From contig OZ316899.1 of the NCBI GenBank assembly GCA_973895155.1, forward strand, positions 1,945,573 to 2,009,572: a stretch of DNA of 64,000 bases, given 5' to 3'. Made by a program: the position numbers and the translations under genes. The DNA is from Marsupella aquatica (taxonomy: Eukaryota > Plantae > Marchantiophyta). Below the pieces are notes generated by a model. It was not told where the DNA came from. It did no database searches and saw only the letters and a list, made by a program, of their open reading frames with translations. How positions within the stretch are numbered: the stretch's first letter is position 1; each line of letters begins with the position of its first letter. This document shows positions 1-64,000 of the stretch, piece after piece.

Positions 1-147
1 AAATGCATTCTAGAGCTTTGGAAGCTGTCATACTTCTTTAGTGTATAGTCTGTACCTAGGAAAACCACCCGGCAAAATCTCAGAGTTTTCTGACTTATAG
101 TTAGGAAGTTAAAAATAGTTGAATTCATCAAGTCTTTACTTTACCGC

Positions 148-245
148 GATTACGAGTTACGACTTAGCTTTTACTAGTTACTAGTTTCCGATTACGAGTT
201 CCGATAGACAGCCGATTACGAGTTAATAGTTACTAGTTACGAGTT
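148..245. repeat. Cluster of short GATTACGAGTT / TAGTTACTAGTT repeats; probable subterminal repeats of a DNA transposon extending left of the window
   Basis: GATTACGAGTT at 148, 190 and 214 plus a partial copy near 238, interspersed with ACTAGTT. The TE-end interpretation is inference. Confidence 0.5.
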
Positions 246-1200
246 CATACTTAGCCATTTTTCCGGCTTTTCACTTACTGAATCGCCATTTTAAAATTTT
301 GAGGGGTATGAAGAGGCATGTCTCTTCGACCCTGTGACCTCTTACTCTGTAGATTTTTACTATAAGACCCCTCCACCACTAGTGTAGATTATGGTAAAGT
401 TAAGCAATTTTTGCCTTTCCTTGGTGTTCTGCCAGTTGATCATGAATGTTAAGAGTTCGAGATCAAGCTTGACACCAGGAGAAGACTTTCCTCCTTCTTG
501 TGGTTTAATCCTTTGAATAAATCATGGGAAGTAAAATTCCAGTTGTGTAAATCTTATGAGATCTGATGACAGATTCCTCTTTGGTGACTCATTACAATCT
601 CCTGGGTTCTTCGAGTTAACTCACTGAGTTTAAGTCTTATTTGAAATTGATGGATTTTCTTTCATGTTATTTAGTACCATCTAAATGTTGAAGTAGCTAC
701 CTTTTAGATCTTATCTGAGTACCACTTAGAAAGAAAGGATAAGACATGTTGACGGCATTTTAAAAGGTACTCTAGTAAGCAATTTAGATCTGAAAAGCAA
801 TATGGATTTGTATCCTTAAGTCTTTTCATTTTGACTTATGTCTAAGGAGTAACCTTGGTCTATTCCAGACTCCCTTAGCATACTTTGAGGTATTTTCCTT
901 GTGTTTTGTTAATCATTCCCTTTTCATTAATTTATTGTTACATGATGCTGAGTTGTCATTAAAAACCACTCACCGCTGTGGAGCGATCTTCAAAATACCT
1001 TAGTAAAGTAATCAATCCTGATTACTATGTGTTAAAGAGAGTTCTTAAACTCTCATTTGTGTTTTTATGTATCAAATCAACCCCATCTTGTTCTTTACGG
1101 GAACGAATACCGAGTTTGAAGACCTATAAATGTGTTTTTAGTTCTTCATAGCAAACTACAATCTACAAAGAGGAATTCGAGGTGGCTCCTTATCGAATCC

Positions 1201-2961
1201 TCAAAAATCCTTCCCGAACGACAATGCGTGCTTTGATATTACCTCGTCTATCGATAAGCCTATGTCACTGACTTCACCCATGGAGACGTCCTTAGGGTCC
1301 ATTCTCCCTCTCCTCGACCTCGGGAAGGGCTGTGCAGATTCAGCTTCGGAAGTCGATAGGGACGCAATCGATCGAGTGACGTGACGGGTGTATACTGAAC
1401 CAGCAAACAAAGATTGAGAGGACTCAGAATGACCACCATCAGCCTCCCCCATTCTCGTATCACCCAGCCAAAAGTTGCCGTGGAGAGCGACTCGACCAAA
1501 GGCACTGCCGGACGTGCCGTGCAGTTCTTGTCATGATCACGTCTCAAAATGTACGGGACCAATAAAGGACGCACATACGCACTTGACAAACCCATACAGT
1601 CCGAGGTCTGAGCGCGTAGACGGACTAAATTATCCCAAATGAGCGATCTCCACCTCGTATTAAGACACCGATACATTGGAACCAGCCATTCGATTACAAC
1701 GGTCCCAAGTACAGATGGCATTCTCCGATTGGACTTTCATCCCAGACAAAAGCAAAAAGGGTTCCGTGAACCTCAATCTACTATAATATTACCGTTGGAA
1801 AGTGACCGTTGGAACCACATCAGTGTCGGTAGTTATGGATAGCGGACAGTACTATCAACACAAGTGTCTATAAATTTTCCAATTTTGTGCAGGAGTCGAC
1901 AAGCCAACTTTAGTAGCGCTCGGCGCTAGTATCCAAATAAATGATGAAATTGGAGTCCAATGACAACAAACATGACCACATGAACCCATTCATTCAATGA
2001 ATATTCCAATGAATTACAATAGCGCCTGGCGCTATTAAAATGCACATCAATTGAACAGACTTTGTTGAAATAAAAGTAAAAATAACTCTGAACGGGTCTG
2101 ACTTGTGATTCCTTTCATTAATAGCGCCCAACGCTATCAAAAACACTTTAGAGATAAGACATGTCACGATAGTGTTACAGACACTTTGTTTGTCATAATA
2201 GCGCCGAACGCTAGTAAAAACATTGACAGCAAACGAGTGTTTACGGCCATTTCAAAGAAATAGATCAGTTTCGCATTCAGAAATACAATGCAAACACGGG
2301 AGTAGAACCCAAAATTAAAGCTTGGTCTTCTCAATTCAAAATCATTGACACCGGGGTAAAAACGAACGGCTGTGCCGTTCATATACAAAATGTTACAATA
2401 CACTAGAAATCCGGCATACGAGGAAGGAACGGTATGGGTTTTGTAACGAAAAAAAATGAATGGAATTAGATCCTATCAACCTCGATGGATCCTCCAAGTC
2501 TCTCCAGCACTCGAACGAGATGCTCTGACACCGAGAAATCAGTCTTCCCACCAACTTGGCTTGTATGCATCAGAGTCATCATTCGAGTCGCTCGATCCAT
2601 ACCACACAAATCCTCACCTGCTCGGTGATGAGTCCCCGCTCGAAGAACTATCACTCTCAGTGGATGAAGAAGATACGGAGACTCCCGTGCAGATAGTGTC
2701 GGCTCTAGGACGGCCGACTGAAGCATGGGCGATATCCTTAGCGGGAATAGAAGTTGGGCCACTCGCATTTGGCCGACTGGATCCTTCGCTGCGTCCCACA
2801 GTTGGGGCATTCTTCGTCTTTGAGATGAGTTTCCCCTTCTTCGAGATTGGAACCGTCGTCCTCTCGTCCCGAGGTGGTAAGCTATTTGATGCGGGGGTCT
2901 CCCGGTCGGTGTCACTCGGGACAAGTGCCTCCTCCTTTGCCTTTCCCCGTGGAGGTGCCAT
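1201..2961 (-). pseudogene. Multi-exon accessory gene divergent from the MULE transposase; function unknown
   Basis: ATG at 2961 (MAPPRGKAKEEA..., low-complexity Ser/Thr/Pro-rich) running to a GTGAG donor near 2616. Further coding-like segments at 1721-1201 (...WRSLIWDNLVRLRAQ...) with a frameshift. Confidence 0.4.
1914..2213. repeat. Four copies of the 15-bp palindrome TAGCGC-N3-GCGCTA
   Basis: TAGCGCTCGGCGCTA 1914; TAGCGCCTGGCGCTA 2020; TAGCGCCCAACGCTA 2122; TAGCGCCGAACGCTA 2199. Confidence 0.9.
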
Positions 2962-3420
2962 TGAAAGTGAACTAGGACGAGAACAAGAAGGGCAAACAAG
3001 AACGTGAAGGAGGACAACAGCGTGAACTAGGACGAGAATGAGAAACGAGGACGAGAAGGAGAACAAGAACGTGCACAAAAGCCAAAAAGAACAACTGGGC
3101 CCGAATGCGAGAACGGGAACCACGCGCCCGAAAGATGAGCCACAACTGTGACTCAATAAAGAATGGCTTGACAATGAGGACATCGAAGGAGAACGACTAG
3201 ATATAAGGAGAGTTCGCACTTGGTCCTGGCTGCCCACTTTGAAGAGGACCCTCTGATATAACTTTCGTGGACGCTTCCTCTCTGACACATTTGGACCCGG
3301 ACGGATCGGATTCACGAAGATCCAGTGGAGATCTTAAAGCGTGCCAACTTAATGACTCGTACTATATCGCGTTATCGTACTTATCCTTCCATTGAATGTT
3401 TTCAAGTCCATTGAAATAGG

Positions 3421-3564
3421 TAGCGCCAGGCGCTATTATTTATTGCCTTTGTACTCCTCACCCAAGAATGTTTGCACCCAGAGGTAGCGCCAGGCGCTAT
3501 TATTATTGGCATTTGTAGTCCTCACCCAAGGGTGTTTTACACATAGAGGTAGCGCCAGGCGCTA
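3421..3564. repeat. About 64-bp tandem repeat, each unit carrying TAGCGCCAGGCGCTA, upstream of the transposase
   Basis: Identical palindromes at 3421, 3485 and 3550; the intervening sequences are similar to each other (...CCTCACCCAAG...AGAGG). Confidence 0.9.
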
Positions 3565-3703
3565 GTAACTATGAACCCGAATCCTGCCGTTGGTAAGACG
3601 ACAAAACGTCATTGATGGAGTGCGTCCAAATCTATAACGACTCTATAATGAGAATGGAACGTTTACTTCTCGTACTCGAATCTCATGATAAACATATTTC
3701 ATT

Positions 3704-6700
3704 TTGCGTGGGGAAAATGCATATCCCTCTTTTGAGGCCATGGCTCAAAATATCGTTGTCACGAGGAAGGACACTCTGGATGTAATCACAATTCCCGTCC
3801 TCGAATCATCTGAATCAAAGCGTGTTTCAGAGGAATATTTGGGAGTGAGATTTGATGTCGCCAAGGAGTCTATTTTAGCGATCTCGTTAGTGTCGGTTTG
3901 TTTGGGGGAGACTCCAGTTTTCTACGATGTTGTTCATGGTCTAAGATATTGGACTCTGGAGGCTCAGAAAGAATATGAGGTTTTTGTTTTGAGAGATTCT
4001 GGGGCCTCCTATACTCGTCCTCCCACAGTGGCTGAACTCGATGTCATCAAACTCTCAGAAAGTTTTGGAGATGATAAGCAAGCGACAACTACTCTCGGAG
4101 AGAAGATTCCAGTTTACCCATCCGAGGTTAAAAAGGAGTCTAATGCGGATCAAGAAATGATTGTGCCTTTGACTGTGTACCGGCAGAGTGCAATGGATAC
4201 AATCTTGAAATCCAAAAGTCATAGTGAATTGTCTCGGTTTATAAGGGGGAGTGATTTTGTTCATAGTAGTGCCTAGTCTTCCCACATCTTACAATGGGAA
4301 TGTGGTTTTTGAGTTACCCCCGGTAGACTGTGTGAACGCAAAAGGTGAACGTTTGAAAGATATGGATCGTGGTAAGGATTGTTATTATTGGACTCGGATT
4401 GTGAAAACGTCTTCAAATGTTCTTCCAAAGAAAATGTGGGATTTCGGGAAAGTCCAGTGTACGGGATCGCTGCAGTGTCGAAATAATGCTTGTCCGTGGT
4501 GGAAAGACAACAAGTTTTGAAATAATGAGATGTGGGCAAGAACCCCAAAACTTTCAGGCCCATTCCGAGTTGGGGAATTGATCTCCGAAGGTGGAGTTGT
4601 TTGTCACCATTGCTCCGAACCTCCGATGTGCGTTGAGGCCTGCCCTACTCTAATGTTCTACATGTATCCATCTGCAAAAGTTGACGTTAAGTCTTTGGCC
4701 CACATGTCGCGACTAGCTGTTCATATGGGATTTCACAATCATCCCCCAGTCGATGGGTGTTTTCGAGGGAGGCAGAAAAGGTTGCAAAGTCTCATCTAGA
4801 GAAGGGATTCACTGCAAACCCCATGGCATCCCCAACAGGGATTAAAAACTCTACGACTGAGACACTGACGAATACATTTTGCGAGGCCTCTATTGAAGAA
4901 ATCTCTCTTGAAGAAGAGAAGGAAATCTGGGAGTCCCTGATGGTCGTCGCATCTCCTCAGAAGTTTGCATCCGTGTTAAGGAGTGTCCGTCAAGATCAGA
5001 AGGGGAAAGGGGAACTGGAATTTCTGTGAGGATGCAAAAGTGTATCCGACTGCCTTTTCTTCATAGGTTCTTGCTCCCTGGTCAAGGCTGTCGGGACGAG
5101 AGTGCTCATATCTTTAAAATGACCGTAAAAGGTGACGGTAGTGGTCTGGACCTGCTCCAAAGAATGAAACCTGGTGGGTCGTTAGAGGGTTCATGGGTAA
5201 GTTTTGACGTGATGCATCGAAGCATGGCAGATTGGCTTACTTTAGTGCCCATGTATATGATCATCATTACCGGGCACTTTGCACCATATTCACTTGTGAG
5301 CTAAAGTTTGAAGATGCAAAATCTCTGGAGAGAGCCTGGCGTTTGATGTTAGAGGTTGCCGCTGAAAATGGTTTACAGGATGTTACAATTCGGGGATTCA
5401 TGGCGGACAATGCTCAGGCTGGTTGGAATGCTGTTCGAAACGTGTTCTTTGACGGTGTACCCGACCCAGAGCGAGAAAGATCAGATGCCTTTCATTTTTC
5501 CAATCTTTTCATCGTCATTCCCGAGAAGGTGTAAAAGATGGAAAGCACGGAGAGCACAAGGAGATGTGGGATCGTCTTCGGAATGCGCCAACTTTCTTGA
5601 AAGCATATCGAATCTCTAGGGAAATCGATGACTGGTGGAGGTCTGGCAATTGTCACTCAGGCAAACTTCGGATGCTGCAAGGGTGGCTGTCTTGGTGGGT
5701 TGTCCGATGGAGACAATGGGGGAACTTCATAAGACTGGTGAGTTATACACTTCTCTAGGATGCATGTTCCCATTAATAGCGCTCGGCGCTAGTGAAGCAT
5801 GTGTGAGATAGAAGGGTTCCTTATCTGCAATAGTAGCGCCGAGCGCTAATAATCCATTTGGACTATGAGTGATGTAAGGACTACCTTTATTCTGTGTTAA
5901 ACGGTTCTTTACATGGAAATATCATCATCAGTTTATTAGCGTCTGGCGCTACTGTTATTTCCATTGTGTTGCCACTTTTGTGTGGAATTTCTTACATGTA
6001 CTAAACCCTTACATGCAACGTTTCAGAGCAAGAGTGCCGAAGAGGCTGGGATGATTCCTAATTGTACTGGTTCGGAATCTAGGCATGCTGGAATGAAAGC
6101 ATGGCAACAGAAAAAAAAAGGTTGGTCTATTTGAAGGATGTAAAATGGACCAACATAGAGCGGGTGCTCAAATTGCTGCTTATACTACATACAAAAGGGG
6201 ATTGAGCAGAGGAACTGGCCCAACTATTTTTGAGCTTGCCTTCAAATCGGCGGACCTGGCGGGGTCACCGCGTCTCTTTGAGGAAGCCACCAATCTCCTC
6301 CTGTCGAACGCTGTTGAGTTTGATTTGGAAAGAAGCGTTCCATTGAATGGTGATGTTGTAACTCGATCGGTGAAACAAAAAGGACATGCAACTGGGAACG
6401 TCTCGGCAGAAGACTTGCACAGGCATGATACCATCCTTGTTACTTCACCAAATACAAAAGGTTTGAAAAGGAGAAACCTGCATTCCACTGATTTCAAGAA
6501 AATGCGGTCCATAATTGATGCGGTCCATAATTTGTCAGAAAGCAATGCTTCTGAGGAAGTTGTGGTCATTGACACACCTACGCGTCGAGCAACGAGATCC
6601 TCTGTCCCACCAGTGATGCCTGCAAGACCTGTCGAGACTGCATATTGTCATTCAGTTTCCCCAATGGAAAGTGAAGTACCTCCCGGTGCCTGGCAGTTGC

Positions 6701-7539
6701 GTCGGACCTCAAAACAGGGTGCGGGTCCAGTGTGTAACGGAACCCTTGGACGGGGAGGTAGTCGTGATGAATGTCGAAATTGAGTAAAGAAGGTTGGTCT
6801 TCCGAATCCAGATGGTGTTGTTGCAATTTCCGTGAGAGGATGCAGAATGTTCAGGGGGCAACCTTATAACGATCAGATATGGTTTTGCCCCAACAACCAC
6901 TGTCACCGAAGCACAACAAGGAGAGGAGTCTCGAACATTCCCAATGTTCCTTCACATCTCCCAATTGCCAGAGGGACCAATCTTTCTGGAGCAGAGATTC
7001 AATTTTTGAAAGAACAAGGACTTATTCTCTCCGAAGGCCGTGGAGATGAAATCGAAGCACCGTTGCCTTCTGCGTTACGGATTGATGTCAATCTTTTCCT
7101 GGAGAGGATCAACCTAACTGACCCATCTGTGAGGTGCGCTTCAAGGAACGGGAAGAAATGCTTGCAAAGAGTGCATCTTACCCAAACACATTTGAAGAGA
7201 ATTGAAGCCTCTGAAAAAGAAGTGATGAGCGTCATTGGAGAGAGAGTGATCACGAGTGGAAATGCGTCGGGGAAACAGTTTTGTATCCAGACCCATGAAC
7301 ATGAGAGATCAGTCGCCTCTTATTGGGTTCAGATATGTTGTTTCCCATGTTGCTCTTGCGAGGATTTCTACCGTTGACATACTTATCGAAAGCCTTACAT
7401 GCCTTGCAAACATGTGTATTGGGTGTTCACAAATGTGTTCAAACTGGATGTGCTCGAATCGACATTATGTAGCCAGCCAATTCTAACGTTGGGAGAAGTC
7501 CGTTACATACTTGATAGGCAGTTGGGGACGAGAATGTAG
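3704..7539 (+). pseudogene. MULE-type DDE transposase with N-terminal GCM-like zinc domain and C-terminal SWIM finger; disrupted by frameshifts and stops
   Basis: GCM-like: CTGSLQCRNNAC...CHHC..P..C..C...GFHNHP (4450-4745). Catalytic-type residues FDVMH (D 5206), MADNAQA (D 5406), DAFH (DxxH 5484-5495) and SESRH (E 6075). In-frame GT-AG intron 5738-6026. SWIM CSCEDF...PCKH (about 7352-7413) across an in-frame TGA; final stop at 7539. Confidence 0.85.
5777..5951. repeat. Three TAGCGC-N3-GCGCTA palindromes inside the transposase intron
   Basis: Copies at 5777, 5834 and 5937 (last one TAGCGTCTGGCGCTA), all within intron 5738-6026. Confidence 0.9.
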
Positions 7540-7635
7540 ACTGTTGCTTGATCATTGAACAGCTACAATTGTAGTTTGTCTTTTCTAACGGGCAGAAGTG
7601 TGAGTTCTTAAAGTGTTGTTTTTTTGTATAATACT

Positions 7636-7658
7636 ATACTAGCGCCGGGCGCTAGTAT
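7636..7658. repeat. Perfect 10-3-10 version of the MULE palindrome downstream of the transposase
   Basis: ATACTAGCGC-CGG-GCGCTAGTAT. Confidence 0.9.
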
Positions 7659-7848
7659 TGTATGACTTTGTTTCGACTTCATATTTTGTGGCAATATATT
7701 GGAGTCCTTGTGTGAAATCGTCGAGAAATTTCCTCTAATGTTGTACAATGGTGGGACCCACCATAATATTGTCCACACAATTATTGCATATATGGATGCT
7801 ACATACCGTGAAGAAAAGAAACTAAAATGCATACAAGAAAAAAAAATA

Positions 7849-7982
7849 CTCATACAAGAAAACAGAAACTCATACAAGAAAACAGAAACTCGTACGAGTA
7901 AATAGATATGCTCATATGAGGAACTTGTTTACTCGTACGAGACAAAATTTTGCTTGTACGAGGCAAAATTGGCTCGTATGAG
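7849..7982. repeat. About seven copies of the 10-bp palindrome CTCGTACGAG and transition variants; likely subterminal repeats of a small inserted element
   Basis: CTCATACAAG 7849 and 7869; CTCGTACGAG 7889 and 7932; CTCATATGAG 7911; CTTGTACGAG 7953; CTCGTATGAG 7973. Confidence 0.7.
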
Positions 7983-8332
7983 AATATCTATTTACTATTT
8001 GCTAGCACGGTGGTTATACCCCGTACAAAAGAATACAAAGGAAAAAAGAGAAGGTTGAGTCCTATGAAGCTCCTACAAACTTAAGAAAATTGCATTCGAC
8101 GCATTGAGAGAAGGGACCAGACGGGAAGTACTTTCAAAATAAAGCTTGAGGAGGCCAACACAGGAGACCAAAGAAGCCAAAGGGGAGTTCCTCCTCAACT
8201 ACCGCATGTTAATACACAGGGATTTCTTCTCATAAAGAATGGTATTAACTAGAAAATGAAAATAAGTATTTATTCATAAGAGAAATCCCACTATTTCTTA
8301 TGCCCAAAAAGCTTATAAATGCCTGACTTGCC

Positions 8333-8540
8333 CACCATGACATTTCATGCAATGCCAAAATTGATTTAAGGAACAAACATATCATGAAATGGGAAGGAAA
8401 GACATAAGAACAAAAAACACTTCTTGGAAATTTCACCATGACATTTCATGCAATGTCAAAATTAATTTAAGGAACAAACATATCATGAAAGGGGAAAGAA
8501 AGAGATAAGAACAAAAAACACTTCTTGGAAATCTCTCCAT
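8333..8540. repeat. Tandem duplication of about 101 bp
   Basis: CACCATGACATTTCATGCAATG...CACTTCTTGGAAAT at 8333 and 8434. Confidence 0.85.
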
Positions 8541-8789
8541 GTAAAAATTTCCCAATTAATTTCATAAATTTACGGGGAGATATTTTTCCCCAGGGTGCCT
8601 ATTGCACATAAAAGCTCTGTGCCTACTGTATGGAAGCAAATGGGTGCCTATTGCACCCTCGAGGGTTTCACTCTAACAACAAACAACAAACAAATTTACT
8701 GTTATGAGTAAAAAAATTCCTATTACAAGAATTTTTTTACTTTTACGAGCAAAATAGATAATCTAAAAATCTGTCATTAAAAGTCACAT

Positions 8790-9007
8790 CCCCGTCCCTC
8801 CTCAGGAATTGAAGTGACACACTGATACGCAGGCAGAATTACCCTCAACGCAATATCAAGCCTAAACTGGTTAGCTTTAATTTCTTGCAGTGCTAAAATG
8901 TCCAACCTTTCCTTCCGAGATTCAATCCAATTTTTCACTGCATTCTTTCTGTTGGGCTCACACAGCCCACACACATTCCATGAGGCGGCTCGCAACATAC
9001 TGCCCAT
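8790..9007 (-). pseudogene. LINE ORF2 fragment: N-terminus of AP-endonuclease
   Basis: RAASWNVCGL...LDILALQEIK (APE motifs I-II); homology stops after about 70 codons. Confidence 0.85.
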
Positions 9008-9046
9008 TATGATGCCAATCTCCCTGTGATCCCTCCGAGCTTATAA

Positions 9047-11021
9047 TTAGATCCGGCCTCCCGATGAAGTGCCCGAGCCCACGCTGCCACTTCTACGTCT
9101 CCTTGGTGTGACTAGATCAATTTCTCTTGTCTCCTCTCTCTGAATGACCGTTGTTAATGGAGAAGTAAGCACCATTGTGCCCCCACCATCAGTGCCCACA
9201 GGGGTAGCAATATCTACAGTCAATCGATCTTGCTCTGCCCCGGGTTCCCTCAGCTTGCCCATCCCTGCGTCAGGCACAAACGATTGTGAGAAAGTGAGGG
9301 AGCATTGTTTTTTAGCTTCTTGAGGAGCACGATCTTTCTTGGTTGTTGGAGGTGTCCTCTTGTCCAACTTCGTGGCACGCTCCTTTCCTTTACTAGATAC
9401 ATACTCTTCATATTCTGACATATCAACATCTGTGTCACCATGATAGGAATAAGCTTCAGGATCTGCACCATCCCCCTCGCTGGGTGATTCAATCAAATCT
9501 GCAATTACTGAGGCTACAATCCCCACAGGCCCAAAGCTTTGTGCCCCAGCATTGAGCACCCTGGGTGGTTGTGTCACGGGAATAAGCATTTTCGATGCCC
9601 TCCCACCTCTGCCAGGTGACAACAGAAGTGGGTCCCCTTCTCCCTGGTCGACCCCTTCAGTACTGTTTAATTTCTCATTCCCTGATCCGCTAATGGCAGC
9701 GGGGAGGGCAGCAGCTTCCTCTCGCATCAGTGATTCCACCGCAATTATGTCTGCAGTGACCGTATTGCCCTCCTTGGGAGTAGCCAAATCTACTCCATTC
9801 CGAACTTGAAGATTCATAGCTAATTGCCTCCTTAACACCTCCTCCGGGTCACCTTCTGCTATCTCATCTAACTCCTCAGGGGTGTCGTCCACTGCCTCCC
9901 CCTTATTCTCCCGGTCTTCCTCCGCAACTACATCCCTTCCCTCCCTGCACTCCCGGGCCAGATGCCCTTTCTTGTTACACTTAAAATAGTGAAAAGGAAT
10001 GTTCTTGAACAGAATGGGTTGCCAAATGATTATATCCTCCCTTATCTTAACTCGTGCGCTCTGAGGTACTTCGCGTTCAGTATTAATCCCAGAGAATGCA
10101 GGCTCTGTCGTGCGGATAGGAACTATAATCATCCCCTTGGATGTAATGTAACAGCTTTCCCAATGATTCTGCAATTTTTATCCTGCATCCTTCGAGTACC
10201 AGAGCTCGAAAAGGAAGCTCGATCCACACTAGCAGCTTGGTAAATTTTGCAGACCTTATATCAAATGAAGGGTCCCAGAGGAAAGTGAATACTAGTTTTC
10301 GCTCCAGGAACCAAGGTGCTAACTCTAAAGCCAAGTCCCAATGCTCCGCCTTTTTGAATACGATCACATAGAAACTTTTCCCTACAAATTTCACCTGCAG
10401 CACCGGCCAATCCTGCCTCTCGACCATCCATTCTTCCACCCATGCCCGGAATGTTGGTAGCATCGGAGTCCAGTCAGTAAAATAGTACAACATTGCACAA
10501 TTGTACAACTATTTTACATTAAACGCCGCTTCCTCCAGACTCCAGTCCACCGTGGTGAACAGCTTAGTGCTCCATTCTCCTTTTGTATTGTCAGCAATCT
10601 CCTTTAAAATGTTTATACATTTGTCCGAGACCTCCTCCCCTTCCTGTCCTTCCGGGTCCCCCGTCGTTTCATGCACAGCCAGAGCCCTTGGCTCAGCCAA
10701 TTGAGGTTGTATAGAAGGAGGTTCTACTCCGGGGGTTCTGGCAGGTTCAAAATTGCTCTCCTTACCCAAGCTCTCTGCCGGGCCCGGAGGTAACTCACTG
10801 TCTCCCGCAATCCAAGGCTCCTTTCCATTTTCTCGTGTCTCCTTTAGATCTGACTGGCGCTTACGTGCCCTGTCTGAGTTAGCATATAGATCAAACGGTT
10901 GTTGGGCCACAAAAAAAGGTCGACGTTCAGGAGCATCCCGACCCCCCCGACCTTGGTGCGCAGCCGAGCTTCGAGAGTCCTGCCTGCTAAATCTTGCATT
11001 AGCCTCGCCTATCGACGCCAT
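9047..11021 (-). pseudogene. LINE ORF1 (DUF4283-like RNA-binding region plus CCHC zinc knuckle), frameshifted
   Basis: QVKFVGKSFYVIVF...APWFLERKLVFTFLWDPSFD...VWIELP...IAESLGKLL, then (C/Y)FKCNKKGHLAREC; split over ORFs 10509-11021, 10083-10508 and 9047-10174. Confidence 0.8.
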
Positions 11022-12005
11022 GGCTTAAACAGTAATAGCAGGGTATTAGTGTAAAAAGTTGCCTTCTCACCTCTCAATCAGGCCTTCCTTCTTGGTACCA
11101 GCAAAGTCCCTTCGCCCCTAATCCCGTGGATTACCGCGCCATGCTCGACAATTCTTGCAGTCTCTCAGTCTTCCCTTCCCCGCACCCTTAGCAGGTCCCA
11201 GTCGTGGGCTGCTCCTGCCCGCTGCACTATCCTCTAGACCTCCCCCTTTTAATTCTTCTTGTCTGCCCTTATGTTTTACCTTCCCAGTCTATCACTGTTA
11301 CCTTGACAAGTTCGTGCTGCTTCTCTTTACTCCTTAATCTCGCTGCCCTTGCTCGCCGCTGCATACGCCCTAGTTTATCTCTTGTTTTGCCCTTTCTCCG
11401 CGCTTCTTACCCTGGTGCCAGTGACAACGGTATTACCGTCTAATCCCTCAGATCCACTACCCTAATCCACTCAGCTTCCAGTCCGCGTCCAGTTCTTGAC
11501 CATAACCTTAGTTTTCAGTCCAATCCCGACTGATCATTTCTACGCCTTCTATCTTCCGTTGTTTCTCTCAGTGTAGTGTACTGCTCCCGGATCCCCCTTC
11601 TTCCAGGCACAACATTAGACCTTCTCCACCATTGAGAGAACACTGTTTAGCTATCTTACGAGCTGTAATCCGGATCAGCCACCCAAAGCCGCTCTGCCCT
11701 TAAAGTAAGACAATCACTCCTTAAGAAAATAGAGAGTCACGCGCAAGTGAACCTTCAGCTGCTTCCCGCGGCACCGACCCTAAGCCGTTCCAGTCATTTC
11801 CTCTTTTTCAACTCATCTTCCTTCTTCGAGCATCCCTCCCAACCCTTCCAACTGCGTTCGCATTAGCCCACCCCCCTAAACAAGAGTAAAACGTCTTAGC
11901 TCCAGGTCAACTATAAATCTGAACAACCATCCCCAAGAACAAAATCTGAGTCCCTTGAGCACACCTTCAGCTCCGTCAGTTCCCCGTCAGCCACCAGCTC
12001 TTTTT

Positions 12006-13950
12006 CAAATGTTCTCAGTTTTTGATGGGAATCATCGACTATTTTCATGGACACAAGTTACTAGTGAGAGCCTAGAGAATCCAAAGTATCATCCTCGAGT
12101 GCAATGCACAATCTTCAAGGGGGACAAGGAATCTATCATCGAGATTGAAGCAGCGATGCACATTGTGAACCAGTGAGTTGTCTCTCACCAATGCTTGAAA
12201 CTCTCAAATTTCTCGGTTTCCCTCTGTGCATTCTATGTTCTTTCTGGTTTAAGGGTCTATGTCAGCGCTAGGCGCTATTTCTAATATGCTGAATTTCACA
12301 GGATGGGGCAAGCAGTTGTAGAGTCTTCTTGGATTCTGGACGCGGACAGAACCAGGAGGATTTTGGCACATGATCTTGAATATTATAAACCCATCATAGA
12401 CAAAGCAAATTACGCCAAATTCGAGAAGACTCGGAAAGGGACCCGAAAGGTTCTTGGTTTACTAAGAAGATGCCAATGGAGGCCTTGGTCTATATCCTGT
12501 GTGAGAATAAGATCAAGTCCTACTCGCAGCAGTTCCAGGTGATGAAGACCCAGGCAAGCAATTCCGGTGCACCGTGATCTATCGGAGAGACCAGTCTTTG
12601 TCACAATCAGATGATGAAGGAAGCAACTAAGGAGTGGACTGTGGAAACTCCAAAGCTCACTTCCTTGCTGAGCCCAGAGTTTGAAGATTTCATGGACACT
12701 TGTGCCAAAATGTATAGTCTTACTGATCGGCTGAAACGCGAGAAGGTCCCTGACGCCGTATTCTGCACGATGGATAGAGCTCACTTGTTCACTGCCAATT
12801 TGGCATTAGATCCAAAGCTGCAAAGTACACTTCTCGTTGCTCATTGTACTCCCGACTTACGGAAACAGTTTTTTCATCCCTTTGGCATTTCTGATGACCC
12901 CGTCAAGCAGTGGTGTCACACCTGGCATGTTTGGAATACAATTGAGGGGATAGCCACTGCTCTCTTAGATGCGTCTTTGAACAAAGTTATGGCTTCGTGT
13001 ACAGAACAGCGTCTTTCAACACTGGTCGGAGAGGTCATCACATTTGAGAAGTTGAGGGAAGTGATTTTAGAGGATTTTAGAAAGTACGGTGATTCCGTAA
13101 GGGCCAAGTTCTTCAAAAACATTTGGGAATCCAAGTACGCTGATAAGGAGGATTTGAATGATGTCAACCGCAAGAGAGCAAAGAGATATTTGTATTGATA
13201 TTACATGAAAATGGAGAGGAGTGACCCTTCCTATTTTTGGGCCTATCCTGGTGCCTTCCAAAAGTGGGTCGTTGTAATTTCAAGGTCTGAAGCGTCTGGG
13301 GACTTTCTTGGGTACTCGATGTACCCAGCACAAGGGAAGTTTCCCCCAAGAAAGATGACAAATTGGGAGGTTTTGCATTGTCCATGGTATCTTGACACAG
13401 AGAAATGGAGTTCCCCATTTGATGATACGGAGAAAGATGCTTTCCAGATGTTATCGAAGAATATAGCTCCAAGGAATATTTTGTTGGAGATGAAGCAAGC
13501 GACCAATGAAGAGATACATCGACCGGCCATAGAGCTACAAAGGATTTGCAAGACCCGAGTCGTCCAAGTTGCAAGGAGTCGGAAACCCAGAGCAAAAGCC
13601 AAGCAAGAAACAACCCCAAGTGGATCTCATAAAGAGACCCGAAAGAGTGAGTTCCTATGTTTGTTTTTCTATTTTTGTCTAGTTTCAGACGGGGGTTGGT
13701 TTCTGGTAATGCTGGAACTGCAACACCAAAGCCCTCTTGTGAAATTAGTGTCGGGAAGGATGAGGAGCCGCCTGAAGGGTCGGCAACGCCTGAGGATGTG
13801 AGTGTTCCACCCGTGGATGCAACCAGCATAAGGAGGAAGAAGAAACGTTGTGTTTCTACGTCCACGGGTTCTCAACGGGAAATGCTTGCAGCAATTGGTT
13901 TACAACGGAATGTGGGAGACTTCAAGGGGAATAAATCGAGACATACATTT
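12006..13950 (+). pseudogene. MULE accessory gene, 5' part: ParB/Srx-like domain plus helical region (continues after the Gypsy insertion)
   Basis: FSVFDGNHRLFSW (GxxR-type motif, 12024-12038). In-frame GT-AG intron 12173-12301 containing a palindrome (12263). The reading frame runs into the Gypsy TSD (..NKSRHTF) and resumes at 19870 (..VESTLADFY). Confidence 0.7.
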
Positions 13951-16900
13951 TGTCGCATCCCTAACCTGGGCCTTAAATCTAGTTTAGTTCCATGGCGCAA
14001 CCTCGACCACCAGTAGGGGTGAGGGTTCGGGCAAGGAGGTGTGTAGTAGCCCCGATTAGCCCTAAGTCCGGCTAAGTCTATCTACTTACTGGCATACACA
14101 CTTGCGCAATTTGTACTAGTCATAGGTATATTTGTTTTCCACCGCTGGAATCTTCCCTCAGTTAGTGACTCGGACTAACTCCCGGCTTGGGGCTTTTCAA
14201 GCCATTGACGTGACAGGACCTTGTGACATACAATGGGTGGCAATCCCTACCATTAGTCCGCACCCGGTACGTCCCTTAAAATGGCGCCTTTGCCCAGACA
14301 AAGCATACGCACAACACCAGTTACTTCCAAAAACATTAGAGGGAAAAGACTACATTTACTTAGCGAAGCATCAGTTTACATGGTTGACTCGACTTCAAAG
14401 GGGGTCAGCAGGCCCAACGGCAGTCGATGCCCAGTCTCTACGAGGCCCTGCCTCGCACTTGCCCAGCAAGCTGGACTCTGGCTCTCACTCCTTGGTGCGC
14501 TCTGACCCTACTCAGGCCGGGACTCCCCGTGCCTCACCTTTCTTCTGCTGAAATAACTAAGCCTTCTCCCCCTACCATAGCGGAAGGGGAAGCCTAAATA
14601 CTACAATTGCGGAAGAGAACCGGCGGATACTACCTTCCGGGATACTACCTACTGACTAACTACTTTCTGACTACTGGCCGCGCCGTACTGACTGGTTGAC
14701 CGTCGACGACAAGTGTGCCGACCGGGATGGCAGCGGCCAAGCCTATTGACAAACTCTAGTCCGTTGATGAACTCCATCCTACGTTGGCTGATCCTAACTG
14801 ATCCGACCCTAATTCTTCTTACTGCCGCTAATCGGCGCCTAATGACAGCCATTCTGTCGTTACATCTAACCAAAAGATGCCGCTGACTTAACGGCCTCGC
14901 GCGGCGCTTGCTTCCATCCTTCGCTAACCACCCCTTACGTGTGTACTGTGGTTGGACCAGGGCTGGTCCCCTTGTCGGGGCGAGACCTCGAGCCACCTTG
15001 ATCAGAGGTGGGCCCAGGTTTTCCCCTCTGGAGGACGAGCAGGGTCACACGGTCCTGCAAAGCCTTGTTGTCCCGTACCGCCTCCTCCGCCTTGTTGGCA
15101 GCTTCATCGGCCTCGGTCTGGAGCCGTGCTACCTCCAGGTTGAGCTGGTTAATGGAGTCGCGATGGATCTGGTCCTGCGCCAACAATTTATCCCGCTCGG
15201 TGGAGAGACTAGCCACCTGCTGTGCTGCCTGCAGGAATTGTTTGTTGAGTTCGGTCAGGCTGGTAACCCAAGCCGAAGATTCTGAGCGTAATTGAAGCAC
15301 GGTGTCGTTCAGCTTCTTGAGTTCTGCCTGCGCTCGGCTTAACTCCTGGGTTAGTCCGTCCCTCTGTTCGACGGTGCGGACTAACTCCTCGCGGTGGGTA
15401 GTGGCCTCCTCCTCGAGGTGCTCTACCAGCATCTGGAGGCGCCCGATCTCATTCCCCTTCGCCACGAGTTCTTCTTCCAAGCGGCTTACGATCCGTGGTT
15501 GGTGCTCTAACATGAAGAAGGCTGGTTGAAAGTACGTCGAGACTTGTTGTCCGATGTACGTTGCCAGCTCCCCAGACATAGTCTGGCTAAACTTCTGGAC
15601 CAGGTCGTAGGCCATGGTCCCTGGGGCTACTTGGTAGTCCTCCATCCTCTCGGGTACCGGTGGTTCCTCGGCCGGGGCAACGAGCTCCTCCGTAGTTAGT
15701 GCTGGGGAAGGGAAGGTTTCTTCAGGTGGTGGAGGGATTGGGGGTGGTTGTACTGTGGGTAGCGGAGGCTCGACGGAAGGGGGCGGCGGAATTTCCACAG
15801 GAGGAGGTGGCGGAGTATTAGTCGGGGCTTCCGGCTCGGGGTTTGCCCGAGGAACGGTAGTCCGCGTGCTCGGGGTTGCCTCCTCTGGGGCGGGGGTGAC
15901 ATTAGCCGGGGCTGAGGTGGCCATATTCTTTCCTCTGGCCTCCCGCCGTGCCTTGTACCAGGCGAGGATAATGGCGATATGACTTCCCAAGTAAGTCTTC
16001 CCCCCAATAGCCATACCACCCTGAGCCCGCTTCAGCTCCCCTAAGAATCTTCGGTAGAAGAATTGGGCCCAGTTTCACCGTTTGTACTGTTCCACCTGCA
16101 CGATCGTGCAGAGGGAAATTTCGGATCGTGGCTCAATCATGTATAGGGTAGTCTGTATGAAGTTAAGCCGCTCCATGCAGGTTAAGTTGGTGCACGCCCC
16201 CTGCTTGTATCCGTTGTCCGTCTTACCCTCGGGTTTGAAGTGTCGCGGTGTATACTCCTTATCCCGAATTCGGATTTCAACCGGCACCGGCCCGGTTGGT
16301 AGGCAGAAGATTTGCGTTAACCGATGCTCTGTGAGTGATAAGGCCTGCCCCGAAACCTTGGTGGTCGACGCGTCAGTGTCGAAATTGGAGATGAACTCAC
16401 AAATCTCCTTTGGCCCGGCGGCGCACGGCCTCCATAGCAAGTGAGCGAACTGCTCCAACTGATGCTCCTTAAGATAGTCCGTGTGTTCGAGTTTCTTGAT
16501 CACAATCCAGACTACTTCGGGGACGCGGATTACCTGTAATAAGTTGGACTTCGGGTTATCCGAGGGCCGTCGGGTCTGGTTGGTCGGGGGGTTTGCCGGG
16601 GCAGGTGCAGGCGCGGCGTTGGTTCGCATTGTTGATTCGGGGGCCGTCGCAGTTCTTGGCCGCTTACGAGAACGCTGTTCGAGTTGCGGACTAGCTCTCT
16701 CAGAACCCAAAGAACACTCTATGTTGATTACTGGACGGACTTGGGACCGGTTCGGCGGTACGCCGATGGTCATCGGCTGAGGCACTGGTGGTATCAGGGT
16801 AGCCATATCCCAGTTGAAGGCGCTGGAGCTTTCCCCGAGGAACGTAAGATTACGCGCCGCTTCCCATTGTCTGCTGATATCTTCTTGGCGCTTTTCGGCT

Positions 16901-17804
16901 GCGATCTGCTGGTCTAGGTACCCTGGAATCTTGTCGAACTCCGCTTGAGTAAGCCGCTGGGTGCCCTTCAGCTTAAAGAACTTTGCTGGAACCTCAAGAA
17001 TCACCTCTGCTACCGATCTAAGCCCTTCCTCGCTGAGATATAGTTCGGTGATATAGTCTCGCAGCTCGTTGTAGCTGGAATCCCTGGTGATGGCTATCTT
17101 TTTGCAATTAACCAGTGCTACCTTGGTCACCAGCTTTGCGTATCTTCATTCGTAAGCGGCTTTCTCGGGGCAAGAGTACCAGTAAGTCTCGGAGAACTTA
17201 GCACCTACCTCGCCAAACAAGGTCCAAAATCCCAAGGCTGTGAGGGTCATACTAACCTCGTAGTCCGGTTCGTTGAGTCCACGTTCCCACCCGGCTGGTC
17301 CTTTTCCTCGTGGAGGCCTCGCTCGTCCTGACTAAATCTCGCCACATTCCGCTCTTCTCCCTCGATAATCTCCTTGTAAAGGTCGACTTGATTCGATCAG
17401 AAAGGCGAGTGGATGGCAACGTCCGTGAATTCCAAAAAAGGTAGACATGAGCAAATGGCCCGCAGCGCCATCGGCTCCTCTCTTATGGAGGTGCCAGGAT
17501 GAGCCCGAGCGTGAGAAGGCCAGGCCGTTTTGGTCATTGATATTGAGCTGAAGTCGACTCCTCGGTCCAAGCGTGATTCTTCTAACTGATTTTTACTCTG
17601 CTGCCGCCACCGTACCTCGGTCGCGCGTAATAATCCTCTTCCTGAACTCGTAATTATTTGGTCATCTTAACCTACTCCTAATCTAATCATAATGGCAACA
17701 GACGGCTATACGTGCTATTCTACGCTATGGCTACGGTCCTAATGCCCGTATAAGGCCTAATCTACGACCTGGGTTCGGTTAAGTGACACGTTACCCGTGT
17801 CACA
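13951..17804 (-). repeat. 3' LTR of Gypsy family 1 (3854 bp), containing a long ORF
   Basis: Begins TGTGAC immediately after the PPT AAGTGGGGAGCTA. Its first 158 bp (17647-17804) match the element's outer end (19712-19869). Ends ...GCGACA at the TSD. Confidence 0.88.
14935..17130 (-). pseudogene. LTR-internal ORF of Gypsy family 1: plant-mobile-domain/Athila-ORF-like region, Pro-rich linker, coiled coil
   Basis: ORFs 16075-17130 and 14935-16014 are in frame across one TGA (QYKR*NWAQFF). Motif EFISNFD...KVSGQALSLTEHRLTQIFCLP. C-terminal heptad-rich segment. Confidence 0.7.
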
Positions 17805-19691
17805 TAGCTCCCCACTTAAGTGTGAAGCATCCTCGCAAACATCATAATGCTCCTTGTCCTGGTGAAAGTACCTCTTCACACGATCGTAACTAACTCGATT
17901 GGGAAAGAGGTCGCCGGCGTACGTTGATAGCTGTAAGGATCCGTTCGGGTACATCTGCTGGACAACGAAAGGTCCTAGCCAGCGTGTGTGTAACTTTCCT
18001 GGAAAGTACATGTACCTACTGTCGTACAGAAGGATGAGATCTCCCGTAGTGATGTCTACCTGGCGCAGTCCTTTGTCGTACTGTTTCTTCGTTGCTTCTT
18101 GCTTGGCAGTTATGCGTCGCGATGCCCACAATCTCTGTTCTTCTAGACTGTCGATTTTATATGCTCGATCGGATGTACTAGCGGCCTCCAGTAGTCTGTG
18201 GCGGATGCGCACCCGCGGGGTCTCGACCTCAAACTCGACGGGTACTAGCGCATGTTGTCCGAACACCAAGAAATACGGACTATGGTTTGTTGTAGTTTTA
18301 AACGCCAAGTTGTACGAATAGACCGCCGCGAAAAGCTTGTCGTCCCAGTCTGTTTTGTGGGCTGCCACGGTTTTGTTGAGTATTTTCCCTACAATGCCAT
18401 TAGCCCGCTCTGCTAGTCCATTACATTTGGGATGATAAGGAGTAGTCTTCCTGTGCTTGACGAGGTAACGATCAGTCAATTTTGCCACCGTTTTGTTCAA
18501 AAAATGAGTCCCGCGGTCGCTGACTAATTCCAAGGGAGGTCCAAAGCGGGTGAAGATCTGTTCGTATAGGAACCTGGCGGTGGTGGCCGCGTCATCCTTG
18601 ACCGTTGCCCGGGCCTCGACCCATTTAGTCGAGTAGTCGATAGCAAGAAGGATGTACCGGCAATGCCGACCTCGGGTTACAGGAGTGAATGGTCCGATAT
18701 AATCGATGCCCCATTTCTCAAACGGGGCAAGGGGAAAGATTGGGGTAAGAGGATGATTACCCGATCTGCGAGGTTTGCCTGCGCGCTGACACAAGTTGCA
18801 ACCTCGGATAAAATGGGCTACGTCATGATGAAGCGTAGGCCACCAATAACCTGCGTCCAAGATTTTGTGAGCCGTGGTGACCGGGGCGAAGTGTCCTCCT
18901 GCCTCTTCCTCGTGCATAGCTCGCATGACAATGATCGTTTTGTTATAATCTAGGCATCTGCGGATCTTCCCATCGACGCCCTCCTTATGCAGATGTCCGC
19001 GGATCATCATGTACGGTGTGGCCTCTTGGTTTATGTTACTTGGAATGCGGGCCGTTAAGAGGAAGGTGATTAGGTCCCCGTACCAGATTGGTTGGTCCGT
19101 TTGTACGCGGAATAATTCTTCATCAGGGAATGCATCATCGACAGGTGCATCGTCTGATTCCCCTTCAATCCTCGAGAAGAAGTCCGCATTTACGTGAGCT
19201 TTCCCTGGTCACACCCTGACTTCGTAGTTTAAATTCTTGGAGCAGCAGGACCCAACGGGCTATTCTCCCCGTTAGGTCTGCTTTGTTTACCATGTACTTT
19301 AGGCTGTCATGGTCAGTATGGAATACTACCTTATATCCCAATAGATAATGGCGAAACTTTTTACACGAGTAGATGATTCCCAAGGCCTCCCGATCGGTGG
19401 GCGAATAGTTTTTCTCTACGGCAAACAGTTGTCGGCTCGCAAAGTAAATGGGGTGGTCACATTTTTCGTCGTCCAGTTGGCTTAGGACTGAGCCGATGCA
19501 AAACCCAAACACGTCGACATACACATGGAACTCCTTGTTCCAATCGGGGGTAGTCAGAATCGGAGCCATCGTTAGCTGTTTTTTTAGTTCGTCAAAGACT
19601 GATTTTCGACGGGGAGTCATTTCTATGACTGCGTCTTGCTTCATCATTTCTGTGAGGGGTAGGGCTATCTTAGCAAAATCCTGAATGAATT
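17757..19691 (-). pseudogene. pol: Gypsy family 1 pol remnant: RT end, RNase H, integrase
   Basis: FIQDFAKIALP; APILTTPDWNKEFHVYVD...PIYFASRQL; integrase HHCC zinc finger, PFEKWGIDYIGP, SDRGTHF, PKCNGLAER; no chromodomain. Confidence 0.93.
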
Positions 19692-19869
19692 GTCGGGTCT
19701 GGTTGGTCGGGCTCGTAATTATTCGGTCATCTTAACCTACTCCTAATCTAATCATAATGGCAACAGACGGCTATACGTGCTATTCTACGCTATGGCTACG
19801 GTCCTAATGCCCGTATAAGGCCTAATCTACGACCTGGGTTTGGTTAAGTGACACGTTACCCATGTCACA

Positions 19870-21410
19870 CATTTGTGGAGTCCACCTTGGCAGACTTCTA
19901 CGAGAGTGTGTTCAAGCGGGAAGAGAAGCCATCATGGGTTGATCGGGTTGAGAGCTGGGGTAAAAATCTGGTTAAGTCGGGAGCCCGTGCGAAGGGGATA
20001 ATCAGAGGGGGTAAAGTTAGGGCATTTGGTGTCGATGCCGGCTTTCTCTATTGCCAACTGGGTTGAGACCATCTCTTCTAGACAAAAAAATAACCAAATG
20101 GAATTTGCAAGACCACTCTCTTCCATTCGCTTTTTTTAGCGCAATGGACCCTTTCCTTTCTGACGATGGACTTCTGGCTATTCTTCACACTGGAGAGTAC
20201 AATCAGATTTCGGAAGTAATATCTGCATGCCAACAATCTCAGAAGTTTTCCTGTACTGCCTTGCATACAGTCGTCATGGGGTTTCCTATGTACAAACCTA
20301 AGTCTGATACTCAGGTAAGAATTATCTGCATTACTTTTTGGCCAGCGCCAGGCGCTAATATTATGTATCACTATGCTAGTTGAAATTGTTTACCACGATC
20401 TCACTATTATTTTGTTTTCAGATCTTCACGCTGAGGTTGGATATATTCGGCCGTGTTTCAAGCAAAACTTCAATCCCCAAAGACCCCAAGTTTTGTCCAT
20501 TGTCACCCTCCGAAGATCCCTCTGTTACAAATCTTATAGGATTTCCGTCTTTAAAGACTGATCCAATGCCAGACCTTGTGGCCTGTGGAAACGGAAGGCT
20601 CATAGTTGGGTTTATGCAATCTGTCATAGAGCTCATCTCCTATCGTGGGGATATTTTCATTGACTGGACCGCTTGTTCGGGAAGTTCATTTGTGGAGGGA
20701 GACTATTGTGGTAGATTTGTTACTGGTGTCGAAGGGGGGCGAGAGTTTGTGACTGCTGCAAGATTTATGCTAGATGACATTTTGGAGCCAAAGTCAACTT
20801 TGACTCCGGAGAAGACAATCTCAAGGAAGGGGAAAGAGAAGTTGGACAGAGATAGATCAATTTTAAACTTTGATTCTGAAGAAAGCGAGCCGGATGTTGT
20901 TGGGGAACCTGATGAGGAAGATGTTCCCATCGTTGATCTTGGAGATGACAAGGAAGAGAAGAGAAATCCTTTGGGATCAGAATCTAAATCTGAGGATGAG
21001 GAGTCTTCTCAATAATGCTCGGAAGCCCGATCCAAATCCATGACTGTTTTCAATAAGATATTTTTACATGTACAGAGTTTTAATATCTATGCAAACTTTC
21101 AGGTCGGAGTGGAATATGCGGAGAAGGAATATGCAGAGAAGGAGACCTTCGGAAAATGATTGCTGAAGCATTGGAGATGACACCAGAAAAACCATTTATC
21201 CTTCCATCATACGCAGAGAAGGCGGCCAGAAAAAGTTGAGAGGTGCCAAACATTGTCTTGGGAAACAAAGGGCCTTTGTCTAAGGAGAGGTTGTGATAGG
21301 AAGTTTTTGGTGAGGAGGTTTGTGGATGACATTTGTAGAAGTGAATTTGTGGACGATGAGGCAGAATCTACCGATAGGTCCGAGAGTAGTGAGGCAGAGT
21401 CCTCCGATTA
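19870..21410 (+). pseudogene. MULE accessory gene, 3' part: beta-class amino-DNA-methyltransferase-like domain plus acidic tail
   Basis: FFSAMDPFLSDDGLLAILH (motif V-VI-like) and IELISYRGDIFIDWTACSGSSF..GDYCGRFVTGVE (motif X-I-II-like, D at 20662). In-frame GT-AG intron 20315-20421 containing a palindrome (20343). Frameshift at about 20051 at the expected motif IV position (GFLY/LPTGL). Confidence 0.7.
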
Positions 21411-21439
21411 GAATAGTTTCCAACATGCACATTTGTTAC

Positions 21440-21535
21440 ACAATTTCATTGTAAACCAATTTCAAGAATCCACATATAATAAATACTACAATTTCATTGT
21501 AAACCAATTTCAAGAATCCACATATAATAAATACT
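21440..21535. repeat. 48-bp tandem duplication in a 3' UTR-like region
   Basis: ACAATTTCATTGTAAACCAATTTCAAGAATCCACATATAATAAATACT x2. Confidence 0.9.
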
Positions 21536-21692
21536 ATGTTCTCGGTTTATTTGCGTCATTGGTGAGGTTCAAGTTCTATTGAATCTTGAATCTCTATAAG
21601 TCTAGAGTTTTAGAGACTTATACAGAAAATCATTGGATTATTTTGACCTAGATTGGGAGGGAATATTTTGAATTCTTGGGACCTATGTTGGA

Positions 21693-23074
21693 TAGCGCCA
21701 GGCGTTAGCCAATTTTTTCTGAGTTTTTGTTAGCGTCGGGCGTTAGCCAAAAAGGTGTGTATCGTGGATATTGTTACCGTTGGAGTCTATTGATAGGCAG
21801 CAGATATTGTCCAGTGGTCGTTGGTCGGCTTCTAGTACTGCTGTTAAATGACTATTTTATCCCGTCGTTAGGTAGTAAAAATGGGAAACCCTTAACCTTG
21901 ATTTTTATATATTTGAATTGTCGGCCTTTTCAAAAGACACAGTTAACGCCAGGTTTGTTTCCCAGTCTTTTATGTTCTCATCCATCAGTGATGACAATTA
22001 CTGTTTCACTTTGATAGCGCCTGGCATTAGCCAAATTGTCTCTTATGCTGGTCTTTGGATCCGTTGTCAGGGATTGTTACCGTTGGAATTCTTGTTGATT
22101 CTATCAGATTTTTTTCCTCCTCATTGGCATTGGGCCCTTCCCACCGGTAACTACGCCTATACAAGGAATGAGATCCACTTCTGTATCCCCAAAACTTTAT
22201 GGACGTTGTTCATAGAGAGAGTTTTTGTTTGGGTTTACAGCGCTTTTTTCCTTTTCCGTTCCTCGTTTCGCATCATTTGAAGAAAGTGAGTCATTCCATC
22301 CTGATTCCAGAGTGATGGAGCATCGAGTCCCAAATGTTGGTAATGGTAGGGGCGCAAGGCCACCGCGCCATGTCCCGTTGTTGGTGGCGTAATCAGAACT
22401 AATCTTTCATCCATATCCATTGTGGACAATGAGAGTGTCATGACAGAGACATCGGACATTTGAAATTGTCTTTTCTTGCCTCGTGATGAAGGGATGAGTC
22501 CTAGGGATCAAAACATTCCATGGCTTCCCGATTCTCCCCCTAGACCATTTCAAGAACGTTTCTCGATTCACTATCCCACTCCCCAAGATCCATCAACAAA
22601 TATTGATTGGGAAGTTGAAGTGCGCACTGCGGAGTTCCTTGGGCGTGTTGATTTCCACAACACAAATTGTCCAGGTCCTTCTTCCTCAGTTCCAGCTCAA
22701 AGACTTCCGAGTCAACGATATTCCCGATTTCGCACATTTGGTTTTCAGCAAGATCGCTATAGAGCAAAAGCAGGGGTGGACGATGAATGTGGATCTTCGT
22801 GCAATCCTAGATCTTGAGAAGGACGCCATAGTTTTGAGTAGCGCCCGACGCTAACATGGGCAGTCATATCGCAAAGACGATCCCTCGGACTCTAAGTTTG
22901 GATTGAGTTTCTAGCCTTAGTGACATTGAGTTCATATTTGTCAGTGAGGATTTTCCATTGTATTACCCTCGGACAAGCCGGTCGGCAATATGTTCAGCGA
23001 TCCTAGATCTTGAGAGGGGAAGATCTTGGATCTTTAGATAGGAATGATATGGTTTTGAGTAGCGCCCAGCGCTT
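21693..23074. repeat. Five degenerate TAGCGC-N3-GCGCTA palindromes near the right side of the MULE
   Basis: Copies at 21693, 21731, 22015, 22839 and 23060; the last two lie in an old duplication of about 200-240 bp (22805-23240). Confidence 0.8.
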
Positions 23075-23427
23075 GTGTGGGCTGTCGTTCATCCCAACAA
23101 TGTAGAAGGATGGATGATCCCTCAGACTCTCAATTTGTTTTGAGTTTTTAGCCATTGAAGGTTGTTTTTGTCGATTACCTCTCGACTTAGTCTTACAATT
23201 AGAATTTTCCATTGTATTACCCTCGGACAAGCTGGTCGAAAATATGTTAAGCTTTTCAGTAATGAATGATTGTCTTTTATGAATAAATTTGGTGTTTTGC
23301 GAGCACAGTCAGTTGTACATATTTTTCTCACAATAAATGCACTTTAATATATATGTGGAAGCCGGAGTTTGCGTTGCCATCCTCATTGGTTTTATGACTT
23401 TGTTTCGGACACACCCTACACCCTAAA

Positions 23428-24402
23428 TGTTTGGAAGACAGCAGATGGGATACTTTGTATGTTTACGAGGGATTTCGGGTAGTTGACTTCTTAATCTTCA
23501 CCAAAAGTATAAACTTTGCACCAAAATCCTGTCTCAGAAACATAAGGGGCAAGTCCAGTATGTACATATGGACAGTAGTAATATCGGGAATATTCTATCT
23601 TACATGTTATCTTGGCAATCTTTGTGTGTCTTGTTTTCAAACATTTTTCCTGTTTAGTTTTTGCTGTTTCCTGTTTCCTTTTTACTGTTTACTGTCACGG
23701 TCGTTATACCCCATCCTTACACAAATTTTGGCTTGGACGGGCATAATCTTCATTAGTTTTGAGGGTTTGGGCAAGGCAGGACGTGCAAACTGAACCTTAC
23801 TCCCCTAATCTAGCGCTAAGTGCGCCTAGTCCTACTCACATAAATATCATGGGTATAGTTTGTGTTCTGCCACCGGAACGTACCTTAAGTCGATAGCTGG
23901 ATTGACCCCGGCTTAAGGACTTCTAAGCCTTTGTGCTGTCCGCCTCCGATCTGGATCCGATGATACAGGTGTCCAACCCGGGCTCGCAACCACTATCTGC
24001 AGCCAACACCCCGTGCCCAGCTCGGATAATGTGTTTGGCCAAGCATTCTCTACCCGTATACAAGAATCATGTTAGGTATTTACTCAAGGTCTAGGGTTAC
24101 GACATATAACCGTAGTTAGACTAACCGTAGTTGGAGACGTGGTTAGGTTAACTAGGATGCACACTATATGCCAAGCAGTGTTTGCTTGGATAAGTGGAAT
24201 TGTTATGGAGCCACTTGAGAGATGAGGAGAGCTTACACTGTGGAGACTTGGTATGGCCGACGGGCTTAGAGTTCAGTGAAGCTCTCTTGTGTGTTCCCAT
24301 GGGTGTAGCCTCAAGGAGGTATACCACGTATCTCTTGTGTCGACTACTTGCGCAGTGGATGTGTCATGTACTTACCGTTATGAGTGTCGTCTATGCTCAA
24401 TA
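23428..24402 (+). repeat. Putative 5' LTR of the Copia element
   Basis: Non-coding segment ending just before the PBS. The start at TG 23428 is a guess. Confidence 0.45.
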
Positions 24403-24404
24403 AT

Positions 24405-24416
24405 TGGTATCAGAGC
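24405..24416 (+). promoter_or_regulatory. Primer-binding site complementary to initiator tRNA-Met
   Basis: TGGTATCAGAGC, the canonical plant Copia PBS. Confidence 0.92.
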
Positions 24417-25260
24417 ATGCCTGGGAGGTGACATTGTTTGTGACGGGATTCCATGACGGTTTTTTCCAGTGTTGAATGTCGGTGGATTTTCCGGAGTTCC
24501 GTCGCATGGAACTTGGAGTTTATGGGCTCAATGGATAGATTGGGGCAAGGGCTTTCTAACGGTGTGAAGAAATTGCTGAACGGAGCTTGTGGTGCAGAGA
24601 GATCTAAGTTTTTGTTGTTCTGGATTTTGTGAAGAAAGTCGGCAACATTCGTGTTTGACGGTTTTTCGGAGGAGGGACCAGAGTTTGTTTTCTTGACGGT
24701 GTGAGCTCTACGGCAAAGGAGGCATCGCATGCTGTAGCTCTGCTTGTAGATTGGGATGAGCTGATCGTTTTGGTAGATGGTTTGTTGCCGAGTGTGTGAC
24801 GAGTGCGTCGCAACAAGCAAAAGAAGCATTATGATTTTCTGACCGGCTATGGAGTCCTCTTTTGCCTGAGCGGGGTTTCTCGTCATTGCGCTCGACTCAG
24901 AAGGAGGGACGTGAAGTGCTTGGGCTGAACGAAGAGATCACGAAGAGGTGATCGTTTTGAGTCCAAGATTGACGGTTTTGCCCATGGGAGGAAGGAGTTC
25001 TGAGTTTTTGCCACTGATTGACCAGCAAACGGTGTGGGTGTGCAAATCTTTCCAACCCACCAACATCGGTTTTTGATTCCTCACCATAATCCGAATGTTA
25101 CAAGGTGCAAGCTCTTTTTGTTTGATTTCTACAAGCATTTTTGGATTTCTTATGGGCCAATTTTTTGTTCGAAAAATACTCTCTCTCTCTCTCTCTTTGG
25201 ATAAGTATGGACAGTACATACAAAAAAAAACAGAACGCTGACTAGGGTACGTCAATATTT

Positions 25261-28200
25261 GTAACACTTAGTTGATGACATCTTAAAAGATTACACAGTA
25301 TTCTAAACAATTTATGTATTTACACATGTAAAGTCTATGTATGGTCTCTCTCTCTCTGGTCTCGTATAGACTGGACATAGGTAAAAGGATCTTAGAAAAG
25401 AATATGATATTCATGTACTTTGTTTTAATATAAATAATACATGGTATACGTAATACCCCAGATATACAACACGTATACTGTATTGAATGAGCTACTGTAT
25501 ACAACAACATAACCTAACAAACAGCCACCATTTTGATGGCTACCCTAAAAAAGTAGCGCTTTTTTAGTCTCCCTAGTACCAGCCTATATGTTGTGCTCCA
25601 CACCTGTACACTTTGTCTCTACTAGAGGATCTTTTGCCTCCACTATTCTCCCGCTTCAGCTTTGGCTCTTGATCTCACTATGCTACCACCCTCTCCATAG
25701 TCTGGCACTATATTCCCCCTTCACATGATGCTCGACTTTGTGGGACATTGCTTTCTGTCAAGTGCTGTGGCGGGACCCCACAATATCAGTCAGAGTACAC
25801 ACAAAGCTCAGTGAGAGGGTGACACCGCTCCTTCTACTACACCAATAGTCACAAAATAGAGCACTATGGCACGGGCTCCACAGGTATGTGCTCTTCACCA
25901 ATGATTCCCTTTCTCAACTCATTATATGCTTAGCTTTAGTCTAGATCAATGCTAGCCTAGGATAAATGCATGTCTCCCCTTTGCCGCTGCGGCTAATGGC
26001 AGCAGAAACATGTAACTGGAATTAGTGTTGAAGCACATGATTCACCTCAAGGATGGGGGCTGAATGACGACTTTGAGGATGTAGAATGGTCTGATTTCAA
26101 CCATACTTTTACCCTGGATAATGGTCTACTTCATGCTGTTTGAATCACAGTGCTGATGTACCGCATTGATTTTACATCTAAGCCATGTGAATGTGCTTTG
26201 AGAAACATAGCATAGATTAAAGTAGCACTACTGTACTAATGACTAACAGAAACTTCTGTTGTGGTGTGATAAGGACTCCAATACTCCAATCCGCTATTCA
26301 GGGACTCACAACATACAAAACTATTTAAATGAGAAGTCAATAAGGATGTGTGGACCCAATGCTTTGTCTTGTCATGGATATGTAAAGTATTACTTACCTG
26401 CTTCCGTATCAACTCAATAAACAATAGTTAAATGATTCTGCACCAATCAAAAGTGGACTCTACTTCTGTCATGTAGGCAAGTGAACATGTCAGATGAACA
26501 CTGTAGACAAATAGCATGTGTGACATCATAGGACCAACCAACGCTCCAGCTGCATTTGTGATCAAGTTTAACTCTGTATGTGAATATAATGCCTTGAATG
26601 ATCAGGGTGTATGTCTGCGTATCGCCCAATATTACCCTTACACTGTGGAGCCTAGGGTTTGTATGGATCATATATTAGCCCTACCTTGATTGGGGCCTTG
26701 AATGGGTGTTTTGACAACACTTATCTCTCTCTAACCATTACCACTCCACTGATTGGTTTTGGTGGACCACTATCAATGTCGGAACTAATAAGATACCTGG
26801 ACGGATGCCTGCTTACAGAAAGGATGGTTATGGGAACTTCAAATGCTTGGATATGACAATGACTTGCCTCGACCATGTAACAAGACCATCCAAGTTACAC
26901 TGGCGTCCATTTGGCAACCAGAAATTCACACAGGCATTCAAACACATGATCGCGCCGTGATGCAACGAGGTCTGGATGAAGAGCAAGGTCAGTTATTATT
27001 ATACACCCTTGGAATCAATGAATGGTTTTTGGTATACCAAGCCGTTGGGTACTCTGGCACCGACGCTGCACTCAAGCAACTGGACAGCTTGATCGTCGCA
27101 TTAGACAACTTTGAGAGCATAGATGAGGACAAGTTAGAGCAAGCACATAGCCTCGGTCAAAAACTAGCCAATATGCTTGCTTATGCACCTGCTGTTACTG
27201 GAGCCTGTAGTAGCACTGATACTTCGGCCAATTTGGATATCACCCACAAATTGCGTGAGAACCCACTCATCAACACCGAATGGCTGTCACCTGAGGAACA
27301 TGCTGCTTTCAATGAGTCTATAGATGGAGCCCAATCGTCGCTAAAGGAGTTTGATAATTCCAAACAGGATGGTGAACCGTTCATCCCAAACAATCCTCCA
27401 CGTACGCTCGAGTGGGAAGCCTCAAAAATGGATTGTTGTATGTGGAGAATACCAAATATTAACAACTTAGCTCCAATGTCGATCAATATGTGGAAGTCGT
27501 GGGCTTCTTTGTCATCCGAGGATGTCAAACTCTACAGGACCAATGCACTTCGCGGATTCTCATGGATTGAAATGTCTCCTCCATACATTTCACGTTGGCC
27601 GATGACTGTGTTTGGAGCGCCTAAATACAAATGCAATATTACTGCCGGGGCTAAAATTTGTGGTAACTTTGTTACCAACACATCGCGTTCGACCCAGGAG
27701 CACAAGACTAAACTTTGGAACTGGCATAGACCGTTTCTTCGATGCTCTTGTAACTCTACCTCCAAAGGAGGATCCACAGGACAGATTATATGGTTTGACC
27801 ATGCAATATGGTACATGGCCAACCATCTGGAGATGTTCTTCAATGCTACTTTAGCACAGGGATGACTCATACTTATGATGAGTTTCCTCGGCGGCGAAGC
27901 CAGACGGGTAGTTATGGACCATGTTGCTTTCATTTTTGTTCGACAACTTATTTTAGAAGCTTCTACTGAGCAACTCCATGATCCATTGGCACAACTCCTT
28001 GCTGGACAAGGGGATGCCAAGGGTGCCCGCATTATCGAAACATTGATTAAACCGGGGGAATTTTTGGAGCAGACTCCTCCTACAAAACGCAAATGGAATC
28101 TCAACCCAGCTCCATCGGCCGAGTCCAGCAAATGAAAGGGTATCTATGCTAATCAGACCCCGCAACATGGGCGTGGACGTGGGAGCTACACCTGGCGACC

Positions 28201-29740
28201 AAATTCGAATAATGGCCCAAACAATCAATCCCAGGGACCGAGTACACCTTCTGGCAGCAATGCGAATACTATTGGGCAATCACCTCTACAACGCCGCAAC
28301 ATCCACTTTAATGACTTTTAAACACGATTAGATATGTTATATGGTCCAGTATCGATTCCCCAACAGATTTGATGCAGCTGAACTAGATGACTCTCCGTGC
28401 GTGCAATTGTGAGTAGTATGATGATGGACAACTTACCACACCAGGACATAGTTTTTTGCACACGTACCTTCACATATAGAAAAATAACTACTAGTATAGG
28501 TAGCGACAAACTAGTAGCGATACTACTTCACATAGATGACAGATTTTATTTTTGAATACAAATACTTGATCTCTGCACTGTTAACTTTGGCTCAATTAAC
28601 ATTACTCGGCTATATCTTGGTACATCCTGACTATGTGTGTTTGACTCTCTGACCAACACTACTAATGATTGGATAGCAGCACTCAACTCAAAAGTCACTC
28701 GAATATAATTGAATACGGATGCGACGCTCAATACTAACAATGCCATGTTATACAGATGATCGACGGATAATTCAGCTCCCACATGGTCGATTCACTATCT
28801 CATAAACCATGGTTTGACCTTCCCAGCATTTTGTGCATCTATTATACACTAGCCGAGCGTTCGAATGACTGTTGCTTCGAAGGATTTTCATCGAATGCCT
28901 CACACAACTACACATCAACAGCCCTGATAACATCATGGATTCTATTTGCTTCGGATGGAGATACATGACTCCAATGTCTGCTCTCTGCTATCACCCCGTG
29001 CAAGTTTTTTGTAACTTTTCCATTGAAACAATCGACAGTGATCTATCTTGCTGTCGTTGCAACTCCAACCAATTCACCCCATTCACCGACCCCTTATCCC
29101 GCAATGAATGGCACTTGCCTGATACCGATGATAAATGTCATGTTCAAACTACTGACCTGACCATCATCCACGATAAACTTCTACGCACGGCTCTGTCATA
29201 TGGGCTGAACCACATTCTACCTCCCGCGTGCGCCTTAACCCCCCACAACCAGCCGGCCGCGACCTCCGGCTGCCCCTGTGCTATGCCCTCGCACCCCCCT
29301 CCGGACTTGGTTTCCGGCCGGTCCCCATTCCGGCTCGCGGCCCGGCCTTGCCACTTTGCAGCTATTGCCGCCCCAAACGCCCTCCGTGCGCGTATCATGC
29401 GCCTGGCCCCGCCATACACCCCGGCTATACGCCTGTTTTTTGTTTGTAAAGGGGCTTTAAACCCCCTTTAGGCCTTAATTTTTATTTCTTTTCCTCCCTC
29501 CCCATTGGCTGCCGCATCCCAGGACCTGCCGCCCTCCACTTTAATCGCTTGGACAGGGGGAATGCCCCCCTGTGAGCCCTGCTGCTTTGTGCGGGAATAT
29601 TCCCCAAAAACATAGAGCGTGTTTTTGGCCATCCGTCAAAGATTCTGTCTGTCAAACAGTAACTTTTTTTGTTCGTCTTCGGCAAGTTGCTAGCCATTGA
29701 AGTTGGCAACTCGGTGCACAAATTGAATTGCATTTCCAGC
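25261..29740 (+). mobile_element. Insertion in the Copia 5' leader: probable Penelope-like retroelement fragment (Naiad/Chlamys-like), truncated before RT; boundaries approximate
   Basis: Long ORF1-like frame 26843-28320 with two in-frame TGA. Downstream decayed frame ending CCRCNSNQF.PF.DP...HVQTTDLTIIHDKLLRTALSYGLNHI, resembling the pre-RT linker of N-terminal-endonuclease PLEs. No RT or GIY-YIG motif seen. Confidence 0.45.
26843..28320 (+). pseudogene. Unknown protein (ORF1-like, about 490 codons) of the inserted element
   Basis: ORFs 26843-27865 and 27875-28135 and the following open stretch share one frame, separated by single TGA codons; C-terminus is Gly/Arg/Asn-rich. Confidence 0.5.
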
Positions 29741-30135
29741 GTCGGGTACTAGTTCACTTTTTGGTTATTCCCCGAGGTGGTCAAAACGGGGGAGAATTCC
29801 AAGTTTTACCCACCCCGACCAAAAAGTGAATAACTTTTACGTCGGAGTTTGGTTTTGATTCTGGTTTTCAGCATTGGAAAGCTAGGCTCGTGGGCTATGT
29901 GGCGGTGATAAGTTTTGAGTTTTTGGAGAGGTTGAGAAAAATGTCATTTTTTTCTTGCATTCTCACACGAGTGATTCGGAGGAGATTTTTGAAGACGTGG
30001 AGCTTGAAGTGGTGATCCTCGTGTTTCAAGCTCCACGTCTTCAAAAAGGTGGAGAGAGAGGAGCAGGAGGAAGCACACGTGACACCAGTACAATCACCGG
30101 TGCAGCGAGTAGAGGGGATTGTGAAGGAAAAATAG

Positions 30136-32248
30136 ATGACATCTAGGTTCGGAGGTGTCAAGTTTGAGGTGGAAAAGTATGATGGGCGTACGGACTACTT
30201 GCTCTAGGAGAAGCAAGTGAAATGAGTTCTTCACGCTATGGGCCTAGATCATCTTCTCTCTACACTAGAGATGTACAATGATGAGGAGGAGATTCCACTA
30301 AAGAGGTGGAGGCAGAAACAAGTAATTGCAATGAATGTAGTGATGCTTTATCTGAAGCCACATATCATCAAGAAGTTGGATGACTCCGCGGATTGTGCAT
30401 CTCTATTCAAAACCTAAGGGAGAAGTACTATCAAGAGGATGCATCAGATCAATTGTACAAGAAGTCTCTCTTGATGAGCCTTAGGCTCAAAGAAGGGAAC
30501 AAGCTCCAAGATCACTTGGATGAATTTGACAGCCTAGCTGTTGATTTGTCTAATCTCGGTAAGGGTGTTGAAGAAGAGGACAAGGCCTTGCTTCTTCTCA
30601 GTTCCTTACCCCCATCTTATCAGGGTTTAAAGCAGATTCTCTTGTATAGAGACCTGAAGTCTATTTCATACAATGAGGTGGTAAGCTCTTTGCTGTCAGA
30701 TGATGCACATATAAAATTGGGTCAAGCCCAGACAGCATCCTCATCTGGTGCTGCCTTGAATGTAAACCGTGGGAGGTCACAACGGCGTCCCGAGCAGCGC
30801 ACGAATGGTAAGGGACGAAGTAAATCTAGGACAAGATTTGCTTCAAGGGGGAAGTCCCAAGAGAAAGCCAGTAGTCTGCTGGAAGTGTCACAAGGTTGGT
30901 CACGTTAAGAGGGATTGTAAGGGTAAGGCAGCTGAATCTTCATCAGCCAATGTGGTTAGTGCTAATGGAAAAGTTGATTTACTCAATGATGAGTATGTTT
31001 TATGAAGTCAAGAGTATGCCTTGTGCACATCATCTAGGAGAGCAAATGATGTGTGGATTCTTTATTGTGCTTGCTCCTTTCACATTTGTTACATTCGTGA
31101 GTATTTCAATTCTTATTCTGTGTCAAACGGTTCAGTTTTGATGGGAAATGACCACTCCTGTCGAGTTGAGGGTATTGGATCTGTAAAGATTCAAATGTTT
31201 AATGGCATTGTGCGCACAATGTTCGGAGTCAGGTTTGTACCTAGCATGCGTAAGAATTTGATTTCACTCGGTGTGTTGGATACAAATGGTCATCAATGGC
31301 GAGTAATTGATGGTGAACTTCAAGTCATGTCGGGAGAGACAATGATTTTGAAGGGGAGTAGACAAAAGAATTTGTATGTGCTGCAGGGCAATACAGTATT
31401 GGAGAGGCCAATGTAACCAAGTCTCACGAGGAAATGACTCAACTGTGGCATTCACGGCTAGTCCACATGAGTGAGAAGGGTTTGGCTATCTTGCGGAAGA
31501 ATGGGCTCATTTATGATTTACAGTCTTATAAATTGGATTTCTGTGAGCATTGCATTTTTGGAAAGCAGCATTGTTGTGCTTTCGGTGTTAGAACTCATCG
31601 TTCCAAAGTGGTTCTTGAGTACATACATAGTGACGTGTGGGGACCATCCCTGACTCCCTCACATTCTGGAAAATTGTACTATGTATCCTTCATTGACGAT
31701 TACTCAAGATTTGTATGGATTTATTTCATGACGCATAAGTCTGATGTCTTGTCCATTTTTACAAAGTGGAAGGCCCAAGTGGAGAATCAGACGGGAAACA
31801 CGGTTAAGTGTTTGGATACCAGGGTGAAGAGTCTGAGGTCAGACAACGGCGGGGAGTACACTTCAATAGAATTTGAAGAGTATTGTGCATAACAAGAGAT
31901 AATTTGCCATCTCACCATAGTTTATACTCTGCAGTAGAATGGTGGCGCTGAGAGGCTCAATCGAATACTATTGGAGCAATCACGGAGTATGCTAAGCCAA
32001 TCAAGTTTACCACAAGAATTTTGGGCAGAAGCTGTCAATACTGCAGTTTATTTGGTAAATCTTTCTCCTTCTAGTGCAATCAAATTCAAAATGCCGTTTG
32101 AAATGTGTTATAAGCGGCAAGCAGACTATCATGGCTTGGTAGTTTTTGGAAGTGATGCATATGCTCTCACACCAAAGCAGAATAGGACCAAGTTGGATCC
32201 TACGTCCAAGAAATATATTTTTCTTGGGTATCAAAGTGGTGTGAAGGC
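30136..32248 (+). pseudogene. gag-pol: Copia gag, protease, GAG-pre-integrase and integrase; multiple stops and frameshifts
   Basis: KFEVEKYDG; LLLLSSLPPSY; CWKCHKVGHVKRDC; WILYCACSFHIC (degenerate PR); LWHSRLVHMSEKG...CEHCIFGKQH; IHSDVWGP, IDDYSR, RSDNGGEY. Confidence 0.93.
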
Positions 32249-32358
32249 TGTGATGCCTAGCCAGGAATCACTAGGCCGATTTACATGGTAAAAGCAGGAG
32301 TGTACCCTGGAAAAACCTTAGTATAGTAACAAGACAAGGAAAATATAAACAATTAAGG

Positions 32359-35300
32359 GTGACTATGGAACCCGGGCCGAGGCCAGAAGTAAGGACGCCG
32401 GGGGAGAGAACACGATTAGGGTTAGGGCATGCTAAGCATCGGCGGCTAGGGGTGACCAACGGGAGGGAAGACCAGAGGAGGAGAGGGGTAAGGACCGCTC
32501 GCGAGGAATTGTGGCTCATTTGCAAGCACGAACTGAGCAGACGACTACGGGAGGCCAAATACTGTCAACTACTTAGGCAAGCACTCTGGGTGGGAACAAA
32601 TACCAACAATAGAGTCAAGGAGGGTATGAGCAACGTCAATCAAGCGGCACATTTTTTGGGATGCCTGTTCGAACGGGCAACTGAGTACATTGGAACTTAC
32701 GAGGACAAAGAATCGGAGAGAGCAGCTTGAGAACGGCAGGAGCTCGCTCGACTGTGGGAGCTGCAGAAGTCTACCTTCTTAGGAGGAGAACTCATCAAGG
32801 CCGAGTTCTTGTGGACTCCTACTGCCAATCAGCTCGATGACCTTCTATTTTGTGAAGACAGAATTGTCGGCATTCAGGAAGCCATCAACCGCTGCAACGA
32901 CGCGCACTGGGAGTTGAAGGGTAGCACGGAAGGGTGGACAAAGGCAACTGTGCTAGGAGAAACATCCACGGCAGCCGAGATGAAGAGGAAAGGAAACAAC
33001 AACGAAGAGGCCACCCTGGAAAAAAGAACGAGGTCGGCGGCACCAAGAAAACCAGCAGAGCAGCAGAACAGGAGGCAGGGAGAAGCCGAAGAGGAGGAGG
33101 TTGATCCCATCAATGCCATTCCAACAAATGATGACACCTGGAAAGGCTGGGCGGCAACCCTACCAGAGGAAGTGCAATTACATTTTGCACGGGAGGAGGA
33201 TGCATGCTTTACGGCCATGCAGACCAAGAAGTACCAGGGCTTCATGGCCGGATCCGGCTTGGAAACCTTTGTAAGATTACCATGGCTGAAGCCGGAGGTG
33301 CCGGACTCAGACTTCTTAGAATTCGTGGGATCATGGGAACCCGAGACCAATTCCACGAGGGTGTATGGGAAGGATTTCTATCTCACTCCCCGGGTGATTG
33401 CCGAGGTGTTTGGCTTGCCGATGGGTAATAAGACCAAGGTTGATACCAGGAAGACCTTACTTGACAAGGAGTTCCGGTCATTCCCAGGACCATCAACGAA
33501 GAATGGCTTCTTCCGGAACAGCTGCACCAACTCGCACATCGGAGAGATGATCGATTTCTTGCGGGTGACCATGCATTGTAACTTGCTGAGGGCAGAGATC
33601 GGCAAGGCTCAGGTCTACCTAGCAGAAAGGCCAGACCCAAGCCGGGATTACAACGGGTACCTCCTCAACCAACTGAAGAAAATCTTGAAGGAGGAACAAC
33701 AGGTGATTGGCATGGGAAACGTGTCCCGGCTTGGCTATCACATGCCGTTGTTGTGCCGGTATGCCAGAAGTCAAATCTTTGCCCCAGTACTTCCCCTATC
33801 GGCAAGGGCACCGGAGGAGGTTTCGGAGTAGAGGCCGGCAACAGAAGAGCCCAACCAGCCTGTCAGTCCAATCAGGCATGCAGAATCTGCTGAAAATGCT
33901 GGAGAAGGAGAGAACGGCACCAGCAACGGCAACGGCACCGGTACAAGATGCTGCCCCAGAGGCCGGCCTAAGCCAACTTAGGAGGGGAAACCCCTTTACC
34001 AGAGCCAAGGAGAGAAGGAGGCCGGAACACAAGCCGGGAGTGCAAATGTATGTGGGAGCCTCAAGCCCCGAATTGGAGGCAGAGCAGCCTAAGGCTCCTT
34101 CCCGCGGAGAGCAGAGGGAGAGGACAGCCTGGAACCGAGAGGAGGAACAAGGGCCCGTGATCTGTGAGGCCATTTTCACGGCAGGACCAGGGGAACAGAG
34201 GGGAAGCAGGGAGTCCAAGCAGTGGAGGAGGCGGTGGAGGACTACAGCAATGATAACTCCGGCTATGGGTCGGATCATCATGTTCCAGGAGTAAGGACCT
34301 ATGGCCGATTTATCCCCACGCTTCCAAGAGTAGTTTGAGGGGACCCCACCCAGCAGAGTAGCCCCGAGTCTCCCCCACCAGAGGTTGCTCCCTTGAGCTT
34401 TGACGGCATAAAGCAGACGGCACAAGACTTTCAGGAGAAACTCAGGGAGGAAGAGAGGGCAGCCCTGGCTAGGGAGAAAGATTTATCAGGAGGAGATTGG
34501 CCGGAGGACATCAGGCGGCTTGCCAAAAAAAGAAGCAACCCTCTTGCCACCGTAGAAGAAATCCGCAAGGCGGCTTGGGAACAGAGGCCGAGGTGGTTGT
34601 TGCCGATGACTTCTACTTACTCCACCTATGCTAAGGATAGAGCCATGGAGTACGGGGAGATGTGTGGGGACCTGGCGCTCAGCATCTTTGGGGAGGAGTT
34701 GGAGCAGGGACCTTTCTTCCAGAGGGAGAGGTTGGAGAAGCACCGATTAGAAGAAGCGGTGGCTTTGGAGAGAAGCAAAAAGGACGAGGTCATCCGACGG
34801 CTTAGGAAGAAGGAAGCCGAGGTGGAAGTCCTGCAGGCGGCCAAGAAAGCCCAAGATGAGCTGCGGATTAAGCGGCATGAGCTAAACATCATGCAGGGGC
34901 AGTTGGATACCGCTCAGTCTGACAATCAGATTATCAAAGATAAACTGACTCGGACCCAAGGAGAGTTGGTCGGCGCAGTCAAGGAAAGAGAGAAATGGAA
35001 GCGGGAGCTAAGAGACGCAGAGGAGGCCCACTTAGCAACCAACAATCGGGCCATGGCGGAGAACCAGAGAAGGGAAAGGGCATTAAAGGGGGAACTCGAG
35101 GATATCCGCGGAGCCCTTGAGCAGAAGGAAGCAGAGTTAGGGAAATCCTATCAAGGGATTATTGCACTGCAGCAGGAGCTTGCGTCCCTGACGGCCAGCT
35201 TCAAGGCCGACCTGCGTGAAAAGGACGACCAGCTCGACCAGACTTATGCCAAGATGAATAAGATGGAGTCTGTGGTCGTAGCAGAGCTCGACAAGGAGCT

Positions 35301-36000
35301 AAGAGCAACCCAAGAGGAGAGGGCTACCTTAAAGACAGAGTTGGAGGAAGCCAAAAAGGAGCTGGAGGAGGCGCGCAAAGACCTGGACGAGACCCAGGAG
35401 GAGTTGGAGGAAATCATGAGGAAGATGGAGAACCTACAGCGGCGGGCCGACAACCAAACGGAGCGGTTGAAGAAACAAGCCGCAGTATTTAAATGCTTGG
35501 CTTCATCAGGTCCAACTCCAATTGGGGCAACCCAGTTACCAGGGGTAGTATTGGCCGAAGGACAAGCCGAGACACTCACCCCGGTGCCGGAGGTAAGTAG
35601 CAAGGGGAAGGAACCGGCTGTTGAAATAGGGAAGAAGAAGAAGCGGAAACCTTCTAGGTCTGGGAGTTATACGGCTTCTCAAGCTGTTGTGACCGAGAAG
35701 ATAAACCCGGCACCAACCTCCGACATCGGCACGACGGTGGATCCACCAGTCCTAGGAAGTGGGGATGGCAAGGCCAAGGCCGGGACAACCAGTAATGAAG
35801 CCGAGGTACCAGATCCTCCACTAGAACATGCCGGGGAGGCCGTGGCCGATGCTGAGGCCGAAGCCAAGGGTGGACCCAGTCAGGCCGATGAAGAGTTGAC
35901 TCGGTCCGGGGCAGGTAATCTGTCAGAGGACGGACCAACGACAGTGGTTGCGGAGGAAGCATTGGGGGCGTCCATTGAGGACCAGCCACCGGGGTCGTGA
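32359..36000 (+). pseudogene. LTR-internal ORF, 5' LTR copy (plant-mobile-domain/Athila-ORF-like region plus long coiled coil)
   Basis: ORFs 32359-32730, 32809-33831 and 34393-36000 share one frame. A 50-nt and a 1-nt deletion relative to the 3' LTR shift and then restore the frame. Motif EFVGSWEPETNSTRVYGKDFYLTPRVIAEVFGLP. Confidence 0.75.
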
Positions 36001-36300
36001 CGGTGTAAGGGAGCCGTCCCTTTTAGGGAGGGCGGACGTGGAGATAGGAGGCGTGAGTGGGCAGGGCGGGCGCTGATCTCCAAGTTTAGACTAAGGATCA
36101 GGACCAGGAGACGGCCCTGACACTTAGATTAGTGGGATTGTGGAGCCACAAGGGAGAGCGACACTTGTGCTCCTGCCTCGCTGTACATAGGTAGATTACA
36201 GTTAGGTAGATTACAGTAAGTAGATTAGGCTTACGCTGCAAGGAATCAGGCGGATCCACAACATCAATCTATTCATTAAAAGTGTATTATTATTTGATTT

Positions 36301-36606
36301 ATGTACATTTGGGCAATGAAAAGTGTACTTTTGGGGTTGGAAAAGTGTACATTTGGCCAATGAAAAATGTACATTTGGGGATAGAAAAGTGTACAATTGG
36401 CCCAATGAGTGTACATTTGGGCAATGAAAAGTGTAAATTTGAACATCAAAATAGGTAAAAGTGAGTACATTTGGCCTAGAAAGTGTACATTTGAGTGAAA
36501 AATGCATACATTTGGCTTAAAAAGTGTACATTTAAGTGCATTTGGTCTAGAAAGTGTAACTTTTAGTGCAACAAAGTGTACATTTGGCCTAAAAAGTGTA
36601 CATTTG
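36301..36606 (+). repeat. Left subterminal array of AAAGTGTACATTTG-like repeats (over 10 copies)
   Basis: Repeated near-palindromic AAGTGTACATTT core adjacent to the TIR. Confidence 0.9.
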
Positions 36607-36857
36607 CCTACCAACTCTTCTTATAATCATTTAAAAGAAAGAAATGAATAGAAAAATATTTTTAATTATGTAGAAAAAGCAAACATTCATATTCATAATG
36701 ATCAAAAGTTTAGAAAATGAGGAGATAGTATCAAATTAAAACTATTAGAATAGTAAATAACTAGTACGTAAATTACTATGTTTGAATGAGTGACTATCTT
36801 AGGTACATAAAAACTAGTAACTATCTATTTAATTATTATAGCTTCTAACAACTAAGT

Positions 36858-39800
36858 CTACTTGTCCATCCTTTGAAGATAATTTTGGACAGTTTGTAGA
36901 ACATTTCGAGGGATCTTCAAACCTCTGCCCGCCATGTTTTCTTCTTTCATTCCAGATTTAAAACCATAAATTGCAGAATTTGCATACTGCCAATGTTGAG
37001 TATTCTCACCAAACCCTGGATCTCGTTCCCATGTCTTAGTGGACATGAAACAATTTAGATACCACGCACTCTCAGTCACATCAAGTTTAGAGTGTTTAGG
37101 CCTCTACCATTCAACTGGGAATATTGGAGCGTACTGTCGAGGCAGAGAAGGGTTTGTTGAAGATGTAGTTGGGACTTCATGCTTTGGGTCCACCAAACCC
37201 AAAGCTCTCACCAACCAGAAATGACCTCCACCATTTTTATTCTCACAATCATCCTCAGGTCGAAGAAATACAAAGTTTCCTTCACAAATATCCTGTAAAG
37301 GAATCCATCGTCCTTGTTCTCTCTCAGCTCGAGATCCAACAAATGGTGTTGCTTGATCTTCCATCTCTTCCAAGACCTCATTTTGAAGAGCCGTTATCTC
37401 TGCATTCTCCTCATCTTCACTTGGAGGACCACTTTGTTCCGGTTGGTTGACCTTGTAACCAGTGCCGTGGTTAGTCTTAGGCCAAAATCTGTTTTTCAAG
37501 GGAAATTGAGTACTTCCCTCCCCTTCTAGTGCGAGCCCATTTGTCAACAACTCCACAATTCTCTCCCAATATTTCACAAGAGGAAATCTTTCCTTATATG
37601 CTATAGATGTCTCATCAGTGCAACTCATTCTCAAAAAATCAAGGTACTTGTTAAGAAATGGGATAATCTCTTCAGATTTTTTGTGTATCTCTCCAATGGA
37701 TTTAGCTAAGGGCTCTCCACTAGGTAAAAGAAGAGAATTTGTTGTCAGATCTGTTGCCCAAATGCACCTTCCACCAACTGGCCCCCAAGCTTGCTTTACA
37801 TGGGACTTATACTGAAATATTGGTACATTATCTCTCATAGAGAAAAGAAATGATACAGGTTTTGAGTGACCTTGAATATCTTTCACCTTGAAAGTTTGAA
37901 GATATTCTTTGTAAGATGCAACTTCTTGTATCAATCTGGGAACTGGATGAATGCTCTCGCATTCCCATACCTTTGCCATAAGAGCAAGGAGGGTTGCAAC
38001 TTCTTTGTGCTGAACTTGATATGATACCTTTGAAAAGAGTGCATCAACATCTTCGTGCATATGACCAACCATTAGAAAAGACATTTGAACAGTTTCAAAT
38101 ACTCCTCTACTCACAAGCTCGCTACAAAATGCCATGACAGTCTGGTTTTTGTTGTCCTTTGCTGAATTATCCATCTGCAATGTTAGGTGCCTTGGCAAGG
38201 GCTTGAACGATGGACTGCCTTGCTCTCCTTGCATGTCTTCTCCTTCATCCTCATCTTGTTGGTTTGGGACGGTCTCAGTCCGACTCTCAGCTCCATCTTC
38301 AGAACCAATATACCTATTCATCGGTATATTCTTTGGTTCCAAATAACCCGTAAAAAATGCTTCAAAGTCAAGTAGGGCTTGAAAGAAAGGTCTGTGAGGT
38401 TCCCAATGAAGGCCATCCAACATGTCACCTGTCTTGTCTCCATTGTACTCTTCAAGGTCTCGAAGACACTTAGCCAAGGATGTCACTATGAAATCGGCAT
38501 CTCCTGGCCAAAGGCCAATGACACTAAAGTGTGCATAAACTCCTGGATCCCTCCCGTGGGTCAACATCGCTGTGAGAGCAATAGGTAGCGGCATTCCATG
38601 ACCCGAAAGAGATTTAGGAGTACTAACCATTTTTGGAATCCATGTCTTTGCTTGATCCATCTTGTCGTGAATAATGCAAAGATATTCTCTTGGGTGTTGT
38701 TTGGCCATCACTCGATGAGCGTAGTAAACATATCTACGTGACATTTGCTCACGAAGATGTTGCGCTCGCTTTTCTTCAATTTCAGCACGTTCTTTTTTCC
38801 TTCTTTCTCGCATCAAACTGTCTTTGTATTCACAACAAAGAGTACACTTGGCAAATGCACCATCTTTATGAAAACTGAAGTTTGCAAATGAGTTGCTCCA
38901 GATCTTGTAGAGAGTATTCTCTGTGACAGGAGGAAGCCCTTCTTCCTTCATCTTTGTTCTCACATCTTCCAGAATCTCTAGCTTCTTGTAACACGCCGGA
39001 AGACGGTACTCAGTAGAGTCTGTCCCATGTGCCCCTCCATAAGGCATATGAGGCATGGGCTCTGCATTTCGAGTCAAAAAAGCCTCCAACAGAGCTTGTG
39101 CATGCAAGGTATTTGCCCTTGTTTTCATCAAGCCCGTATTGCCATGGAACCCAATTTTGCAACCCTCCACATATCTCCTTTTGTAATCATAATATTTGGT
39201 GTGGCTAAAACCGTGGATAATTGCAAATGCATGTCTGCATACGACCATACCCTTAAGAACATGGTGTCCCTTATCACGAACATCATCCTCTCTATAGTGA
39301 AAGAGGTTGAAAATGTGTGACGTTTTTGACTCGCTTGACATCCCATGAAATTCCATCCTAATATCTTCGATGTTTTCCCTTGGCATAATGAGACAACATT
39401 TTTGCTTGCAACAATTTTCTCTTTTCACGTCATCAATTGACGCCTCTGTTGTTTTTGGAAATTGCCTTGGTTTCCAACAACCTCCTCTTCTTTTCATTTG
39501 GATCTACTTGATTCCTCTTGTTGAAATTGTACAGCCTTGAACACAGTACTCCTCTATCACTTACATCCGCATTGAGTTTATCCCTATCCATTGAGTCCAT
39601 CCTCTCAGAACCTTCCACCAAAATGTCTGACAAAAATTTTCCATTTGCAACTAGTTTTGTTGAATCAATCCGCCATCGAATCAAACTCACTACTCCCTTG
39701 TGGATGTTGGGAAAGTATTGTGCTGCCACGACATCTTTCACAGCAATCCCAACATGCTCATCACCAAGAATTTCATCATCAACTGCTGCTGTCACTTGAG

Positions 39801-40640
39801 GGACAATGATCGTTCCAGTGGCAACCATTTTGGTTTGATCCAAACCAGTGTAGAGTTCAACCAACTCTGACATCCAGTTTGCCCGATGAAAATAGTCACA
39901 CTTAGTGTCCGTGGTGTTCGCCGAACAAGACTGTGAAACAAAATTTGCCTTGTCCTTCTGCTTCTTAGAGGAAGATTTGTTGCTCCCATCAATATCAACA
40001 TTCCATACTTTATTGTGGACGTCAACCACATCCCATAGAACCCAAGAGCCCTTTGCCTCTTCAATTGTTGCAGCTCCACCATGTGCGTAAGGTAAAGTCT
40101 TACTACCATGAATCACATCTGTGACTTTTACACTAACCCGAGACTCACCGAGTAATATGTTATGACATCTCTCCATTGGATCGGTCTTGAAAACAACTCC
40201 AAAGGCCACACAATGGCCAGAGATAAGCATTTCAACCTCATCGTCTGGCCTTAGGGTGGTCGAAGCATCCTCCTCTACATTTGCAAAATTATGATGTTGT
40301 TATCTTTTCGAGTCGAACAACTACCAATATTGATGCGTTTTTGAGTAATCTTATCCGCAGATCGATATGCACATGACATATCCCAAATGACACATGAGTC
40401 AATGGCATCATGAAGATTTTCTGCCCTAGGCATTGGAAAAGGGAGCTTCCTAGTCTCACCAAAGGCCTTCTCAATGAGAACCCCAATTCGATTCTCTCCC
40501 AGCACAATATTTTGAACACTCTCTCGCGGATCTGTCTTTTGAACTGTCCCATTTCCAACGTCGTAACCATCGATTGTCAAGGTAACATCATCGCCCCTAG
40601 AAAACCTTTGAGACATCCTTTTCCTATTTTCCTGCACACT
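36858..40640 (-). pseudogene. Sola-type transposase with three N-terminal TNP1/En-Spm-like domains and a C-terminal beta-rich domain; two frameshifts and one stop
   Basis: IIHDKMDQ, LQMDNSAKDNKN, FLMVGHMHEDVDALFS, preceded by FAKCTLC. ORFs 40275-40667, 39433-40230 and 37104-39497 join by frameshifts. 36858-37079 continues in frame after TAG (VEW*RPKH). Confidence 0.85.
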
Positions 40641-40689
40641 GAAAAAATGGATTAAAACCAACCTCATGCAAATTTTGATTCAGAATACT

Positions 40690-41425
40690 ATCCTCCAATT
40701 TTGGATTTGGACTAGGACCATCCGAGTCCGGATTTGCACCGGGACCATCCAAGTCTGGATTAGGACTGCAATCCTCCGAGTCTGGATTTGGACTACGATC
40801 CTCCGATTCTGGATTTGGCCTGGGACCATCCGAGTCCGGATTTGGACCGGGACCATCCAAGTTCGGATTTGGACTGCAATCCTCCGAGTCTGGATTTGGA
40901 CTACAATCCTCCGATTCTGGATTTGGACTGGGACCATCCGAGTCCGGATTTGGACCAGGACCATCCAAGTCCGGATTTGGACTGCAATCCTTTGAGTCTG
41001 GATTTGGACTACGATCCTCCGATTCTGGATTTGGGCTGGGACCATCCCAATCCAAACTTGGACTTGGACCATCCCAATCCAAACTTGGACTCGGACCATC
41101 CCAATCCAAACTTGGACTCGGACCATCCCAATCCAAACTAGGACTCCGACCATCCCAATCCAAAGTTGGACTCGGACCATCGTAATCCAAAGTTGGACTC
41201 GGACCATCCAAGTTCAAACTTGGACTCGGATGATCCCAATCCAAAGTTGGACTCGGACCATCGTAATCCAAAGTTGGACTCGGACCATCCCAATCCAAAC
41301 TAGGACTTGGACCATCCAAGTTCAAACTTGGACTCGTATGATCCCAATCCAAAGTTGGACTCAGATGATCCCAATGCAAACTTGGACTAGGACCATCCGA
41401 ATCCAAACTTGGACTAGGACCATCC
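40690..41425. repeat. 27-bp minisatellite built on GGACTCGGACCATCCCAATCC (imperfect palindrome); probably intronic
   Basis: Unit GGACCATCCCAATCCAAACTTGGACTC and variants. On the minus strand it is flanked by a GTGAGT donor (about 41630) and TTTCAG/TGCAG acceptors (about 40640). Confidence 0.9.
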
Positions 41426-42289
41426 TAGACCAACCCATGATGTAATGGGAGATAAACTTCAAACATCTTAAGCTGAGAAAAATCCAAATTTAGGAAGACC
41501 CCGTATTTTACGGATCTCCCTAGATATGGTGTAGCCTAAAGTTTGCGTGGTCCTAAGGCAGACCCTAATGTCTACATACAGTTTCATGAAATAATGGAAC
41601 CTTATATTTGAATGCATTAACCTTATACTCACCTTAGTATTAAGATCTGGTAGAAGATGAATATCACATCCAAGGGGTATACATTGTTGTTTGAATAATG
41701 GTAAAAACTTCCCAGAACCTTGAAATACAAGCTATATGCCACTAAATCTTGGGAGTAAAAAACAAACTGAACCCTAAACCACACATGTCTCTAAAAGATA
41801 AACTGAGAGGACTCCAAAAGTCAAGAAGCTGGCTAAGCTGACCCAATGAAGGTAAGTGGCTCAATACATAACACTTTAAGAGAAACTCCACTCCGGATTA
41901 CATGGAGCTTAGATTTGGGAAACTAGAACAAGAATGAGCTCCGAAGTGGGCGTCTCCCAAATTATACCCTTTGCTCGAGTCGGCTCAACCGGAAATCGCG
42001 TGAAGATAAGGGTTGAGTACGCGTTCACCTTAGCTTGCGGACACACCTTATCTTCACGAGCCTAATTGCGCGGGGACTACCATGGAAGGCTGTTAGGTAG
42101 GCAGGACATCAAGGAAGGAGGCCGTATGCAAGGTGAGGGCAACGGGCCGTATGCAAGAGCAGGCCGTACGCCATAGCAGGCCGTACGCAGTAGAAGGAGG
42201 CAACCGGCCGTACACAGGCCGGGGTGAGGCAGGAGGGGGTAAAGGGACGGAGAGGTCCAGCCAGGACCTCATTCTCATTCTCTCACTCC

Positions 42290-42400
42290 TCGCTCTCTCG
42301 CTCTCTCGCTCTCCTCTTGCTCTCCTCCTCACTCTCTCGCTCTCCTCTCGCTCTCCTTGCTCTCTGCTCTCCGCTCTCTCTCCGCTCTCCATTCTCTCTC
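42290..42400 (+). repeat. CT-rich microsatellite in the divergent promoter/5' UTR region between transposase and cargo gene
   Basis: CTCTCGCTCTCTCG-type low-complexity tract. Confidence 0.8.
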
Positions 42401-42687
42401 TGCCTCCCCGCCTCCGCCTGCCTCCGCCTTCCACCTTCCACCTTCCACCTCCATTCTTTTTTATTGCCCTAGATCGGACGCCTGCTAAGACGCCACGTGT
42501 CACGCTGCCACGTGTTAGAAAGATGGAAGTGAATCGCGTCCTTGTGATGTCCTACATGGAAGAAACAGAGGAGTTTGACCTCTCCTCTATGAGCGACAGT
42601 GTGGAACTGGCACTCGAAGACTCTAGATAATTTCAATCACGAATCCCTAGTAAGTATCTATCACCTATCCTCCCTAAGTCTTAGAGG

Positions 42688-42870
42688 ACTGGGACCATCT
42701 GAGTCCAAACTTGGACTCGGACCATCCCAATCCAAACTTGGACTCGGACCATCCCAATCCAAACTTGGACTCAGACCATCCAAATCCAAACTTGGACTCG
42801 GATGATCCCAATCCAAACTTGGACTCGGACCATCCCAATCCAAAGTTGGACTCGGATGATCCTAATCCAT
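42688..42870. repeat. Second array of the same 27-bp minisatellite, in the first putative intron of the cargo gene
   Basis: About six units of CCAAACTTGGACTCGGACCATCCCAAT following a GTAAGT donor at about 42649. Confidence 0.88.
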
Positions 42871-43245
42871 CTGGGAGATTGAATCCCGATTGTAGGAGCA
42901 AGTCTAAAACCATCTCAAGTTGGACTAGGACCATCCTAATCCAACAAGAGTTATTCGAATGTTTTAAAGGTTTCAAGTCTAACATGGATGACGTTTATGA
43001 TGCAGGGAGTGATCTTGTTGTTTTCAAACCCGCGATTGCACCGACCCACTGCCTGGATGGATTCTTACTAGATGAGAGATCCCCACGCTTTCGATGGGGG
43101 CTTGAGTTCTCAAGAACCCCGCTTAATAATGAAGTGCCATCAACCACGATTGAACCTGTTTTGACCTTAAAGTGCAGAGAAAATGATAGCCTGACTTTTG
43201 TTTGTTTGCGGACCTGTGGTCTCTGTTGGCATTGGAGGGAGAGGG

Positions 43246-46200
43246 ATGAATACGGTCATTCTCGACATGCACGATAAGTCCTGTTGGGTTAAAGTTAACC
43301 TTCTGTCAAAGTCATACTCCTTTGAATTCAATGTCGAATGGCACGCAAGTGGGGAATTGAGCGTTTTGTCAATGGGATTTTTTCCAAAGACCTATGACAC
43401 AAAGAAGTTGGTCGCCGGGGTAACTGGTATGCTTCCAGTCGACATTATGTATGGGTTTCAATATTTGAAACTCAACATGATGAAGCACCAAGGCAATTTT
43501 TCTTTTGCAACTACCTGGACATTAAGCAATTTACTTGAGAAAGCTGGATTGTTATCGTTGGAGTCGGAGGAGCCTGGTGTTTTAATTGATAAGGATGTTG
43601 CATTTGCTCCCAAGTTTGATTTAGTCAAAGCAAAGCAATGGATAGAATCTTTGTCCAAGATGAGAAAGCTTCCAGCGGTGAATACAAACCCTGTGCCCGA
43701 GAAAGCGCCAGAGAAAGCTCCAGAACCTACAATAGAGACTGCGGGAACTACAGCAGCGACCTCTCAAAGAGCAGTGGGAAGACAAAAACAAAGCCAAAGG
43801 AAACCTCCGGTTGAGAAGAAACTTCCGGTTGAGAAGCCGAGTACGAGAAGCCAAGTTGAGAAGCCAGTTGAGAAGCCGAGTACGAGAAGCCGAGTTGAGA
43901 AGCCAGTTGAGAAGAAACGTCCGGTTGAGAAGCCGAGTGCAAGTGAAAAGAGACCAAGACAGAAGAAGAAACAGAAAATTGACAGTGCCATCATGGATGA
44001 CACTACAGAAAACCTGACAGTGCATTCACAAGATGTGGACGAGCAGTTGGACGCTCCTGAGGAGAAGAAGGTCTTAGAAGGTAATGAGGTATTGCAACAA
44101 ATGGAGCAATATTATACGTTTGGGATCAATTTGATATTTTCTATTCCTGTAGACAATATTTTCCCTGCGTCGGCAAGACTCTGTTACAGAATGTTGAATG
44201 CAGAACATGTAAAGGAGGTGGCCAATTCCATGATAAGAAATTCGGGGCATGAACCACACATAGCAGACTTGATTCCTTACACTACAAAACATAGAAACCT
44301 AATGTAGTATGACAACACGGAATCAGATAGGAGGGACTTTGTAGCAGCCATGAAAAAGGGCGAGGTTCAATTCCTTGCCATTAGCGGTCAACATTCGGCT
44401 AGAGCAGCCAGATGGATTCGAGAATGGGCAAACAAGGATGCCAAGCTGACAGCATTGGCGAAAAAGCTGGAATTTCGAAAGTCAAGAATATTATCTCATC
44501 AAACACCATCGTCAATATTAGTTGAGCATTCAATGCGATCTAATGCGATCAATAGCACGATGGTGTTTCAATCATGCTTCAAAGATACAGTTGTTCATGC
44601 TAGGCGACAATTTGTGGAATGTGGAAAACCTAGCCGGCCAAAACATGGGGACAACAAAACAAACGCTCAAGACAATCAAAAATTTCAGGTACGAAGTGTT
44701 ATTGCTTGATGGGTACAATACCGTAGATTCATGCACATTCAGTAGAATATTTCCACTGATATCGCCTAGTTTTGCGTTGGACCGGGATGGTCCCAGTCCA
44801 AATGGATTCATGCACATTCAGTAGAATCTTTGTCCACTGATATCGTCTAGTTTTGTGTTGGACTGGGATGGTCCCAGTCCAAATGGATTCATGCACATTC
44901 AGTAGAATATTTCCATTGATATCGCCTAGTTTTGCGTTGGACTGGGATGGTCCCAGTCCAAATGGATTCATACACATTCAATAGATTATTTTTCCACTGA
45001 TACTGTCTAGTTTTGTTCTGGACTGGGATGGTCCCAGTCCAAACTAAATCATGCACATTCAATAGAATATTTCCACTGATACTGTCTAGTTCTGTGTTGG
45101 ACTGGGATGGTCTCAGTCCACACCTGAGTGCTATCAAACAATTGAGTTATGGAGAACTAATAGACTTTCCTTTGCAATTGTAGGATTGGTTGGCGCTTGC
45201 AAGAATGACCATGGGAAGGAAAGATTGTCGAAATGTTTACTGGTTACTGTTTGCGGACGATGCTCTTTTTGAGTTATGGAGTTTGGTATGCCAGTTGTGG
45301 TTGGATGGGAAACTTCCCGATGGAGCTGGGGTAGAAGGAAATGAGAAGTCTGAAAAAGCAATTACTGTTGCCATGTTTCGTTGTTTTGATGGTGAGTTGA
45401 TCTCACAACGAGACATCACAAGAATACTGACGCGGGTGAAGTCAGGAAAGGTATTGCTAAAGAAAGATGCCTCTAATAAATCAGACATGCCATCTATAGA
45501 GGAGTTGGCCAAAGATGTGAAGATCGTGCGGAAACTGAAGTCCCTTATTGAAGACTACTATTGCACCAAGGATGCGGTGAATTTCCCGGCAAATACTAAT
45601 TGGGGGAAAGTAGTGGAGGTTCTTCCTATGCTAGCAATTGATTCAGAGTTCAGCAGGTGTCGAAGAGCCGCTGGCGAGGTCTATCTTGCCAACCTTTTAA
45701 AACCAAATCATACGCGGGAGAGCGCAATCTTGCCGACGGCATTGGCATTCCGCCTAGATGATATATACTGCCAGAAATTTGGCGGAGGATCACGTTCTCG
45801 GACCCTACCATGGGCTACATTTTTTAGCGACAATCTCATGAAGACCATTGATCCAGAGTCATTGCAAGAAGCTCCTCCAACCTGCCCTCTTGCCATTGTT
45901 GATTTTAGCCGGCTTCCGCAAAAACAATGGACTGAAGCAGAGATTCTTGTTCTCTTTGAATACATTGTGGAGCTTCCACAAAATCCCATGATTGTTGTGA
46001 CGATAACAGTTCATCCTGGACAACTTGCATTGAATATCCATGGTGCCCTTCGTAAACTGGGACAAGAGAAACCTTTGACCATTCACATTGAGTATGGGAG
46101 TTATTCTCGAGATGATCAACGGCACCCTCATGACTCATGTTGGGGTGGGGGGATTGAAGAAGTTATCTTTGCGGGGATTTCTCGAGATGAAGACGTCAAT

Positions 46201-47564
46201 TGGAATGAAGTTTTCAAGCCCAACTATCCAAAGCCAAAATTCTTGTATACTGCAAAGGATGTTGATTACGAAGTATGCAAGATCGACAAGGGAAAGGGGA
46301 AGGCTAAGGAATCAGATGAGGGGACACAAAACGACGACCTAAAAGTGGTTTTGGACCCGGAAGAGGCCGTCAAGATTATGAATATGGCCCATTTGAGACA
46401 GTTGGCAGTCGCGGAGGGTGGATTAATCCTCATGCCAAACCCACGCGGATGATCCGAAGGATTATTGAATCCTTGTCAGAACCGGGAGATTTGGTTCTAG
46501 ATTTTTTCTCCGGTAGCCAAGTCATGAAGACATCATTTTTTTGCGATAGGGAATGCTTTGTTTATTGTGACTCTCACTCCGAGAGGCATTTTGTGGAAGC
46601 TTTTGCTTCCTACCTTTGCGAGAGAGTTCCCTCACTTAAAGCTCATTGTGAATCACTTGCTGAAAATTCTTGACAATGGGCTACCACTGTTGCGGCTGTA
46701 GCTGTCGCTGTTGAATCCGATGGTTCTGAGTCTGAAGATGTTGTTGACAAAGTGGCTGAAGGCGTAGAGGCATCAGAGGAGGCATATGTCATGAATTTGG
46801 ATGACCGTGTTGGTCAAGGTGAGCCTTACGATGTAGATGATGATATTGGACTTGCACCAAACCGTTCATCTGGTTTAGATGACATCCCTCCGGGGCCCAA
46901 TGAAGTTCAAGTTGATGATAACTTGGACAAGGATGATCCCAATCCAACAACGTCGGGAGGACAGATGGAGCAACTGGAAGGAGCAAGGGTTGATACGTTT
47001 GATCATCTTTCTTCAACCAATCTGATCAATGAAGGCGCAACGAGGCTCGGAGATTCAAATGAAGCTGAAACTAAAGAATTGACTCGGGGGGAGACCGAGG
47101 GGGAGACTGGCGGATTGCCTGACATTCCGATCAATCCAGGAGGAAATGCATCAACGGCTGCTGACAACCAGATAGGTGCTTCAACTTGTCCTGACACACT
47201 CTTTTCAGCTTCTGATGACAAATTGGTGTTCGTTCGTTCACACTCGGGGAGTCCTATTGTCCTTCCGCTCTCAAAAAAGAAAGGAAATAGAGTTGGATCA
47301 ACTGGATGGAGGTCATTGGAATGCGATGCACGATGTTACGTGTGGAAAAGTGGGCCAAATCGAGGCCAAGAAATATCATTGGATGCTGCTCCTTCAATTC
47401 TCAATAAGGAGGAGTATAAGAGTGGAGAATTGGGGTTGATAACTCCTGTTTGGACTTCACCTTATTGGGTAGAACAAAGTACTTCAGATGTCAATTTTGA
47501 AATCCAACAGGAGCTTGGTGCTGACATGATTATTGATGAATACGGATCTCTTATTTTGGAATGA
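43246..47564 (+). pseudogene. Sola cargo gene 1: N-terminal domain, Lys/Pro-rich linker, ParB/Srx-like domain, amino-DNA-methyltransferase-like domain, acidic tail
   Basis: IPVDNIFP...YRMLNAEHVKEVANSM...QFLAISGQHSARA (44383-44397). Phase-0 GT-AG intron 44689-45183. NPR|MIRRIIESLSEPGDLVLDFFSGS (motif X-I, D at 46500; 1-nt frameshift at about 46447). In-frame stops at 44305 and 46671. The start may lie further upstream (about 42524). Confidence 0.75.
44726..45121. repeat. About 80-bp intronic tandem repeat x5, each unit with the hairpin TTGGACTGGGA-TGG-TCCCAGTCCAA
   Basis: Hairpin copies at 44777, 44858, 44937, 45018 and 45097; those at 44858 and 44937 are perfect 11-3-11 inverted repeats. Confidence 0.93.
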
Positions 47565-47781
47565 AATTCAGCCTTTGACTTTGTATTTATTCATATCAAT
47601 CTAAAATACTTCTCGGTCTCACAGAATGCGCTCACCAATTAAAGTCTCCATATCCGTCTACACATTGTGAGGCTTCTAAAAATGGTATGTAGGTTAATTT
47701 TCTTTTTTGTTAGCCATTGTCTTGTATTTTTGGACTGAGACAATCCTAATCCAAAGTTCACTTTTGGTCTCTTCTCTGAGA

Positions 47782-48840
47782 ATGGTGTTTGGTGCACTTG
47801 CAGAATCGAGACCTGGTCCCCTCAAGCGGAAGTTGCTGATTTTGGACCTTAATAAAATACTTTGGGATTCTATTGAATTCCAAAGCAAGGGCACATCCAG
47901 GAATATTGTCACCTCAAGTGGAGTGCATTGGGATAGATCAAATGGAACTAGTCGCATGTATACAGAGAGGCCACGGCTCCATGAGTTTCTAAAGTTGGTT
48001 TTTGACCGGTTTGACGTTGCAATTTGGACATGTGCTGGGATGCCACGAACAGTGAAAATGTTGAACATGATGTTCACAATTGAGGAGCGGTTGAAACTGA
48101 AGTTTGTATTCACACAGGTGGAAGCCTTTGACACAGGCATTCAAAGGCGTGACATTACAAATGGAAAGGCAAATGTGCTATTGAAGGATTTTTGGGTGGT
48201 ATGGAGTGCATTTGGAAATCTATATGATGAAACCAACACACTCCTTGTGGATGACTCCCCCTTGAAGGCATTTGCCAACCCAGACATGACCGGACTATTT
48301 CCAGTGGCCTACACGCATGCCAATCGTGGAGACAATTTTCTTCTAACAATTCTTTGGCCATGTCTTGAGAAACTGTCACATGCAAGTGACATTCGTTGTT
48401 ATCTTCTCCAAAACTCTCCAAAGTGGTCTCTATTGCACACTAAGAGAGACAAGGCAAAAAATGAGATTACTTATGATCAACTTAGTAAGAGATGTGCAGC
48501 AAAAATTTGGAAGTCACAGTATAGGCATAGTGTGCTGGACCTCAATAGCAATGAGATTCCTTGGGCTGTGAAGCACCGTATATGTAGCTTACGTCCTGAG
48601 GTGGAACTTGATGATGCACTTGTCACCTCACTTGCTAGATCATTTGTAGGACGGGAATATTCAGGTCTGTATAGAGAAAATCCCATAAACTTTTTGCGGG
48701 AGATTATAGCAGTTAGGAACAACACCACCAAATTTCATCTCCCTGAAGATAAAGGGAGTTGCAACCGTGACATTAGGGTAGATAGTAAAGGAGACAAAGG
48801 CACGTGCTCAAATAAATATTGTAAGGAGCACTTTGTTTAG
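47782..48840 (+). CDS. Sola cargo gene 2: FCP1/SCP (NIF, HAD-superfamily) phosphatase-like protein; uninterrupted ORF
   Basis: RKLLILDLNKIL (DxN variant of motif I, D at 47845), RPRLHEFLKLVFDRFDVAIWT, LKDFWVVW, NTLLVDDSPLKAFANP. The frame is open from 47707; first ATG at 47782; true start or splicing unknown. Confidence 0.85.
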   Translation: MVFGALAESRPGPLKRKLLILDLNKILWDSIEFQSKGTSRNIVTSSGVHWDRSNGTSRMYTERPRLHEFLKLVFDRFDVAIWTCAGMPRTVKMLNMMFTIEERLKLKFVFTQVEAFDTGIQRRDITNGKANVLLKDFWVVWSAFGNLYDETNTLLVDDSPLKAFANPDMTGLFPVAYTHANRGDNFLLTILWPCLEKLSHASDIRCYLLQNSPKWSLLHTKRDKAKNEITYDQLSKRCAAKIWKSQYRHSVLDLNSNEIPWAVKHRICSLRPEVELDDALVTSLARSFVGREYSGLYRENPINFLREIIAVRNNTTKFHLPEDKGSCNRDIRVDSKGDKGTCSNKYCKEHFV

Positions 48841-49106
48841 AGATCTGACTCATGTTAAGCCCATTAGATAGTAAAAATGGGTGCCAGCCCTGGATATTCA
48901 TTGTAAGTTTGGACACAATTGTATATAATTATTTTCACACATTATCAATCAATGGTCCTTGTCTGGGCTTCTTTGTGCAGAAATGTTTTTACAAGTATGA
49001 TCTCTATCCCATGGTTCTTTGTGAACTAATAAATAATATAATACTATTATAATATAATATAATATAATATAATATATTAATATAATACTAATAAGATTTG
49101 GCCTAT

Positions 49107-49163
49107 AAAGTGTACATTTGGGCTTCGTAAAGTGTACATTTGGGGACATAAAAGTGTACATTT
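49107..49163 (+). repeat. Right subterminal AAAGTGTACATTT repeats x3
   Basis: Same motif and same plus-strand orientation as the left array. Confidence 0.88.
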
Positions 49164-49883
49164 CAGGAATGATTTGTGAACAAAAAAAATACACTTTTAA
49201 TGAATAGGCTGATCAACCAGGATAAGTACCTGGGCTGCGGGGAGTTCAAGGCCTCTTCTTTAGCAAGTTTTTAGTTCCACCAGCAGGGCTGGGATCAAGT
49301 AGTAAGAGAAGCTCTCGGTTAGTTATACAGTGACCCTTGTGTATATTCATGTTTCCTCATACCTAAGAACTGAATAGAGTTGGCCTCACGGCTTAGTTCG
49401 CAGAGCTTGTGTATGAGATGTACTGTTTGTATGGCAAGTGCATGGTATAACTCAGTCAGAAGGAGTCATTTTGCTATTTGTGTGTCGCATTAACTTGTGT
49501 GAAGAGTGCCCACATCAACTAATAGAGGAATAGAAGTAAGCAGGGGAGTGAGAGTTGGATGTGTCGAGTTGAGAGAGGTCTTAGCGGCTTAACCAAGCCA
49601 ATTGGGGATCATTTCGGCGGCGGAATCCAAACATACCTAATGGAAGACCAGGAGAGGAATACAAGGGAGGGCCTAGAATAGACCGGCTAGGTATCTCATG
49701 ACCCAATGAAGGATCTGTCCAGTATATGTGTGTAAAATGTTAATAATAGTAGTTGAAGGAGAGTTAGCAACGTCCCATGCCACTAAGCCATGGAAACGGC
49801 CTCGCCAAGGACAAAACCTGTGGGAATCGGCTTGAGCAAGGGGGTTTCTTGGGTTTGGGGAGCCATGGGATGCACCACATTTT

Positions 49884-49901
49884 TGGCGCTAGATGGAGGG
49901 G
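49884..49901 (+). promoter_or_regulatory. Primer-binding site of Gypsy family 2
   Basis: TGGCGCTAGATGGAGGGG four nt after the LTR end (CA-TTTT-TGG); cognate tRNA not assigned. Confidence 0.8.
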
Positions 49902-49915
49902 GCATTTCTTAAGCC

Positions 49916-52900
49916 ATGAGATATGAAGTTAGGAAGGAAGCATGGGTAATGACTGAACCTACGCCGAGAGAGGAAAGAGCGATTCAACGGGAGAGAGCTC
50001 GTCTGCAGCAGCTCGCCGGGTGGCATGATACACAGCGACTGAGAGGGGCAGAAAGAGCTAGTAGCTCCGTAACTGAAAGTGGCATCGAAGAAGACATACC
50101 AGAAGAAGGGTCGGTAAGGAGAAGTGAGTCTCCAACCAACATGGGGGAACCAGAGGCACGGCCAGACGAGAGGCCAGGGACCAGACTGAGCCAATGGTCG
50201 CGTATTCATTACAAGGCCTTTCATGGAAGAGGAGATGAGGATCCGGACGAATGGTTGGATGACTTCGAAGGAACCGCTGCAGCAAATGGAGAATCGGCCA
50301 TCAAGATGCAAATTCTTCCCGGCCTGTTCAAAGGTGAGGCTAGGCCTTGGTACAGAGCATTGGACGTAGAAGATCAAGCCATCTGAAATACTTTTAGATC
50401 TCTATTTGTCAAGGAGTTTCGACCCATTGGAACCTCAGAGTTAGCAGTGCTGAAGTTGGGACGACTTCGGTTCAAGGAGAACAAATCCTTCAGGAAGTTC
50501 TTGCAACGCTTCCAAAAGCTGGTAAGACGTACAAAGACCAATGCATCTGAAGGTATGCAACTTCAATGGTTAGTGAATGCTTTGCCATAGAAGATGAGTT
50601 TTGCAATTAGGAAGGAGAACCCAGAGACTTTAGCCGAGGCAATTAAGGATATTCAATTATACATTAATGCAGATATCACAAGCCGGAAGAAACAGCTTAA
50701 GTCTGAGAGTTCCTCATCAGAGAAAGGATCACCCCATAAGAAAAAAGATAAGAAAAAGAAACATTCTAAGAAGTCAAGAAGTGATAACTCAAGCTCGGAT
50801 AGTGGGAGTAGCAAGAGTGAGTCATCTTCTAGTTCTGAAGAAGAAAAAACTAGGAAAAGGAAGGGCAGAAGGAGGGGAAAGATGAACGTCAAACTAGAGG
50901 CTAAAACACCAGATAACATCGTAGTCCTTACCGAGCAGCTTAAGGCTATAATAGCAGAGGTAAAACCAAAGAAGAAGGTAGTACAAGAGGATAGCTCTGT
51001 ATGGTGTGCCTTATGTTATAAAACCAGACACCATGAGGATGCGTGTCCTAAACTTAATACTAGTCATGTTTGGCATGTGGCTGAGGCTAGACCATGTCAA
51101 GGAGAAGTAGAGTACTTTTTAGGGGATGCCGCTGATAGTGTTTTCGGCATCAGTGAGACTGGAGCACGAGACTTATCCAACAGACCTGCATCTCTCTGGT
51201 CAGGATTAAGGAACAATCCGGAGAGATGTATCCTCGGATTATTCAGAATCCGTCAGTACCTCCTAGGCCAAATGTGCAAAGATTTGCGGCATGCTATAAT
51301 TGTGGTCAACCTGGTCATTTTGCTAGAGAATGCCCGAATGCACGCAAACAAGGTGATGGACAACCAGCTCAGCTATGTATGGGATGCCGACAGGAGGGTC
51401 ACATGCTAGGACAATGTCCTACTTGGGTGGCAGGCCTGGCCGCAAATCATAAGCTCTTGCCAGTCAAGGTTTTACCGCCAGGTACTACCCTCGGAGGAGT
51501 TCAAATCAACCACATCAAACTTGGATGGCAAACGGATGCCGAAGCAGAGTTCGGACCATCCGATGATGAGGCCGAGGCCCTATCAACCTTCTCAGAGGAG
51601 GATTTGGATCATGATTGCTACCGGGTCTCTACTCGATCTACCAAAAGGAAGGAAAGGTGGGATGGGCTGGCCAAAAATAAAGGGAAGGATAAGGAAGAAA
51701 GAATCGACTCTTTGTCAACATCAACAGAAGGGGAAGGAAAGGCGCCGACAACACAGGTAAGCCATGAGCCCACCCGTGAGCCCAATCCTTCACAGGACAG
51801 CGATTTCAATCGAGATCACCCTAAGTTGTTCTACCCCTCTATTACGGCTAGTGTTAAGGAACAATTGCGAGAATTAGAAACCCTGGAGAATACCGAAGCT
51901 ATAGCCAAGGATGTGAAACGAGCAAAAGCGTTGTTTGCTTCGGAGGATCCAATGGTTGTGGAGACCAGCGTGGAAAAACAGGCCGAAGCCAAGATGAAGA
52001 CACCGCCAGAAGAGAAGCCGATAGTTCCCTATGACCTGGCTAAAGATGTGCTAGAATCTAGAGTCTCGGCAACCGTAGGTCAACTGTTGAAAAATAGCCC
52101 GTACTTCCGGAAGCAGTTAAGGAAGGCGATTCTCGGCAAGCCGAGATTACCCAAGGTAGCAACCACATCCGATGTGCTGATGATAGAAGAAGATCAAGGA
52201 GCCCTAGCATTACCATTAATGATTCAAGGAGAAATATTATTGCGAGTACTCATTGATGGAGGATCCGGGGTATGTATTATGATTGATTCAACAGCAAAAG
52301 GATGGGGTCTAACACCGGAGATGACTGGAAGAGTGTTAAACATGGCCAATGGGTATCAGGTTATTCCCACGGGAGTGTTAACCGGCATCAAGACTGAGAT
52401 AGGAGAAATCTTCTTTAGCATTAACTATGTAGTAATGAAGCCGGTAAACCCTACGTCGTTCCGGCTATTAATTGGCAGGCCATGGCTGTACCTAGCCAAA
52501 GTAATAGAAGATTGGGGTAAGAAGGAGTTCACCTTTGGGACCCCATCTATCACGGTATCCTGGGACACCAAGGATGACCGCAGGAAAAGCATCAGGGAAG
52601 TAGATGGGTACGATAGTGGACTGGAGTCAGCCGATGAAGTACATTGGCTAGAATGCCTCACTGACCTAACCAAAGAAAATGTATTTGGACCAGAAGTGCC
52701 CCCCAGCGGACTATGGCACGAACCTATGGAGAGTAACCTGGAGGAAGGTGAAGAAGAGACCGAGGATTGCTTTGCCATAGAGTCAACATTTTTAGCTTCA
52801 ATTCCGGAGGAGACACAAGAGGCGGATCGGCTAGATGAAACGGCTAGGTGGGGAGCTACACCAGAGACAGTGGATTTTCCTCGAGCGTTGTGGCAGAGCC

Positions 52901-55900
52901 GACAAGATCCACAATGCCATCTATCATCGGCAACAAATTAAATACCAAAGGATCGGCATACAAGCCGATCACAAGGGCAGAACAAATTGAGGCCCTGCTA
53001 GAAGCCGGAAGAGCACGACGGCCTGACCCTCAGGAAGCAGGAATGGATAAGATGCACGGGAAGAAACCAGAGCTGAGTCAGGAAGGGGAGCCGACAACCA
53101 ATTCAAAACCAAGCAGAACGGCAAGGGAACAGTCTGTTAATAACCAGGGAGAACCTAAGTCAACCAATTCAGCTAGTACTGCCGAGATTCCAATCTATGG
53201 AGGTATGAGACTGGAGAGGCTGGAAGCCGAGTTGGACCCGAATTTGAAGAAGCAAATTAATATGATCCAAGCACGGCAATACCGGAAGCTAGACTTAGGA
53301 GAAGGAAGGGAACTGAACTTGGGACGGGACCTAGCACCTGAGCTTGAGAAAGAGATCAGTGAATTACTAATTGAATTTCAGGATGTGTTCGCATGGAGTC
53401 ACCAAGATCTGAAGGGAGTAGACCCAAAACTAGGAGAACACCGAATCGATCTCATGTTAGGGGCCAAATCATTTCAACAACCAATTCGACGGATGAACCC
53501 TAAGTATTCTCTGATGGTCAAGGTTGAAATTGATAAACTAGTGGAAGCCGGATTCATCACTCCAGTCCTGCATTCAGACTGGGTGTCTCCAATTGTGATA
53601 GTTCCTAAGAAAGCTGGACCCGATGGTAAACCAAAGATCCGGGTTTGTCAGGATTACAGGAAGTTGAATGAGGCTACGTTAAAAGACCATTTTCCCTTAC
53701 CCTTTACTGATATGGTACTAGACATGGTAGCTAGTCATGAACTATACTCATTCATGGATGGATACTCTGGTTATAACCAAATCAGGATTAGGCAGGAGGA
53801 CCAAATCAAGACAGCCTTCATCACGGAATGGGGGATCTATGTCTTCAATTATATGCCGTTTGGACTCTGTAACGCACCAGCTATGTTCCAATGATTAATG
53901 GTGAACATTTTTCATGACTACTTGAGAAAATTCATGGAAATCTTCATTGATGACTTTGCAGTATTTGGGAAGGCATCAAAACATGCTAAATACCTCAGGA
54001 AAACCTTCATGAGATGCAGAGAGGTAGGCCTCAAGTTACACCCAGATAAATGTTTCTTTGGCGTAACAGAAGGTGTGCTACTAGGTCACAAGGTATCAAA
54101 AAAGGGCATTGAGATTGATAAGGGTAAGCTAGCAGTGTGGCTAGATATCATGCAACCTAAGAACATAAAGGATGTGAGATCCTTCTTGGGTTGCATTGGT
54201 TATTATCGCCGGTTCATCAAGGATTTTGCCAAGCTAGCTTTACCATTAACCAACATGCTCAAAGCAGGTGCAGACTTCAAACCCACACCAGAGCGAGTGA
54301 CAGCGGTGGTGGAATTGAAGCAGATGTTAGTAGAGGCCCCAGTCATGATAGCACCAGACTGGAACAAGGATTTTCATGTCTTTGTAGATGTCTTAGGCTT
54401 CTGTATCGGCTCAGTACTAAGTCAGTTAGATGAGAAAGGAAGGGACCATCCTATATACTTTGCAAGTCGCCAGCTTGCCGATGCCGAACGAAACTACTCC
54501 ACCATAGAAAGAGAAGCATTAGGAGTCATTTATTCATGTAAAAAGTTTAGGCATTATCTGCTAGGATACAAGGTAATCTTTCATACTATCATGAAAGTTT
54601 AAAGTACCTAGTAAATAAGCCGGACCTTACAGGCAGGGTAGCAAGATGGATTTTGCTATTACAGGAGTTTGACTACGAGCTAAAAATCAAGTCGGGAAAG
54701 CTACACGCCAATGCCGACTTCTTTTCAAGGATCACAGGTGAACCTGCCACGGATTGCATCGATGATCAATTTCCCGACGAGGAGCTATTTGTTGTGGAAA
54801 TAGTTGATACATGGTACCCTGAGATTTTACAATTTCTCAGCACTTCCAGATTACAGCCCGGGCTAAGCCGAGAGCAAGCCGCAGTCTTTTTGCGGAAGGT
54901 CAGACAGTATCAGTGCATCAAGGGCGTGCTACACAGGCATGGAATCAGCGGCACGATTCAAAGGTGTTTGGAGGAGGGAGAGGTAAAACGAGTCTTACGA
55001 GCTATGCATGGAGAGGAGGCACGCCGGGGGACATTTTGCTCCAGTAACCACTTCTAAAAAAATATTAAATGCCGGTTACTGGTGGCCCACCTTGCACAAA
55101 GATGTCTATAAATTTATCAAACAATGCGATCCTTGTCAACGAGCAGGAGGACCAAGGGCGTCCACAAGACATCCACTGCAACCTATTCTACCTTTGGCAC
55201 CATTTGAGAAGTGGGGTATTGATTACATCGGACCCCTGAAACCATTGACCCATCCTCGAAGAAACAAGTACATAATCTTGGCCACGGATTATGCAACTAA
55301 GTGGGTAGAGGCCAGGCCGACAACGAAGGATGATGCAATTACTACGGCTCGATTCATGTATGAGCAGATCTTCACCAGGTATGGCGCACCCTTAGAATTA
55401 GTTAGTGATAGAGGAACCCATTTTCTGAATGATATAATTAGTCGTTTAAATGAGCAGTATTTAGTTAGACATAGGCCTACTACTCCCTACCACCGCAAAC
55501 GGGTTGACGGAACGAGCCAATGGAATTATAGGAAAAATATTAAACAAAACTGTAGCCCAGAACAAACTCGATTGGGATGATAAATTGTTTGCTGCTGTTT
55601 TTGCTTACAATTTAGCCTATAAATCCACTACCGGTCATACACTTTTTTTCTTAACCTTTGGACAGGAAGCCCTGGTACCCATGCAACTTGAGATCCCTAC
55701 ATTTCAAGTTACAATTGAGGAGAGAACCTCACAGGAAGAAAGCCTAAAGGAGCGAGAATATAGGTTAGAAGCTTTAGAGGAGGCAAGAATGATTTCAGCC
55801 GAGAGAGTAGAATATAGACAGAATACCATGAAGCAGCGGTATGATAAAAGGTTGAAACTAGTTAGTATTCACACAGGAGATCTTGTATTACTTTATGACA

Positions 55901-56120
55901 GTAGGTAAGTAGGTTTCCGGGGAAACTTTACACTCGCTGGTTAGGACCTTTCAGGGTATCAATGAAGTTCTCTAATGGCTCTGTGCAATTGGCCAACATA
56001 ACTGGAGAGGTGTACCCAGTTCGCATCCATTACGACCGCCTCAAGAAATACTATATGGACGAAGATGAAGTTGTTCGCGAGGACGCTTCACAATTAAGTG
56101 GGGAGCTATGTGATGCCTAG
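49916..56120 (+). pseudogene. gag-pol: Gypsy family 2 gag-pol (gag, zinc knuckles, protease, RT, RNase H, integrase), several stops and frameshifts
   Basis: DPDEWLDDF...GEARPWY; CYNCGQPGHFAREC; VLIDGGSG; WVSPIVIVPKK, RVCQDYRKLN, DGYSGYNQI, MPFGLCNAP, FIDDF; PIYFASRQL; FEKWGIDYIGP, SDRGTHF; no chromodomain or extra archaeal-type RNase H seen. Confidence 0.95.
56096..56108 (+). promoter_or_regulatory. Polypurine tract of Gypsy family 2
   Basis: AAGTGGGGAGCTA immediately before the TGTGATGCC LTR start; identical to the PPT of family 1. Confidence 0.88.
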
Positions 56121-59100
56121 CCAGGAATCTAGGCCGGTTTACATGGTAAAAGCAGGAGTGTACCCTGGAAACACCTTAGTATAGTAACAAGACAAGGAAA
56201 ATATAAACAATTAAGGGTGACTATGGAACCTGGGCCGAGGCCAGAAGTAAGGACGTCGGGGGAGAGAACACGATTAGGGTTAGGGCGCGCTAAGCGTCGG
56301 CGGCTAGGGGTGACCAACGGGAGGGAAGACCAGAGGAGGAGAGGGGTAAGGACTGCTCGCGAGGAATTGTGGCTCATTTGCAAGCACAAACTGAGCAGAC
56401 GACTACGGGAGGCCAAATACTGTCAGCTGCTTAGGCAAACACTCTGGGTGGGAACAGATACCAACGATCAAGTCAAGGAGGGTATGAGCAACGTTAATCA
56501 AGCGGCACATTTTTGGGGATGCCTGTTCGAACGGGCAACTGAGTACATTGGAACTTACGAGGACAAAGAATCGGAGAGAGCAACTTGAGAACGGCAGGAG
56601 CTCGCTTGACTGTGGGAGCTGCAGAAGTCTGCCTTCTTAGGAGGAGAACTCATCAAGGCCGAGTTCTTGTGGACTCCTACTGCCAATCAGCTCAATGACC
56701 TTCTATTTTGCAAAGACAGAATCGTCGGCATTCGGGAAGCCATCAACCACTGCAACGACGCGCACTGGGAGTTGAAGGGTAGCATGGAAGGGTGGACAAA
56801 GGCAACTGTGCTAGGAGAAACATCCACGGCAGCCAAGATGAAGAGGAAAGGAAACAACAACGAAGAGGCCACCCCGGCAAAAAGAACGAGGTCGGCGGCA
56901 CCAAGAAAACCAACAAAGCAGCAAAACAGGAGGCAGGGAGAAGCCAAAGAGGAGGAGGTTGATCCCATCAATGCCATTCCAACAAATGATGACACCTAGA
57001 AAGGCTGGGCGGCGACCCTACCAGAGGAAGTGCAATTACATTTTGCACGGGAGGAGGATGCATGCTTTACGGCCATGCAGACCAAGAAGTACCAGGGCTT
57101 CATGGCCGGATCCGGCTTGGAAACCTTTGTAAGATTACCATGGCTGAAGCCGGAGGTGCCGGACTCAGACTTATTAGAATTCGTGGGATCATGGGAACCC
57201 GAGACCAATTCCACAAGGGTGTATGGGAAGGATTTCTATCTCACTCCCCGGGTGATTGCCGAGGTGTTTGGCTTGGCAATGGGTAATAAGACCAAGGTTG
57301 ATACCAGGAAGACCTTACCTGAAAAGGAGTTCCAGTCGTTCCCAGGACCATCAACGAGGAATGGCTTCTTCCGGAACACCTGCACCAACCAGCGCATCGG
57401 AGAGATGATCGATTTCTTGCGGGTGACCATGCATTGTAACTTGCCGAGGGCAGAGATCGGCAAGGCTCAGGTCTACCTGGCAAAAAGGCCAGACCCAAGC
57501 CGGGATTACAACGGGTACCTCCTCAACCAATTGAAGAAAATCTTGAAGGAGGAACAGCAGGTGATCGGCGTGGGAAGCGTGTCCCGGCTTGACTATCACA
57601 TGCCGCTGTTGTGCCGGTATGCCAGAAGTCAAATCTTTGCCCCAATACTTCCCCTATCGGCAAGGGCACCGGAGGAGGTTTCGGAGCAGAGGCCGGCAAC
57701 AGAAGAGCCCAACCAGCATGTCAGTCCTACGATCAAGCAGGTGTTTCGGCCAAGGAAAGAAGACTTGCCGATGCAGCAATCAGGCATGCAGAATCTGCTG
57801 AAAATGCTGGAGAAGGAGAGAACGGCACCAGCAATGGCAACGGCACCAGCAATGGCAACGGCACCGGTACAGGATGCTGCCCCAGAGGCCGGCCTAAGCC
57901 GACTCAGGAGGGAAAACCCCTTTATCAGAGCCAAGGAGAGAAGGAGGCCGGAACACAAGCCGGGAGTGCGAATGTATGTGGGAGCCTCAAGCCCCGAATC
58001 GGAGGCAGAGCAGCCTAAGGCTCCTTCCCGCGGAGAGCAGAGGGAGAGGACAGCCTGGAACCGAGAGGAGGAACAAGGGCCCGTGATCTGTGAGGCCGTT
58101 TTCACGGCAGGACCAGGGGAACAGAGGGGGAAGCAAGGAGTCCAAGCAGTGGAGGAGGCGGTGGAGGACCACAGCAATGATAACTCCGGCTATGGGTCGG
58201 ATCATCATGTTCTAGGAGTAGGGACCTATGGCCGATTTATCCCCACGCTTCCAAGAGTAGTTTGAGGGGACCCCACCCAGCAGAGTAGCCCCGAATCTCC
58301 CCCACCAGAGGTTGCTCCCCCGAGCTTTGACGGCATAAAGCAGACGGCACAAGACTTTCAGGAGCGACTCAGGGAGGAAGAGAGGGCAGCCCTGGCTAGG
58401 GAGAAAGATTTATCAGGAGGAGATTGGCCGGAGGACATCAGGCGGCTTGCCGAAAAAAGAAGCAACCCTCTTGCCACCGTAGAAGAAATCCGCAAGGCGG
58501 CTTGGGAACAGAGGCCGAGGTGGTTGTTGCCAATGACTTCTACTTACTCCACCTATGCTAAGGATAGAGCCATGGAGTACGGGGAGATGTGTGGGGACCT
58601 GGCGCCTCAGCATCTTTGGGGAGGAGTTGGAGCAGGGACCTTTCTTCCAGAGGGAGAGGTTGGAGAAGCACCGATTAGAAAAAGCAATGGCTTTGGAGAG
58701 AAGCAAAAAGGACGAGGTCATCCGGCGGCTTAGGAAGAAGGAAGCCGAGGTGGAAGTCCTGCAGGCGGCCAAGAAAGCCCAAGATGAGCTGCGGATTAAG
58801 CGGCATGAGCTAAACATCATGCATGGGCAGTTGGATACCACTCAGTCTGACAATCAGATTATCAAAGATAAACTGACTCGGACCCAAGGAGAGTTGGCCG
58901 GCGCAGTCAAGGAAAGAGAGAAATGGAAGCGGGAGCTAAGAGACGTAGAGGAGGCCCACTTAGCAACCAACAATTGGGCCGTGGCGGAGAACCGAAGAAG
59001 GGAAAGGGCATTAAAGGGGGAACTCGAGGATATCCGCGGAGCCCTTGAGCAAAAGGAAGCAGAGTTAGGGAAATCCTATCAAGGGATTATTGCGCTGTAG

Positions 59101-60849
59101 CAGGAGCTTGCGTCCCTGACGGCCAGCTTCAAGGCCGACCTGCGTGAAAAGGACGACCAGCTCGACCAGACTTATGCCAAGATGAATAAGATGGAGTCTG
59201 TGGTCGTAGCAGAGCTCGACAAGGAGCTAAGAGCAACCCAAGAGTAGAGGGCTACCTTAAAGACAGAGTTGGAGGAAGCCAAAAAGGAGCTGGAGGAGGC
59301 GCACAAAGACCTGGACGAGACCCAGGAGGAGTTGGAGGAAATCATGAGGAAGATGGAGAACCTACAGCGGCGGGCCGACAACCAAACGGAGCGGCTGAAG
59401 AAACAAGCCGTAGTATTTAAATGCTTGGCTTCATCAGGTCCAACTCCAATTGGGGCAACCCAGTTACCAGGGGTAGTATTGGCCGAAGGACAAGCCGAGA
59501 CACTCACCCCGGTGTCGGAGTAAGTGGCAAGGGGAAGGAACCGGCTGTCGAAATAGGGAAGAAGAAGAAGCGGAAACCTTCTAGGTCTGGGAGTTATACG
59601 GCTTCTCAAGCCGTTGTGACCAAGAAGATAAACCCGGCACCAACCTCCGGCATCGGTACGGCGGTGGATCCACCAGTCCTAGGAAGTGGGGATGGCAAGG
59701 CCGAGACCGGGACAACCAGTAATGAAGCCGAGGTACCAGATCCTCCACTAGAACATGTCGGGGAGGCCGTGGCCGATGCTGAGGCCGAAGCCGAGGGTGG
59801 ACCTAGTCAGGCCGATGAAGAGTTGACTCGGTCCGGGGTAGGTAATCTGTCAGAGGACGGACCAACGACAGTGGTTGCGAAGGAAGCGTTGGGGGCGTCC
59901 ATTGAGGACCAGCCACCGGGGTCGTGACGGTGTAAGGGAGCCGTCCCTTTTAGGGAGGGCAGACGTGGAGGTAGGAGGTGTGAGTGGGCAGGGCGGGCGC
60001 TGATCTCCAAGTTTAGACTAAGGATCAGGACCAGGAGACGGCCCTGACACTTAGATTAGTGGGATTGCGGAGCCACGAGAGAGCGACACTTGTGCTCCTG
60101 CCTCGCTATACATAGGTAGATTATAGTTAGGTAGATTACAGTAAGTAGATTAGGCTTGCGCTACAAGGAATCAGGCGGATCCACAACCAGGATAAGTACC
60201 TGGGCTGCGGGAAGTTCAGGGCCTCTTCTTTAGCAAGTTTTTAGTTGCACCAGCAGGGCTGGGATCAAGTAGTAAGAGAAGCTCTCGGTTAGTTATATAG
60301 TGACCCTTGTGTATATTCATGTTTCCTCATACCTAAGAACTGAATAGAGTTGGCCTCACGGCTTAGTTCGCAGAGCTTGTGTATGAGATGTACTGTTTGT
60401 ATGGCAAGTGCATGGTATAACTCAGTCAGAAGGAGTCATTTTGCTATTTGTGTGTCGCATTAACTTGTGTGAAGAGTGCCCACATCAACTAATAGAGGAA
60501 TAGAAGTAAGCAGGGGAGTGAGAGTTGGATGTGTCGACCTGAGAGAGGTCTTAGCGGCTTAACCAAGCCAATTGGGGATCATTCCGGCGGCGGAATCCAA
60601 ACATACCTAATGGAAGACCAGGAGAGGAATACAAGGGAGGGCCTAGAATAGGCCGGCTAGGTATCTCATGACCCGATGAAGGATCTGTCCAGTATATGTG
60701 TGTAAAATGTTAATAATAGTAGTTGAAGGAGAGTTAGCAGCGTCCCATGCCGCTAAGCCCCGGAAACGGCCTTGCCAAGGAGGAAACCTGTGGGAATCGG
60801 CTTGAGCAAGGGGGTTTCTTGGGTTTGGGAAGCCATGGGACGCATCACA
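56109..60849 (+). repeat. 3' LTR of Gypsy family 2 (4741 bp)
   Basis: TG...CA, collinear with the 5' LTR, followed by the TSD. Confidence 0.95.
56217..59927 (+). pseudogene. LTR-internal ORF, 3' LTR copy (3711 nt span, about 1237 codons as reconstructed)
   Basis: Homologous to 32359-36000, with independent stops (56998, 59098, about 59245) and 1-nt indels (about 58607, about 59520). TGA at 56586 and 58263 is shared with the 5' copy. Confidence 0.75.
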
Positions 60850-62585
60850 AAGGCCTACAGGCTATGGGATCCTATTGCTTGTAAGCTTGTTGTGAGTAGG
60901 GATGTTTCCTTCAATGAATCCAGATTATTGAAGGCGGGGGAGAATACTCAGGTCTCCCGTACTGACAAAGGGAAATCTCCTATTTCGGATCTCATTGAGG
61001 GGGAGATTGATCATGAAGTGCATGATCGGAGAGAAGGAGGTGCTCCAAGCATGGAGCTGGTTTCTATGCCAGAGGAACAAGAGGAGTTTGTTGATGCTGG
61101 TGAGCAGCAAGTGGATGCTGCTGAGCTTCAAATTGTACTAGTAGACGCAATTCAACCGGAGTCATTAGCTAGAAGAACATTTGGTCGCACTGTACGCGCT
61201 TCTCCTAGGTATGGACAGTGGGTTGATTCATCTCAATTGCAAGAGGACGATTTTGCAGCTGATGATGAGGGTGATGCATTAATTTTGGAAGAAGGGGAAT
61301 CTCCTTCATTTCATGAGGCAAGTGCTTCAAAGGAGAAGCAGAAGTGGACTGCAGCAATGCAAACGGAGATGCAGTCAGTGAAGGACAACAAAACTTGGGA
61401 GCTTGTTAAGCTGCCTAAGGGTCAGCAAGTGGTGGACAGTAAGTGAATATACAAGCTGAAGGATCAGTCTACGGGAGGTGGATTGAAGGTCTACAAGGCT
61501 AGGTTGGTAGCCAAGGATTCACACAGGAAGAAGGTGTGGATTACAATGAGGTTTTCTCACCAGTTGCTAAGTACTCAACAATACGGCTATTGTGTGCTCT
61601 TGTTGTAATGTTTGGCCTGCTGCTAGATCAGATGGATGTTGTCACAGCTTTCCTGTATGGCACCTTGGAAGAGGTGATCTTCATGAGACAACCACTAGGT
61701 TTTGTGAAGAGAGGATAGGAGGAACTGGTTTGCAGATTGCTAAAATCCTTGTATGGGTTGAAGCAGTCACCAAGACAGTGGAACAAGCGGTTTGACGATT
61801 GGATTCGATCACAAGGTTTTCACAGGAGTGTGTTTGACCCTTGTGTATATTTAAAACCGATGAAGAATGTTGTCTTTGGATTCATTGTTTTAGTACTTTA
61901 TGTGGATGACATGCTTATTGCGGCCAAGAATAGGTCTGAGATTGTTAAGCTCAAGGCACTACTCAGTGCAGAGTTTAAGATGAAGGAACTAGGGCCGGCT
62001 AAGAGGATTTTGGGCATGGAGATCACTAGAGACTTGGAGGCTGGTAAGCTATGGTTGACACATAGCAACTATGCGAGGAAGGTAATTGCTAGGTTCAACA
62101 TGGGGGATAGTAAGCCAGTAAGTACCCCTTTGGCTGCACACTTCAAATTGTCATTGTCTTTTTGTCCCACAAATGCGATAGAGAAGGGGCTGATGTCAAA
62201 GGTTCCTTATGATAAGGCAGTGGGAAGTCTCATGTATTTGATGACTTGCACTAGACTTGATCTTGCCATGGCTATGGGCAAGGTGAGCAGGTACATGTTA
62301 AATCCAGGGAAGGTACACTGGGAAGCAGTGAAGTGAATTTAGTGTGAAGATACTTGAAGGGTACCATGGATCATGGTCTTTTATTTGATGCAAATGCAAA
62401 GAATGCAAGATCATTGATTGGCTATGTAGATTCTGACTATGGACAAGATGTGGACCGAAGGAGATCAACAACAGGGTACGTGTTCACACTTGGCAGTGGA
62501 TGCATAAGTTGAGGTCTACTTTGCATAAGTGTATTGCTCAGTCTACTACAGAAGTAGAGTATGTTGCAGCAGCGGAAGCAGCAAA
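60850..62585 (+). pseudogene. pol: Copia integrase C-terminus, RT and RNase H (interrupted by CACTA)
   Basis: YRLWDP...SRDVSFNE; WTAAMQTEMQS...TWELV; YKARLVAKG; LKSLYGLKQSPRQW; LYVDDML; GYVDSDY; STTEVEYVAAAEAA|. Confidence 0.95.
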
Positions 62586-64000
62586 CACTGGTAGAAATAT
62601 CCCCTATTTTTGACCATAAAATACGACTGACTATGACTAAAACCGGTCATCTATGACATTAGATCACTGACGTCATTCTTGCAACTAGTAGTCGTAAAAG
62701 TGGTGACTTTGATTGACTTAGTCATATTATTGACTAGTGTCAATAGTCTTTTTAGTGACTAGAGGGTCAAGTATTTAGATCTATACATCAGTCAAACATA
62801 AGTGACTCATACTGACTTAGTTCGAGTCCTATAGGGTTTTCCATGAGTGATTGGTAACACTGATTTGACCGCACTAGTTTCCGTAGACAATGATGTCATT
62901 CATATTCGAGACTGAGTCATTCATGCCACAAAAGCACAAATCCAACTAACAATGGCATAATAACAGAGTAAAAATATGAGCAATCCATCAAAAAATAGAG
63001 TATTACACAACATCATGTAGTAAAAATTGTGGCCATATATTGAAACAATCCTTCAGATTTGAGTCTCAAATTGTACTTGGTACCTAACACTCTACAAATT
63101 TCTCTGGCCACATCACAAATGATTCCACAGCATCCACAAGATGGATGTGTGGCAGATCATCTCCCTTGTTTGGAAAGGGTAGAAGATATTTTGGCTTACT
63201 GACAGCAGTCAGTAACAACACAACATGATCAGCAAGTACCTTCTTTCCATGGAAAGTACTTGTTTCAATTTGAAGTATGCAGTTCCCAACACAAACACCA
63301 GAATTATCAGTTGCCATTAGCCTAGAAGACTGTGCTACAATGCTCACTGCTATCCCTTTTGGAGAATTAATATTCCTCTTCTTCTTTGGTGCATTGTAAG
63401 GCAAAGTCTCCTTCCCACTGTTTTTGGTCCTCATCTTTCCCATGTTCACCAGTGGTGGGGATTGAGAAAACTCATCTCCAATACCTGAGGGAGGCTGAGA
63501 GTCTATGAAAACCACATCATTCTCATCACTCTGCTTCTCTTGTGAATCTGAAAATTTGGTAGCCTCTAAGTTTTGTCTCCTCTTCCTGCCTGCTGGATTT
63601 GGCATGCGCACCTCCTCCTGTGCTGGCTCTGTACCTCAAGAGCAGCCACAAATTCCTTCATCAACAACTAAGCATATTTGCACTAAAGCTCTCAACAAAC
63701 CATCAAGTTTGCACTAATTGAACGTACATCGCATAGATACTCAACCACATTAATAGACCAGACAGAGGATTCAAACCAACATTTACTTACTCTCAATGAT
63801 AGTTGTACCAGGTTCAATGATCCCAACGCTCCCTTCATCACACTTTACCCTTTTGATTTCTGCCACAACCTCCTATTTTGTGGGTTTCTCTCCAGTAAGC
63901 TTTTTCTGGAGCACATAAACATTGCAAGACACGTTTCTCAATGTCAATCTTGCCTAAACATACCATGCTGCTACAACTACATACAGTCAACTCCAATATT
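62586..64000 (-). mobile_element. Terminal part of a CACTA/En-Spm element (CACTG terminus); continues beyond the window
   Basis: CACTGGTAGAAA starts exactly where the Copia RNase H frame breaks. Subterminal TGACTAGT/TGACTTAGTC repeats at 62620-62900. TNP1-like ORF inside. Confidence 0.82.
63084..63611 (-). CDS. Last exon of a CACTA TnpA/TNP1-like gene
   Basis: VCVGNC...TFHGKKVLADHVVLLLTAV..PKYLLPFP.....LVDAVESFVMWP resembles the TNP1/EN/SPM domain; upstream exons not resolved. Confidence 0.6.
   Translation of the reverse strand: MRMPNPAGRKRRQNLEATKFSDSQEKQSDENDVVFIDSQPPSGIGDEFSQSPPLVNMGKMRTKNSGKETLPYNAPKKKRNINSPKGIAVSIVAQSSRLMATDNSGVCVGNCILQIETSTFHGKKVLADHVVLLLTAVSKPKYLLPFPNKGDDLPHIHLVDAVESFVMWPEKFVEC

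Follow-up and report, generated by a model that had tools for sequence, protein, structure and literature searches.

Fusions of a ParB domain to a methyltransferase are known from phages and bacteria, and both rotifers and Marchantia have recruited amino-methyltransferases of bacterial type for use as host enzymes. An initial annotation of a 64,000-nt stretch of the Marsupella aquatica genome (contig OZ316899.1; the whole stretch is called the window below) proposed that two unrelated DNA transposons, a MULE and a Sola element, each carry a spliced accessory gene with a ParB-like and an amino-methyltransferase-like part, here called gene M (about 11955 to 21410) and gene S (43195 to 47564, forward strand), and that the two may form a shared mobile epigenetic module that marks, protects, or de-silences its element. 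All of the peptides that it quoted were found where it had placed them. In the reading that we consider somewhat better than even, gene S is the dead cargo of a terminal inverted repeat (TIR) transposon and belongs to a non-catalytic family derived from a phage or bacterial ParB-methyltransferase, and gene M is a separate gene that is not specifically related to gene S.

The closest described systems are the phage and prophage ParB_N–N6_N4_Mtase fusions of ParB-terminase loci, which have the same domain order as the gene S family and were its best whole-length structural matches. For one such protein, the Wolbachia phage WO methylase encoded next to the large terminase, both the ParB_N and the N6_N4_Mtase domains were confirmed in this analysis. 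Unlike these fusions, the S family is eukaryotic and carried by a transposon, and its proteins have two to three times their length. They contain in addition an inserted helical domain of ~220 aa, an acidic tail, and a further domain at the C terminus; the Arg-containing box is replaced by SGQHS, and DPPY by DF[SAG]R. The phage ParB_N profiles missed the family.

METTL14 is the degenerate, inactive partner of METTL3, and its fold is used as a nucleic-acid-binding scaffold. As in the gene S family, a methyltransferase fold with a degenerate catalytic motif has been kept under selection, but no active partner methyltransferase was seen in the S transposon, unlike the pairing of METTL14 with METTL3. 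VANC proteins are the anti-silencing proteins of VANDAL (MULE) transposons. Gene S is comparable to VANC as an accessory, non-transposase gene that could act on the epigenetic state of its own element via repeated motifs, although VANC is neither methyltransferase- nor ParB-like and the likeness is one that we infer.

The bdelloid rotifer protein N4CMT and Marchantia MpDN4MT1a/b, beta-class 4mC enzymes of bacterial origin, resemble gene S, the relatives of which in Riccia indicate a liverwort-related lineage, in being horizontally derived N6_N4_Mtase folds in a eukaryote. Both are host genes that keep the catalytic (T)SPPY motif (PMC8885841), whereas the gene S family lacks (T)SPPY, has a ParB-like domain, and lies in a transposon. 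Inactive methyltransferase domains have also been reported in DIRS1 retrotransposons (Iyer et al., PMC4738411); these and METTL14 belong to the MT-A70 and PCIF1-like classes, in contrast to the beta-class N6_N4 fold of the gene S family. The same study (PMC4738411) described chlorophyte and chytrid proteins that combine ParB-HTH with a chlorophyte-type Dam, as well as clade-6 methyltransferases of haptophytes that derive from ParB-terminase loci. Like gene S, these are eukaryotic methyltransferases from phage ParB-linked loci, but the cases of Iyer, Zhang & Aravind 2016 represent other clades and architectures (Group 2 Dam-type, FHA fusions), were not described as DNA-transposon cargo, and were reported without loss of DPPY.

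The transposon carrying gene S

Gene S lies wholly within a cut-and-paste type TIR DNA element of ~13 kb, the borders of which were exact (36263 to 49213; 12,951 bp). The left 24-bp TIR (ATCAATCTATTCATTAAAAGTGTA, 36263 to 36286, forward strand) is the reverse complement of the right TIR (49190 to 49213) with 2 mismatches, and the element is flanked by the target site duplication (TSD) CAAC at 36259 to 36262 and 49214 to 49217. The unfilled CAAC site was found in the sister long terminal repeat (LTR) at 60184 to 60187, which confirmed that gene S is transposon cargo. Ten copies of the subterminal repeat AAAGTGTACATTTGG (~15 to 22 bp, with a palindromic TGTACA core) were located at 36320 to 36607 on the forward strand; the window contained 14 copies, compared with 0.21 expected, and 13 of the 14 were at the two ends of the S transposon.

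A transposase-like open reading frame (ORF) of 797 aa (37104 to 39497, reverse strand) matched Pfam DUF7869 (PF25273; E 4.2e-40), and the ORF upstream of it (39433 to 40230, reverse strand) gave a weak Pfam match to TNP1 (E 0.0015). No paper on DUF7869 was found in a search of the open-access literature. The Sola superfamily, reportedly treated by Bao et al. in 2009, is said to comprise TIR elements with a 4-bp TSD. An element with a DUF7869 transposase and a 4-bp TSD is compatible with that superfamily. The TIRs, the CAAC duplication, and the empty site agree with the Sola label, but no domain match confirmed it, as DUF7869 was the only Pfam match of the transposase. The linkage of gene S to a transposase was seen in the window and on no other contig, because the other contigs were only 4 to 6 kb long.

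Downstream of gene S is a NIF/FCP1-like phosphatase-fold gene (47707 to 48840, forward strand; Pfam NIF, E 2.4e-13), which was the downstream neighbor of the S gene at each of the six loci examined (L001, L002, L004, L005, L008, and the window). Motif I of the window copy reads DLN, not DxD, and all five sequences that covered motif I had DxN, so the protein is likely, judging from this motif, to be a binder of the phosphorylated C-terminal domain (phospho-CTD) rather than a phosphatase. Gene S and this neighbor, both short of catalytic residues, point to a transposon accessory system made from repurposed phage DNA-handling domains.

Domains, catalytic motif, and origin of the gene S family

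The N-terminal region of gene S (43195 to 44088) is variable, basic, and of low complexity, and it aligned with the N termini of the family. It is followed by the ParB/Srx-like domain (44089 to 44688; family HMM, E 2e-25 and 5e-35), the predicted fold of which is based on the homologue P0078. The domain includes IPVDNI, in the ORF at 43195 to 44304, and AISGQHSARAA, the SGQHSARA of which is in the ORF at 44308 to 44706, and it is interrupted by a nonsense codon at 44305 to 44307. An in-frame GT-AG intron of 495 nt (44689 to 45183; donor CAG/GTACGA, acceptor TAG/GATTGG) comes next. Its removal made gene S colinear again with the intronless homologues P0078 and P0001, and by this alignment it is one real intron. 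The description of gene S as spliced therefore holds for the window copy but not for its intact relatives, which are intronless. The intron region also holds a tandem repeat of three 160-bp units (44726 to 45205).

In the next segment (45184 to 46389; family HMM, E 7e-124), an alpha-helical middle domain leads into the methyltransferase fold, the first half of which lies here and has VDFSR where DPPY would be expected. A 1-nt frameshift is located near 46388 to 46392, where the reading frames overlap. Motif X (NPHAKP), a variant motif I (DFFSGS), and strand beta-2 follow at 46380 to 46670, and the peptide NP..MIRRIIESLSEPGDLVLDFFSG is in the ORF at 46320 to 46670. This segment matched Pfam N6_N4_Mtase (PF01555; E 2.7e-8, 34.5 bits, cutoff 26.7) and was the top segment of the six-frame window with an HMM of five phage methyltransferases (E 7.8e-11). 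A tblastn search with it found 485 phage records, and among the matches listed, nearly all were annotated as DNA methylases. Directly after it are a second nonsense codon (46671 to 46673) and then an acidic disordered region with a small conserved C-terminal domain (..YVW..GPN.G.. ..EYGS..; 46674 to 47564; HMM, E 9e-13), which aligned with the C termini of P0078, P0001, P0006, and P0017. These two nonsense codons, together with the single frameshift, leave the window copy dead.

A phmmer search identified 75 relatives of gene S. The family is rare, with proteins of ~900 to 1200 aa, and intact intronless members were present on metagenome and Logan contigs. The intact homologues P0078 (1009 aa), P0083 (1219 aa), and P0001 make the function of gene S directly testable. 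Two copies, L001 and L008, were 97.3% identical, one being intact and the other broken, as expected for a multicopy element. The homologue from Riccia sorocarpa (P0072) speaks against the preferred reading, as it has introns and neither a transposase nor a NIF gene lies within 10 kb of it. The dN/dS ratios between family lineages (0.30, 0.21, and 0.30) indicated that the family is under purifying selection. No paper describing it was found in a small search limited to the open-access literature, and the family is apparently undescribed so far.

The AlphaFold (AF2) model of P0078 (pLDDT 88.9) had 43 Foldseek matches in the PDB at an E of ≤0.001. Thirty-one were beta-class N6A/N4C methyltransferases, including CcrM (2.6e-6), M.PvuII, M.RsrI, and rotifer N4CMT (PDB 8s9n; 1.6e-4), and the other 12 were METTL14 chains. 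The family profile, searched against PDB sequences, matched M.RsrI (3.7e-7). In the model, a strand with DFAR (residues 438 to 444) precedes the motif X helix (616 to 626) and the motif I strand (632 to 636), which is the Rossmann methyltransferase fold of the beta class in the permuted order IV ... X-I. Together with the Pfam match and the BFVD matches given below, these structures bore out the proposed amino-methyltransferase fold of phage or bacterial type.

The catalytic motif IV had been noted as absent from the window copy, and this absence extended to the whole family. About 30 sequences, the window copy included, had VDF[S/A/G/T]R; every lineage had DF[S/A/G]R instead of (D/N/S)PP(Y/F/W), with both prolines and the aromatic residue gone. 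In amino-methyltransferases, this aromatic residue stacks on the flipped base. On the cofactor side, motif X (NPxxKP) and motif I (DFFSGG(Q/I/A)VLK) were conserved, the latter with its second glycine shifted and thus one Gly short of FxGxG, and the Asp after strand beta-2 was mostly retained. Because VDF[SAG]R replaces DPPY in ~30 sequences, the protein is probably a pseudoenzyme. The replacement is a conserved property of the family and not decay of the window copy; it speaks against an enzyme that marks by methylation, as had been proposed, and favors a role without catalysis.

We consider it unlikely that the protein is instead catalytically active, as a DNA or RNA amino-methyltransferase whose motif IV is non-canonical, and that it marks its element in a VANC-like or N4CMT-like manner. 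Such an enzyme would account for the intact fold, for the selective constraint on the cofactor-side motifs, and for the presence of true 4mC and 6mA enzymes, such as rotifer N4CMT, among its nearest structures; but the changes in motifs IV and I oppose it, MpDN4MT1, by contrast, retains TSPPY, and the inactive METTL14 was also among the Foldseek matches. A gene S protein that still methylates would provide plants with 4mC or 6mA from a mobile source. Should the protein act on silencing or transcription instead, transposons would encode a second type of epigenetic countermeasure, one with no relation to VANC.

The best BFVD matches of the full-length P0078 model were phage ParB/Srx-methyltransferase fusions (655 to 713 columns; E 5.2e-8 and 1.8e-7), which outscored methyltransferase-only targets. 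No sequence profile found ParB in the N-domain: Pfam returned only DndB, for one member (E 0.019), and a phage ParB_N HMM and hhalign gave no match. Modelled alone, the N-domain had a poor pLDDT (51.7) and weak matches to Noc/ParB (E about 1). Because the profiles were negative and the N-domain-only model was poor, the predicted ParB/Srx-like assignment made in the initial annotation rests on the full-length 3Di alignments, taken at the level of the whole alignment. Canonical ParB has the CTP-binding motif GERRxR. The Arg-containing signature (GxxR or DGQHR) was absent from the family, which has (A/V)(I/V)SGQHSA, without Arg and with SGQHSA conserved.

In our preferred reading, the family would descend from a phage or bacterial ParB–N6/N4 DNA-methyltransferase fusion. 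Its members comprise a ParB/Srx-like N-domain with SGQHS for the DGQHR/GxxR box, an inserted helical domain of ~220 aa, the beta-class fold, an acidic disordered stretch, and the small conserved C-terminal domain. The protein would be non-catalytic, comparable, as far as motifs indicate, to METTL14 beside METTL3. It may bind DNA via its ParB-like and methyltransferase-like domains, perhaps, as a speculation, at the palindrome-cored subterminal repeats, and might still bind SAM. With its NIF/FCP1-like partner, in a speculative cooperation, it could act on transcription of the element, on silencing, or on transpososome assembly, but would not deposit 4mC or 6mA. A phage ParB-methyltransferase architecture would then be the selectively conserved cargo of a eukaryotic cut-and-paste transposon, with its catalytic motif replaced.

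A more far-reaching proposal, to which we give a low probability, is a two-gene pseudoenzyme cargo of bryophyte DNA transposons. The S-type protein would bind palindromic repeats and possibly SAM/CTP, the DxN NIF/FCP1 fold would bind the phospho-CTD of RNA polymerase II, and the two together would hold the transcription machinery at the element or prevent its silencing. Unrelated transposon superfamilies would have taken up the phage-type ParB-methyltransferase on more than one occasion, with gene M as the second case, and the gene would occasionally have been domesticated, as in the intron-containing Riccia homologue.

Gene M and its surroundings

The FDGNHR peptide of gene M is in the frame of 11880 to 12173 (DGNHR, 12024 to 12038), within an exon at 11955 to 12172 (forward strand) that reads FSVFDGNHRLF. 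The motif was kept, at 76% nucleotide identity, in L006, the only relative found for this exon. The strict motif DG[NQH]HR occurred once in the window, compared with 0.03 expected from shuffles. Pfam, NCBIfam, PADLOC, phage tblastn, HMM, and hhalign searches gave no ParB signal, and the ParB-like label of gene M came down to the DGNHR pentapeptide.

A putative GT-AG intron of 129 nt (12173 to 12301), with one copy of the palindrome TAGCGCCNGGCGCTA, separates this exon from the middle coding pieces (12302 to 12539, 12611 to 13195, and 13199 to 13798, within 12302 to 13950; forward strand). The reading frame changes among these pieces, and a stop codon interrupts them at 13196; they had no Pfam domain match and one relative, P0085 (54% identity). 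An exon upstream of the methyltransferase-like segment was read at 20021 to 20314 (forward strand); it possibly holds the central strands of the methyltransferase fold but had no profile match, and no motif IV region was detected in gene M. The frame change at 20315 to 20421 is attributed to a putative GT-AG intron of 107 nt with a palindrome copy at 20343 to 20357. Both gene M introns were judged to restore the frame by inspection only, whereas that of gene S was supported by colinearity with homologues. As the initial annotation stated, gene M, like the window copy of gene S, is pseudogenised.

The peptide IELISYRGDIFIDWTACSG...GRFVTGVE was found in the ORF at 20380 to 21012, and the segment at 20605 to 20757 (forward strand) has the helix of motif X, DWTACSGSS as motif I, and strand beta-2 with a Glu after it (GVE). 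An HMM of five phage methyltransferases, picked without reference to gene M and searched against the whole window in six frames, ranked this segment second of 1,998 (E 0.005; next segment, 0.27); hhalign gave an E of 4.6e-4, and five separate PADLOC MTase_II models matched (E 0.009 to 0.035). The Gordonia phage GMA4 methylase aligned at 35% identity over 51 aa, without gaps, in a stretch that takes in motifs X and I and the Glu following beta-2. That such motifs are a chance likeness in non-coding or unrelated sequence is very improbable: the segment had no Pfam, NCBIfam, or PDB sequence match, and the E values of its 21 phage tblastn matches were individually 0.3 to 9, but 15 of the 17 annotated matches were methylases, in register, and control queries matched unrelated genes. 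The statistics support a real but short methyltransferase remnant in gene M, of ~51 to 61 aa covering motifs X, I, and II; the amino-methyltransferase claim stood to this extent, and a whole N6_N4_Mtase domain above threshold was not found.

Gene M showed no similarity to gene S by the S-family HMM, hhalign, or BLASTP and was closer to ordinary phage methyltransferases than to gene S. Because of this lack of specific similarity, the shared mobile module was not supported and independent capture appears more likely. In our preferred reading, gene M would be a separate, more decayed gene and, if also transposon cargo, an independent capture.

The placement of gene M inside a MULE was not borne out. 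Apart from a SWIM-like CxCx(n)CxH (7339 to 7413, forward strand; regular expression and by eye), which a stop interrupts at 7375 to 7377, nothing hinted at a MULE-type transposase. The ORF pieces at 3692 to 7536 had no Pfam match, the MULE domain PF10551 included. No long TIRs or 9- to 11-bp TSD enclosing a transposase and gene M were found, nor did any inverted repeat shared by 1 to 4000 and 20900 to 26500 exceed ~25 nt; a dispersed 15-bp palindrome was all that turned up. Gene M may therefore be not cargo but a host gene in decay, or a methyltransferase gene gained long ago by horizontal transfer, beside a SWIM-containing relic and later struck by a retroelement, the two-transposon pattern being coincidence. 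This is a minority possibility in our estimate, and its lack of similarity to gene S and its scarcity (one relative in 5.8 billion protein clusters and none in two metagenome scans) agree with it. The 15-bp palindrome TAGCGCCNGGCGCTA speaks against it: 18 copies, compared with 0.04 expected, all lay between 1914 and 23074, and their presence in the SWIM-like region, in the two putative gene M introns, and in L006 suggests a single unit spanning both. The L006 copy was also degenerate, as expected of a repeat.

The element that splits gene M is a 5'-truncated Ty3-like retroelement fragment (13951 to 19869, reverse strand), with borders set approximately by ORFs and a jump in GC content. It contains an RNase H-like ORF and an integrase-like ORF, both named by eye, and extra ORFs. 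A 158-nt repeat ends at 19869, the right edge of the fragment.

Gene S and the transposon that carries it

The window DNA is of eukaryotic type and rich in repeats, with nested retroelements, and relatives of its genes were found in the liverwort Riccia sorocarpa and in ENA, JGI, and Logan contigs. Gene S (43195-47564), with ParB-like and methyltransferase-like parts, lies within a DNA transposon whose exact ends, 36263-49213, were given by comparing an interrupted long terminal repeat (LTR) with its intact partner. These LTRs, of approximately 4.3 kb, belong to a Ty3-like retrotransposon (left LTR, 32271-36262 and 49214-49513; right LTR, 56129-60483; internal region, approximately 50594-55580), and the 12,951-bp transposon breaks the left one. 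Since the two flanking LTRs are 95 to 99% identical, the DNA transposon inserted recently. The insertion is bounded by a 4-bp target site duplication (TSD), CAAC (36259-36262 and 49214-49217), with the empty site at 60184-60187, and by 24-bp terminal inverted repeats (TIRs) with 2 mismatches; in addition, 13 copies of a AAAGTGTACATTTGG-like repeat occur at the two ends (0.21 expected per window). A 797-aa open ORF on the minus strand matched Pfam DUF7869 (E = 4e-40), and the plus strand carries gene S and an NIF/FCP1-like ORF (E = 2e-13). A 4-bp TSD is reportedly a property of Sola elements, said to have been noted by Bao et al. in 2009. The TSD therefore agrees with the Sola assignment of the initial annotation, and the transposase was matched to DUF7869 alone. 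The short homologous contigs L001 to L005 yielded neither TIR-like nor subterminal motifs.

Several minor features accompany these elements. The subterminal repeats (36320-36607 and 49107-49165) have the plus orientation at both ends alike and contain a palindromic core, which reads AAATGTACATTT in one copy. A 27-nt tandem repeat of about 23 register-shifted copies (40637-41446) lies inside a minus-strand ORF upstream of the transposase, and a related block (42641-42856) lies just upstream of gene S. The LTRs are unusually long and contain long ORFs, e.g., 34393-36000 and 57030-58265. The plus strand at 30384-32288 holds a copia-type gag and a fragment that looks integrase-like by eye, both truncated by the left LTR near position 32271.

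The motifs quoted in the initial annotation were found in gene S, and the observation itself is real. Aligned with intact relatives, gene S is colinear from the ParB-like part to the last residues. It contains nonsense codons at 44305-44307 and 46671-46673, a 1-nt frameshift near 46388-46392, and a 495-nt GT-AG intron (44689-45183) whose excision restores the frame and the alignment; the window copy is thus pseudogenized and has a single real intron, in agreement with the initial annotation. Because the intact relatives are intronless, the intron may have originated as an insertion that later came to be spliced. A 160-bp sequence present three times in tandem (44726-45205) occupies most of this sole intron.

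Fold, motifs, and maintenance of the S family

A search with phmmer against 1.8 billion representatives recovered 75 S-family relatives, mostly fragments, among which P0078 (1009 aa), P0083 (1219 aa), and P0001 (901 aa) have uninterrupted reading frames. Residues 55-770 of P0078 were modeled with AlphaFold2 on an alignment of 69 rows, with a mean pLDDT of 88.9. Among the model's 43 PDB matches with E values of ≤0.001, 31 were beta-class N6A/N4C DNA methyltransferases, including CcrM, M.PvuII, M.RsrI, TTHA0409, M1.HpyAVI, M.MboIIA, rotifer N4CMT, and M.BceJIV, and the remaining 12 were METTL14 chains. M.RsrI was also found at the sequence level by the S-family profile (E = 3.7e-7), and the gene S piece in the window matched Pfam N6_N4_Mtase above threshold. 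Against BFVD, the best two matches of the model were proteins from phages, each approximately 500 aa long and one bearing the name ParB/Sulfiredoxin, which aligned over 655 to 713 columns, approximately the whole query, and outscored methyltransferase-only targets; several further matches were annotated ParB or Spo0J. The model thus supports, incompletely, a predicted architecture in which a ParB/Srx-like N-terminal domain is fused to a methyltransferase with an inserted helical domain. The architecture and transposon residence originally proposed for gene S are largely right.

Sequence searches of the N-terminal domain gave no such signal. Neither an HMM built from the ParB_N domains of seven phage proteins nor hhalign detected ParB similarity in it, and tblastn against phages matched unrelated genes. 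Pfam returned DndB alone, for one member (E = 0.019). Modeled separately from six sequences, the domain reached a pLDDT of 51.7, a model too poor for the weak Noc/ParB matches that Foldseek gave to count as a test. Matches of the domain profile to CFA/I pilin among PDB sequences were spurious.

The methyltransferase domain of the S family has NPxxKP at motif X, DFFSGG at motif I, and usually an Asp after strand beta-2. At the end of the strand where DPPY, the usual motif IV of beta-class enzymes, is expected, about 30 S-family sequences have VDF[S/A/G/T]R. Loss of the catalytic tetrapeptide is therefore old and conserved, and this family-wide distribution rules out decay of the window copy as the cause; the enzymatic marking first proposed for gene S is probably wrong. 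The ParB-like box, (A/V)(I/V)SGQHSA, lacks the arginine found in DGQHR and GxxR. From these motifs we infer that the S-family protein would be a pseudoenzyme that keeps nucleic acid binding and perhaps cofactor binding. The dN/dS ratios across lineages were 0.30, 0.21, and 0.30, and the family has therefore been maintained as a protein. The genes on contigs L001 and L008, one intact and one broken, are 97.3% identical, and their near-neutral differences, uninformative on selection in active lineages, are what repeat copies would be expected to show.

The NIF/FCP1-like gene, which has a CTD-phosphatase fold, is the next gene downstream of the S gene in the window (47707-48840, plus strand) and in all contigs long enough (L001:3572-4510, L002:3339-4154, L004:4047-5132, L005:4520-5605, and L008:3988-4629), at about 39% identity. 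FCP/SCP phosphatases have D-x-D at motif I. All five sequences covering this motif have LD(L/C)N rather than DxD(T/V), and the substitution of D-x-N for D-x-D suggests that the partner may be a binder rather than a phosphatase, possibly a pseudophosphatase.

In Riccia sorocarpa, locus L007 holds just two small middle-domain fragments. A second locus (L009:10001-12830; CM100799.1, KAL3682925.1) holds a divergent S-family homolog with several introns and the motifs SGAHS and ADFAR; the annotated gene seems to end before the methyltransferase motif region, and an LTR-retroelement integrase lies downstream. Neither the DUF7869 transposase nor the NIF gene was found within 10 kb of this homolog, which may be either domesticated or a relic.

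Gene M and its surroundings

Gene M, which had been described as a ParB-methyltransferase gene within a MULE, consists of two pieces (approximately 11955-13950 and 19870-21410) split by a minus-strand Ty3-like fragment (13951-19869) that lacks its 5' part and whose integrase and RNase H ORFs were judged by eye. The fragment also contains two large extra ORFs (14935-16014 and 16075-17130) and a 158-nt direct repeat, 98% identical, at its end and just past the integrase-like ORF (17647-17804 and 19712-19869). Putative GT-AG introns were read from the sequence at 12173-12301, before 12611 (a short one), and at 20315-20421, the last of which would explain why the frame shifts ahead of the methyltransferase-like exon; stops and frame changes persist after these introns.

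Pfam, NCBIfam, and PDB sequence searches matched no gene M piece, phmmer of the methyltransferase piece against PDB sequences and two metagenome scans with the pieces returned nothing, and a protein homolog search yielded one 176-aa fragment for one piece and none for the other. With the segment at 20605-20757, tblastn gave 21 weak phage matches; of the 17 that were annotated, 15 were DNA methylases, in register; two control queries matched unrelated genes, and the upstream exon (20021-20380) matched nothing. The segment is 35% identical over 51 aa, ungapped, to the methylase of Gordonia phage GMA4, a verified N6_N4_Mtase. In a scan of 1,998 six-frame segments with an HMM of five phage methyltransferases, picked via gene S and not via gene M, it ranked second (E = 0.005), after gene S (7.8e-11) and ahead of the next segment (0.27). 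It also scored 4.6e-4 in hhalign and 0.009 to 0.035 with five PADLOC MTase_II models. On these comparisons, the segment is methyltransferase derived, with motifs X, I, and II detectable; the motif IV region was searched for and not found.

The ParB part of the claim was supported by no profile. It was based on the string FSVFDGNHRLF, a strict DGNHR-type pentapeptide being expected 0.03 times per window. The motif is kept in L006, the only relative (76% nucleotide identity, itself degenerate). The phage ParB_N HMM, hhalign, and PADLOC all gave no ParB signal for gene M, and tblastn of the exon against phages matched unrelated genes.

The MULE likewise found no support in Pfam, which returned nothing for its supposed transposase; no TIRs were detected by a repeat finder, blastn, or Smith-Waterman alignment, and no TSD was found. 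The sole transposase sign was a stop-interrupted SWIM-like CxCx(n)CxH motif (7339-7413) with MULE-like strings seen by eye. The 15-bp palindrome TAGCGCCNGGCGCTA has 18 copies (0.04 expected), all within 1914-23074 (e.g., 2020, 3421, 3485, 3550, 7640, 12263, 20343, and 21693), including copies inside two putative gene M introns, and it occurs in L006 (233-255). It links gene M to the SWIM-like region and may be a binding site or the mark of one large element, with which the arrangement is compatible without proving it. Between the SWIM-like region and gene M, minus-strand ORFs that resemble gag and include a CCHC zinc knuckle (9047-11024) are probably another nested retroelement piece.

Relation of the two genes to each other and to known systems

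An S-family HMM run against the six-frame window, also with filters off, found no gene M piece, and hhalign and BLASTP between gene M and the S family were negative. A common mobile module in two transposons, as first suggested, is therefore not established; ordinary phage methyltransferases are closer to gene M than gene S is, and a better fit is independent capture or an extremely ancient divergence. The initial interpretation of gene M holds in part only.

A limited literature search found no description of a transposon-borne S family. Marchantia MpDN4MT1 and rotifer N4CMT are host genes that keep (T)SPPY, whereas the S family is transposon borne and without DPPY. Among known architectures, the nearest is the ParB_N-N6_N4_Mtase fusion found in phage ParB-terminase loci, for which a Wolbachia phage WO example was verified. 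Eukaryotic methyltransferases from ParB-terminase loci have been described in other clades and architectures, and DIRS1 elements carry inactive methyltransferase domains (Iyer et al. 2016, PMC4738411).
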